This document shows, piece after piece, positions 1 to 64,000 of a stretch of DNA of 64,000 bases. Location: positions 20,088,001 to 20,152,000 of the forward strand of contig NC_043016.1 of NCBI RefSeq assembly GCF_006345805.1, read 5' to 3'. Every line of letters starts with the position of its first letter. Position 1 is the first letter of the stretch. The position numbers and the translations under genes were made by a program. This stretch comes from Octopus sinensis. Lineage: Eukaryota. The notes beneath the pieces are model-generated. The model searched no databases. It was not told the origin of the DNA and worked only from the letters and a program-made list of their open reading frames with translations.

Positions 1-366
1 GAGTATCTGACGGTGCAGATGTGTCTCTTTGGGTGATAAATAGACATAACTCATTAGAATAACAGTTCTGCAATGCATCTTTTCAGTTCGTGTAAAGAAA
101 AGCAGCAAATTGAAGAACAGAGCTTCATTTATATAGAAAATCATTAATAAAATAACTTTGTTCACTGTATTACGTGTCTGTTTCTTTTTTGCATCTGTTA
201 TTTTATTATTGATCTTCTATATAAATAAAGACATGCCCTTTAATTTGCTACTTTTCTTTATAAGGAATAACAAGATACATCGCAGAAGTGTTATTTTAAC
301 GAGTTATATCTATTTATCACCTGAAGAGACACATCTACACCGTTTGATGTCCCTGAACCAGTTGTT
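1..366. mobile_element. Fold-back (inverted pair) element with a degenerate hammerhead-like tail; truncated by the window start
   Basis: The reverse complement of 1-~150 aligns with ~205-352 (agatgcattgcagaactgttattctaatgagttatgtctatttatcacccaaagagacacatctgcaccg vs agatacatcgcagaagtgttattttaacgagttatatctatttatcacctgaagagacacatctacaccg). The right arm has CTGAAGA at 321-327 followed by a GACA..CATC/GATG-TC stem. Confidence 0.65.
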
Positions 367-489
367 AAGTATCCCACCCATAAGATATAGATGCTAGATG
401 GGTCATAACAATTTTAGTGATTAATATAAATTCTTGTATCTTCCATCTTCTGTCTCTCATTAACCAAATATTGTTCATCATAGTACACT

Positions 490-1697
490 AGGCAATAACA
501 GAGGAATTTAAGACGGGCTGCCCCTGGAGCTCCTCTATGCTGATGTCCTTATTCTTATAGCTGAATCACTACCAGAACTAGAAGTTTCAGGTATGGAAAC
601 AAGGTCTAGAATTGAAGGGCCTTAGAATAAACCTAGCAAAAACCAAAGTTTTAGTAAGTAAGAAGGCAGACAAATTACAAATCCCTTCAGGTAGATGGCC
701 TTGCTCAAACTGTAGAAAAGGTATAGGTAGAAATTCCATAAGATGTACTTGTTGTAAGCTATGGACATGTAAGAGGTGCAGCAATATCAGAGGAAGGTTA
801 ACAAGGAAAATAGCTTTTGTTTGTGGAAGGTGCACAGGTACAATAAATGCAGAAAATAGGGGAGCAAGCTAGAGGTAATACATAGCTTTCATTAGCTAGG
901 TGACCAAGTTAGTAGCAGAGGTGGATGCTCTGAGAGCGTAGCCATGAGAATAAGAATAGGCTGGGCAAAGTTCAGAGAGCTCCTACCTCTGCTGGCAACA
1001 AAGGGCCTCCCCAACAGAGTGAAAGACAGATTGTATGATACCTGTGTGAGAACAGCAATGCTATATGCCAGTGAAACATGGGCTGTGACATCCAAGGACT
1101 TGATAGGCTTGAAAGAAATGAAACCAGTATGATTCACTGGATGTGCTATGTCAGTGTGCATGTTTGACAGAATGTAAGTATATTGAGAGAAAAGTTAGGC
1201 ATAAGAGGCACTGGATATGGTATGCAAGAGACTACTGCACTAGTATGGTCATATAATGCGCATGGATGAGGGCAGCTGTGTAGAGAAGTGCCAATCTGTA
1301 ACTATGGAGGGATCCTGTGGTAGAGGTAGACCCAAGAAGACATGGAATGAGGTGGTGAAACATGATTTTTAAACTTTGGGACTTACAGAGGCAATGACTA
1401 GTAACTGAGACCTCTGGCAATATGCAATGCTTAAGAAGACCCATCAAGCCAAGTGAAATCACAGTCATGGCAGATACGAGTGTCACACAAATGGCATCTG
1501 TACCAGTGGCACATAAAAGCATCCATTACACTCTTGGAGTGGTTGGTGTTAGGGAAGGCATCCAGTTGTAGAAACCATGCCAAATCAGACAGGAGTCTGG
1601 TGCAGCCTTCTAGCTTGCCAGCCCTTGTCAAACTGTCCAACCCATGCCAACATAGACAACGGATGTTAAATGATGATGATGATGATGATGTTGATGA
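490..1697 (+). mobile_element. RTE-clade LINE, 5'-truncated and decayed (RT C-terminal half, Cys-rich finger, 3' UTR, (GAT)n tail)
   Basis: Frameshifted translation gives EEFKTGCP-WELLYADVLILIAES, KGLRINLAKTKV, WPCSNCRKGIGRNSIRCTCCKLW and RIRIGWAKFRELLPLL...VRTAMLYASETW, and ends in gatgatgat. Its 3' UTR is the same sequence as the RTE-tailed SINE copies elsewhere in the window. Confidence 0.9.
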
Positions 1698-2094
1698 TAT
1701 ATATAAATATCATTGTCATCATTTCAACATTCACTTTTGCATGCCTGCACGGGTTGGGCAGAGCTTATTGAGACAGATTTTCTTTAGCCAGATGTCCTTC
1801 TTGTCATCAATTCATACATGCTTTGTATAGTTTCCTTCTAAATTTCGTTCACCCAAAGTCAACATTGAAGAAACATGCCCAAGAAATTACACTGTAAGAC
1901 TGGACCCTAGAATTTCATGATTGTGAAACAAAGTTTCTAATCACATGTCATGCCAGTGGCACAGTGAGTATTTATTTTTAAAATGTTATCGTAGCAGCTG
2001 GAGCAAGATGTTTGATTTTTGTATTCATCAAATCTTTTAGAATAGATTCTCAAAGAAGAAACATTTGTTGAATTAAAAAGCAGGAAATTCTTAC

Positions 2095-2208
2095 CTCATT
2101 TGTGGATTCCCGAACTTTCTTGCAGCGTATGTGTGCAAGTCTGTTCAATTTCTTCAAAAGAACAAACTGCAAGACAGCATTACTCTTATATTCCTCAATT
2201 TCAGCAGC
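2095..2208 (-). CDS. THOC5: THO complex subunit 5, internal coding exon (phase 0/0, 38 codons)
   Basis: ttttaaccAG|AAEIEEYKSNAVLQFVLLKKLNRLAHIRCKKVRESTNE|GTaaga. This matches the THOC5/FMIP motif EIEE...F..LKKLNRLAHIR.KK.R..T.E. Confidence 0.93.
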
Positions 2209-2371
2209 CTGGTTAAAAAGAAAAGGAAAAAGTACACAAACATAATAGAAAGCAAGACAAAACTGAATCACAGTAAATCCTTCATTATTAGTGTTTTATA
2301 TTTATCCTTTCTTGCTGGTATGAACAGGATGAGCTTGTTTTTGGATTAGCATCTTGCCATTTTTTGTTCAT

Positions 2372-2570
2372 ATCATCATCATCATTTAGCATCCGCTTTC
2401 CATGCTAGCATGGGTTGGACGGTTCAACTGGGGTCTGGGAGGTCAGAAGGCTGCACCAGGCTCCAGTCTGATCTGGCAGTGTTTCTACGGCTGGATGCCC
2501 TTCCTAACGCCAAGCACTCTGTGAGTGTACTGGGTGCTTTTTACATGCCAGACGGGGCTGGCAAACGGCC
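2372..2570 (-). mobile_element. RTE-tailed SINE / RTE 3' end fragment
   Basis: Begins catcatcatcat then ...ccgctttccatgctagcatgggttggacgg...ctggatgcccttcctaacgcc, the same family as 3025-3311, 4748-5025, 16777-16945, 25917-26292, 38445-38734 and 54400-54901. Confidence 0.85.
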
Positions 2571-3024
2571 ATACTTTATAAACATACATGTATACTTGTA
2601 ACATGTGTACATCCACATGATTGCAAATATGTGGCTAAGATTTCTGCTTTACAATCTGGAGATTTCCTGGATTTTCTTTAGCATTATTGCATAAGGGAAA
2701 AGGGAATTTAGTTAGATCTATCAACATGGCTGTGTGGTTGAGAAACTTGCTTCCCAACTGCAGTCCCAATGTGTACCACCTCAGGCAATTGTCTTCTACA
2801 ATAGCTTCAGGGCTGACTAAAGCTTCCTGAGTGGATCTGGTAGACAGAAGCTGAAAGTGGCTTGTCATGTGGTTAAGAAATTTGCTTCCCAACCAAGTGG
2901 TTTCAGGTTCAGTCCCACTGCATAGCACTTTGGGCAAGTATCTTTTTCTATAGCTTTGGGTTGACCAAAGCGTTCAGAATAGATCTGGCAATGGAAACTG
3001 AATTAAACTCATTATATATCCGAA

Positions 3025-3311
3025 CGTGGCAGATGCCAGCACCGCCTGACTGGCGTCTGTGTCGGTGACACGTAAAAGCACCAACTGATCGTGACCGTTT
3101 GCCAGCCTCCTCTGGCCCCTGTGCTGGTGGCACATAAAAAGCACCCACTACACTCATGGAGTGGTTGGCATTAGGAAGAGTATCCAGCTGTAGAAACAAT
3201 GCCAGATCAGACTGGAGCCTGGTGTAGCCTCCTGGCTTCCCAGGCCCTGGTCGAACCGTTCAACCCATGCTAGCATGGAAAACGGATGTTAAACGATGAT
3301 GATGATGATGA
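3025..3311 (+). mobile_element. RTE-tailed SINE
   Basis: Family body (gtggttggcattaggaag...cccatgctagcatggaaaacggatgttaaac) followed by (GAT)n. Confidence 0.85.
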
Positions 3312-3319
3312 TATATATC

Positions 3320-3726
3320 TTATATCTTTTACTTGTTTCAGTCATTAGACTGTGGCCATGCTGGAGCACTGCCTTTTTAGTCAAATGAATTGACTCCAGT
3401 ACTTATACATATATATTTTAAAGCTTGGTAGTTATTCTATCAGCCTCCTTTGCTGAACTGCTAAGTTATGGCTATGTAAGTACACTAACACCTGTTGTCA
3501 AACAGTGGTGGATGATAAAAACAGACACAAAGATACACACACACACACATATATATATATACAATGGGTTTCTTTCAGTTTCCACCTACTAAATCCACTC
3601 ACAAGTCTTTGGTTGACCAGAGGCTTAAGTAGAAGAGATTTATTTGTCTAAGGTGCCACACAGTGGGACTGAACCTGGAACCATATGATTGGGAAGCAAG
3701 CTTCTTACCACACAGCCATGCCTGTA
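3320..3726 (-). mobile_element. tRNA-derived SINE (GGAGTGGCTGTGTGGTAAG family), diverged
   Basis: Reverse copy of the family seen intact at 11169-11560, with an internal (CA)/(TA) microsatellite and a ttttacttgtttcagtcat end. Confidence 0.85.
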
Positions 3727-4267
3727 CCATATGTATATCTGTATGTGTATGTGTGTGTGATTGTTGATAACAGGAAAATTGGAAACAAATGGTATTGCTT
3801 GTGGGATGGTAAAGCCCATTAATTCCATGACATGATGTCAAAACAAGATCTCTCTCTCTCTCTCACAAACACACACCTCATTTTTTAAATGTCCCCTTTT
3901 CCATGCTTGTACAAGTCAGAATTTGCAGAGCAGATTTCTACAGCTGGATGTCCTTCCTGTCACCAACCCTCACCTGTTTCAAAGCAAGGTTAACATTTCC
4001 TTATAACCAAACAAGCTTTGATGGGTGACTGGAAATAAATGACACGATCTGTATGATGATAATGATGCTTGTCTCCAACAATCATGGGAAGGAACACAAA
4101 CCAAAATACACATTCAACAGGCTACGATAGGATTCTTTCAGTTTCAACTGACCAAATCCACTCACAAGGCTTTGACACTTGCCCAAGATGCCATACAGTA
4201 TGAATGAGTCTGAAATCACATGGTTGGGAAGCAAACCTCTACACCACATAGCCATGAAATAAAGCAC

Positions 4268-4547
4268 GTATTTAGTGCGTTACTTATGAAATCACGTGAT
4301 CACGTGACTGACCAGGCTATCAGATGTTGCTACACATCGCTGGCTAAGCGAGCAGGCCAACAGAAGAAAGAGTGAAAGTTGTGGCGAAAGAGTACAGCAG
4401 GGATCGCCACCACCCCCTGCTGGATCCTTGTGGAGCTTTAGGTGCTTTCGCCCAATAAACACTCACAACGCCCAGTCTGGGAATCGAAACCACGATCCTA
4501 CGACCGCGAGTCTGCTGCCCTAACCACTGGGCCATTGCGCCTCCACA
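4268..4547 (-). mobile_element. tRNA-derived SINE, second family
   Basis: The reverse strand starts gtggaggcgcaaTGGCCCAGTGGttagggcagcagactcgcggtcgtaggatcgtGGTTTCGATTCC (A and B boxes) and continues into non-tRNA body sequence. Confidence 0.75.
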
Positions 4548-4747
4548 CATTTATGAAATATAACATATATTTAACCTTTTAGCATTTAAAATGGCCATAT
4601 CTGACTCAAATATTCTATCTGCTTTATGATCAAGCTAGCCAAATCTAGCCTTTCATACCAACCCTAAAAATATCATTCTAAAAATTAAGTTACCTCAACA
4701 AAATCTCAAAGTTATGAGATAATGCATGATTTCAAAGAGGTAATAGT

Positions 4748-5025
4748 AAGTGACCGAGACTGTTGGTGATTTGCTGTGCTTGAGAAGACGTGTCAAGCTT
4801 AGTGAAATTGTAGTCACAGCCAGTGCTGGTGACATGTTAAAAGGGACCCATAGAAAGCATCCACTACATTCTGTGGAGTGGTTGGCATTAGGAAGGGCAT
4901 GCAGCTGTAGAAACCAAGCCAAAACAGACTGGAGCCTGGTACAGCTCTCTGGCTTACTGGTCCCAGTCAAACCGCCAAATCCATGCCAGCGTGGAAAGAA
5001 GACACATGATGATGATGATGATGAA
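4748..5025 (+). mobile_element. RTE-tailed SINE inserted in a TTAA-flanked MITE (MITE parts ~4573-4740 and ~5030-5080)
   Basis: SINE body plus (GAT)n tail, flanked by ttaaccttttagcattt... and ...taaaggggttaa halves of the MITE family seen at 15703, 17269 and 44399. Confidence 0.75.
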
Positions 5026-5371
5026 TGTGAATAAATAAGCATTACTTTTGATAGAATAATTTGAACATTAAAGGGGTTAATGTGTCATTCACTTCCAGAG
5101 GAATGTGATAGAGATTTAAACTTTCTGTTACAGTTAAACATGTGCTTGTATGAATAAATGAAATATCTGACTTCAAGTGGAAACATTCTGATTATGGTCA
5201 CACATCTGTGATGGGAAAATATGTAACATTTAGCTTTTATGTATAAGATACAGCTCTAATGTTTAGAATGAAAAGGTTTAAAAATGTGAATATTATACAT
5301 GAATAAATCCGGCATTTGATATTTATATATAAGATGTTTGGCTAATGAAAATTCAGTAATTAAATACTTAC

Positions 5372-5521
5372 CGCTTCTTTTGATTTACTAGTTTTCAACT
5401 CTTTTATAACTTGGATCAATTTCAGGATCTCTGAACAAGATCGTTTGTATAATGTTAGATCCTGGTGGGCATCTCGGTTGTCAACTTCTTCTTCTTCAGC
5501 ATAGAACAGAGACATCTTCTC
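5372..5521 (-). CDS. THOC5: THO complex subunit 5, coding exon (phase 0/0, 50 codons)
   Basis: tctttgcAG|EKMSLFYAEEEEVDNRDAHQDLTLYKRSCSEILKLIQVIKELKTSKSKEA|GTaagt. It aligns with vertebrate THOC5 [40 protein letters not shown] and joins in frame to the 2095-2208 exon. Confidence 0.88.
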
Positions 5522-5987
5522 CTGCAAAGACATTTATTATTATCGTTATTCAAATGCTACCGAGGTTGACTTTGCTTTTTTGTTGTTTTTTGGATGACCA
5601 CTGGGGTCGATGTCATTATTTTATTATTGTAGTTTATTTTTAACCTGATGAGTGGCTATATTCATATCGAAGTGATTTTATTACTACTATTAATTTTTTT
5701 ACTATAATCATTTCTTAAATATAGCTACGAAACAAGTGTTGTTATTCTACCAAATATATACGTTTTTATTATTATTTTGCAATTTACTTAATCATCAGTA
5801 TATTATTATTTTATTTTTAATATTTCTATTATATGCAATTTTCTAGACGGTGTAATTTTATTGTTCATTTTGAATTAATAAAAGGTGGTTTTTTTCTAAT
5901 TTTTATATATATATTATATTTTGTGAAATTTGATTTAGTATTTCTAAATTGAATTTTTCCCTGTAAGTTAGGAATAATATTCCCTCA

Positions 5988-6020
<33 letters not shown>

Positions 6021-6186
6021 CTGTTGCTGTGTCTGGGGAGAGTCATTCTCTTTTGGTGCCTTATAATTTAACACACTCACCGGTGAAAATTTTAGAAAAA
6101 TAAAAAAGAAATAAGTGGAAATTTTACTGGTGAGTGTGTTAAATTATAAAGCAGCAAAAGGGAATGACTCTCCCCAGACACAACAG
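6021..6186. mobile_element. Palindromic MITE (~70 bp arms)
   Basis: ctgttgctgtgtctggggagagtcattctcttttggtgccttataatttaacacactcaccggtgaaa pairs with ttttactggtgagtgtgttaaattataaagcagcaaaagggaatgactctccccagacacaacag. A partial copy lies at ~7715-7770. Confidence 0.85.
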
Positions 6187-6297
6187 AATAGGCTTCAACA
6201 CACGAACTCACATGAAGAATCTTGCAAACCAAATACAAAAACGAAATATATATATACACACACAGAGGCGTGTGAATGACTATATTATGCAATGTGG

Positions 6298-7132
6298 GCA
6301 CCACTAGCGAACAGTGGTCCCGGTGCGCGCACTCGCGCAAGCTAGTCGTAAGTAGTCGATCCTACAACGACTTGCGCGTATGCAAATGATAGATTTGCGC
6401 ATGTTTGTATTTCAAGGCTGAATACATATCAAAGAAAATGGGTTTTTTAAATATTTTTCGAATAAACTAAATAAAACGCAAAGTAAATGATTTAAAAAAA
6501 AATTTTTTAACCCTACCCTAACCTTAGTTTGGATATTTTCGGTTTGAACGGCAGTTTTTTCTAGCGGTGTCATATGAAATTGTCACCCATAATTATGACC
6601 CTAGTATCGATCTATTGCATTTCAATCTGTTTTAGGGTTAGGATTAGGGGGGGGAAGGGTATTTTTTTTTCTTCACAAATGTAAATAAACCCAATCTGTT
6701 TCTTAAACGAGGGACATATTCATACGGCACAGAATGGTTTCACTTCAATAGACGTCATTGATTGGTTGAAATTGCAGAAATTGAAGAAAAACACAACAAA
6801 TATGTTACAAAGTATAGAATTTTCTCAATAAAACAAAGAGAAAAAGATGTTTTATAAACACATTCTACCAGTATACAAAGTTTAAAAGTGTTTAGTTACG
6901 TGGAAATTATTTTAAAAAACTGCCGTTCAAACCGAAAAATATCCCTTAGTTTGTTTATAAAAAAATAATTTATTTACTTAGTTTAAAAAATTATTTACTT
7001 TGCGTTTTATTTACTTTGTTCGAAAAATATTTAATTCGTTGATCCTACAAATCGTTGTAGGATCGACTACTTACGACTAGCTAGCGCGGATGCGCGAGTG
7101 CGCGCACCGGGACCACTGTTAGCTAGTAGTAC
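6298..7132. mobile_element. Long-TIR MITE (Mutator/foldback-like) with a probable 10-bp TSD
   Basis: TIR gcaccactagcgaacagtggtcccggtgcgcgcactcgcgc...gtcgtaagtagtcgatcctacaacga is mirrored at ~7049-7132. atgcaatgtg occurs at 6287-6296 and 7133-7142 (1-nt offset on the left). An extra TIR end is at 7261-7295. Confidence 0.7.
6531..6944. mobile_element. MITE with GG termini and an 8-bp TSD (Merlin-like or hAT-like), nested in the previous element
   Basis: TIRs ggatattttcggtttgaacggcagttttt / aaaaactgccgttcaaaccgaaaaatatcc, with exact TSD cttagttt at 6523-6530 and 6945-6952. Confidence 0.85.
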
Positions 7133-7351
7133 ATGCAATGTGTTCGTTCCCTTTTAAAACGGTGCGGTGACATCTATATCGAGGGAGATTTGGTTACGAT
7201 ATCTACTAAGTCCAGACTATAAAGGCCTACATCCATCATAGTTCGGAACCAAGAAATATAGAGCGCGCACCGGGACCACTGTTCGCTAGTAGTACCGTTA
7301 AATTATTCGTGAATAGTTATTGATAATAATTGTAATAGCAATATAACTTAC

Positions 7352-7396
7352 ATTCTCTTCTAGCTTGTGTTTTTTAACATCCATTGATTTCTTCAT
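7352..7396 (-). CDS. THOC5: Putative first coding exon of THOC5 (MKKSMDVKKHKLEEN)
   Basis: Acceptor ctctatAG at 7408-7409, ATG at 7396, then 15 codons and a GTAAGT donor in phase 0 that matches the next exon. It is Lys-rich like the THOC5 N-terminus, but the similarity is weak. Confidence 0.55.
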
Positions 7397-7777
7397 GTTA
7401 CCGGTTTCTATAGAGTAGTAAGGTACAGTAGAGGTAATAGATGGTAGCAGCAGCAGCAGCAGTCAGTTGTCTCCCTTACTAATAGTAAGGGAGACATCCC
7501 TTACTAATAGTAAGGGAGACAGTTAAAGTAGTGAGAATAGCAGACATAGAATGGCGGCAATAGTATCAGTAAACTTAACAACAATAGTGGTTGTAGAATT
7601 TAATTCAAGTTTAGTTCAGGTTTACATAAAAATTTGAAAGAATCAACTAGTAACTCTCGCCATTAGAAAGCCATGAAGGGAGACAATAACACATACATAT
7701 ACACTAAAGGTTATTAAATAATCTGTTGTGTCTAGGGATAGTCTTTTCCTCTTTGTGCCTTATAATTTTATTATATA

Positions 7778-8172
7778 CTAGCAGTATCGCCCGGCGTTGC
7801 TCGGGTTTGTAAGGGAAATAACTATATAAGCATTTTTAGAGAGTTATAGCCAAAAAAAGCAAAAAAAATGCATTAAAAATGGGAAAAAAATGATAGTAAA
7901 TTTTTTAAAAATCGTTGACACATCGTAGACATTTTTAGAGAGTTAGTTCCCTTATATAATAGCGAAAAAATGCATTAAAATGGAAAAAATGATGGTAATT
8001 TTTTTTTAAATCGTAGACTCATCGTAGACGCGCGCTAATACCCAGAAGGGCTCGATATGAATCACGACTATAAGATACCCGCTTTTGGTTAAACTGCACC
8101 GCAAAATGTGGGAGTAGTTAGGAATCTAAATCGTAGGAGACAGACACACAACTTCACTTTTATATATAAAGA
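7778..8172 (-). mobile_element. Non-autonomous Helitron
   Basis: On the minus strand: A|TCtttatatataaaagtg... 5' end, subterminal GC hairpin (cccgagcaacgccggg) and CTAG|T 3' end, i.e. insertion between A and T with no TSD. Confidence 0.8.
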
Positions 8173-8851
8173 TAATATTATTAAATAAGGAATGTCAAAT
8201 CCAACAGGGATTTTTTCGCTTCGACCGGCAGATTTTTAAATAATTTTTTTGTAACTAAACACTTTCAAACTTCGTATACTGGTAGAATGTGTTTATAAAA
8301 CATCTTTTTCTCTTGGCTTTCTCGAGAAAATTCTGTAGTTTGTAAGCTATTTGTTCTTAAATTCTTGCATTTCGGCAATTTCAATCAATCAATGACGTCT
8401 ATTGAGGTGAATTCAATTTCTGCCGTAGTGTGTCAGCAACATATATTTGCGGTGTCATATCAGTTTGTCGCTGTTATTTATGACATATTTCATATCAGTT
8501 ATGTTCATATGAATAAAAGATAATCGTTATTAAACTTTTATTAATAAACACATATTCTAAGTTTACAATATATGCAGTTTTAATTTTCCTCTCTGTTGCA
8601 CAGATACACACATTACATATATATTCGTTTAAGAAACAGATTGGGTTTATTTACATTTCTGAAGAAAAAAAGATACCCTTCCCCCTAACCTTAACCTTAA
8701 CTTTTATATATAAAGATAATATTATTAAACTTAATGCAATAGATCGATACTAGGGTCATAATTATGGGTGGACACTAAAGGGGGAACGGTTTTGTTATCC
8801 AGCTCTGTTTACGAGTGACCCCTCAGTTTATGGCCACAAGGTATCTTTTTC

Positions 8852-9264
8852 GGACCTTTTCGGTTTGAACGGCAGTTTTTTTTAATAATTTCCACGTAAC
8901 TAAACACTTTTACACTTCGTATACTGGTAGAATGCGTTTATAAAAATCTTTTTCTCTTGGCTTTATTGAGAAAATTCTATGGTTTGTAAGATATTTGTTG
9001 TTGTTTTTTCAATTTCTGCAATTTCAACCAATCATTGACGTCTATTGAGGTAAAAAAAAAAAAATTCTGTGCCGTATGAAAATGTCCCGCGTTTAAGAAA
9101 CAGATTGGGTTTATTTACATTTGTGAGGAAAAAAAGATACTCTTCCCCCACCGCTAACCCTAAAACAGATTGAAATGCAATAGATCGATACTAGGGTCAA
9201 AATTATGGGTGACAATTTCATATGACACTGCTAGAAAAAACTGCCGTTCAAACCGAAAAGATCC
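8852..9264. mobile_element. Second copy of the 6531-6944 MITE family, opposite orientation (a partial related copy lies at ~8207-8770)
   Basis: ggaccttttcggtttgaacggcagtttt ... aaactgccgttcaaaccgaaaagatcc, with the internal sequence reversed. No TSD is recognisable. Confidence 0.8.
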
Positions 9265-9539
9265 AACAAAGTCAGATTTTTCCTACTGTCACTGACAGCT
9301 TACCATGACGGTGCTCTCTCTCTCTCTGCGTGCGCATCTATGTATGTATGCGTGTGTGCGCGCGTGCACACACGCATACACCAGTTTTTCTTTTCTAATC
9401 GAATTCCAATATAATCATAATCTACACCATCTGGAAAGTATTTGTCAAAAATATAAATTTTTCTGCGAGTTATGAGCAAATAAAACCAGGAGTTGAGGAA
9501 GGCACACTAGCGTAGGAGCAATCTCGTCGTATATGCGTG

Positions 9540-9760
9540 AAGGCGGCGAGCTGGTAGAAACGTTAACACGCCGGGCGAAATTCGTAGCCGTATTTCGTCT
9601 GTCGTTACGTTCCGAGTTCAAATTCCGCCGAGGTCGACTTTGCCTTTCATCCTTTCGGGGTCGATAAATTAAGTACCATTCACGCACTGGGGTCGATGTA
9701 GTCGACTTAATCCCTTTGTCTGTCCTTGTTTGTCCCCTCTATGTTTAGCCCCCTTGTGGG
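9540..9760 (+). mobile_element. tRNA-derived SINE with a central gtcgactttgcctttcatcctttcggggtcgataaattaagtacc domain (MetaSINE-like, from memory)
   Basis: Head ggcggcgagctggtagaaacgttaacacgccgggcg...gagttcaaattccgccgag. Further copies lie at ~10340-10460, 10663-10870, 24763-24960, 24975-25185 (minus) and 25187-25390. Confidence 0.75.
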
Positions 9761-9957
9761 TACTAAAGAAATATATATATGCGTATATTTCATTATTTAA
9801 GGTTCGATCAACTAAAGTAGCAGTTAAGTTTAATATTCCTATAAAGCATTCTAAATATGAATGTGAAAAACAAGAAAGCGCTAAGGCTAAAACACCCTAT
9901 TATCAACCAAACCCGAATTCGTGACCTTGGTCAATGTTAAAATATCAATATTTATAT

Positions 9958-9978
9958 CGGAAGTAAACACCCGGAAGT
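9958..9978 (+). promoter_or_regulatory. Twin ETS/GABP-type motifs in the probable bidirectional THOC5/LYRM9 promoter
   Basis: CGGAAGT at 9958-9964 and CCGGAAGT at 9971-9978, in CpG-containing unique sequence ~170 bp upstream of the LYRM9 ATG and between the divergent genes. Confidence 0.55.
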
Positions 9979-10144
9979 TGATATATGTTGCTATATACGT
10001 TGGTGATCGGTAACGTTTGCCCACGTTGGGACAACAGACCATCTATAAGTCGAAAGATGTGACGACGACGACTCAGAGCGGTTAACTTTACGTTCTGTCT
10101 GATGCTTTAGTTAAGACTTTGATTAATTATTAATGAAGTTAGCC

Positions 10145-10267
10145 ATGCTGTCAAGCAAAACACCTTTCCTCATCCAGAAACCGGCTCATTTATATCGGAG
10201 ACTTCTAAGGGACATTAAGAAGCTTCCCAAAGAAAGTCAATCACATTATAAACATCATGTAAGACAG
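10145..10267 (+). CDS. LYRM9: LYR motif-containing protein 9, coding exon 1 (41 codons)
   Basis: gccATG-MLSSKTPFLIQKPAHLYRRLLRDIKKLPKESQSHYKHHVRQ|GTatgt. It has the LYR motif and matches human LYRM9 [27 protein letters not shown]. This ORF is absent from the supplied track. Confidence 0.92.
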
Positions 10268-11168
10268 GTATGTGGTTGAGGTATGTTATGTTCTTTGAAC
10301 ACACATCTCTAATTAAATAATCAACTATAAACGATGTTTACAGTCGATTATTTACGTTCTGAGTTCAAATGTTGCCGAGGTCGACCCTCATCCTTTCAGG
10401 ATCGATTATATAATTACCAATTGAGTATTGAGGTCAATGTAATCGATTTCCCAACATTTCAGACTTTGGGCCTATATGGTTTTGTGGGATTTCCATGAGC
10501 AACTCTAGAAAGTCTCCTTCTTTTGGGGAATTTTTCAGTTAGAATTTATATTCTCGCTTTTACTATTTGCACGCATCTGTTTATATAACTCCTTATTGTA
10601 TTGTTCTCTTTTTTTATGACCCCTTAAGTGGTAGATAAAGAAAGCATTATTATTTATCATTAAGGTGGCGAGCTGGCAGAATCGTTAGCACGCCGTGCAA
10701 AAGGCTTAGCAGCATTTCGTTCGTTCTCAAGTTCTGAGTTCAAATTCCGCCGAAGTCGACCTTGTCTTTCATCCTTTCGGGGTCGATGAAATAAGTACAA
10801 GTGATGCACTTGGGTCGATGAAATCACTAGTCCCCGTCCCCTAAAGTTTCAGGCCTTGTGCCTATAGTAGAAAAAATGATTATTATTGATGGAATTCTGC
10901 CATACCATAAAAGCATACCATATAGCCCTTATCACTTTTTTTTAGTTTGGGGAATTTTTACAAAATTTTTGGAATTCATACGATTATGCAAAAACAAATA
11001 TAAAAAATTTCCAATTCCCTTTTTATCCTCCCATAAATCTAAAATTTTCACTGTTTTTCGATTTTTTTAAAATATGGACGGTCAGAATATGCAATTTGTT
11101 TCTGATTATAATTTCAAAATAATTTTTGAAATCGAAATTCAAAATATATTTTTAAAAATTGTGCATAT

Positions 11169-11560
11169 AGGCGTAGGAGTGGCTGTGTGGTAAGTAGCTT
11201 GCTTACCAATCAAATGGTTCCAGGTTCAGTACCACTGCGTGGCACATTGGGCAAGTGTCTTCTACTATAGCCTCGGGCCAACCAAAGCCTTGTGAGTGGA
11301 TTTGGTAGAGGGAAACTGAAAGAAACCCGTCGTATATATGTATGTGTATGTATATGTTTGTGTGTCTGTGTTTGTCCCCCCAACATCGCTTGATAACCGA
11401 TGTTGGTGTGTTTATGTCCCTGTGACTTAGCGGGTTCGGCAAAACAGACCGATAGAATAAGTACTAGGCTTACAAAGAATAAGTCCTGGGGTCGGTTTAT
11501 TCGACTAAAAGTGGTGCTCCAGCATGGCCACAGCCAAATGACTGAAACAAGTAAAAGAAT
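11169..11560 (+). mobile_element. tRNA-derived SINE (GGAGTGGCTGTGTGGTAAG family), near full length
   Basis: aggcgtaggagtggctgtgtggtaagtagcttgcttacc...ggttccaggttcagtaccactgcg...atgactgaaacaagtaaaaga. Near-identical copies lie at 18299-18695, 21604-22000, 28835-29219 (minus) and 29464-29850. Confidence 0.9.
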
Positions 11561-11645
11561 ATACACAATCTATTATCTATTCTGAATTGAAGCACACTAT
11601 ATAATCAGTCATAAGTTATAGTTATTTCCAAAAAAGTCATGTATA

Positions 11646-12100
11646 TGAGGTGGTATCAAAAGGTTCCTGGACAAGTTATGTTTAATAAAAAATAACTTAC
11701 CTACCTAAGTTTTACCATCATCTCCTTTGAATTAGTCAACCTTGCCCAGCAATACACTGGTCCCAGCATTCCTGCCACTTTTGGATCCAGCCTGGAAGTC
11801 CTTTTCCATAAAGAAGCTAAGGACCTTCTGTGATTCGCTCTTGATCTCAACAATGGTGTTAAAACTGACCTTTGGGCTGAATTTTCATCTTGGGGAAGAG
11901 ATGAAAGTCTGCAGGTGTTAATAGGAGAATAGGGTGGGTGTGGAAGCGATACCATGTTTTTGGTGAGAAAGTCACGAGTGAGGAGAGATTGGTGACAGGG
12001 TGCATTGTCGTTATGAAGAATTCATTGTGCATGCAACTATGTGCTGCCATCTGTTGGTACGCTACAGAACTAGTACGCTACCAACTCATTTTTGTGTTCA
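11646..12100 (-). mobile_element. Mariner transposon, 3' fragment
   Basis: The minus strand reads ...HTHPILLLTPADFHLFPKMKIQPKGQF, resembling PHPPYSPDLAPxDFxLFPKMK of DD34D transposases. Confidence 0.7.
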
Positions 12101-12160
12101 ACACACTGGGCCTTAGAAAATTACTATTTATAAATCTCACAACGTGAGATATTCAGCAAC

Positions 12161-12334
12161 AGTACTTTGTAGCAAAGATTGTTTGCCAACATAACATGTT
12201 TGAAAGAAAAAAAATTTTAATATAAGGACACATCATGTTGTATAGCCAGCTGGAGACGAAGTCTCTTGGGGCTAAATTACAGCAACATTTGTCCTAAACC
12301 AGATTATGTTGGCAAACAATCTTTACTATACACT
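12161..12334. repeat. Imperfect fold-back element
   Basis: agtactttgtagcaaagattgtttgccaacataa (12161-12194) pairs with ttatgttggcaaacaatctttactatacact (12304-12334). Confidence 0.55.
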
Positions 12335-12534
12335 AGGCCTTGTACGGTTATGCAAAAAAAAAGAAAAGATAGTTTTGATTAGAATTTTCTCACCCCATAT
12401 CACCCTACAAATCCTTACAAATGATCAAATTGAGTGTTTTCTGAGAATGTGCACTTTTAAACGTTCCTCAAAATTACGTCTATTAGACGTAAAATGTCTG
12501 GCAAATTTCGTTGAACTACTGCTATTATGCTTAA

Positions 12535-12754
12535 CCCTTTCATTACTGTATTTATTTTGAGATACTCTGTTTTTCTTTCAATTACTTTAAATATAACCAA
12601 GAATTTAGTAAAATAACTTAGTGATCATTCAGCTAATGTTAGGAACATAAATTGTATCTAAGGTTTGGTGGAAGATTTTAGTTCCAAACTTATGAAAATT
12701 AGTCATTTGTACTTAGAGCCAGAGCCGGTTTCAGCGGGGTTGGTAATGAAAGGG
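12535..12754. mobile_element. piggyBac-type MITE (TTAA TSD, CCC..GGG termini)
   Basis: ttaa|ccctttcattac ... gtaatgaaaggg|ttaa. A related copy at ~21514-22273 is interrupted by a SINE and a mariner MITE. Confidence 0.8.
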
Positions 12755-13086
12755 TTAATGTCATGCCTACACCCGTTGAACCTTTTATCTAATTGTTCTG
12801 TTGTGCAACCAACATAAATCAAGTTGCATTTGGTGCTTTTTGCTGCGTACACCAAATTTGAATCTTTATATGTCCCACCTTCTATATAAATCTTAACATT
12901 TCTGTTGTGGTTAGTTACTGTACAATGAACAGGTCTTACTTCCCTTGCTGCAGTTTTTATAGGTGCAGCATACAGAAACTCCAATGGCAATTTTCTTCGG
13001 CTTAGAGGTAGTGGTTAATAGTTTTATTATATTTTTATTGTATCTAAAGTCTACAATAAGCAGATAAGGGAATATTTATATTATTT

Positions 13087-13629
13087 ACATTTGATGGATA
13101 TTTGTCCTCATCTTGTTTGTTGTTAACACAACATTTTGGCTGATATACCCTCCAGCCTTCATCAGGTGTCTTGGGGGAAATTTCGAACCTGGGTTCTCAT
13201 TCCTAAGGTATTTTTCGATGTTGTTGTTGTTGTTATTATTATTATTATCATTATTATTATTATTATTCAGGTCACTGCCTGGAATCGAACTTGAAATCTT
13301 GGGGTTAGTAGCCCGTGCTCTTAACCACTACGTCAAATGCCTGTCACTACCTGGAATTGAACTCGGAATCTTGGGGTTAGTAGCCCGCACTCTTAACTAC
13401 TATGCCATATGCCCACAGGCATATGGTGTAGTGGTTAAGAGCGCAGGCTACTAAACCCTAGATTCCGAGTTCAATTCCATGCAGTGACATGAATAATAAT
13501 AACATCGAAAAATACCTTAGGAGTGAGAACCCAGGTTCGAAATTTCTCCAAGACACCTGATGAAGGCTGGAGGGTATATCAACCGAAATGTGTTAACGAC
13601 AAACAAGATGAGGACAAATATAGAACTGT
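13087..13629. mobile_element. Head-to-head inverted pair of tRNA-headed elements with hammerhead-ribozyme tails
   Basis: Symmetry axis at ~13415 (gccatatgcc-caca-ggcatatgg). Each arm is a tRNA-like head (TGGTGTAGTGG ... GAGTTCAATTCC) + linker + gacacCTGATGAaggctggagggtatatca(g/a)ccGAAA. The left arm has a duplicated head. Both ribozyme cores are mutated. Confidence 0.8.
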
Positions 13630-14265
13630 ATTAAGGGAATATTTGTTTGAAACAAAGATATTTTTCTGAAAGATGCTGGTAATTCTCATGCAACACTTTT
13701 GAAATGCCAGTGAAAATTTATTACCACTTAATCACTAAAGGAATTTGATCACAAATTTTATTTTGGCTACTAAAATTGTGTGAAGCTTTGACTTTCCTTT
13801 CTGATTTTAGCTACGTTGTTTGTGATTTCTTTTAATCATGATTCACTGTAACCTTGTTTGTCATAATGGCATACAAAAGCATTTGCATGTTTCCAATAAT
13901 TGCCTGTCTTTTAAATCCATTTTATTTTGAAAAATTGGGATTTCGAATTGTATGATGTGGATGATAAGAATGGTGGTGGAGATAAATGTTAGGTGATGTG
14001 GTCTTTCAAGATAACTCTGTCACTTTTCTGTCCTCTGAAAACTTAACTTTTGTGTCCAAAAAACACAACACTAGATTTTGGAAAACTAGATGTGAATTTT
14101 ATATTGGACTTAAAGCCACAGCTTTCTTGTGTAACAGTTACTGAACTGCAAGAAGTAAACTAAACTGTCCTGTGACGCTCCCCAGGCAAAAAGGACACCA
14201 TCTATGAATAGTAACCAGAGTATTGGTTCATGACTGTGCAGAGATTTGAATGTTTCCATTAACTG

Positions 14266-14625
14266 TACAGTTCTATATTTAAGAGATAAGGAATTATGCA
14301 CATTATTTGCAATTGACGGATATTTATCCTTATCTTGTTTGTTGTTAACACAACGTTTCGGTTGATATACCCTCCAGCCTTCATCAGGTGTCTTAGGGTA
14401 ATTTTGAAACTGGGTTCTCATTCCTAAAGTATTTTTCGATGTTATTATTATTATTCAGGTCACTGCCTGGAATCGAACTCGGAATCTTGGGATTAGTAGT
14501 CTGCACTCTTAACCACTATAAAATTTCCCCAAGACACCTGAAGAAGGCTGGAGGGTATATCAGCCGAAACGTGTTAACAACAAACAAGATGAGGAGAAAT
14601 ATCCGTCAAATGTAAATAATGTACA
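14266..14625. mobile_element. Same family: a near-complete minus copy joined to a 5'-truncated plus copy
   Basis: The minus arm spans 14266-14520 (tail tacagttctatatttaag to tRNA head ...ttaaccac). The plus arm starts at aaatttccccaagacacc (14521) and ends aatgtacat. Confidence 0.8.
14347..14392 (-). ncRNA. Minimal type I hammerhead ribozyme motif (PLE type); best-preserved copy
   Basis: Minus strand GACAC-CUGAUGA-A-GGCUG-gagggUAUAU-CAACC-GAA-ACGU-U-GUGUU. Stem I is GACAC/GUGUU, both core boxes are intact, stem II has one mismatch (perfect GGCUG/CAGCC in the 14533-14575 copy), and stem III is the palindrome ACGU. Confidence 0.75.
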
Positions 14626-15702
14626 TTAACTGTGTCTGGAATTTTGTCCTGAAGATATTAGTGAAATTAACTGCCATGGAGGCATCTATGGTGCAACCCC
14701 TTGTCTGGTGGTAAAATTTGTGTTACTTTATAACGCAAACTTCTATAATTTACGGAAGAAATTAGATGGAATACTTTTGTTTGACCATTTTTCAATAGCT
14801 TTCATGCTTGCTTCCACCCACACCCACTCATCAAGGTCAATGTCGGGGTATTGTGAAGAAACATCCATGATTATATTTTGGACACAAAATCAAAAGTATT
14901 CTGAACATAACAACTTGATCTTTTTGCTACAGGGAGTTGAAAGCCATTTAGTCATTCCAAAGTTTTGGCTGTGCAGCATTCATACCTGCTGCAAATTGGA
15001 AGAAATTTTTCAAACTTCTTGTGCATTTTTGGGAGACTATAAAGTATGCATTCTTTGTTCTGAGCACAAAATCCTAGATTCAGTCTCATTTATGAAATTG
15101 TTTCCCTCCTTTTCCGAAATTATTTTGCCAAGCTCCTCTCTGAAATTGGGGTTTGGATTGACAAATAATTCTTCATATGAAGTTCTTTACTCACTTTGTC
15201 CATAGTTATATCAATGGGCATAGTTATGATTGATGTCAGGCACAATAGCAGTAGTTCAACAGAACTTGAACATTTCAAATCTAATGACTGTAATTTTGAG
15301 GAACCTCTGAAAGCGCACGTTTTCTGACTCTGCTGCAATTTCAGTCCTCAAAATACATGAGGACAAATATATTTGTGAATTGTTAATGTCCTGCCTTGCC
15401 TTAGAGGAACGAATAAAATAACAGGAAAATTTCATCACATTTACACAAAACTGTTTGACTAAGTGTTCTCTTTCCTGTTTTCTTTTTCCTTGTTACCAGT
15501 TCTTAAAAAACGAAAATTGGTGATGTCATTTTGTCTAAAAAGGAACACAAGATATTTCTCGTTCATATTTTGAATTTCTATATTGTTGCTTTTTTTTTTT
15601 TTTTGCATCTTACATTTTGAATCCGAGGAAGACAAGCTATCGAAATATTGTTCAATTCTTTCAATTCAATAGACAAAGTCGACCGTCATCACCATCATTT
15701 AA

Positions 15703-15923
15703 TCCTTTAGCATTTAAACCGGCCATATCCGGCCAGAAGTATTCTACCTGTTTTATGTCCAAACTTGCCAGATCTGGTCTCTCACACCAATCCTACAATA
15801 TCGTTTTAAAAATTAACAGCCACCTCATCAAAATCTCATAGCACCAAGATAATGCCTGATTAGTTCAAGGCAATGTGGATAAAAAAGGATTAATTTTGGC
15901 AGAATAATGCGAACTCTAAAGGG
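15703..15923. mobile_element. piggyBac-type MITE (TTAA TSD), family B
   Basis: ttaa|tcctttagcatttaaaccggccatatccggcc ... ctaaaggg|ttaa. The same family is at 17269-17489 (reverse) and 44399-44578. Confidence 0.8.
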
Positions 15924-17268
15924 TTAAATGTCTGTTTTCCATTCTGGCATGGTTCGGAAAAATTGAAGGAACTGGCAAGGCCAAGATGTACATCAGGTTC
16001 TGTAGAATGTTTTGGCTTGGTTTCTACAGCTGGATGCCTTTCCTAATGCCAACCACTTTACAGAATATACATTGGTATTTTTTACGTGGCACTATCAGCA
16101 GTGCTGGTGATCAGTAGATCAACACGAAGAGGACTGGAGAGGACCCTCCAGCAGTATCGTAAGATTCTGACACAACATGGGAAGGGACAGTTACTGGTGA
16201 TAAACTCAGTCTGATTAGCGAAGGAAACGAGTGCCAGGGATCACCTCTGTCAGTGGGAGAGGCCATCGAGCCTCATTGGACAGCTACTGCCCGCCTCAAG
16301 CTGGGCAGCCCCAGCCAATAAGGTGCTGTCCCGCCATGGCTTACTTGCTCCACTAGGTGCATGGAGATTAGAGAACCATCTCGAAAAGTTAGCCAAAGAT
16401 TGGTCTGCACAGCCACACCAGGAAGTGCAGATAAACCCACCACCTTTTCTGAGCTACACCATTGTCTCTCGAGACGGACGGATGCTGACGAGGGGTGGGG
16501 GGCAACGAGATCAGTACAATTATGCACGCTCTTTGAATTGTTTATTTACTTTCATGAAGAGTTACGTCAATCTTCATAAATTATTTTTATTATTGAGGAT
16601 GGTTGCTGGTGTAATAGATCGTTTGTAAGATATTCAACTTTTGGCAGTTGTTCAATGTGGATGTCTACTTTGATTTTTTCCGACTGCAACTAGTACCATT
16701 TCAATTAGAAATAATGACTCGGGAACTCTAAAGAGTGTATAGTGTATGCACAAAATGTATTCTGTTTTCACCATCATCGCTTAACATCCGCTTTCCATGC
16801 TGGCATGGGGTTGGATGGTTTGACTGAGGACTGGCAAGCCAGTAGGCTGCACCAGGCTTCAATCTGATCAAGCAAGGTTTCTACAACTGGATGCCCTTCC
16901 TAGCACCAACCACTCCCGAAAATGTAGTGGGTACTCTTTATGTATCACCTGAGCATAAACCAAATACAGCTGTTTTTTTTATTTCTTTTTATACCTTGTC
17001 TTTATGTTTTTTTCTTACTTTTTGCACAATGCTAATAACCTGGTGTTAGAACTCAATGTACATAAGCTTCAGAATAAGGTGTTAGGTGAATTCACAGTAT
17101 AATATGAAGTTAAAGAAATTGATAGAGGAATAGGAGTTACACAATCAAATTCATTAGCTTACAGCTGTTTCTTCTTTAAGATGGCCTTCACTGAGGGCTT
17201 GTGTATCACTTTATACTATTCTTAAAAGTTCTGAAATGAAGTGCATGTTTATTTAGGAAAACATTTAA

Positions 17269-17489
17269 CTCTTTAGTGTTCAGATTAATCTGTTAAATGT
17301 AATACTTTTTTCACTAAAATTATTTTCAATTAATCATACATTATCTAACAGCTTTGAAGTTTCAATGGTGTGATAGTTTATTCTTAGAATGTCAATGTAG
17401 GTTAGGTGTGAGGGGCTGGATATGGCCAGTTTGAATGTAAAACATGTAGGATATTTGGGCCGGATATGGCCGGCTTAAACACCAAAGGG
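17269..17489. mobile_element. piggyBac-type MITE family B, reverse orientation
   Basis: ttaa|ctctttagtgttcagatt ... ggccggatatggccggcttaaacaccaaaggg|ttaa. Confidence 0.8.
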
Positions 17490-18298
17490 TTAAATATAGG
17501 AAAAAAATATTACCAATGAAAAGCTAAAAATACATAAGAAATGGAGTATAGACTTTGAATGACAAACTGCTCATAGAGACTCTTACCTGAGTCCCTATGA
17601 ACTGTCTGTCTCAGGTAGTTCACCATCTTTTCAGCAACAGCGTTGATAGGTTGGCTAAACCTGTTGGAGGTTACTGGTGAGTTTTACTCTCAGAGTTAAA
17701 TTCTTTAAGAGCGTCTCACCCTACACATACGAAGACTTGATTTGTGTGTGTGTGTGAGGTGTGTAATATACCTGACCTGTAGGTGTCTTTAGTAGAATTC
17801 ACTCTATTGCAAGCATTCAGGCCAGATTTCTGGTCATTCTATTGACTAAGCATTAATTCCCCCCCCCCCCCCCAAAAAAAAAAAGCTGGAAGTAAACAAC
17901 AGCTATTAACCAAGATTCTTCAAAGAAGAAAAATTAAAGTTGTCAAAATCTCAAGGAAATTCAACCATTGAGTCATCAAATTTCAGTGGTTAGAACAGTG
18001 ATATCCAGCTACAATGGGTTATATATCTTCAGAACTTGGTTCTTAATTGCTGATGCTTTTTAAGAAGTGGAGTTTTGGTCATCTTTGAAAATTAAATTTC
18101 AGGTTATCTTTTTTTTTTTGTTTTCTTTCCTTCCCTCTAAATCTCAGTTTGTCTTGATCCATTAAGCATATTCTCGTCTGTGGAAAGTTCATTTATTCCT
18201 CCTCCACTGTATCTAATTTAAAAAAAAAAGTAATATGAAAGAGAACAACTATTTTATGTTCTTTCTCATTTGCATTTTAAAATCGTATCAACATTGTC

Positions 18299-18451
18299 AG
18301 GAGTGGCTGTGTGGTAAGTAGCTTCCTTACCAACCACATGGTTCCAGGTTCAATCCCAGTATGGCATCTTGTGCAAGTGTCTTCTACTATAGCCTCGGGC
18401 CAACCAAAGCCTTGTGAGTGTATTTGGTAGACAGAAACTGAAAAAAGCCTG

Positions 18452-18505
<54 letters not shown>

Positions 18506-18695
18506 CCCAGCATTGCTTGACAACCAATCCTGGTGTGTTTATGTCCCCAGTAACTTAGCGGTTCGGCAAAAGAGACCGATAAAATAAGTACTGGGCTTAC
18601 AAAGAATAAGTCCTGAGGTCGATTTGCTCGACTAGAGGTGGTGCTCCAGCGTGGCCACTGTCAAAATGACTGAAACAAGTAAAAGAATAAAAGAA
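18299..18695 (+). mobile_element. tRNA-derived SINE (GGAGTGGCTG family)
   Basis: Full family sequence with an internal (TA)n(TG)n tract. Confidence 0.9.
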
Positions 18696-19023
18696 TTGTT
18701 ATTTTTGGTTTTATTTAATTAACCACTGGATGGGCAGGGATTGGACATATGGGCGACAAGAGATTGTGTGTGTCGGGCATATGTTAGTGGAGGTGGCATG
18801 GGGTTATACTTCTCTGAGAAGGGATACCACTGTATTTGTGGCAGTAAAATACAGATATGAAACAGAGTTGAGCACTGGGGTTGATGTAGTCATCTTCCCC
18901 TTCACCTTAAAATTACTGAACTTGTGTCAAAATTAGAAGGAATTATTCACATGACATTAGTTGTGCTGTGGTGTATTCAGGAGTATTACTCCAAAGACAT
19001 CTCTATAAAACCATGTGTAAGCA

Positions 19024-19914
19024 TTAGGTTTGGAAAATACTGTCAAATTTTTTAAAAACAATTTTGCAAATTCGATTTAAGATGTTACCTTCGTAGTGTT
19101 TTAGACGAAGTTTTACATGCTTAATAATTGACGTGTACTCTTTAATTAGCTTTTATTGATTTCTTTCAGAATATAATTTTGAAGTGTAGAAATCCTTAAT
19201 TTCAAAAAATGAAAAAACAAGAAATGTGTTTACTTTTATTGCATGAATTCAAGCTTGGACATAATGCTTCCCAAACAGCTGCCAATATCAACAGAGTATG
19301 AGGTGAAAGGTCACAACAGTGGTTTGAGAGATTCCATAGTGAGGATGAGAGCCTTGAAGAACAAGAAGGTAGAGGACGTCCATCCACCCTTGGTGATCAG
19401 CATTTGAAAACAATAGGGGAACAAAACCCACAACAAAGTGTCAGAGAAATGTCTTCTATTCTTGGTGACTGTAAGCAACTGGAAGGAATGAATGTTCACT
19501 CAAGCAAAATGAAACCTGCACTTGTTAATTGATGTGGTCCAATTCTGCTCCACGACAACACTTGACTGCACATTTCCAGGATGACATTGCAGAAGCTCAC
19601 AAACTTGGAATACAAGACCTTACCACATCTTTCATATTCTCCTGATCTTTCATCCACCAACCACTACTTTTTCAAGTATCTAGGCACTTATTTAAGGCAA
19701 CAATCCTTCCGTTCCAAAACCAAGGCTGAAACTGAATTCAAGGATTTCTTGGCATTATAATCTTTGAATTTTTATTGAAGAGACATAAATGAACTTGTTA
19801 ATTGATGGAAGAAATGCATAGCTGCTCAGGGATCATATTTTCAGTAATTATTTTCAGTTTTTCAAGAATAGAGGCTTATTTTTAAAATCGGTCATTATTT
19901 TCTGAACAACCTAA
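19024..19914 (+). mobile_element. Mariner element, internally deleted and decayed
   Basis: MKKQEMCLLLLHEFKLGHNASQTAANIN...GRGRPS (N-terminus), then LLHDN...LPHLSYSPDLSSTNHYFFKYL...WKKCIAAQGSYF (C-terminus). It ends in ...tctgaacaacctaa. Confidence 0.8.
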
Positions 19915-20537
19915 TAACTGGCTGACCTCTTTGGAATATAAACACATAATATATATGAAGTATGACTAATATTATGAGCAGTAAGCAAATGATGGAAAGC
20001 TTCTGTAACTCATTTGTATTTGAATAATTTCATTATTGTTTTTTTCTTTTAATGTTCACTTTTCCATGCTTGCTTGAGGCAGATTTTCTATGGCTTGATG
20101 CTTTTCCTGTTGCAAAACCACTTGTTTCCAGGCAAGGTAATATTTCCCCATGACTGGACAAGGTTTCATAAAAGATTGGAAACAAATGACACTGCTTGTA
20201 TGACAGTGACACTCATATCTATCATGTGATGTCAAGATGAGGACACTCACACACAAGATGTTTTTTTTCAGTTCCCATCTACCAAATCTTCTTACAAGGA
20301 TTTGGTCAGCCTGGGGCGATAGTAGAAGACTCTTGCACAAGGTGCCATGCAGTGGGACTGAACTTGAAACCACATGGTTGCGAAGCAAACACCATAACCA
20401 TATGGACATATCTTGTTTAGTTTAATGTGCAGAAACTATAAAGGAAAAATTGTTGATGTAATGTTAAATTTTTTTTTCTCACATAGGTGATTTGAAAATA
20501 TTAGCATGTCCATTCTGATTCTTTTCCATCTATGCAG

Positions 20538-20630
20538 GGATTTAACAGCCATGCAGATGAAACTGATCCTAGCCGAATAAGTCAAATAATGTCCAGAGCA
20601 CTTGATGATATGGACTGGCTTATTAAAAAG
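20538..20630 (+). CDS. LYRM9: LYRM9 coding exon 2 (phase 0/0, 31 codons)
   Basis: cttttccatctatgcAG|GFNSHADETDPSRISQIMSRALDDMDWLIKK|GTattt. It matches human [31 protein letters not shown]. Confidence 0.92.
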
Positions 20631-20681
20631 GTATTTATGTTATAATTGTAAATTTAGATATTGCAACATTACTATCATCAA

Positions 20682-20900
20682 GAAGTATATTTGCCTCTTA
20701 AAAGTGACTAACCCTTAAGGGTTGATGCTACTGTAGCTTGTAGCACCAGGAAGACATCTCCAGCAGCTGGCTATTGACACACTTTCTGTGCCCTATCAGT
20801 ATTTGCAGAAACCAGCTGGAGGAGATGTCTTCCTGGGGCTACAAGCTACAGTAGCATCCACCCTTAAGGGCTAGCCATATTTAAGTGGCAAATGTACTTC
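20682..20900. mobile_element. Fold-back MITE with ~88-bp arms
   Basis: gaagtatatttgcctcttaaaagtgactaacccttaagggttgatgctactgtagcttgtagcaccaggaagacatctccagcagctgg is mirrored at ~20812-20900 with few mismatches. Confidence 0.85.
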
Positions 20901-21603
20901 ACGATTTTGTGCAGCTACTGTTTATACCTGGCTCAGAGATTTATTATTGTTTACTATTATCATTATTGTTTTTCCGTTTATTTGTTAAACCAGTCTATAG
21001 TACTGATGTTGTATGGTAGGTAGACCTATGCAACTGATGTCTTCATCTCACATTTAAAGCTCACTCATTTAATTGTTTCTGAAGTCTAACAAGGTTAATC
21101 TCTTCTGCATCATTCACAATACATCCCGGTACCATTATATAAATGCATTTCTTTGTTGTTTTCTCAACTCTGTTGTGGTAAATCTTTCTGTTCATTTGCT
21201 TTCAATGTGTGTGTGTGTAGGTGTTTTGTCTCCTTGGTGACAGTTGCAAACAAGGGACACCATTATGTGAACATTGTCATTCACTTTCAGTATCCTGTGA
21301 AAACATACACAACCATAGAAAAATATCTTGCTTGAAAATAGGTGAGAGCTGATATCAGAAAGAGCATCTGGCCATAGAAAACCTGTTTCAATGAATTCTG
21401 CTCTATGCAAGCATAAAAAAAAATTAACATTAAAACAATATATACTTGTTTGTGTGGGTTGGGGTATAAGCTAACATACTCATGTGGTAGGCCAAGAAAA
21501 AAAAATTCAACTTAACCCTTTTGTTACCAACCCAGCTGAAACCGACACTGGCTCTGAAGTACAAATGTTTTGTTTTCATAAGTTTTGCATTAAAATCTTC
21601 CAC

Positions 21604-22000
21604 AGGAGTGGCTGTGTGGTAAGTAGCTTGCTAACCAACCACATGGTTGCGGGTTCAGTCCCACTGCGTGGCATCTTGGGCAAGTGTCTTCTGCTACAGC
21701 CCCGGGCCGACCAATGCCTTGTGAGTGGATTTGGTAGACGGAAACTGAAAGAAGCCTGTCGTATATATGTATATATATATATATGTGTGTTTGTGTGTCT
21801 GTGTTTGTCCCCCTAGCATTGCTTGACAACCGATGCTGGTGTGTCTACGTCCCCGCCACTTAGCGGTTCAGCAAAAGAAACCGATAGAATAAGTACTGGG
21901 CTTACAAAGAATAAGTTCCGGGGTCGATTTGATCGACTAAAGGCAGTGCTCCAGCATGGCCGCAGTCAAATGACTGAAACAAGTAAAAGAGTAAAGAGTA
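21604..22000 (+). mobile_element. tRNA-derived SINE nested in a TTAA MITE
   Basis: Full family copy. Its flanks continue the ttaacccttttgttacc...gagagggttaa MITE (21514-22273). Confidence 0.88.
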
Positions 22001-22076
22001 AACCTTTGTCGCAATTTATGTTCTTAACACTAGCTGAATGATAACTAAGTTATTTTACTAAATTCTTCGTTATATT

Positions 22077-22210
22077 AGGTTGTCCCAAAAGTTCGTAAAT
22101 CTGGAATATAAAGATGAAAGTAACTATAACAATATAAACCCAAACAAACAATTAAAAATTGCATAAAAATTCAAATTTTCGCAAGTGTTTATGAACTTTT
22201 GGGACAACCT
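22077..22210. mobile_element. Mariner-type mini-MITE
   Basis: Perfect 18-bp TIR aggttgtcccaaaagttc / gaacttttgggacaacct. Confidence 0.8.
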
Positions 22211-24019
22211 TGTATTTAAAATAATTTAAAGAAACACACAGCATCTCAAAATAAATACAGTAACGAGAGGGTTAATGGAAGTTACACATAAAGAAAAAAA
22301 GTTGTTTTGGCATTAATGTCAATTTTGGGGGAAGAAAGATGAAAGAGAAACCCTGAGAGCCAAACTCATTAAATATAAACTATATGGCAGCTAATGAAGA
22401 ATGAGTGTCTGATGTTTGATAAACACACTGATAACTGTGGGTGTGTTTCTGTTTTAATTATAACTCCTTAGTGAAACATTCTTGCATGTATCTGTAGCAG
22501 TCAGTTGACAGAGATTGGAAAGATTGCTTTGCAGTAATTATTCCTGCTATTTGCTGTTTGAATTCAAACACAGCCAAGGCCAAATTTGCCTTTTAGGTGA
22601 AGGTGTGGGTGTGTAGGTAAGAAACTTGCTTCCCAACTATGTGCTCTTGGATTCAGTATGTAATGTGTGGCACCTTGGACAAATGTCTTCTACTATAGCA
22701 CCAGGCCAACAAAAACCTTATGAGTTAATTTGGTAGATGGAAATTGAAAGAAGCCCATCATATGTGTACATCATCATCATTATTATCTTTTAATGTCCAT
22801 TCTCCAAGCTGGTATGCATTGGATGGCTTGATTGGAGCTGGTATGCCAGACGACTGCACAAGGCCCCAGTTGTCTATACACATATATGTCTGTATATGTA
22901 TCTATGTGTTGTGTTTGTCTTCCACCCTTGGTTTGTTTACGTTCCTGTAACTTGGAGGTTTGGCAAAAGGTCCTCAGAGAATAAGTACCAGGCTTACAAG
23001 AGTTGATTTGTTTAACCAAATCCTTCAAGGCAGTGCCCCAGCATGGCTATGGTCCAATGACTGAAATGAATAAAAGAGAAAAGATACTTACCAGATGTCA
23101 GAATGATTGAGATTCATCATTTAAAGTCTGCCTTCCATACTGGCATAGATTGGACGATTTGATGGAAGCTGGTCTGACCAAAGACTGCACCTGGCTTCAC
23201 TGTCTGTCTTAGTATGGTTTTTATGGCTGTTTGCCCTTCCTAATACCGGATGAGTGCTTTTTATGTGGGGTTAGTTTTGGCATGGTTTTTACAGCTAGAA
23301 CATCAGACTAAATGATTTGTGGTATTTCTTCCAGCTGTTTACATTTTCACTTTAAATCCTGCTGAGGTTGGTCAAATTTAATCGATCCCCATTTCAGTGA
23401 GGTTGATAAAATACAGTACCAATCAAGTGGGGTGTTGATCTGATCAACAAAGACCCACCTCTCAAAACGTCTAGCCTTGTGCCTAAATCAGAAACCACCA
23501 TTATCATCAAATTCCAACCACTTTATAGTGTGGACTGGGTGCTTTTTTACATGGCACCAGCACTGGCAGGGTCATCAAGTAACTTGCAAGACAAGGAATC
23601 TTTGAGAAGTGATCTTGTTAGATGATGAAAGATTAGAGTGTGACAGAGAGGCAGAAACAGGTATCTTGCTACAAAGGAGGTACAAGGTTACCTGGCCAGA
23701 GAGAGAGAGAGAGAGAGAGAAGTTACAAGAAAGAAGACAGAAACAGGTGTACTGATGTAAAGAAAATACTTGGCTACCTACAGAGGGAAAATCAAGTGGA
23801 GAGAGAATGAGGGCAGAAACAGGTGTGCTGCTGTAGAGGAGATACATGGTTACTCAGTCCTTTTGTTGCAAACAGAAGTGGTAGCTCTCTGAACTTCCTC
23901 CATCCTATTCTAGAAATAATACTCTCAGAGTATCCATCACCATTACTAATTTGGTCACCTAAATAGCAAAATCTAACTACTACTTTAAGAGAGCCTCCTG
24001 AGCATTTGGAAGAGTCTAA

Positions 24020-24490
24020 GACTTAGTGCTTCTTGAAAGCAACCTTATCTGATGCAGTGGAATCACAGGTAAATTGTGTGTCCAGGCTTACACTGGATGC
24101 AGTGAATGGAATTACTTCCCACTCTTTTCCTACATATTGAGCAGGGTCATTTACCGGACATAAAGAAAGTCTTATCTGCTTTCTTGCTAACAACACCTTT
24201 AGTCTTTGCTCGCTTAACTTTAAGGCCCTTTGATTCCAGTTTTTGCTTGCATACCTAGAACTTCTCCAGTTCTGCAATAAGTGTGAAGTCATCAGCATAT
24301 AGCAGTTCCCATGGGCATCCAGTTTTGAATTACTCTGTTATAACCTGGAAGATTATGGTGAATAAGAGTAGACTAAGAACTGATCCCTAGTGAACCCCAA
24401 CTTGCATGCGAAATTCATCACTGTGTTCAAGGCTGACTCTCACATTATTGACAGCAGTGCTGTACATGGCTTGTATGGCTCTAATGAACC
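24020..24490 (-). mobile_element. RTE LINE RT fragment
   Basis: The minus strand reads VGVH.GSVLSLLLFTIIFQVITE.FKTGCPWELLYADDFTLIAELEK...ESKGLKVKRAKTK...PCSICRKRVGSNSIHCIQC, the same family as 490-1697. Confidence 0.85.
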
Positions 24491-25916
24491 ACTGATTACT
24501 ATTATTATTATTGTTATGGGTAGTGGATTAGCTGAATTGCTAGAACATCAGACTAAATGATTTGTGGTATTTCTTCCAGCTGTTTACATTTTCACTTTGA
24601 ATCCTGCTCATGTTGGTCAAATTTTATCAATCCCCATTTCAGTGAGGTTGATAAAATACAGTACCAATCAAGTGGGGTGTTGATCTAATCAACTAAGACC
24701 CACCTCTCAAAACGTCTAGCCCTGTGCCTAAATCAGAAACCACCATTATCATCATTATTATTAAGGTGGTGCCGTGGCAGAATCGTTAGCACACCAGGAA
24801 AAATGCTTAGCAGCATTTTGTCTGTCTTTATGTTCTGAGTTCAAATTCTGCCAAGGTCGACTTGCCTGTCATCTTCTTGGGGGTTGATAAATTAAGTACC
24901 AACGAAACATTGGGGTTGATGTAATTGACTTACTCTCCTAAAATTTCAGGCCTATAGTAGAAAGCATTAAGATCATTTATAAGTTGATGAGCTGGCAGAA
25001 TCATTAGCATGCCAAGCAAAAATGCTTAACGACATTTTGTCTGTCCTTATACTCCGAGTTGTAATTTTGTCAAGATTGACTTTGCTCCTTAGCCTTTTAG
25101 GGGTCAAAATTTGTACCAGTTGAACTGTAATCAACTTACCTCCTTCCCGCAAAATTGCTGGCCTTGTGCTAAAATTTGAAGTCATTAAGGTGGCAAGTTG
25201 GCAGAATCATTAGCATGCCAGGCAAAATGCTTAGCATTTTGTTTGTCTTTATGTTCTGAGTTCAAATTCTGCTGAGGTTGACTTTGCCTTTCAACTTTTT
25301 GGGGTTGATGAAATAAGCACCATTTGACTACTGGGGTTGATTTAATCGACTAACCCCTCCCTCAAAAATTTCAGGCCTTGTGCCTATAATAGGATTATTA
25401 CTATTGTCATCATCGTTAATATAATTTTTATCGTTACAGTACAGCAAATAACATGAACACTGAGAGACACTGAAATGAAGCTTATTAAATGTTTAAACCC
25501 AAGATCATCTCTGATCAAGAAAACCTTTTCACGAACATTTATAAGAAATGGTGTTATAAATATTGTAAATTTAATTTATTAACATTAAAAAAGAAATCAG
25601 ATGAAATAAAAATTCTTTAATCAAAATTTGCATCTTTCACTCAGTTAAATTTTTTTTTTTAACTAGTGAGCAAGTATTTATGCTTATCATCATTATCATT
25701 GGCAGCAGTGTTTTACATTTGTTTTCTATAATGGCTTTGTATTGGATGGATCTGTTCCCATACAAAGTCATGTGATCTGTTATCTAATAAAATCCAACAA
25801 CAATGAAAACAACTAATCTGTGATGTGCATTTCTTTTTGTTTTCACTCATATAAGAAGGTAAGATATATAATTAATATATATTAGTTTATTAGTTTGATG
25901 CTCTTATAAAGAACAT

Positions 25917-26292
25917 ATCATCATCATCATCGTTTAACGTCCGTTTTCCATGCTAGCACGGGTTGGATGGCTTGACTGGTGTCTGGGAAGCCAGGAGGCT
26001 GCACCAGGCTCCAGTCTGAATCTGGCAGTGTTTCTACAGCTGGATGCCCTGCCTAACACCAACCACTCCATGAGTGTAGTGGGTGCTTTTTACATGCCAG
26101 GGGAGGCTGGCAGCGGTCACGATTGGTTGGTGCTTTTTACGTACCACCGGCACAGAAGCCAGTCAAGGTGGCGCTGGCATCGGCCACATTTGAATGGTGC
26201 TTTTTACGTGCCACCGGCACAGGTATCACAACTACAATTTCCATTTTATATTTATTTTGATGTACTTGACTCAATAGGTCTCCTCAAGCACA
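25917..26292 (-). mobile_element. RTE-tailed SINE
   Basis: catcatcatcatcgtttaacgtccgttttccatgctagc... family body. Confidence 0.85.
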
Positions 26293-26300
26293 GGGTCTCT

Positions 26301-27546
26301 GGGTTGACTGGAAAGTTTGTGCTGATTTATAGTAGCTTACCTTTCGACTTATTTTAGAACATGGTTGATTCCATAAAATAGGATTTGACTACACCTCCAT
26401 TTAGGGCACAGTTTAAGCTATCTTTTCATGGAAGAAGGTTTATGTTCCTATAACCTGTGTTAATTCTGTAACCCTTTAAAATGGAAGATAAGAAAGTTCA
26501 TTTTCGGCACTTGATGCTTTTCTTTTTCTGTAAAGGGAAAATTGCCTCACAAGCAACCAAAGAAATATGCGCAGTTTATGGTGATGTTTCTTTATCCGAA
26601 AGAACTGTACGGAAGTGGTTCGCAAAGTTCCGAGCTGGAGATTGTAGCCTTATTGATAAAGAGCAATCAGGCAGACCATCCACTACAGATGATGACCAAA
26701 TCAAGTCATTAATTGAGAATAACCTACATTGCACAACTCGAGAATTGGCAAAATCAACTTATCAAAATCCGTCGTTCATGAGCACCTGGTAAAGCTTGTG
26801 TACACAAATCCCTACGATGTTTGGGTTCCACATGAGTTGAGTGAGAAGAACCTTTTCAATCACATTTCTATCTGTGATTCGCTTTATAAACAGAATGAAA
26901 ACGTGCCTTTTTTAAAGCAAATTGTGACAGGTGATGAGAAATGGATTATCTATGGAAATATTCAGAGAAAGCGATCCTGGAGTAAGCGACATGAGCCACC
27001 CCAAAAGCAGGTCTTCACCCTAGAAATGTCTTGCTTTGTGTCTGGTGGGATTGGAAAGGAATTCTCAAACAATTCTGAAAAATACTGCATACAACTGGAT
27101 GAGCTAAAAGCAGCAATTCAAGAGAAACGTCCAGAATTGGCCAATGGGAAGGGTGTTGTTTTCCAACATGATAATGCAAGATCGCATGTTTCTTTGGGAA
27201 CCAGACAAAAATTGCTGCAGCTCAGCTGGTGTGTTACATCACCCTCCATATTCACCAGATATTGCTCCTTTGGATTTCCACTTATTCAGGTCTCTGCAGA
27301 ATAGTATTCAGGTCTCTGCAGAATGGTAAAAATTTCAATTTCTTGGATGAGGTAAAAAGACACCTTGATGAAAACTTTGCCATTAAACCACCTTAATTCT
27401 GAGAAGAGGGTATTTTCAAGTTAAAGGAAAGATGGAGACGCATTGTGCAACAAAATTGGTTCATATTCGGTTGATTAAAAATGTAATGGCAAGTATTTGA
27501 CCTTTTTCTTTCCTTTAAAAATTGGCACAAACTTTCCGGACAACCC
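26301..27546 (+). mobile_element. Near full-length mariner (DD34D) element with a frameshifted transposase at ~26481-27475
   Basis: TIRs gggttgactggaaagtttgtgctgattt / aaattggcacaaactttccggacaaccc. Motifs MEDKKVHFRHLMLFFF, GRPS, WVPHEL, IVTGDEKW, FQHDNAR and HPPYSPDIAPLDFHLFRSL are spread over shifting frames. Confidence 0.92.
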
Positions 27547-28557
27547 TATATATATAGTGCATTAAACTAATATAATTAATCTTTTAAAGATGGTTACTGC
27601 TTTCCAAGGTGTTTTCATTACTAAAGCAACTTAAGACTTTGGAAGATTCCAGAACTGTTTCTAGTGCAAATCTGAGAGTTGCTTTTGGGACTTGCTTTGC
27701 AGGAAAAAAAAGTTCTCAATGTAAACCATGACCTGCTGGCAACTTCATCCATAATCAACCATGTAATTAGCAGAACTACATCATGGACTTCAATGTTATC
27801 TTCAACACAACGCATGGTCATATCAAAGCATCAATTAGAAGTGGGAGCAGATGATTCTGTCTCACTAGCCTATGTTGGTACAGTTTTCTCCAAGAAAAAG
27901 ACAACATTCATAACCATCTATTTATCAAATTTCCTGATAAATATAGTCTGTCTGGCAAATGTGTCTGCCTAGCTAGTGAGTAACCTAGTAGTTGGCCAGT
28001 TTCCTAAATGCTTGCATGACAACTTTTGAAGCCTTCATCTCATTCTTTGTAGCATATCCTTCACATGAGGGAAGCGCTCATGGCATTATCCAAGACATTC
28101 GTTAATCCTTTTGATACCCATCTGCCTGACACTACTTCTGGTTCTATGATACAAACTTAATTTTTAAAGTGATCCAAGCTAAAACCCATCAACATTTTAT
28201 GTCAAATTAAATTCCAGACATGAGCTTAACAGTTATTTTGCTAAATTCTTCATTTTCTAAGTTAGCTGAAGGGTTAAAATAGTGAGACCACTTTGCAGAA
28301 GGTTTTAAAGAGCAGTTCTTCTGTTTATCTACTTGGCTGTGGTGCAATATGCCAAGATAAATGCATTATATTGTTGATTACTTGTACAGACTTAACTATT
28401 CTATCTCACACCAACTAATAATACCTTATGTGTTGATTTTTTTCTGCTATTAACATAGGCTACCATTCAACTTCGTTGTTATAATCACTCTAAAGACTGT
28501 ACTTTTGTTGTTTGACTGGATGTAATTCTGAACACAAATTTATTCATCTCATTTCAG

Positions 28558-28575
28558 TATTTCCCTAATTTTTGA
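28558..28575 (+). CDS. Candidate terminal coding exon of LYRM9 (YFPNF*)
   Basis: ttattcatctcatttcAG|TAT TTC CCT AAT TTT TGA. Phase 0 and the leading Tyr fit human K|YKKQN*, but six codons are too few to prove it. Confidence 0.3.
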   Translation, partial: YFPNF

Positions 28576-28834
28576 TTAACTTTCCATCATTTTAAATTTG
28601 TTGCGGATACTGAAGTTAGTGCAAGACAAGGTAAAGAGATGGTGGCAGTTCTAAGAGATGGGAGAATAGTAGAGATAGCTCATATTTAGGAATGAGGAAG
28701 GACATTTTAAACCAAAGTAATTGGAAATTATGGTTACTGACAAATGTAGAGAAATGGAGTGGAATCAGTTTTCATACTGACATAGTTTTCAAAGTGAAAC
28801 TGAAATAGAGAGAGTGACCTTGTGGATAGTTCTT

Positions 28835-29219
28835 TTTTATTTTATTCTATTACTTGTTTCAGTCAATTGACTGTGGCCATGCTGGAGCACCGCCTTTAGT
28901 CGAGCAAATCGACCCCAGGGCTTATTCTTTGTAAGCCTAGTACTTATTCTAGTGATCTCTTTTGCCAAACCACTAAGTTACGGGGACGTAAACACACCAG
29001 CATCGGTTGTCAAGCGATGTTGGGGGGACAAACACAAACACACACACACATATATTACACGACGGGCTTCTTTCAGTTTCTGTGTACCAAATCCACTCAC
29101 ATGGCTTTGGTCGGCCCGAGGCTATAGTAGAAGACACTTGCCCAAGGTGCCACACAGTGGGACTGAACCCAGAACCATGTGGTTGGTAAGAAAGCTACTT
29201 ACCACACAGCCACTCCTAT
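28835..29219 (-). mobile_element. tRNA-derived SINE (GGAGTGGCTG family)
   Basis: Full reverse copy ending ...accacacagccactcctat. Confidence 0.9.
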
Positions 29220-29463
29220 GCCTAGTTGATAAAAAGATGAGAGACTTGTATCTTAGAAGTAGAGTGTAGGATGTATTAATAGGAAAAGGGTTAGGCACAG
29301 GTTATGTTGAAGTCAAATGTTTGTAAAGAAAAATTCAATTTAACTTTTCTTTGTTATTTTCATGAGCTATGTGTTTAAATTTGACTGTGGGAAGAGCTAG
29401 CTGGATCTATGACTTGTTTTTAAATACTTTGATCTCTTGTCTAGATGGATGTTAGTAATCATT

Positions 29464-29850
29464 AGGCGTAGGAGTGGCTGTGTGGTAAGTAGCTCGCTAA
29501 CGAACCACATGGTTCCCGGTTCAATCCCACTGCGTGGCACCTTGGGCAAGTGTCTTCTACTATAACCTCGGGCCGACCAGAGCCTTGTGAGTGGATTTGG
29601 TAGACGGAGACTGAGAGAAGACCATCGTATATATGTATATGTGTGTGTGCATCTGTTTGTCCCCCCACCCCAGCATCGCTTGACAACCGATGCTGGTGTG
29701 TTTAGGTCCCCATAACTTAGCGGTTTGGCAGAAGAGACCAATAGAATAAGCACTAGGCTTACAAAGAATAAGTCCTGTGGTCAATATGGTTGACTAAAGG
29801 CGATGCTCCAGCATGGCCACAGTCAAATGACTGAAACAAGTAAAAGAGTA
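29464..29850 (+). mobile_element. tRNA-derived SINE (GGAGTGGCTG family)
   Basis: Full forward copy, head-to-head with 28835-29219. Confidence 0.9.
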
Positions 29851-30132
29851 ACCATAGGCAGACTTGGAATTTGTGTTTGCTGGGTAGCTTTCCAATGCTT
29901 AGTCATTGTCCTCTCTGGCATATGCTGAGAAAGATAATATTTCTACCCTTTAACAAAAAATTGTACTACATGAAGTGTAGCAAGAATTAGCACTTCAAGA
30001 AAGTGAACACTTATGCCAAAAGCCCAAGGAGTATTAAACAGGTGGTGGCATATGAAATGAGACAATTGGGCACAGCTGTTCAGAAGCTGGTAATTTGGCA
30101 GGGCTGACTGGACACTGAACAACAATCCTTTT

Positions 30133-33100
30133 TTGGAGAATTCAGTTGGTGAGGCGATCGGTGATATCAGGCTTTCAAATGGGGGCCCTGAAATCAGGAC
30201 TTATCATCAGGATGATGGACCTACCAACAGTCATCTCAACGAGCAGTTGCTGTTGCTCAAACAAGAGGTCGAGCACCTAAAGTCTGTTGTTGCTCATTTA
30301 CTGAATAAACAGTCTCCTATTGACGCAGAGCCACCCTTGATTTCTTCCCTGAAGACGTCCAAACAGAAGGGAACAAAATCGAAGCGGCCAAAGAAGGCGA
30401 AGGAACCGGCGGTCGTTTCCACACATGATCGTTCCTGTGCGGATTCTTCCTCATCTGCCTTTTCGGTCCCGGAAGTTCCCCAACCTGAATTGAGGAGCGT
30501 AGACTCAAACCCACCTGAAGACCGTTGTTCTCCCAAAAAGAAGAAACGTAGTCAAAACTCCAGTGGGGCAGATTTAGCTGCGAAATCTGCTCAAGATCAA
30601 ATCTGTTTGGATTCTCCCTCACTTGTCCTTCCCATCAATGCCATTGCTCAACCAATTCTGAATGATCTTGATGTGAGTTCATCTGGGGAGTTGTGCTCCT
30701 CCAAACCGAAGAGGCAGTGCAGTTCCAAACAAGGCGGGAAAGTTATGACCACTAAACCCATTCCGATCGACCCCAAAGGCCGACATAAGTCTGATGGCTA
30801 TGAAACCACCTTTTCGAAATCATCCAACGAAGAATCGAATGCCGCAGCTCAAAGTAGAGAATAGAAAGACCATTTTGCCCACTCAAGATCAGCAATCATT
30901 TATGGTAAAGCTGAATCCACCTGTGATACAGGCATAAACCGCCTAAAAGAAGACATAAATTTTGTTTCCGTTTTAGTTGGAGAATTGTTCTCTGTACACA
31001 ACTTTTTCTACACCCACGACTACTTCGCTGCCACGTAGAGTCTTCTCTGCAATTAATCTTGAAATTCTAACCGAGGCTTCCGCACTTCTGGACTGACAAT
31101 CCCTGATGACGTTGTCCTCAGTTGACGAACTATGGTCGTCCCTCAAAGCATATGTAATCTGGTTGACTGACCAAGCAGTTCCCGTTGGGCTTCCCAAGAA
31201 GAAGAAACACAAGCCCTGGGTGACGAAGAAGGTTAAACGAGAACTTCGACTCAGAGATATTGCTTGGGCTGAATTAAAAAAATCTAGATTCGACTGCAGC
31301 TTTTGAGGTGTACAAAACTCAACGAGATCGAGCCGTGAAAATTGAAAAGGAAGAACGCTTCAGATATGAATACAGAATCGCGGCAAACACCAGTCGCAAT
31401 CCAAAAACCTTCTTTGCCCATGTCCAACGGAATTCCCGCTTGAACAACCAAATTGCAACAGGCGTATCGATTGAGGACCTTTATCAACAGTCAATTATTT
31501 GCCGAGGCTTTTTCAACTATTTTCAAACAAGATGATGGTCATGAACCCCCTCCATTTGATAGATCGGTACCTCCAATGCTTCGATTGGTCATCACGCGGG
31601 ACGAAGTCGAACGCGTTATTCAAGGCCTCGATGTCAACAAGGGTCACGGCCCTGATGGCAAACACCCATGGGTTATCAAAGCGTTGGCTCCGGTCATCTG
31701 CGACCCCTTAACACATCTATTCAATGTCATTGGCGACGGGTGTTATACCTGCGGACTGGAGAACAGCGATAATCTGCCCAATTTTCAAGAAAGGGAGCCG
31801 CGAAAACCCGCTTAACTACCGAGCGGTTTCCCTTACTTCAATAATCAGCAAGATGTTCGAAACCATCCTTAAGAAAAGTATGATGCTCCACCTCCAAAAC
31901 ACAGCCTCTATCTCTGATTCCTAACACGGCTTCGTACCGAAGAGATCATGCTTGACCAACTTACTGGTAATAGAAGAATTGGTGATGCGCATCCTCGATG
32001 ATAGTGATGCTGTTGACATCGTTTTATTGGACTTTGCCAAAGCTTTTGACTTGGTAAACCACCACCTATTACTTGTCAAGCTTCAAGCATATAGTTTCCA
32101 TCCGGATATTGTACGATGGGTTGGTGCCTTCCTCTCAGATCGCTCCTTCCAAGTCCAAGTTAATGGTTCGCTGTCCGACGTCTCCAGTGCGAGCAATGGC
32201 GTGCCTCAAGGTTCAGTGCTTGGGCCCTTATTGTTCTTAGTCTTCATAAATGACTTGCCTGATGACCTCACGCAACACACCCTTCTATTTGCCGATGATA
32301 TCAAACTGGTCGCTCCTCGCGGTGATATAGAGGATCTTCGTCGATGCCTCCACCAAATTTGGAGATGGTCTAACGAATGGGACCTGTGTCTGAACATGTC
32401 AAAGTGCTGTCATCTGCCTGTTGGCTCTCCTCCTGCAACTCAACTTGATTTCGAGCTGGGTCGTCTGCTGCTGGAGAGGACCGACCAGGTAAAGGACCTG
32501 GGTATCTTGGATTCCTCCTTTTCGCCTTCGGCCCAGTGCATCCATGCTGCCAACAAAGCATGCAGAGTTCTGTTCTTGATTCGACGGTCATTCGGAATGC
32601 TCACAGCAGCCATATTCCTACCGCTCTATGTCACGCTGGTGAGACCCATATTGGAGTACAGGATTCAAGCCTCTTCTCCTTATCTCCTCAAAGACATACA
32701 GCATCTTGAAAGAGTCCAGGAGCTGGCTACCCGCATGGTTCTTGGTCTCAAGAATTTGTCTTATGAAGAAAGGCTGAAGATGCTCGACCTTTATTCTCAA
32801 AAAAACGACGATGCCGTGGTGATCTCATTCTTGCTCACAACATCATAAGCGGAAAGTGTAACCTCTCGAAAGAGCTGTTCTTCACTCCTGCTCCAGAGCG
32901 TCAGCTGCGGGATCATTCTGAAAAGCTCTATCTGTGACAATTTCTTCTCAATCAAAGGAGAGGGGCTTTCGCCATCCAGGTTGCAGATCCGTGGAATAAG
33001 CTGCCGGACGAGATGGTGAAGATGCCGACGACCGCTCGGTTCAAAGTCTCCCTTGACCTCAAGTGGCCTGAACTCTTTACATGAACACCACCCCATACAT

Positions 33101-33167
33101 AACTCCATGTCCCCCTACATGGCCTTGCTTTTTGCTTTTTGAGCCAAAAAAATTAACTAACTAACTA
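30133..33167 (+). mobile_element. CR1-clade LINE: ORF1 part, endonuclease deleted, frameshifted RT, (TAAC)n tail
   Basis: ORF1-like low-complexity/coiled-coil ORF at 30133-30864. RT motifs PIFKKGSRENPLNYRAVSLTSIISK, DFAKAFD, GVPQGSVLGPLLFLVFINDL, FADDIKL and LVRPILEY. The 3' end is ttaactaactaactaa. Confidence 0.9.
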
Positions 33168-34789
33168 AACAGTTTAATGGTTAAGATACAACAAATATGA
33201 AAAGGAAAAACAAATGAGACTGAATCAATGTTTTCTTTTTGAATAAAAATATAATTTATTGTTACAAATACAAAATTTTAGGTATAGAGGCCTTTGTTAA
33301 TAGTGAAAAATTCTTGTAAAGTTCACTTTTCATGGGCCAAGTTGTTTTGATTTTAAAAATAGACACCAAATAAAAGAAAATATTTTAAAGAAAGATATAA
33401 AAAAAATAAATTTACATTTCAATATATTTTAATATACAACAAATATACAAAAAAAAAAATGAAATCTGAAATTAGAAGCACAATAGCTGTGAGGTTAAGG
33501 TTCTAGATTTTCAACCATATGAAAAGTTTAATCCTTTCGTTACCATATTTTTGGTGAAATACATGACTTTTGTTTCAAATGATTAAAAAAAAAAAAGTAA
33601 AATAACTTATTATACTGGTACACGGAACGTAATATGAGGTTTTGGGGTTTTAATTTAGGTAATTTTAAAACAGGAAGTTTGTATCATAGAACCAAGGGCA
33701 GTCTCAGACAGGTTGGTATTAAAGGGGTTAATCTTATTGCTCCAGCTGTTTTGTTGTTTCAGGATCAGATATGTTAACCGTTTCAGTCAATAATCTTGTT
33801 CCACTTTTACAGCTGAATAAGGAAGGTCATGAAGCTACTGAAAATATTTGATTGAAAAAGTTACAAAATGTCCAAATTTTCAAAACCTATAGCACTTAAA
33901 TTAGCATTAAGAGGTGGGGGAAATCCATAAGGACTTGGAAAAAAAAAAGACAAAAAACTTATGAGGAAAAGTAGAAAAGGTACATTTCACAGAAATGGGT
34001 ATGACATTTTTAAGTCTTAAATATTCCATTCCAGTGCATGTAGAGAGAGAGAGAGAGAGAGAGAAAGAAGATGGGTGGAGTGGGGGGGAGATAATTTCAG
34101 AATATTTTTAGAAGTGTATGTGTGCATGAGAATCTATAAGAATATAGATTAAAATCTCTTCCATGTAAAAAAAAAATTTATTTATTAACAAAAAAAAAAA
34201 AAAAATATTCTGCAAACCAAATCACATCTGATTGGGTAGTTCAATGTTTAACAGACAGAATAATAATAATAATTAGTATGATACACAATATATTATTTAG
34301 TTTGTGATATTTTTCTCTTGAAAGATATTAAAATGCAGGCATGGCCATGTGGCTCAGAATTTTGCTTTCCAACTACATGCTTTCCTGTGCAGTCCCACTG
34401 TATGGCATGTTGGACAAGTGTTTCCTCTACTAAAGCCCTTGACCAACCAATGCCTTGTGAGTGGATTTCGTAGATGGAAACTAAAAGAAGCCCATCATAT
34501 CTGTAATATATATGTTTATCTTACCTTAACATTGTGTGATAGCTGTAAATGAGTTATTCATGTCCAGCCATGGAGAAATATTATCTTACTTGGAAATAAG
34601 TGAGAGTTGGTAACAGAAAGGGCATCAAGTCACTGAAAATTTGCCTCAAACTATCTGGCTCATGCAAACATGGAGAGTGAGTGTAAAAGCAAATTATCCC
34701 CAGACTCAAACCACAGCGGATTGATAAATGCTACAGCAAAGACCTTTTCCCAATGAGAAACTGCACACTATGAAACTGATGCATCAGAT

Positions 34790-36175
34790 AATACTCAGAG
34801 GAAACCGAGGGTTCTGTGGCCTGCTGCTAATGAGAAAGGAAGATATAAAGAGTTTAAGAACAAGGTATGTCGGGCTCTTTATAAAATAACAGGATCTACA
34901 GTGGAGAAACTGGGGAAATTAACAAGCTCAATATATGATACAGGAAAGGAATTATTTGGAGTGAAAAGATAGTACCCGATTAGCAAAAGGAAAGTGTGAA
35001 CCAGGTAGGAGGATCAGGAAAAGGAGACAGGCTGTTCTTTTTCTTCCTCAATTAAGAAAGCGATAGAAATGTACTGCGGAAGACGAAACATCTGGCCTGT
35101 ACGAAGATTAAAAAACGGAAAATGTTATGTGCAATGGCATGTCCACTGATATGAGTGAAGAAAGGAAAGTAAAAGGACTCGAGAACAGTTTCTGAAGGAC
35201 CTGTATGGGGTTACTAAGGAGCAGTTCAATGAACTGATGAGTGGCATTTTATTGTGCACAAAAAAAGAATTGGATGCTTGTATCAAAGAAACCTTCAGTG
35301 ATCCATACCGTAACAAGCCACTGCCACCTATAAATGGACTAAAGCATCTCTTAGAACCTGATATCAAATTTCAAATTGGGGACTTCAGAGAGGAAGAGGT
35401 GAATGATTGCATGAGAAAAGCTTGAGCAAAGAGTTCTCCAGGTGATGGCATCTCGTATAAAGTATAGAGATATTGCTATTGTCTATGAAAGAAGCTTTGC
35501 CCTGCTCTGACAGCTGTGGCGCCAAGAGACTCAACCAGAGGATTAGTGTATGGCAGGAATATACCTGCCAAAGGAAACCAATGCAGAGACTATAAAATAG
35601 TTTAAGTCGATATCCTTATTGAATGTGGAAGACAAGATCTTTATGGGAATTGTCTCATGGAGAACAGTGACATATTTACAGAGTAATGAACATGATGAAT
35701 GTTCAAAAGGCCGGAATCCCTGGAATTCCTGGAAGTGTTGAGCATTGATTTTCAATTTGGAAAGTGATCCAGGATGCCAAACAGAAGAGAAGTCTGAATG
35801 TGGTAGGGCTTGACCTAGCTAGTGCATATGGCTCAGTGTCACACGAATTACTGATAAGAGCTATGGGGGCCACTTCCACATTCAAGACAAAGCAACCAAA
35901 TTAATGAGGATGTATGACAGTTTTGAGATGAGGCTAACAGCTGGAGATTTTACAACAGATTGGTACCAATTGGAGACTGGCATTGCTGCTGGCTGCACAA
36001 TATCTGTTACATGGTTTATCTTAGTCATGGAGATGATTTTGAAAGCCGTGGATTTCCAAAACAAATTGCCCATGAACAATCACCTAAGAAGGCCTTCGTG
36101 GATGACATGACACTTCTACCCATGCAGAGTGACCTCTTGAGACTAGAAGAGCTTGTGAAGTGGTCAAGAGCAAAA
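34790..36175 (+). mobile_element. Decayed non-LTR RT fragment of the restriction-like-endonuclease group (HERO-like)
   Basis: KSSPGDGISYKV, GIYLPKE...FKSISLLNVEDKIF, QKAGIPGIPGSVEH, GLDLASAYGSVSHELL, LETGIAAGCTISVTWFILVMEMILKA and KAFVDDMTLL. Confidence 0.75.
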
Positions 36176-36789
36176 AAAGTAATGTAGTCTGATATTTATT
36201 ATTATTTCCAATCAAAGTCAGATGTAGAGGATTTGTTGGACATAGTGTGAGGCAACTGTTATCATTAGGCCTAACTCCTTAAAGTAAATACCACCATGAC
36301 TGATATACAAACAGTAAAAAAGACTAGCTGCTGGATTTTGTAATGAGATGATGAGCAATGGTTAGAAGAATACTGAGCTTTATTTGGTAACCAGTTGATT
36401 TAGCAAGTGGGGCCTCATATCAGTGAGGTGGGGGCTGGTGCACAATGATGCTATTGGGAGGTAGGCCCTGAAAAGGCGTGCATTCTCCTTATGACCCCAT
36501 AGACTTGCTGGCTTCTGGCATGCAGAGCTTTTGACTAGTAGCACTTGCAAAACATGTTGTATTTTGGGGCTATTGTTTCATTTCTGGTTAATAACCATTT
36601 CTGAGAAGCAGTAGTTGCATCTAAATATATATTTACCAGATATATTAGATAAAATAAATTTTCTTAACTTATCTGATTATATCCTCCAAAGGTTCTAATA
36701 CTGCTTGTCAAGCAAAAATACAGTTCTACAAAATGCATGTTTTTATGTCCTGTATTATTACAGTTTCCTAGTTTAGAAGTGATAAGCAG

Positions 36790-37418
36790 TGACCTGCATG
36801 ATCATGCATTGCAGCTAAGATCTGAAAAAACTTGCATGATATGCAAGTTCAGTTTAGTGACTTACTCAAGCTAAATATTGCACATTTCTTTTGAAGTTAA
36901 TGTTACTGATGTGATATCTGTGGGAGAATATCACTGAATTGCAGAATTTGAAATAATAACCCAAGCAAAAATTTAAAATGGGAAGCATAATGTATGAAAA
37001 AGTAATGACACTGCTAAAAAAACATCCATTATTCTGGGGGAGAAAGTGCAGTTGTATGTTACTGCTTTTCATTCATCTTACCTTGTTGAATCTAGTTTCA
37101 GCAATGTATCTCACTATCAAAAGTTTATAACTAGCTTGACATTTGTACAAAGTCTTTTTGATTTTTATTTACAGTTGGAGTTGAATATTTCAAAACTAAT
37201 AGAGCAGCATCAATCACAGAACTTGCTTTGAATAAAATAGCACTAAAGTAGTATCTTTTTTTTTGTATATTTACAACTATTTTACTGGTAAATATTCATT
37301 TTCCCCACAGAATTTAGTCGTTAGAAAGGGTTTTTTTTTTTAAATATTAAATGGCTATGGGAGTCCACTAGAGTAGAATATGAACTGGAGTCCATAGGTA
37401 AAAAATACTGGGAACCAA
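36790..37418 (+). mobile_element. hAT (Buster/Charlie-type) 3' fragment
   Basis: AFHSSYLVESSFSNV...LELNISKLIEQHQSQ resembles the hAT dimerisation-domain end. It terminates in ...aaaaaatactgggaaccaatg. Confidence 0.6.
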
Positions 37419-38444
37419 TGATGAAAAAAAAGAAAAAAAACCTCGGATGTCAATGCAAACTAGTTATTAGCTGACGAGTCATTTAAGTTTTGTCAACATC
37501 ACATCTAAAATATTCAATTTCTCAGTAAATCATTTGTGGTTATCAAGTGGGGAAGAAAAAAGTCTTAGTAGAATTAGAGCAGTGTTTACTTTTAAATCTT
37601 TTGTACACATCAAAAGAATATTCAGACACACAAACTCGAAATTTTCTTACCAAAGTCTATCTAGTAATAAAATTTAAAGTTTGTGTTTATATCCTTGGTA
37701 AGTTCGTCTTAGTAATTCATGACTAGTTTTGATTTATGCAAAGTCAACCTGCACAAATCTAAACCAGTAAATTTTAATCTATTTTCAAAAATACTTTCTC
37801 ATATATATTTCTAATTTTAAAACATTCAATATATAAAAACTTTATCTTCTCCATCTCTGACGAGTGAAAGTATTGTCTATCAATGTGTATCAACAATCGA
37901 TTCCATTATAATGACAATACTTTCATGAAATGATCGTAAGATGCATTAATTAACAAATTTTTAAGGTGTCATATTTCATATATTTATATATATTTTTAAT
38001 ACAATACTACACAAATGCATAACACAAATGTTAACTTAATTCCTAAGCAAATGAAAGCAGATAAGAGGTAAAAAAAAACAAAACAAAATTTCCAAATTTT
38101 CACTACCAGATGAGAGATTCTAGATATTGAATGATATGTAAACAAAGAGAATGTTGAGAATCAAAAAATGATTGCCTATGCTCTTCACCAGAGAGTAGTT
38201 GAAGGTTGAAGGAGAAAAGGGGTTGGTGGCCCAGTTAAGAAGGTCAGAATATAAAAATGAGGAAGGACAGGGGCAATAAAAGATAAAGCAGCAACAAAAG
38301 GTTGATTAGAATATTCTAAAAATGGAATCTGACAGTGGTCAGATATATACAAATCCAAGCAACCCACAAGATGGATTTGCACAAACAAAAATGTTGAAAG
38401 ATGAATTTATAAAGTTCCAACTGAGCAAGAGAAATTTTCTAGCA

Positions 38445-38734
38445 CTGGCCCAAAAAATTCGAGCGAGGTCATTGCCATTACCGCCTGACTGGCTCATGTG
38501 CAAAAATTTGAGCGTGGTCGTTGCCAGTACCGCCTGACTGGCCCCCGTGCTGGTGGCACATAAAAGCACCCACTACACTCTCGGAGTGGTTGGCGTTAGG
38601 AAGGGCATCCAGTTGTAGAAACTGTCAGATCAAGACTGGAGCTTGGTGCAGTCATCTGGTTCGCCAGCCCAGTCAAACCGTCCAACCCATGCTAGCATGG
38701 AAAGCGGACATTAAACAACGACGATGATGATGAT
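38445..38734 (+). mobile_element. RTE-tailed SINE inserted in the satellite
   Basis: Family body ending gacgatgatgatgatg. The satellite module resumes immediately after it (tagttgctaataatctagc). Confidence 0.85.
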
Positions 38735-40029
38735 GTAGTTGCTAATAATCTAGCAGATCAGGGAGCCAATTTTATCATCAAAGCAGCAAGAATACGACCC
38801 CACTGGGCACTGTGAATCATCCCAGTTTAACAAAAGAACTAAAAACATTTCCCATGACTTTAAGCATTCACCGGTAATGACAGTGTATCTGTGCTACATT
38901 TTCATGGATTTCATTTACCAGTAGAGTTTCCACATGTCTTTCAATGACTTCCCATCAACTTAGTGTCCTCTGATATAATTGTGAAGAATGTGGATTCAAG
39001 ACATCTATTGACCATAAACCTGCCTTCTGAGGACAGTATCTCAGACTGATTTTATCATAAAAATAAGAATGTGATCCCATCGGACATTATGAAGAAACCA
39101 GATTTGATAATGAAAATTAAAACACTTCTGAGAGACGTGGGTAGTTACAGATTAACACACCCCAATTTCCATTAAAAGACCAACTTGTTCTTGTCTCTTG
39201 AGTAAACCATTAATTACTGTAGAATTAGGCAACATGAAAGTTGATGTCTATGTACTAAGTCTCTATCATGCTTTTGCATGCATGCTGCACTCTTTCCACG
39301 GATCCCCAGAATTATTCTGAAAAAATGTATCACAATTAAGATGATAAAGTGTATGGGTTCAGGACACCTGTATACCATAAACTAACCAGCAAGAAATGAT
39401 CAAAGAAATACTCACCTATTTAACAAGTACCCAGGAAGCATACCTCCACTCTAGCTAAGAGGAGGGAAAAGGATGACATGCAAAAAAAAATAATTGAAAC
39501 AAATATGTCAACTATGTCAGCAGCCACTCTGAAAACATACAAAACATCCTACCCAAGTTCTATATTTAAGAGATGAAGAATTATGTATATTATTTACATC
39601 ACTGTAAACCTACATTCAGAGGACAATAGCACAACTTCAAAATCCCACCATCCACATACAATATGAAGAGAGGGCTTGTTCATTTCTTACATTGTCCCTA
39701 ACAGTAAGTAGTGATCCTAAAACATACCAGCAAGAAATAAGATTAAGAAACACAAAAAAAAAAAAAAATCAGCAGCAATATGTCATGTCAGAGACCTCTT
39801 AGAAAACAAACAAAATGTACTACAAAAGATGCATTGGAAAACATTGAAAGATGAATATGTAAAGAGATTCTAATCCAGGCAAGAACCAATTCAGTCAGTT
39901 AATGATATATACAAAAATTGAAACTACTAGCTAAAGATTGCAGGTACAGAGCTGTGGACACAGACTCACAAAAATGAAGCTGTTCGTGATGCATTTATTT
40001 ATCTTGGGATTAACATAATCTTCAACTCG

Positions 40030-40290
40030 CTGTTATTATTGTATTGAAAAAGAGGCGACAGCGATTGTAGAATCTGTGAGAAAATGGTCTCATTTTCTTC
40101 TTGGACATAACTTCACAATAATAACTGATCAAAACAGTGTGGCTTTTATGTTTAATTGTCAAAAGCACAGTAAACCTAAAAACGAAAAGAAGCGTTGGCA
40201 AATCGGACTAGCCCAGTATAAATTTGATATTTACCGCCAAGAAAAGTTTAATGTTGCATCTGATGCTTTATCATGTACTTATTGCACAGC
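40030..40290 (+). mobile_element. Ty3/Gypsy RNase H fragment
   Basis: EATAIVESVRKWSHFLLGHNFTIITDQNSVAFMF...RWQIGLAQYKFDIYR..NVASDALS. Confidence 0.8.
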
Positions 40291-40562
40291 TATGACTGAT
40301 AATGAACCATATTGTATTCATTCAGCGACGTATGCTGAAAAAGTAAACATGCTTTTATACTGCTTCTTACACTTCTTAGATTACGCATGTCGTATGTATA
40401 CTGAGTCAGTCACTTCACGCGCTATGTATTTCACACGCCATAATAATTACTACAGTACATCACGTGTGACTCGGGCAAGTCAGTTATTAGTGATTACAAT
40501 TAAAACGAGAATATCTGACACCAAGGCCTAAGACTGGTTTTGCTTTTTCTTCACCCATCGCT

Positions 40563-41150
40563 ATGGCTACTAAGAAGAGAAAGGTTGATGTCGAATGTCA
40601 CATTTTCAATAAAGAATGGGAAGAAAAGTACTTTTGTGGGGAAATAAACGACCAGAAAGCTAGATGCCTGATATGCAATGAAAGTGTTGCTGTTATGAAA
40701 GTGTAGAATATTCGTCGTCACTATGAAGTAAAACATCTCTCAACACATTCTAAATATTCTGGGAAGTTGCGATCTGAGAAATTTGAATCTATGAAATGTA
40801 GTTTGGAATCTCAAAGGAATTTCTTTACGAAAAAGTTTGTTGCAAATGAATCTATCAGTAGTGAATAAGTTGGCAGAGTGAGGAAAACCATTTACTGATG
40901 GAAACTTTATAAAAGAGTGCATGATGGAAGCAGTAAATGACTTGTGTCCTGAAAAAGCTAGCATGTTTGGCTGTGTCAACCTTTCAGCAAGTTCAATTGT
41001 GAGGAGAATAGAACTTGGAGAGAATATACAGTTACAGATACGCGAGAAAGCTAAGAAATTTTTGTTGTACTATTTTGCAATGGATAAATCTACTGATCTC
41101 TCTAGTATGTCACAACTTCTTGTGTGCATTCGTGGTGTTAATTGCAACGT
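40563..41150 (+). mobile_element. hAT transposase 5' fragment (SPIN/GTF2IRD2-like)
   Basis: MATKKRKVDVECHIFNKEWEEKYF...CLICNESVAVMKV.NIRRHYEVKH...KPFTDGNFIKECMMEAVNDLCPEK...LSASSIVRRI...AMDKSTDLSSMSQLLVCIRGV. Confidence 0.85.
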
Positions 41151-42449
41151 TAAGATCAAGGAGTCACGCAGTAGGACTGAACCCAGAACCATGTGGTTGG
41201 TAAGCAAGCTACTTACCACAGCCACTTACTGAATTGTTGAAGCTGTTGTTGTAAGTGTTTTGTGAACTGACTGTTATTTGCTAATAATCTAACAGATCAG
41301 GGGGCCAAATTTACGATAAAAACAGAGAATGTAACCCCACTGGGCCTCATGAAAGGTCCAAATTTAACAAAGGAAATATAAACATATTTCCCAGCAATAC
41401 AAGCATTCACAGAGAATGGTTAATTTTCGTGCAATTAAGTTGATTCTCAGTACAACTTTAGAGTTGCTGTTTTTGTAGTAAGCCCACAAAGATCCATAAG
41501 ATGGATTTGCACAAACAAAAGTATTGAATGATAAATTTGTAAAGCTCAATTGAGCAAGAAAGATAGATCTTGTAGCACTGTAGTTGCTAATTTAGCTCAT
41601 ACAGAAGTCAAGTTTATTATAAAAACAATAAGAAGCAGACTCCACAGGACCTCATTGAAAGTCTAAATTTAAGAGTAAAATGTATCCCTATCACAATAAT
41701 TTCAACCTCTTTAGTGTCCCCTGATGTAATAATTGTGAAGGTTATGGGTTGAAGACATCCATAGGCAATAAATACAACTTGAGAGGAGAGTATCACAAGT
41801 TCAATTCCCATTACCCATACAACAGAAAGAGGATTGCGCATTTCATACAACATTGACCAAAATCAAAGTAGTGAACCTGAAACATACCAGCAAAAAATGA
41901 TCAGTCTTAGAAACACAAGAAAATCCTGCAACAATATGCAGACTCCATGTCATACGTCAGAGTAAACTCAAAAAAACATCATACACAAGATCCACCATAT
42001 GCATTTATACAAAAATGGAATGATGAATATGTAAAGCTTGAATTGAGAAAGGAAGAAAGACTCTCTGGTGTAGTATCTGCTAATAATCTAGCACAATAGA
42101 GAAGTTCCTTTGACCACAAAAATAATCTGGATCTAAGAAAGGAAATAAAGACCTGTAGTGAGATGAGAAGAAATTATTTTCTTGCTGTGGCACAATTCAG
42201 TTGTGCTTTGGAAGATTTTTTAGCCAATAACAGCTGCAGGCATATGAATAAAAGGGCAGTGATCTGTCTTAGGTAAAGAACAGCCTACAGCAACAAAGTG
42301 GCTGTTTCAAATTAGTTAATGAATAGAAGGCCCAACAGTAACATAGCTTCTCGATAGCACTGCCAGGCCAGGGATCTTTGGTGATTGTTCATAGGTCCTT
42401 TGTTAATACAAAAAAAAATCAACAACACCAGTAAATTTCGCTGACACTC

Positions 42450-43108
42450 TGCGTCAGAAGAAAGAGATTGTAACATTTACAAATGAAGAGCTCATAGAAA
42501 CGAGAGCTCTCTTTACAACCCGTGGGCAAGATTTAGTGCTACATACACTTCAACACAAAGCAAGAAATAGAAAATAAGACAATTATATATAAAATTATAA
42601 GAAAAACAAAAAACTAAATGAACAGATTACAAAAACAGATGTAGAAAAATGCTTAAAAAACATAATGAAAGAAAAAGAATATATAAACTGGGGTCCCCAG
42701 TTTAACACAGTAGTGGTCCGCTTCCCTAACCAAGAAGTGGCAAAAGCTCACTCTACTGAGTCTCTGGGAAATGATGAAATCATCATGGTCCCATACTATA
42801 AAAACCAGAGAGTGAGTCGAATCACTATTAAAAATGTACCTCCCGAGATTCCTAACAAATAGATAACAGGGGCAATCTGTTACCATTTAAAAAATATCAA
42901 CATTTTGGAAACCGCTGTGTACCTTGGCAACATTTGGGGTGGGAAGACAATAGCGGTGACCATACAGATTGAGGGGGCCTCTATCGAGAGCCTACCGGAT
43001 AAGATCCACTTGGAAAATGGGCAATGCCTATATGTTGTAGCAGAAGGCAAAAAGCCTAGATGCTACAACTGTGGCAGCCCCGAACATTTAATTGCCAAGT
43101 GCGCTCTG
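42450..43108 (+). mobile_element. Gag-like ORF1 fragment with a CCHC zinc knuckle (Tx1/L1-type)
   Basis: ...VVRFPNQEVAKAHST...RVSRITIKNVPPEIP...LPDKIHLENGQCLYVVAEGKKPRCYNCGSPEHLIAKC (CX2CX4HX4C), with one in-frame stop and upstream frameshifts. Confidence 0.78.
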
Positions 43109-43990
43109 GTAAATGTAAAGATGGACAAAATGCCACTAAGCATTTTGGCCAGTGTGCTAACAATTCTGTCAGGTTGCTGCCTTCTTTTTCTCTTTGGTAG
43201 TGACCTGAGAAGGATTTGAACTCCGAATGTAAGGAGTCGGAAGAAGTGCCACTAAGCATTTTGTCCAATGGAATAATGATTCTGCCTGCTCACAGGACAG
43301 AGAGGCTTGCAGACTTCTACATTTTGCCTGTAAAAAGGGACACATAGACACTGTAAAACTACTACAGCAGAATGGCACTGATGTCAGTAAAGAAAGATGG
43401 CGAGGGCGCCCTTACTTCTTGCTTGTTGGAATATTTTACTTTGCATTTTTTCTTTCTTTCCTTTCCATTTTCTCCCTCCTATTTCTCCAAAGTTAGAGTA
43501 TAAGTCAAGTTTATATGCAGTCCTTGACCAAGCTGAAATGGAGATCCACAAAATTCTGCCTGCTCACAGGACAGAGATGATTGCAGGCTTCTACATTTTG
43601 CCTCTTTTAATGGATACACAGACACTGTAAAACTACTACACCAGAATGGTGCTGATGTCAGCAAAAAGATGGTGAGGGCACCATTACTTCTTGCTTGTTG
43701 GAGTATTTTATTTTGCATTTTTTCTTTCTTTCCTTTCCATTTTCTCCCTCCTATTTCTCCAAAGTTAGAGTATAAGTCAGGTTTATACGCAGTCCTTCAC
43801 CAAGCTGAAATGGAGATCCACAAAATTCTGCCTGCTCACAGGGCAGAGATGATTGCAGGCTTCTACATTTTGCCTCTTTTAATGGATGCACAGACACAGT
43901 AAAACTACTACACCAGAATGGCACAGATGTCAGCAAAGAAGGATGGTGAGGGCACCCTTACTTCTTGCTTATTGGAATATTTTACTTTGC
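43105..43990 (+). repeat. Ankyrin-repeat-derived tandem units (~272-274 bp, ~3 copies)
   Basis: 43314 onward reads LLHFACKKGHIDTVKLLQQNGTDVSK, then after a frameshift RAPLLLACWN. Later units read QDRDDCRLLHFASFNGYTDTVKLLHQNGADVSK. Confidence 0.85.
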
Positions 43991-44121
43991 ACTTTCTCCT
44001 TCCTCTTTCTTGTTTATGTCGACTTGCAGTCTGCAGGGGGTTAATGTAGTGAGACAGGAATAATCTATTTTGTTGATGTGACATAATTCAGTTGTGCTGA
44101 TCAGACCAAAGCCGGGTTACG

Positions 44122-44372
44122 CACAGATGGACCAGCTAAATCTACACAAAGCTTAGCCCCAACAGTAAGAACCAAAGAAGGGAAGGGTGCACATCGAGAT
44201 GAACCAGCTAAATCCATAGAAAGCTTATCCACAACTGAAAGAACCAAAGAAGTGGAGGGTGCACATCCAGATGAACCAGCTAAATCCTTACAAAGCTTAG
44301 CCCCAACAGTAAGAACCAAAGAAGGGAAGGGTGCACATCCAGATGAACAAGCTAAATCAGTACAAAGCTTAC
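44122..44372 (+). repeat. 72-bp minisatellite (~3.4 copies), codon-preserving
   Basis: accagctaaa at 44131, 44203 and 44275, acaagctaaa at 44347. The plus frame reads PAKSTQSLAPTVRTKEGKGAHRDE-like 24-aa units. Confidence 0.9.
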
Positions 44373-44398
44373 CATAATGGATGAGACAATTGGTTTAA

Positions 44399-44578
44399 CC
44401 CTTTAGCATTTAAACCAGCCATATCTGGCCCAAATTTTTTAATTTTTTGTTCAAACCATCTAGATCTGGCCTCTCACTCATATCCTACATTGACATTGTC
44501 AAAACAAAACAACGCGAATTCAAAACAATGTGAATGAAAATGCATTATATTTGACAAAGTAATCTCAACGCTAAAGGG
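44399..44578. mobile_element. piggyBac-type MITE family B
   Basis: ttaa|ccctttagc ... gctaaaggg|ttaa, with a perfect 9-bp TIR and TTAA on both sides. Confidence 0.88.
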
Positions 44579-44596
44579 TTAAAAGAGAAAATGTGA

Positions 44597-47500
44597 ATTC
44601 CATGTTGGATGTCGGAGAATACTTGGAGAAACATCCTCCACAAGATCGATTTAAAGAACAGATGGAATGATGAATTTGTAAAGCTCATATTGAGCAAGAA
44701 AAAGAAATTCTCTGGTGCAATATTTGCTAATAATGTAACACGATAGGAGAGTGCACTTGTCCTAATGAAGAATCCGGATCTAAGAAAGGAAATAAAAGTA
44801 TTTTCCAGAGACTTGATTAGGTACAAATAAATACATGTTTCAATTTTCATTAAAACACCAATGTCTTCCAATCTTTTCAGTGATCAATTAATGAATGTAA
44901 AATTGAGACTGCATTAAAGTCAATGCCTACTTAGAATGATTAATACTCTATGGAACAACGTAAAGCAAACAAAACAGTAACTTCATAGATAGAGAGAATA
45001 TCAGCTGTATGTGTAGGTTCTTGGTGAAGCTCAATCTAAGATTCACAAAATGAACTTGCACAAACAAAGATATTCAATTGGGAATTTGTAAAGATCAAAA
45101 TGAGCAAGACAGGCTTTCTAGTGTAGTAGTTGCTAGCTACCTATTAGATCAAGGAGCCAAGTTTCTCCCAAAAAAGAAGAAAAAGATTTCTCTGGAACTA
45201 ATTAAAAATATAGGTTTCAAAGAGATATGATCCAGATTTAACAAAAGAAATAAAGACTTCTTTCGCATCACTACAAGCCTTCACAGGCGATGGCAATCTG
45301 CTTTCACTTAGGGGGCTTATTAGAGAATCAGCCACTTCAAAGTGGGCTGAGAACCAAACTGACATCCCCACAATGGCTCTGCACAAACAAAAATATTGAA
45401 ACATGAATCTATAAAGCTCAAATTGAGCAAAGATGACAGATTTTTTACATGGTAATTGCTAAATATCTAGCCAACCAGGGAGCGGAATTTACCATAAAAA
45501 TAAGAATGTAATCTCACTGGGTCTTAAGAAAGATCCAGATTTAGCAAAGAAAATAATAACATTTTTCCATATTAGAGAAACAGAAAAGTCCAAAGAGGGT
45601 TGAGAACCAACCTGAGATCCACAAGATTGATTTGCACAAACAAAAACATTAAATCATTATTCTTTAAAGCTCAAACTGAGCAAGAAAGAAAGTCTCTGGT
45701 GTAGCATTTGCTAATAATCTAGTACAATAGGGAAGTCCATTTGGCAGAGTCAATGAGGACTGTGTACTTCATACAACACTGACCAAAAACAAAGTAGTGA
45801 ACCTGAAACACACCAGCAAAAAATGATCAGTCTAAGAAACACAAGAAAATCCTGCAACAATATGCACACTCCATGTAATACGTCAGAGTAAACTTAGAAA
45901 AACATCCCACACAAGATCCACCATATGCATTATACAAAAATGGAATGATGAATATGTAAAGCTGGAATTGAAAAAGGAAGAAAGACTCTCTGGTGTAGTA
46001 TTTGCTAATATCTTACGCAATAGGGAAGTCCGTCTTGCCTCATAAAAAATCTGGATCTAAGACAGAAAAAAAGCATTTCCCAGATTCAAAGAGGATTGCT
46101 CATTTCATTTATCCACTTCTGCTAGGAGGAGAGAAGTGGATGAAATGCAAGATAAACCTGCAACAGTATGTCAACCCTGTATGAGAAGCCTCTCCGAAAA
46201 CATACAAAACATCCTGAATGTAAAGACAGACAAAATTCCGCTAAGCATTTTGCCAAGTGTGCTAACAATTCTGTCAGGTTGCTGCCTTCTTTTTCCCTTT
46301 CGTAGTGACCTGAGAAGGATTTGAAGGCCGAATGTAAGAAGTCGGAAGAAGTACCACTAAAAATTTTGTCCAATGGAATAATTAATGATTCTGCCTACTC
46401 AGAGGACAAAGACGCTTGCAGACTTCGAAATTTTGCCTTTTAGAATGGATACACAGACATTGTAAAACTACTACACCAGAATGGTACTAATGTTAGAAGT
46501 TGGAAGAATTTCTACAACAGAATAGTACTGATGTAAGAAGTTTGAAGAAGTGCCACTAAGCATTTTGTCCAGTGGTCTGATTCTGCCAGCTCACAGGACA
46601 GAGATGATTGCAGACTTCTACATCTTGCCTCTTTTAACGGATATACAGACACAGCAAAACTCCTACAGCAAAATGGCATGGATGTCAGCAAAGAAAGATG
46701 GTGAGGGCACCCTTGCTTCTTGCTTATTGGTATATTTTAATTTGCATTTTTTCTTTCTTCCTTTCCATTTCTCCCTCCTTTTTCTCCAAAGTGTAAAAGT
46801 CAGGTTTATATGCAGTCCTTCACCAAACTGAAATGGAGATCCACAACATTCTGCCTGCTCACAGGACAGAGAAGCTTGCAGACTTCTACATTTTGCCTGT
46901 TAAAAGGGACACATAGACACTGTAAAACTACTACAGCAGAATGGCACTGATGTCAGCAAAGAAAGATGGTGAGGGCACCCTTACTTCTTGCTTGTTGGAA
47001 TATTTTAATTTGCATTTTTTCTGTCTTTCCTTTCCATTTTCTCCCTCCGCTTTCTCCGAAGTTAGGCTAAGAGTCAAGTTTATATGCAGTCCTTGACCAA
47101 GCTGCAATGGAGATCCACAAAATGGATTTACACAAAGAAAAACATTGAACAATGAATTTCTAAAGATCAAAATGAGCAAGATAAATGGGCTCTCTATGAG
47201 GTAGTTCAAGATTGTAAATTAGATCCAAGAAGATGACTTCACCAGACCTAATTAACATTCCAAGTTTAAAAGAAAAAATGCCAACTCCATGTTGGATGTC
47301 GGAGAATACTTGGAGAAACATCCTCCACAAGATCGATTTAAAGAACAGATGGAATGATGAATTTGTAAAGCTCATATTGAACAAGAAAAAGAAATTCTCT
47401 GGTGCAATATTTGCTAATAATGTAACACGATAGGAGAGTGCATTTGTCCTCATGAAGAATCCGGATCTAAGGATGGAAATAAAAGTATTTTCCAGAGACT

Positions 47501-50500
47501 TGATTAGGTACAAATAAATACATGTTTCAATTTTCATTAAAACACCAATGTCTTCCAATCTTTTCAGTGATCAATTAATGAATGTAAAATTGAGACTGCA
47601 TTAAAGTCAATGCCTACTTAGAATGATTAATACTCTATGGACAACGTAAAGCAAACAAAACAGTAACTTCATAGATAGAGAGAATATCAGCTGTATGTGT
47701 AGGTTCTTGGTGAAGCTCAATCTAAGATTCACAAAATGAACTTGCACAAACAAAGATATTCAATTGGGAATTTGTAAAGATCAAAATGAGCAAGACAGGC
47801 TTTCTAGTGTAGTAGTTGCTAGCTACCTATTAGATCAAGGAGCCAAGTTTCTCCCAAAAAAGAAGAAAAAGATTTCTCTGGAACTAATTAAAAATATAGG
47901 TTTCAAAGAGATATGATCCAGATTTAACAAAAGAAATAAAGACTTCTTTCGCATCACTACAAGCCTTCACAGGCGATGGCAATCTGCTTTCACTTAGGGG
48001 GCTTATTAGAGAATCAGCCACTTCAAAGTGGGCTGAGAACCAAACTGACATCCCCACAATGGCTCTGCACAAACAAAAATATTGAAACATGAATCTATAA
48101 AGCTCAAATTGAGCAAAGATGACAGATTTTTTAACATGGTAATTGCTAAATATCTAGCCAACCAGGGAGCGGAATTTACCATAAAAATAAGAATGTAATC
48201 TCACTGGGTCTTAAGAAAGATCCAGATTTAGCAAAGAAAATAATAACATTTTTCCATATTAGAGAAACAGAAAAGTCCAAAGAGGGTTGAGAACCAACCT
48301 GAGATCCACAAGATTGATTTGCACAAACAAAAACATTAAATCATTATTCTTTAAAGCTCAAACTGAGCAAGAAAGAAAGTCTCTGGTGTAGCATTTGCTA
48401 ATAATCTAGTACAATAGGGAAGTCCATTTGGCAGAGTCAATGAGGACTGTGTACTTCATACAACACTGACCAAAAACAAAGTAGTGAACCTGAAACACAC
48501 CAGCAAAAAATGATCAGTCTAAGAACACAAGAAAATCCTGCAACAATATGCACACTCATGTAATACGTCAGAGTAAACTTAGAAAAACATCCCACACAAG
48601 ATCCACCATATGCATTATACAAAAATGGAATGATGAATATGTAAAGCTGGAATTGAAAAAGGAAGAAAGACTCTCTGGTGTAGTATTTGCTAATAATCTT
48701 ACGCAATAGGGAAGTCCGTCTTGCCTCATAAAAAATCTGGATCTAAGACAGAAAATAAAAGCATTTCCCAGATTCAAAGAGGATTGCTCATTTCATTTAT
48801 CCACTTCTGCTAGGAGGAGAGAAGTGGATGAAATGCAAGATAAACCTGCAACAGTATGTCAACCCTGTATGAGAAGCCTCTCCGAAAACATACAAAACAT
48901 CCTGAATGTAAAGACAGACAAAATTCCGCTAAGCATTTTGCCAAGTGTGCTAACAATTCTGTCAGGTTGCTGCCTTCTTTTTCCCTTTCGTAGTGACCTG
49001 AGAAGGATTTGAAGGCCGAATGTAAGAAGTCGGAAGAAGTACCACTAAAAATTTTGTCCAATGGAATAATTAATGATTCTGCCTACTCAGAGGACAAAGA
49101 CGCTTGCAGACTTCGAAATTTTGCCTTTTAGAATGGATACACAGACATTGTAAAACTACTACACCAGAATGGTACTAATGTTAGAAGTTGGAAGAATTTC
49201 TACAACAGAATAGTACTGATGTAAGAAGTTTGAAGAAGTGCCACTAAGCATTTTGTCCAGTGGTCTGATTCTGCCAGCTCACAGGACAGAGATGATTGCA
49301 GACTTCTACATCTTGCCTCTTTTAACGGATATACAGACACAGCAAAACTCCTACAGCAAAATGGCATGGATGTCAGCAAAGAAAGATGGTGAGGGCACCC
49401 TTGCTTCTTGCTTATTGGTATATTTTAATTTGCATTTTTTCTTTCTTTCCTTTCCATTTTCTCCCTCCTTTTTCTCCAAAGTGTAAAAGTCAGGTTTATA
49501 TGCAGTCCTTCACCAAACTGAAATGGAGATCCACAACATTCTGCCTGCTCACAGGACAGAGAAGCTTGCAGACTTCTACATTTTGCCTGTTAAAAGGGAC
49601 ACATAGACACTGTAAAACTACTACAGCAGAATGGCACTGATGTCAGCAAAGAAAGATGGTGAGGGCACCCTTACTTCTTGCTTGTTGGAATATTTTAATT
49701 TGCATTTTTTCTGTCTTTCCTTTCCATTTTCTCCCTCCGCTTTCTCCGAAGTTAGGCTAAGAGTCAAGTTTATATGCAGTCCTTGACCAAGCTGCAATGG
49801 AGATCCACAAAATGGATTTACACAAAGAAAAACATTGAACAATGAATTTCTAAAGATCAAAATGAGCAGATAAATGGGCTCTCTATGAGGTAGTTCAAGA
49901 TTGTAAATTAGATCCAAGAAGATGACTTCACCAGACCTAATTAACATTCCAAGTTTAAAAGAAAAAATGCCAACTCCATGTTGGATGTCGGAGAATACTT
50001 GGAGAAACATCCTCCACAAGATCGATTTAAAGAACAGATGGAATGATGAATTTGTAAAGCTCATATTGAACAAGAAAAAGAAATTCTCTGGTGCAATATT
50101 TGCTAATAATGTAACACGATAGGAGAGTGCATTTGTCCTCATGAAGAATCCGGATCTAAGGATGGAAATAAAAGTATTTTCCAGAGACTTGATTAGGTAC
50201 AAATAAATACATGTTTCAATTTTCATTAAAACACCAATGTCTTCCAATCTTTTCAGTGATCAATAATGAATGTAAAATTGAGACTGCATTAAAGTCAATG
50301 CCTACTTAGAATGATTAATACTCTATGGAACAACGTAAAGCAAACAAAACAGTAACTTCATAGATAGAGAGAATATCAGCTGTATGTGTAGGTTCTTGGT
50401 GAAGCTCAATCTAAGATTCACAAAATGAACTTGCACAAACAAAGATATTCAATTGGGAATTTGTAAAGATCAAAATGAGCAAGACAGGCTTTCTAGTGTA

Positions 50501-52738
50501 GTAGTTGCTAGCTACCTATTAGATCAAGGAGCCAAGTTTCTCCCAAAAAAGAAGAAAAAGATTTCTCTGGAACTAATTAAAAATATAGGTTTCAAAGAGA
50601 TATGATCCAGATTTAACAAAAGAAATAAAGACTTCTTTCGCATCACTACAAGCCTTCACAGGCGATGGCAATCTGCTTTCACTTAGGGGGCTTATTAGAG
50701 AATCAGCCACTTCAAAGTGGGCTGAGAACCAAACTGACATCCCCACAATGGCTCTGCACAAACAAAAATATTGAAACATGAATCTATAAAGCTCAAATTG
50801 AGCAAAGATGACAGATTTTTTAACATGGTAATTGCTAAATATCTAGCCAACCAGGGAGCGGAATTTACCATAAAAATAAGAATGTAATCTCACTGGGTCT
50901 TAAGAAAGATCCAGATTTAGCAAAGAAAATAATAACATTTTTCCATATTAGAGAAACAGAAAAGTCCAAAGAGGGTTGAGAACCAACCTGAGATCCACAA
51001 GATTGATTTGCACAAACAAAAACATTAAATCATTATTCTTTAAAGCTCAAACTGAGCAAGAAAGAAAGTCTCTGGTGTAGCATTTGCTAATAATCTAGTA
51101 CAATAGGGAAGTCCATTTGGCAGAGTCAATGAGGACTGTGTACTTCATACAACACTGACCAAAAACAAAGTAGTGAACCTGAAACACACCAGCAAAAAAT
51201 GATCAGTCTAAGAAACACAAGAAAATCCTGCAACAATATGCACACTCCATGTAATACGTCAGAGTAAACTTAGAAAAACATCCCACACAAGATCCACCAT
51301 ATGCATTTATACAAAAATGGAATGATGAATATGTAAAGCTGGAATTGAAAAAGGAAGAAAGACTCTCTGGTGTAGTATTTGCTAATAATCTTACGCAATA
51401 GGGAAGTCCGTCTTGCCTCATAAAAAATCTGGATCTAAGACAGAAAATAAAAGCATTTCCCAGATTCAAAGAGGATTGCTCATTTCATTTATCCACTTCT
51501 GCTAGGAGGAGAGAAGTGGATGAAATGCAAGATAAACCTGCAACAGTATGTTGCATTTTTTCTGTCTTTCCTTTCCATTTTCTCCCTCCGCTTTCTCCGA
51601 AGTTAGGCTAAGAGTCAAGTTTATATGCAGTCCTTGACCAAGCTGCAATGGAGATCCACAAAATGGATTTACACAAAGAAAAACATTGAACAATGAATTT
51701 CTAAAGATCAAAATGAGCAAGATAAATGGGCTCTCTATGAGGTAGTTCAAGATTGTAAATTAGATCCAAGAAGATGACTTCACCAGACCTAATTAACATT
51801 CCAAGTTTAAAAGAAAAAATGCCAACTCCATGTTGGATGTCGGAGAATACTTGGAGAAACATCCTCCACAAGATCGATTTAAAGAACAGATGGAATGATG
51901 AATTTGTAAAGCTCATATTGAACAAGAAAAAGAAATCTCTGGTGCAATATTTGCTAATAATGTAACACGATAGGAGAGTGCATTTGTCCTCATGAAGAAT
52001 CCGGATCTAAGGATGGAAATAAAAGTATTTTCCAGAGACTTGATTAGGTACAAATAAATACATGTTTCAATTTTCATTAAAACACCAATGTCTTCCAATC
52101 TTTTTAGTGATCAATTAATGACTGTATAATTGAGACTGCATTAAAGTCAATGCCTACATAGAATGATTAATACTCTATGGAACAACGTAAAGCAAACAAA
52201 ACAGTAACTTCATAGATGGAGAGAATATCAGCTGTATGTGTAGGTTCTTGGTGAAGCTCAATCTAAGATCCACAAAATGAACTTGCACAAACAAAAATAT
52301 TCAATTGGGAATTTGTAAAGATCAAAATGAGCAAGACAGGCTTTCTAGTATAGTAGTTGCTAGTTACCTATTAGATCAAGGAGCCAATTTTCTCCCAAAA
52401 AAGAAGAAGCAGATTTCTCTGGAAATATAAGTTTCAAGGAGATATGATCCAGATTTAACAAAAGAAATAAAGACTTATTTCGCATCACTACAAGTCTTCA
52501 CAGGCGATGGCAATCTGCTTCCATTTAGGGGGCTTATTAGAGAATCAGCCACTTCAAAGTGGGCTGAGAACCAAACTGACATCCCCACAATGGCTCTGCA
52601 CAAACAAAAATATTGAAACATGAATCTATAAAGCTCAAATTGAGCAAAGATGACAGATTTTTTAACATGGTAATTGCTAAATATCTAGCCAACCAGGGAG
52701 CGGAATTTATCATAAAAATAAGAATGTAATCTCACTGA
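44597..52738 (+). repeat. Near-identical tandem array of a ~2.69-kb unit (two full units, one unit with an 837-bp deletion, one partial unit)
   Basis: Identical track ORFs at 45198/47884/50573 (periods 2686 and 2689) and 46122/48810. The 49922-to-51774 spacing is 1852 (2689 minus 837), with the junction ...cctgcaacagtatg|ttgcattttttctg at ~51550. Confidence 0.93.
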
Positions 52739-52769
52739 GCCTCACCACCCATAAATGCCAGAAAACAAA

Positions 52770-52950
52770 ACTGCTTGTTGCATCTAGAGCAAGTATCAAT
52801 GAGGAAAGATAAGACAACATAGGTCATGATACATCAAAGACTGAACCAGAAAACCGTTGAAGATGTCGGCAATGCAAGAGTCAAACTATACATGTGCAGG
52901 AAATGCAAAGTTCCTATGCATGTCAAGCGTGCCTCTATCACAGAATGCAG
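52770..52950 (+). mobile_element. piggyBac (PGBD-type) transposase C-terminal Cys-rich fragment
   Basis: ...ER.DNIGH...RCRQCKSQTI(H)MCRKCKVPMHVK resembles the RYD..GH...RC..C...T.Y.C.KC.V.LH motif. Confidence 0.65.
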
Positions 52951-54129
52951 TCTTAGTGAAGTTTTGGGAAGAAGTCCTGTGAATCATCTTACATTACATA
53001 ACAGAAAAGAAAAAGGTTAGATTTAGACAATGTATATTTTAATGTTTTGTGATATTGTATTATGCTGTATTACAATGATGATTTTTCAAAGTACATACGG
53101 GTGAATCAAGCCATTAATTATTAGTATTTAAATCCACAAGAGGTATTTATACATACAGAATCACTGAAAGATGAATTTGTAAAGCTCAATTGAGCAAGAA
53201 AGATAGATCTTGTAGCACTGTAGTTGCTAATTTAGCTCATACAGGAGTCAAGTTTATTATAAAAACAATAAGAAGCAGACTCCACGGGACCTCATTGAAA
53301 GTCTAAATTTCAACCTCTTTAGTGTCCCCTGATGTAATAATTGTGAAGGTTATGGGTTGAAGACATCCATAGGCAATAAATACAACTTGAGAGGAGAGTA
53401 TCACAAGCTCAATTCCCATTACCCATACAACAGAAAGAGGATTGCGCATTTCATACAACATTGACCAAAATCAAAGTAGTGAACCTGAAACACACCAGCA
53501 AAAAATGATCAGTCTTAGAAACACAAGAAAATCCTGCAACAATATGCAGACTCCATGTCATACGTCAGAGTAAACTCAAAAAAACCTCATACACAAGATC
53601 CACCATATGCATTTATACAAAAATGGAATGATGAATATGTAAAGCTCGAATTGAAAAAGGAAGAAAGACTCTCTGGTGTAGTATTTGCTAATAATCTTAC
53701 GCAATAGGGAAGTCCATCTGTCCTCATGAAAAATCCAGATCTAAGACAGAAAATAAAAGCATTTCCCAGAGTTAAAGAGGATTGCTCATTTCATACAACA
53801 TCGACCAAAAACTAAGCAGTGAACCTGAAAAACATTTATCCACTCCAGCTAGGAGGAGAGAAGGGGATGAAATGCAAGAAAAACCTGCAACAGTATGTTA
53901 ACCCTATTTCAGAAGCCTCTCATAACACATACAAAACATCCAGGACAAAATCAACAAGATGGATTCATAGAAACAATACACAGAATAATATATTTGTATG
54001 GTTCAATTTGAGCAAGGAAAAAAGACTCTGGTGTAGTATTTGCTAATAATCTAGAAAAACAGATCCAGATGAATTTTGAGGTGAAATGAACTTCTCTAAG
54101 AAAGGGAATAAATTTATTTTTTGGCCTCA

Positions 54130-54330
54130 AACAGTTGAAGGAATCCGGGGTAGATGTAGACCCAGGAAGACATGGGATGAGGTGGTCAAGCATGACCTTC
54201 AAATATTGGGTTTCAAAGAGGCAATGACGAAAGACTGAGACCTCTAGATATATGCTGTGACTGCGAAGACCTGAGAAATAATGTAGTTCAAGGCTGTTTC
54301 CTGCACCAGCTTCACATAGAAGCCCCCAGC
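54130..54330 (+). mobile_element. RTE 3' fragment (a second copy lies at ~63870-64000)
   Basis: ggtagatgtagacccaggaagacatgggatgaggtggtcaagcatgacctt... is homologous to 1320-1420. Confidence 0.8.
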
Positions 54331-54399
54331 TTTTCCAAAGTGCCTTGGATTACAGGACGGCCTGCGGTACTTACATTGGATCATAGGGCGACCTGCTGT

Positions 54400-54901
54400 G
54401 CTTCAGGAGACCTATTGAGTCAAGTACATTGCCATCAACATCAAAAAATCAAATGGAAATTATACTTGTGATACCTGGGCCGGTGGCTCGTCAAATGCAC
54501 CATCCGTATGTGGCTGATGCCAGTGCCACCTCCACTGCCTTCTGTGCCGGTGGCACGTAAAAAGCACAGACCAATCGTGGCTGTTGCCAGTCTACCGTTG
54601 TGCCTAAAAAAGCACCATCTGTACGTAGCCAATGCCAGAGCCACCTTGACTGGCTTCCGTGCCAGTGGCACATAAAACCACCAACCGATCATTGCCAGCT
54701 TCCCCTGGCACCTATGCCAGTGGCATGTAAAAAGCACCCACTACACTCATGGAGTGGTTGATGTTAGGAAGGGCATCCAGCTGTAGAAACACTGCCAGAT
54801 CAGACTGGAGCTTGGTGCAGCCTCTTGGCTTCCCAGACCCCGGTCGAACCATCCAACCCATGCTAGCATGGAAAACGGATGTTAAAAATGATGATGATGA
54901 T
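54400..54901 (+). mobile_element. RTE-tailed SINE / RTE 3' UTR, long copy
   Basis: Family body with internal gtgccagtggcac repeats and a (GAT)n tail. Confidence 0.85.
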
Positions 54902-55114
54902 GCTGTGGTACAATTCAGTTGTACTGTGGATGATTTCAGCCAATAAGAGCTGCAGGTGTATGAATAAAATGGCAGTGATCTGTCTGAGGTAAAGAACGCC
55001 CTACAGCAACAAAGTGGCTGTTCCAAATTATTTCATGAATAAAAAGCCTAAAACTAACATCGCTTTTTTTAAAAAGGTAAAAGTCTACCTCAGAGGAACT
55101 TGAACTTAGAATGT

Positions 55115-57130
55115 AAAGATGGACAAAATGCCGCCAAGCATTTTTCCCAGTGTGCTAACAAGTCTGTCAGGTTACTGCCTTCTTTCTCTCTTTAGTAGTG
55201 ACTTGAGGAGGATTTGAACGCCGAATGTAAGAACTTGGAAGAAGTACCACTAAGCATTTTGTCCAATGGAATAATGATTCTGCCTGCTCACAGGACAAAG
55301 ATGGTTGCAGATTTCTACATTTTTGCCTGTTAAAATGGACACAGAAACGTAAAACTACTACAGCAGAATGACACTGATGTTAGCAAAGACAGATGGTGAA
55401 GGCACCATTACTTCTTGGAATATTTTAATTTGCATTTTTTCTTTCTTTCCTTTCTATTTTCTCACTCCTATTCCTCCAAAGGTAGAGTAAAAGTCAGGTT
55501 TATATGCAGTCCTTGACCAAGCTGAAATGGAGATCCACAACATTCTGCCTGCTCAGAGGATAGAGATGATTGGAGACTTCTACATTAAGCCTGTTGCAAG
55601 GGACACAAAGACACTGTAAAACTCCTACAGCAAAATGGCACGGATGTCAGCAAAGAAAGATGATGAGGGCACCATTACTTCTTGCTTGTTGGAATATTTT
55701 ATTTTGCATTTTTTCTTTCTTTCCTTTCCATTTTCTCCCTCCTATTTCTCCAAAGTTAGAGTATAAGTCAAGTTTATATGCAGTCCTTGATCAAGCTGAA
55801 ATGGAGATCCACAAAATTCTGCCTGCTCACAGGACAGAGATGATTGCAGACTTCTACATTCTGCCTCTTTTAATGGATGCACAGACACAGTAAAACTACT
55901 ACACCAGAATGGCACGGATGTCAGCAAAGAAGGATGGTGAGGGCACCATTACTTCTTGCTTATTGGAATATTTTACTTTGCATTTTTTGTTTCTTTTCTT
56001 TCCATTTCTCCCTACTATTCCTCCAAAGGTAGAGTAAAAGTCAGGTTTATATGCAGTCCTTGACCAAGCTGAAATGGAGATCCACAAAATTCTGCCTGCT
56101 CACAGGACAGAGATGATTACAGACTTCTACATTTTGCCTCTTTTAATGGATACACAGACACTGTAAAACTACTATACCAGAATGGTACTGATGTCAGCAA
56201 AGAAAGATGGTGAAGGCACCCTTGCTTCTTGGAATATTTTAATTTGCATTTTTTCTTTCTTTCCTTTCTATTTTCTCACTCCTGTTTCTCCAAAGAGTAA
56301 ATGTCAGGTTTATATGCAGTCCTTGACCAAGCTGAAATGGAGATCCACAAAATTCTGCCTGCTCACAGGACAGAGATGATTACAGACTTCTACATTTTGC
56401 CTCTTTTAATGGATACACAGACACTGTAAAACTACTATACCAGAATGGTACTGATGTCAGCAAAGAAAGATGGTGAAGGCACCCTTGCTTCTTGGAATAT
56501 TTTAATTTGCATTTTTTCTTTCTTTCCTTTCTATTTTCTCACTCCTGTTTCTCCAAAGAGTAAATGTCAGGTTTATATGCAGTCCTTGACCAAGCTGAAA
56601 TGGAGATCCACAACATTCTGCCTTAACACAGGACAGAGATGATTGCAGACTTCTACATTTTGCCTGTCAAAATGGACACAGAAACGTTGTAAAACTACTA
56701 CACCAGAATGGCACGGATGTCAGCAAAGAAGGATGGTGAGGGCACCATTACTTCTTGCTTATTGGAATATTTTACTTTGCATTTTTTGTTTCTTTTCTTT
56801 CCATTTCTCCCTACTATTCCTCCAAAGGTAGAGTAAAAGTCAGGTTTATATGCAGTCCTTGACCAAGCTGAAATGGAGATCCACAACATTCTGCCTGCTC
56901 AGAGGATAGAGATGATTGCAGACTTCTACATTTTGCCTCTTTTAATGGATGCACAGACACAGAAAAACTACTACACCAGAATGGCACTGTTGTCAGCAAA
57001 GATAGAGGGTGAGGGCACCATTACTTCTTGCTTGTTGGAATATTTTACTTAGCATTTTTTTTCTTCTTTGATTTCCATTTTCTCCAAAGTTAGACTTAGG
57101 GTCAGGTTTATATGAAGTCTTTGACCAAGC
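55115..57130 (+). repeat. Ankyrin-derived tandem array, ~7 units of 263-274 bp
   Basis: Repeating caggacagagatgattgcagacttctacattttgcc...gtaaaactactacaccagaatggcac.gatgtcagcaaaga...gggcaccattacttcttgc + pyrimidine tract + gcagtccttgaccaagctgaaatggagatccacaa. Track ORFs 56182 and 56445 are 263 apart. Confidence 0.9.
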
Positions 57131-57439
57131 TTAAATAGAGATCCACAAAATGGATTTACACAAAGATAAACATTGAACAATGAATTCGTAAAGCTCAAAA
57201 CGATCTAGAAACTCGGGCTTTCTATCAGGAAGTTGAAAATTGTAAACTAGATCCAAGAAGATGACTTCACCAGACCTAATTAACATTCCAAGTTTAAAAG
57301 AAGAAATGCCAACTCCATGTTCGATGTCTGAGAAAACTTGGAGAAACATCCTCCACAAAATCGATGTAAAGAATAGATGGAATGATGTATTCGAAAAACA
57401 GAAATTGAACAAAGTATGGACAGTTACCTCCCTTGAAAA

Positions 57440-57830
57440 AAGTTACGTCATCCATTGGCCACTTGATGGCACATGTGTTGCATTGTGGGAGAATTAAATC
57501 TATAGTTTTTGGAGGGTGCAACAAAAGTGATTAGACGTATCATCATATTGATCATCTGTATCCAAAAGTAACCAGGTATCTTTGTAAGTGCTGCAGAAGT
57601 GGCCGTCCACTGCGCCAAAGTCCAAAGAGGTTGGTACCTTCATGACATGAACAGCCACAGATCGAAGCTTTCAGAGTTGAAGGGCCAACTGTGTAGACAC
57701 GTCCAATTGTGTCACCTTTGTACAAGGCTGAATCGAACCTCGTACAACGGCCTTGTTTTCACTGTTGCCACTGGGAAGATGATTGATTCCATGTATAATA
57801 ATGTGGCACTTCAGTGTACAAAATAGACTT
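57440..57830 (-). mobile_element. Helitron RepHel coding fragment
   Basis: Minus strand YTEVPHYYTWNQSSSQWQQ.KQG...TIGRVYTVGP...VDGHFCSTYKD...DDQYDDT. Confidence 0.8.
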
Positions 57831-57959
57831 TGTAAAGGAGTCTAGTTAGCATGGGTGAAAGAAGGTTATGAGAGTGGTCTTTGGCAGGGCAGCTGCTTGT
57901 TCAATGAGGTTGTCTTGTGCAAAGGAAATTCATTGCCTACTTCCAAATGAACGCCAAGA

Positions 57960-58840
57960 GTTCAAAAGTTTGAAATCATTTTTGGAGAAGTACACAAAGA
58001 AAAGTATTACAAATGAATGAACTCTTGCTGTGGACTGATGGTTTCAAGTATGACAATGTGTTACTATTTGTGACAGATGTAGAACCTTTTATGAAAAGGG
58101 CTGCTAAAACATTACAAGTTCTGTTTAATACATAGAGTGCATAGAATTGCCAAAGAAGTATGCTTACTATTTCCAGATTTTAACAGGTTCATTGCAAATG
58201 GTGAAAAAATGTTTCTTTAATCTCCATGTAGGTGTGAACTTTGCTGCGAACATGAACCAACACTGAGTTTACCTCCAAAACCTGTTCTCATCAGAGTGGA
58301 GACGTGGATAACCGCTGCTGTATGTGATACTTCAAATTTTGATACTCTAAAGGAAATGTTTAACGCATTAAACAGTGAAGAAGCTTCTCTTACACGTTCA
58401 AAATTTGATTCCTAACTCCAGTGTTCATATCGATCTTGACTTTATTGTTGCACATTTTCAAGCACTAACACAAACTATACTAGCTTTAGTTAAAGCAGAA
58501 CATTTCTATGTTACAAGGTCTATCTTTGACAGCACAACTGAAAAGGTGAGGAGTAAACCTGGAGAGAGGCAGACATAGCTAACAAAATGGCAAAAAGTGA
58601 TTCACGCCAACACCGGCCTACAACAGATAAACGACATTGCAGAAGTTCTTAAAGGTGCAAATAAAGAACATGTTGGAAAGCTTTTGCATCTTTTAAACAT
58701 GCACCTTTGATACCAGCCAAAGTTGAAAGGTCTTTCTCAAAACTAAAACATCTGCTTTGAGATCAAACGTTGAATTTCACCACTGAAGACATAAAAAAGT
58801 TCAGAGTGGCATCTTGTAATAATACCCACAGCAATGGTGG
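57960..58840 (+). mobile_element. hAT-like (CGGBP1-related) transposase fragment
   Basis: DNVLLFVTDVEPFMKRAAKTLQVLF...HRVHRIAKEV..LFPDFNRFIANGEK...LPPKPVLIRVETWITAA...HAPLIPAKVERSFSKLKHLL. Confidence 0.75.
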
Positions 58841-61800
58841 CGATGTATAACAGTTTTTGGTTGCTGCTGTTTAGCATGGTTTGGTTAGTTTGATTTTATT
58901 TCCATTTTTAGAAAGTGTGTCCTCTTTTCTATGTTTTCTTATTAAAACTATTGTTTCATATGGATTATAAATTCCATTAATCAACTAGTACAAAATTATG
59001 CCAGCTCACCATCTTTTCCTTTATTTAGTGACCCTAGAGGAATTTGAACAAACTCAGAATGTAAGTGATTGCAAGAAGTGCCACTAAGCATTTTATCTGA
59101 TGTGCTAATGAATCTGCCAGCCTGCAGTAAACAAATATTGTAAAACACCTCTACATCTAGTCTGTTAGAACGGACACATGGCTAAGCTTGTAAAAACAAA
59201 GCACAGCATTTTATACAGTCTGATAGTTCATGCCTTTATAGCAAGTCTCTCTCCATGACTTATGGGTAGGTGCTGTTATTTGCATGGCAATCCATTTTAA
59301 TGCCCACAGATATCCAGAAGCTAAACTGTTCAGAATTATTGCACCTCTATACTGCAAATCTACCATCAGACAACAGTACTTTAACTTCAATTCCTACCAT
59401 CCATATAATATAAAGAGTAGGATTGCTCATTTCCTACAATATCAACCGAAAGCTATACAATGATTCTGAAACATACCAGCATGAAATGATCAGACTAAGA
59501 AACTCAAGACAATCCTGCAATAGTATGCAAACCCCACGTTAGACCTTTTGGAAAATTTACAAAACAGCCAACATGAAATCCACAAGATGGCTTTATAAAA
59601 ACAATATTAAGACGAATTTGTAAAGCTCAAACTGAGTAAGAAACAGGTTCTCTGCCGCAGTATTTGCTAATAACCTAGCATGACACGGAACTCATTTACA
59701 CCTCATAAAGAATCCAGATATAACAACAAATAAAAACATTTCCCAGACCCTTGGGTAGTTACACATATCAATTTCTACAATTTCCACAGCTGTAATAATT
59801 TCGAAGAATATGGGTTCAAGACAGCCACATATCATAAGCATACCATCAGAGGTGAGTAACTTAACTTGAATTCTCACAATATATTCACAGAATGGCTTTC
59901 CTATAACATCGACCAAAAACTAAGTAGTGATACTAAAATATACCAGCAAGATGGATTTGCACAAACAAAAAAAAAAAATTAAATCACTATTCATTGAAGC
60001 TCAAATTGAGCAAGAAGAACAGAATCTGTAGCACAGTAATTGCTAATTATCTAGCAGACCAGTAAGCCAAATGTACCAGATAATTAGGAAGAATGTAATC
60101 TCACTGGGCCTCATGGAGGATCCAGCTTTAAAAAAAAAAAAAGCATTTTCCATGTTAAAGAAGTGGCAACTTCATAGGGGGCTGAGAACCAAACTGATAT
60201 CCACAAGATGGATTTGCACAAACAAAAATATTAAATCATTATTCTTTAAAGCTCAAACTGAGCAAGAAAGAAAGTCTCTCTGGTGTAGCATTTGCTAATA
60301 ATCTAGTACAATAGGGAAGTCCATTTGGCTTCATGAAGAATCCGGATCTAAGACAGAAAATAAAAGCATTTGGCAGAGTCAATGAGGACTGCGTACTTCA
60401 TACAACACTGACCAAAAACAAAGTAGTGAACCTGAAACACACCAGCAAAAAATGATCAGTCTAAGAAACAAGAATATCCTGCAACAATATGCACACTCCA
60501 TGTAATACGTCAGAGTAAACTTAGAAAAACATCATACACAAGATCCACCATATGCATTTATACAAAAATGGAATGATGAATATGTAAAGCTGGAATTGAA
60601 AAAGGAAGAAAGACTCTCTGGTGTAGTATTTGCTAATAATCTTACGCAATAGGGAAGTCCATCTTGCCTCATGAAAAATCCGGGTCTAAGACAGAAAATA
60701 AAAGCATTTCCCAGATTCAAAGAGGATTGCTCATTTCATTTATCCACTCCAGCTAGGAGGAGAGAAGTGGATGAAATGCAAGATAAACCTGCAACAGTAT
60801 GTCAACCCTGTATGAGAGGCCTCTCCGAAAAAATACAAAACATCCTGAATGTAAAGACGGACAGGATGCCGCTAAGCATATTGCCCAGTGTGCTAACAAT
60901 TCTGTCAGGTTGCTGCCTTCTTTTTCTCTTTGGTAGAAGTACCACTAAACATTTTGTCCAATGGAATAATTATTCTGCCTGCTCACAGGACAGAGAAGCT
61001 TGCAGACTTATACATTTTGCCTGTTAAAAGGGACAAACAGACACTGTAAAACTACTACAGCAGAATGGCACTGATGTCAGCAAAGAAAGATGGTGAGGGC
61101 ACTCCTGCTATTTCTTGTTGGAATATTTTACTTTGCATTTTTTCTCTCTTTCCTTTCCATTTTCTCCCTCCTATTTCTCCAAAGGTAGAGTAAAAGACAC
61201 GATTATATGCAGTCCATGTCCAAGATGAAAAGCAGATCCACAAAATGGATTTACACAAAGAAAAACATTGAACGATGAATTTGTAAAGCTCAAAACAATC
61301 TAGAAAGACGGGATTTCTATCAGGAAGTTGAAGATTGGAAACTAGATCCAAGGAGATGACTTCACCAGACTTAATTAAGATTCCAACTTTTAAAAAAGAA
61401 TGCCAACTCCATGTTGGATGTCGGAGAATACTTGGAGAAACAACCTCCACAAGATTGATTTAAATAGTCGGAATGATGAATTTGTAAAGCTTATATTGAG
61501 CAAGAAAAAGAAATTCGCTGGTGCAATATTTGCTAATAAAGAAAAACAATTGAGAAGTGCATTTGTCCTAATGAAGAATCCGGATCTAAGAAAGGAAATG
61601 AAAGTATTTTCCAGAGACTTGATTAGGTACAAATAAATACATGTTTCAATTTTCATTAAAACACCAATGTCTTCCAATCTTTTTAGTGATCAATTAATGA
61701 ATGTAAAATTGAGACTGCATTGAAGTCAATGCCTACATAGAATGATTAATACTCTATGGAACAACGTAAAGCAAACAAAACAGTAACTTCATAGATGGAG

Positions 61801-62904
61801 TGAATATCAGCTGTATGTGTAGGTTCTTGGTGAAGCTCAATCTAAGATCCACAAATGAACTTGCACAAACAAAAATCACATTGGGAATTTGTAAAGATCA
61901 AATGAGCAAGACAGGCTTTCTAGTGTAGTAGTTGCTAGCTACCTATTAGATCAAGGAGCCAATTTTCTCCCAAAAAGCAGATTTCTCTGGACTAATTAAA
62001 AATATAAGTTTCAAAGAGAAATGATCCAGATTTAACAAAAGAAATAATGACTTATTTCGCATCACTACAAGCCTTCACAGGCGATGGCAATCTGCTTCCA
62101 TTTAGTGGGCTTATTAGAGAATCAGCCACTTCAAAGTGGGCTGAGAACCAAACGGACATCCCCACAATGGCTCTGCATAAACAAAAATATTGAAACATGA
62201 ATCTATAAAGCTCAAATTGAGCAAAGATGACAGATTTTTTAACATGGTAATTGCTAAATATCTAGCCAACCAGGGAGCTGAATTTATCATAAAAATAAGA
62301 ATGTAATCCCACTGGGCTCAAGGAGGATCCAGTTTAATCAAAAAGGAATTAGGCTTGATTTTGTTGTAGAGATTGTCTGACAGCCATGACTGGGCTCTCC
62401 TGCTTGTGTGGCATTGTGCAGAGTCCTGTTGCCAAACGTAGGGTCTTCCAGCAGCTACCCTCTTAAACCCAGTGTAGCACTACCTAATTTCAACCAAAGG
62501 CTTGTGAGTAAATTTGATAGAAACTGAAAGAAGCCCAGATATATATATATATCTGTGCGTGTGTATTATTATGTCTGTCTGTCCCCTGCCACTGTTTGAC
62601 AAGTAGTGTTGTGTTTATTTCTCTGTAACTTAGAAGTTTGGCAAAGGAGATAGATAGAATAAGTACAAGGATTTATAAAAAAACAAAATGAAAAACAAGT
62701 CCTAAGGTGGATTCATTCATCTAAAAATTCTTCAAGGTGATGCCGCAGCATGATCACAGTCTAATAACGAAGCCAAGTTAAAGATCTGTTTTGCCACACT
62801 TGCATGGGTTGGATAGATTTTCCAACACAGGATTTTTGCCACTTTTTGTGAGGTTCAAACTCTTTCTTCTTCATCTTTCACAGTTTTTGTTCATGTGGAT
62901 CTTT

Positions 62905-63650
62905 TGGCATAGCAAGGAAATTGCTAGAAACCATTCAACAGAGCCATTAAAGTCATCTGAAATTGTTCTCTTCCCCACTTATCTGGGAAAATGGACATCG
63001 GAAGTGAGAGGCTTACTGCAGAAGGTAGAGGCTTTGGTTGTCGCCAAATGAGATCTCGGTTTTGTAGGAATTGTAACAGCATATGCAGATGACATCACCA
63101 TCATCGTATCCAGTGGCAACCACCTGTGACAAGTGGTGATGTCAAAGGAAGATGAGACAATAGCAGGAGCAAGAATAAACCAGGACAAGTCAGTCGACTT
63201 GCAGCTTGGTACCTGAGAGACAAGTTGATGCCGTCATACAGCATTGTGGGGCGTTGGATGAATGGTCCAGTGAAAATGTTAGGGAAGTTTCTTTTGGTCC
63301 AGAACCCCAAATAGAAACTAGACGAAATAAGGTACCAGCTGAACGCCCTTCCAAATTGTTAGGCGTTGTACTGAAACTTGGGGCAAAATGCTTAACAGCA
63401 GTCAGTTGTCACGTTCTGAGTCCCCCACTGCATTTGAGCCAATATTAATTACCCAAACGCAGTCTGGAAGGCAGCTGTACCTGACAGAGGAGGCAGAAGT
63501 GGTGGCAAACGGTCTCTGTGAAGTTCATTTTTCAGTGAACTGGAACCGTGGATCAAGTGGAGACCCATGCTAGGTGAATGGCATGCAGAGTGCCGTAAGG
63601 CTCTCTGCATGAGGAATTCAATTTCCTCATTGGCTGTCACAGAAACCATG
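62905..63650 (+). mobile_element. Tx1/L1-clade RT C-terminal fragment
   Basis: TAYADDITIIVS...ETIAGARINQDKSVDLQLGT...W(M)NGPVKMLG. Confidence 0.75.
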
Positions 63651-64000
63651 GGTTGTGACTTGCAGAAACATGTTCCTTTCTCTTAACCCAATTGAATTTG
63701 TAAGACCTAGTGACTTATGTTTATAAAATTTATAAAAAGTTTTTAAAAACAGGAAGAAGCAGACTCCACTGAACCTTAACAAAATAGCTTCTTGACCTCA
63801 AAATTAATCTGGATCTAAGAAAGGAAATAAAAACCTGTAGTGAGACGAGAAGAATTTATGTCTTTGCTTAAAACAGTTGAAGGAATCCGGGGTAGAGGTA
63901 GACCCAGGAAGACATGGGATGAGGTGGTCAAGCATGACCTTCGAACATTGGGTTTCACAGAGGCAATGATGACAGACCTGACAAATAATGTGAGTTCATA

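What the first reader, a model, noticed from the sequence alone, without database searches (positions are those of the whole stretch)
38240..62330. 24-kb mosaic satellite shuffled from Penelope RT pieces and ankyrin-repeat coding DNA
Seen in sequence: dozens of co-oriented 100-300 bp modules recur in varying order. After frame correction, some read as PLE RT, thumb or linker (SLF.K..TE; E.GFKT..YHK.T.RGQY.NFNSHHPYNIK.RIAHFLQ; ETYQQEMISLRN; KPATVCQPCMRGLSEKIQNI) and others as ankyrin repeats. At 46190-46240 and 60820-60870 the PLE linker joins directly onto the ankyrin module. The order is permuted relative to a PLE ORF, so this is not a simple tandem of elements. Inference: a PLE that had captured, or sat beside, an ankyrin transcript seeded repeated template switching or unequal exchange. 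That would be a route from retroelement plus host gene to a complex satellite. The PLE assignment rests on remembered motifs.
Basis: partly seen in the sequence, partly recalled or inferred. Interest (0 to 1): 0.7.

Follow-up and report, generated by a model that had tools for sequence, protein, structure and literature searches.

The report
Tandem array of retroelement, SINE and ankyrin pieces
A 24-kb stretch of an animal genome is a one-directional tandem array built from a dead Penelope-like retroelement fragment, SINE pieces and an ankyrin-repeat exon; it is a tidy but ordinary example of how junk fragments grow into satellite-like DNA.

Summary
From 38272 to 62337, 126 module matches all lie on the + strand, and none lies elsewhere in the window.

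There are two repeat units:
- An "A" unit of about 480 bp, with parts A1-A2-A3-A4.
- A "K" unit of about 270 bp, present 17 times.

A 2,687-bp higher-order repeat is present 2.6 times at 99.4% identity.

A consensus of A2, built without reference to any protein, reads EDYGFRTSIYYKPTFRGQYLNFNSHHP. It matches real Penelope-like element (PLE) proteins just C-terminal to their Pfam RVT_1 match (23 bits; 0 of 300 shuffles reach its score). A4 matches the PLE linker in three copies. K1 passes Pfam's ankyrin cut-offs.

- The order is not permuted. It is always the cycle A1>A2>A3>A4, with parts deleted, and A2>A4 follows the PLE reading frame.
- The linker does not join ankyrin directly. It joins 125-170 bp of antisense tRNA-derived SINE fragments.
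- The ankyrin piece carries an intron-like tail, so it came from genomic DNA, not a transcript.

A1, the commonest module, has no provable origin. The array has no reverse-transcriptase core, endonuclease or hammerhead ribozyme.

It most likely grew by unequal exchange at the DNA level and has no function.

The parts
38272..62337 (+). Whole co-oriented complex tandem array.
   Evidence: All module matches are on the + strand, and no A or K match lies outside the array.
38272..39864 (+). Old, decayed run of A units (A1, A2, A4, A2, A3 fragments).
   Evidence: One search shows KPTFRGQ*HNF...KRGLVHFL at 39570-39698.
39865..41274 (+). Inserted LTR-retrotransposon fragment. The ORF at 40076-40531 carries RT_RNaseH.
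   Evidence: PF17917, E 1e-6. No A or K match.
41490..42154 (+). One full A unit followed by one more A1: A1 41490-41679, A2 41699-41818, A3 41825-41884, A4 41903-41985, A1 41988-42154.
   Evidence: A2 scores 24.6 here in the frameshift-aware alignment.
42157..43110 (+). Gag-like fragment of another transposable element, ending in a CCHC zinc knuckle. It abuts the S spacer.
   Evidence: zf-CCHC, E 6e-4.
43111..44006 (+). S spacer (two SINE fragments) followed by 2.6 K units.
44579..51551 (+). Higher-order repeat of 2,687 bp, 2.6 copies at 99.4% identity. Its content is A4'-A1-A1-A1-A1-A3-A4-A1-A3'-A4-S-K1v-K-K-A1.
46119..46215 (+). A4, the PLE-linker module (STSARRREVDEMQDKPATVCQPCMRSLSENIQNILN). 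Other copies lie at 48807-48903, 53845-53926 and 60749-60845.
   Evidence: Alignment scores are 32.2, 25.9 and 36.3, with 0 of 300 shuffles reaching them.
46221..46389 (+). S spacer: two partial antisense copies of a 199-bp tRNA-derived SINE (S1 46214-46275, S2 46307-46395). The A4|S junction is at about 46220. The same block lies at 48902-49083, 43111-43286, 55074-55284, 59030-59119 and 60845-60979.
   Evidence: The SINE model was built only from copies in 1-38000; matches have E from 0.025 to 2e-18, most below 1e-5.
46581..47122 (+). Two K units inside the higher-order repeat. Each has K1 (ankyrin frame), K2 (intron-like, GTGAGG...polypyrimidine...AG) and K3.
51552..52737 (+). Further partial higher-order-repeat copy, 96-100% identical to copy 1 across its segments. 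It starts with an out-of-register jump from A4 into K2.
53131..54134 (+). One full A unit (A1 53132, A2 53304-53426, A3, A4), then one short unit (A1 53596, A3 53760, A4 53845-53926), then A1.
55074..57150 (+). S spacer followed by seven K units (period about 263-274 bp, about 88% identity).
59030..59200 (+). Old relic of S2 plus a DNA-level remnant of the K1 start, followed by a sequence reading CKTPLHLVC*NGHMAKLVK that looks like an ankyrin repeat. It lies directly upstream of the relic A units.
   Evidence: The ankyrin reading is by eye only: the K1 peptide profile is not significant here (E 7.1) and Pfam found nothing in this segment.
59250..60380 (+). Oldest readable A units, 73-84% identical to the higher-order repeat: A2 59257-59404, A3, A4, A1 59577, A2 59746-59880, A3, A1, A1.
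60367..62337 (+). Older copy of the higher-order repeat (92-95% identity). The A4|S junction is at about 60850. The ORF at 60671-61027 reads through A1-A3-A4-S-K1.

Best explanation
This is a non-coding, single-locus complex tandem array, a young satellite-like region.

Founder segment (inferred). Three things lay side by side:
- An internal piece of a dead Penelope-like element (PLE) reading frame, running from the thumb region to the linker. A1, of unproven origin, follows the linker.
- Two antisense fragments of a tRNA-derived SINE.
- One ankyrin-repeat exon with its intron-like flank.

Shown:
- The A unit (about 480 bp) and the K unit (about 270 bp) repeat head to tail in one orientation.
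- The A parts always follow the cycle A1>A2>A3>A4. Copies differ by internal deletions.
- A 2.69-kb block of units was duplicated recently (99.4% identity). The monomers inside that block are only 61-75% alike.
- Other transposable elements have since inserted into the array.

Inferred:
- Growth was by unequal crossing-over or replication slippage at the DNA level, not by reverse transcription.
- The array has no sequence-specific function.
For: - Tandem, co-oriented, single-locus layout.
- Layered ages: 99.4% identity between copies of the higher-order repeat; 92-97% for the older partial copies; 85-92% for K units; 73-84% for the relic at 59.2-60.4 kb; 61-75% between monomers within one higher-order copy.
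- PLE origin of A2. The consensus was built without reference to any protein. It scores 23.2 bits, and 42-43 in the frameshift-aware alignment against a shuffle maximum of about 20. It is 58-67% identical over 27-30 residues to real PLE proteins. In full-length reading frames the match lies just C-terminal to their Pfam RVT_1 match (RVT_1 ends at 535 in P0185; the A2 match is at 561-587).
- PLE origin of A4. The best hit in a reversed-sequence control has E 6.1.
- A2 maps to positions 467-493 and A4 to 542-579 of a profile built from 31 long PLE proteins. That is the same order as in the DNA.
- Ankyrin.
- SINE origin of the spacer.
- The K unit carries an intron-like tail and a SINE tail, so it is genomic DNA. 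K1, K2 and K3 diverge about equally, at 87-92% identity.
- 7 of 17 K1 frames are broken.
- No reverse-transcriptase core or endonuclease in the array.
- No Rfam match. The hammerhead core box CUGANGA occurs only 3 times in the array and never in a repeated module.
Against: - The origin of A1 (about 40 copies, the largest component) is not shown. So "PLE-derived" is proven for only about 330 bp of reading frame.
- Direct searches with stitched raw peptides found nothing in the protein database or in Pfam. The PLE signal is clear only in the consensus and in the best copies.
- Unequal exchange is inferred from the layout. No junction feature proves it.
- Genome-wide copy number, transcription and read support could not be examined.
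Confidence: 0.7

Rival explanations
1. A PLE reverse transcriptase switched templates, or captured an ankyrin transcript, and made the chimeric unit. Repeated switching then generated the mosaic.
For: A sharp junction between PLE-linker sequence and unrelated DNA lies at 46220 and 60850. Genomic PLEs are typically arranged head to tail, which has been attributed to more-than-unit-length reverse transcription (PMC4209133).
Against: - The captured DNA is an antisense SINE plus an exon with an intron-like tail, not cDNA.
- The PLE piece is internal. It has no demonstrable endonuclease, no 3' end, no terminal repeat and no hammerhead, whereas reverse transcription starts at the 3' end.
- The higher-order-repeat copies duplicate everything in register at 99.4% identity, which fits DNA-level duplication.
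Confidence: 0.1
2. The array is, or lies within, a functional unit. Candidates are a one-strand piRNA-producing cluster, a heterochromatin or centromere-related satellite, or a gene with repeated ankyrin exons.
For: All modules are co-oriented, and the region is rich in transposable elements. On the K consensus, some GT/AG choices would keep an open repeating 59-residue frame.
Against: - 7 of 17 ankyrin frames are broken.
- A 59-residue period holding a single ankyrin repeat is not a normal ankyrin stack.
- Exon-like and intron-like parts diverge equally.
- No homologues of the array's ORFs exist in the protein database.
- No expression data are available.
Confidence: 0.1
3. Assembly artefact: near-identical repeats were mis-joined or given the wrong copy number.
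For: The 2.69-kb copies at 99.4% identity are hard to assemble.
Against: The array also contains diverged copies (73-95%), unique transposable-element insertions and consistent junctions found in four different contexts. An artefact would not produce these.
Confidence: 0.05

Closest known systems
Satellite DNA and higher-order repeats born from retrotransposon-internal tandem repeats (for example the Lathyrus satellites derived from LTR retrotransposons, PMC7004042)
   Same: Head-to-tail monomers are derived from part of a retroelement and expanded locally. Identity between higher-order copies far exceeds identity between neighbouring monomers.
   Different: The source here is a coding fragment of a PLE, not a non-coding part of an LTR element. 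The unit is a chimera with SINE and ankyrin-exon DNA. Only one 24-kb locus was seen, and abundance in the genome is unknown.
Non-LTR retrozymes, which are tandem non-autonomous derivatives of PLEs (bioRxiv 10.64898/2026.07.22.740005; PMC4209133)
   Same: Tandem monomers of a few hundred bases related to PLEs, in an animal genome.
   Different: Retrozymes derive from the PLE terminal repeat and carry a hammerhead ribozyme in each monomer. Here the PLE part is coding sequence (thumb and linker) and there is no hammerhead.
pvB370 satellite and pDv elements of the Drosophila virilis group (Heikkinen et al. 1995, cited in PMC3833285)
   Same: A satellite family evolutionarily related to a dispersed mobile element.
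   Different: Different element part and monomer size, and no host-gene component. The suggested link between pDv and Penelope rests on my memory and was not checked.
Intact Penelope-like element
   Same: A2 and A4 match the thumb and linker of real PLE reading frames, in the right order.
   Different: No reverse-transcriptase core, no demonstrable GIY-YIG domain, no terminal repeats. A separate, collinear decayed PLE lies on the other strand at 15186-12802.

Membership tests
Penelope-like element (a copy of the element) | Reverse-transcriptase core (RVT_1-type motifs) | tested here: not met
   A frameshift-aware scan with a profile built from 31 long PLE proteins finds no hit to positions 250-450 in 38-63 kb. 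The same scan recovers the RT core of the PLE relic on the minus strand at 12.8-15.2 kb.
Penelope-like element (a copy of the element) | PLE-specific thumb and linker between the RT and the endonuclease | tested here: met
   The A2 consensus matches profile positions 467-493 (42-43 against a shuffle maximum of about 20). A4 copies match positions 542-579.
Penelope-like element (a copy of the element) | GIY-YIG endonuclease domain | tested here: inconclusive
   The best alignment of A1 falls where a collinear continuation would predict (profile 194-218: TQTLNDEFVKL..KDRL..SGVVF). However, 31-48 of 300-500 shuffles score as well, and no catalytic motif survives.
Penelope-like element (a copy of the element) | Flanking direct repeats carrying a hammerhead ribozyme | tested here: not met
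   No Rfam match at gathering score or at E<=5. CUGANGA occurs 3 times in the array and never in a repeated module. Minimal hammerhead variants not represented in Rfam were tested only through this core box.
Non-LTR retrozyme | Tandem monomers of about 170-400 nt | tested here: met
   A units measure 250-480 bp and K units 263-274 bp, arranged head to tail.
Non-LTR retrozyme | Hammerhead ribozyme in each monomer | tested here: not met
Satellite DNA with higher-order repeat | Identity between higher-order copies far above identity between monomers within a copy | tested here: met
   99.4% against 61-75%.
Satellite DNA with higher-order repeat | High copy number or long arrays genome-wide | not testable with these tools
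   The genome is not available. There were no matches in JGI metagenome contigs or in the protein database.
Ankyrin-repeat protein gene | Sequence matching the ankyrin-repeat profile | tested here: met
   Consensus peptide: Ank_4 33.6 bits (cut-off 22.7). Peptide of the copy at 43279: Ank 24.6 bits (cut-off 21.1). Three real copies joined: E 5e-22.
Ankyrin-repeat protein gene | Adjacent 33-residue repeats in an intact reading frame | tested here: not met
   Each ankyrin frame is separated from the next by about 165 bp of other sequence. 7 of 17 are broken by a stop or frameshift. There is no ankyrin match elsewhere in the window.

The most novel reading that the evidence does not exclude
The chimeric A-S-K unit was first made by PLE reverse transcription jumping onto host RNA or DNA, which would be a PLE-mediated route for capturing an exon. 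The resulting one-strand array would now act as a source of small RNAs against PLEs.
Probability: 0.07. Interest if true: 0.55.

Novelty: new member of a known kind. Interest (0 to 1): 0.3.

Why it matters
The locus preserves several ages of the same array side by side: old relic copies, diverged units, a 270-bp satellite and a 99.4%-identical higher-order repeat. That makes it a readable record of how an inert fragment of a retroelement coding region, SINE debris and a stray exon can be welded together and amplified into satellite-like DNA. It adds a PLE coding-region case to the known satellites derived from transposable elements. It does not change how such arrays are thought to form.

Tried and rejected
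- Protein database search with stitched raw peptides from 53.3 kb and 59.4 kb: no hit at E<=10.
- Pfam on raw frames, stitched peptides and consensus peptides: no PLE-related family. This is uninformative for the thumb. The local Pfam copy does not report PF26215 even for proteins that carry it in the precomputed table.
- A1 as the start of the GIY-YIG domain. The best alignment falls in the predicted place but is not significant, at about p 0.1.
- A1 as RT motif 7 (VFANNL resembling PFLDTLL, by eye): not recovered by the alignment.
- A1 or K3 derived from the SINE: no.
- K3 derived from the tail of A4: no.
- Retrozyme or hammerhead: no.
- Searches for other copies: exact look-ups of four window ORFs found nothing. 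ORFs from the array found nothing in the protein database. A 24-mer from the K unit found nothing in metagenome contigs.
- Codon-position bias in K1: only a weak excess at third positions.
- Identifying the organism. The SINE consensus resembles the abundant octopus SINE as I remember it, and the mix of transposable elements fits octopus genomes (PMC13282606). A literal sequence search of the paper library found nothing.
Full report
**Context**

The window is animal DNA rich in transposable elements, with about 37% GC. Outside the finding it contains:
- A LINE-type reverse-transcriptase ORF (RVT_1, E 3e-23) and a mariner-type transposase fragment.
- Eleven copies of a 199-bp tRNA-derived SINE.
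- A decayed but collinear Penelope-like element (PLE) on the minus strand at 15186-12802.

**Observation**

- Self-BLAST shows that 43-57.4 kb and 59.4-62.3 kb are almost wholly self-similar, with patchier similarity at 38.3-42.2 kb.
- A single 386-bp seed (59575-59960), iterated with nhmmer, finds 46 matches. All are on the + strand and within 38363-62337. Nearly all begin at model positions 1-5, so they are copies of one monomer truncated to different lengths.
- A second model in a different phase gives the same picture.
- Seven module consensuses (A1-A4, K1-K3) give 126 matches. All are on the + strand and none lies outside 38362-62286.

**Anatomy**

The A unit is about 480 bp when complete and has four parts:
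- A1, about 170 bp, about 40 copies.
- A2, about 140 bp.
- A3, about 75 bp.
- A4, about 100 bp.

Complete A units lie at 41490-41985, 53132-53593 and 59577-59935 (the last lacks A4).

Most copies lack A2, giving A1-A3-A4. Others lack A2 to A4, giving A1-A1. Wherever two parts are adjacent they follow the cycle A1>A2>A3>A4>A1.

The K unit measures 263-274 bp and has 17 copies. They form arrays at 43280-44006 (2.6 copies) and 55278-57150 (7 copies), plus two to three per higher-order repeat.

A 2,687-bp higher-order repeat holds A4'-A1-A1-A1-A1-A3-A4-A1-A3'-A4-S-K1v-K-K-A1. Its copies are:
- 2.6 copies at 44579-51551, 99.4% identical.
- A partial copy at 51552-52737, 96-100% identical.
- An older copy at 60367-62337, 92-95% identical.

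The monomers inside one copy are only 61-75% alike.

About a third of the interval is other DNA. It includes an LTR-retrotransposon RNase H fragment at 40076-40531 and a gag-like fragment with a zinc knuckle at 42157-43110.

**Is part of the array PLE-derived?**

Direct tests on raw sequence were weak:
- Stitched peptides found nothing in the protein database.
- Pfam found nothing.
- The Pfam result says little. The local Pfam copy does not report PF26215 even for proteins listed as carrying it.

I therefore collected real PLE proteins:
- About 145 more representatives, including 31 proteins of 600 residues or more, came from a profile search. That search found 65,058 proteins at E<=0.001.
- Of the six scanned with Pfam, five pass the RVT_1 cut-off. 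One of six in that scan and three of six C-terminal fragments also show a weak GIY-YIG match (about 20-23 bits; one reaches the 22.6-bit cut-off). This is the architecture that defines PLEs (PMC4209133).

Results against these profiles:
- A six-frame hmmsearch of the window gives E 7e-4 to 0.012 for the A4 copies and for A2 at 59347-59433. The best hit in the reversed sequence has E 6.1.
- The strongest test uses the A-monomer consensus, which was built from DNA alone. It reads NNCEDYGFRTSIYYKPTFRGQYLNFNSHHP and matches the profile at 23.2 bits, E 2e-9.
- In my frameshift-aware alignment that consensus scores 42-43, against a shuffle mean of about 13 and maximum of about 20 (0 of 300).
- Individual PLE proteins are 58-67% identical to it over 27-30 residues. 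In full-length reading frames the match lies just C-terminal to their Pfam RVT_1 match, for example residues 561-587 of the 826-residue P0185, whose RVT_1 match ends at 535.
- A4 copies (STPARRREVDEMQDKPATVCQPCMRGLSEKIQNILN) score 26-36, with 0 of 300 shuffles reaching that.
- A2 maps to positions 467-493 and A4 to 542-579 of the full-length profile, the same order as in the DNA. Nothing in the array hits the RT core or the endonuclease.

A1 is not significantly PLE-like. Its best alignment falls exactly where a collinear continuation into the endonuclease would predict, but about 10% of shuffles do as well. It is not SINE-derived either. Its origin is open.

**Ankyrin**

- The K1 consensus reads SACSQDRDDCRLLHFASYNGYTDTVKLLHQNGTDVSKE.
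- The consensus-type peptide scanned with Pfam passes Ank_4 (33.6 against a cut-off of 22.7).
- The peptide of the copy at 43279 passes Ank (24.6 against 21.1).
- Three real copies joined give E 5e-22.
- Two subtypes occur (KKGHID and FNGYTD).
- The frame is followed by GTGAGG, about 90 nt ending in a long polypyrimidine tract, and AG. That looks like an intron.
- K1, K2 and K3 diverge about equally, and 7 of 17 frames are broken.
- There is no other ankyrin match in the window.

**The junction**

What follows is a 125-170-bp spacer, S, and not ankyrin.

A SINE model built only from copies in 1-38000 matches S as two partial antisense SINE copies. It also matches the 17-60 nt just before each first K1. 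E values range from 0.025 to 2e-18, most below 1e-5.

The same S-K block occurs at 43111 and 55074, behind unrelated DNA. An old S2 fragment at 59030-59119 lies next to the oldest A units and is followed by a possible ankyrin relic, read by eye only. So the association of S with the A units is old.

**Mechanism**

The following point to growth at the DNA level, by unequal exchange or slippage, from one composite founder segment:
- In-register duplication of whole composite blocks.
- Graded ages across the array.
- Deletion derivatives of a single cyclic unit.
- Genomic rather than cDNA character of the ankyrin piece.
- Absence of a PLE 3' end, terminal repeat or hammerhead.

This step is inferred, not shown. 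Function is most likely nil.

**Comparison and novelty**

Satellites derived from transposable elements, with higher-order repeats, are well known (PMC7004042). So are PLE-related tandem repeats, the retrozymes, but those derive from the terminal repeat and carry a hammerhead (bioRxiv 10.64898/2026.07.22.740005; PMC4209133).

This array is a new example. Its source is a PLE coding fragment fused to SINE and exon DNA.

**Limits**

There was no genome, read or expression data. The taxon is unverified.

Noticed in passing
window 12802-15186 (minus strand): A decayed but collinear Penelope-like element. It matches positions 197-629 of the full-length PLE profile, in order, covering the RT core, the thumb and the start of the GIY-YIG domain. 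It is interrupted near 13271-13413 by a 72-bp x2 tRNA-like tandem repeat. It shows no DNA similarity to the A units.
   Followed up: partly
window 5548-25394 (minus strand), e.g. 24530-25394: Eleven copies of a 199-bp tRNA-derived SINE lie in 1-38000, all in one orientation. Four of them sit head to tail at 24530-25394. From memory the consensus resembles the abundant octopus SINE, so the window may come from a cephalopod. This is unverified.
   Followed up: partly
window 30133-32848 (+): LINE-type retrotransposon. The ORF at 31952-32848 has RVT_1 (E 3e-23). The upstream ORFs at 30133-30864 and 31453-31815 have no Pfam match. This is the most GC-rich part of the window (46%).
   Followed up: partly
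window 26729-27304 (+): Mariner-type transposase fragment (Pfam Transposase_1, E 1e-5).
   Followed up: partly
window 44124-44371: A 72-bp tandem repeat (3.4 copies, 86% identity) sits in the unassigned 580 bp between the first K array and the higher-order repeat. It is unrelated to the A, K or S modules.
   Followed up: no
window 1492-1691, 2368-2550, 3018-3312, 4849-5020, 16768-16949, 25913-26293, 38509-38736, 54396-54906: A second dispersed repeat family of about 200-300 bp, in both orientations, associated with an ATG/ATC trinucleotide run. Two copies lie inside the array interval.
   Followed up: no
window 57415-58993: A 1.6-kb unassigned insert between the K array and the relic units. 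One frame reads ...KVERSFSKLKHLL.DQTLNF..., which resembles the C-terminal motif of hAT transposases by eye. Pfam found nothing.
   Followed up: partly
tool behaviour: Proteins listed with precomputed PF26215 give no PF26215 hit in the local Pfam scan. A missing Pfam hit for the PLE thumb is therefore not evidence against it.
   Followed up: yes
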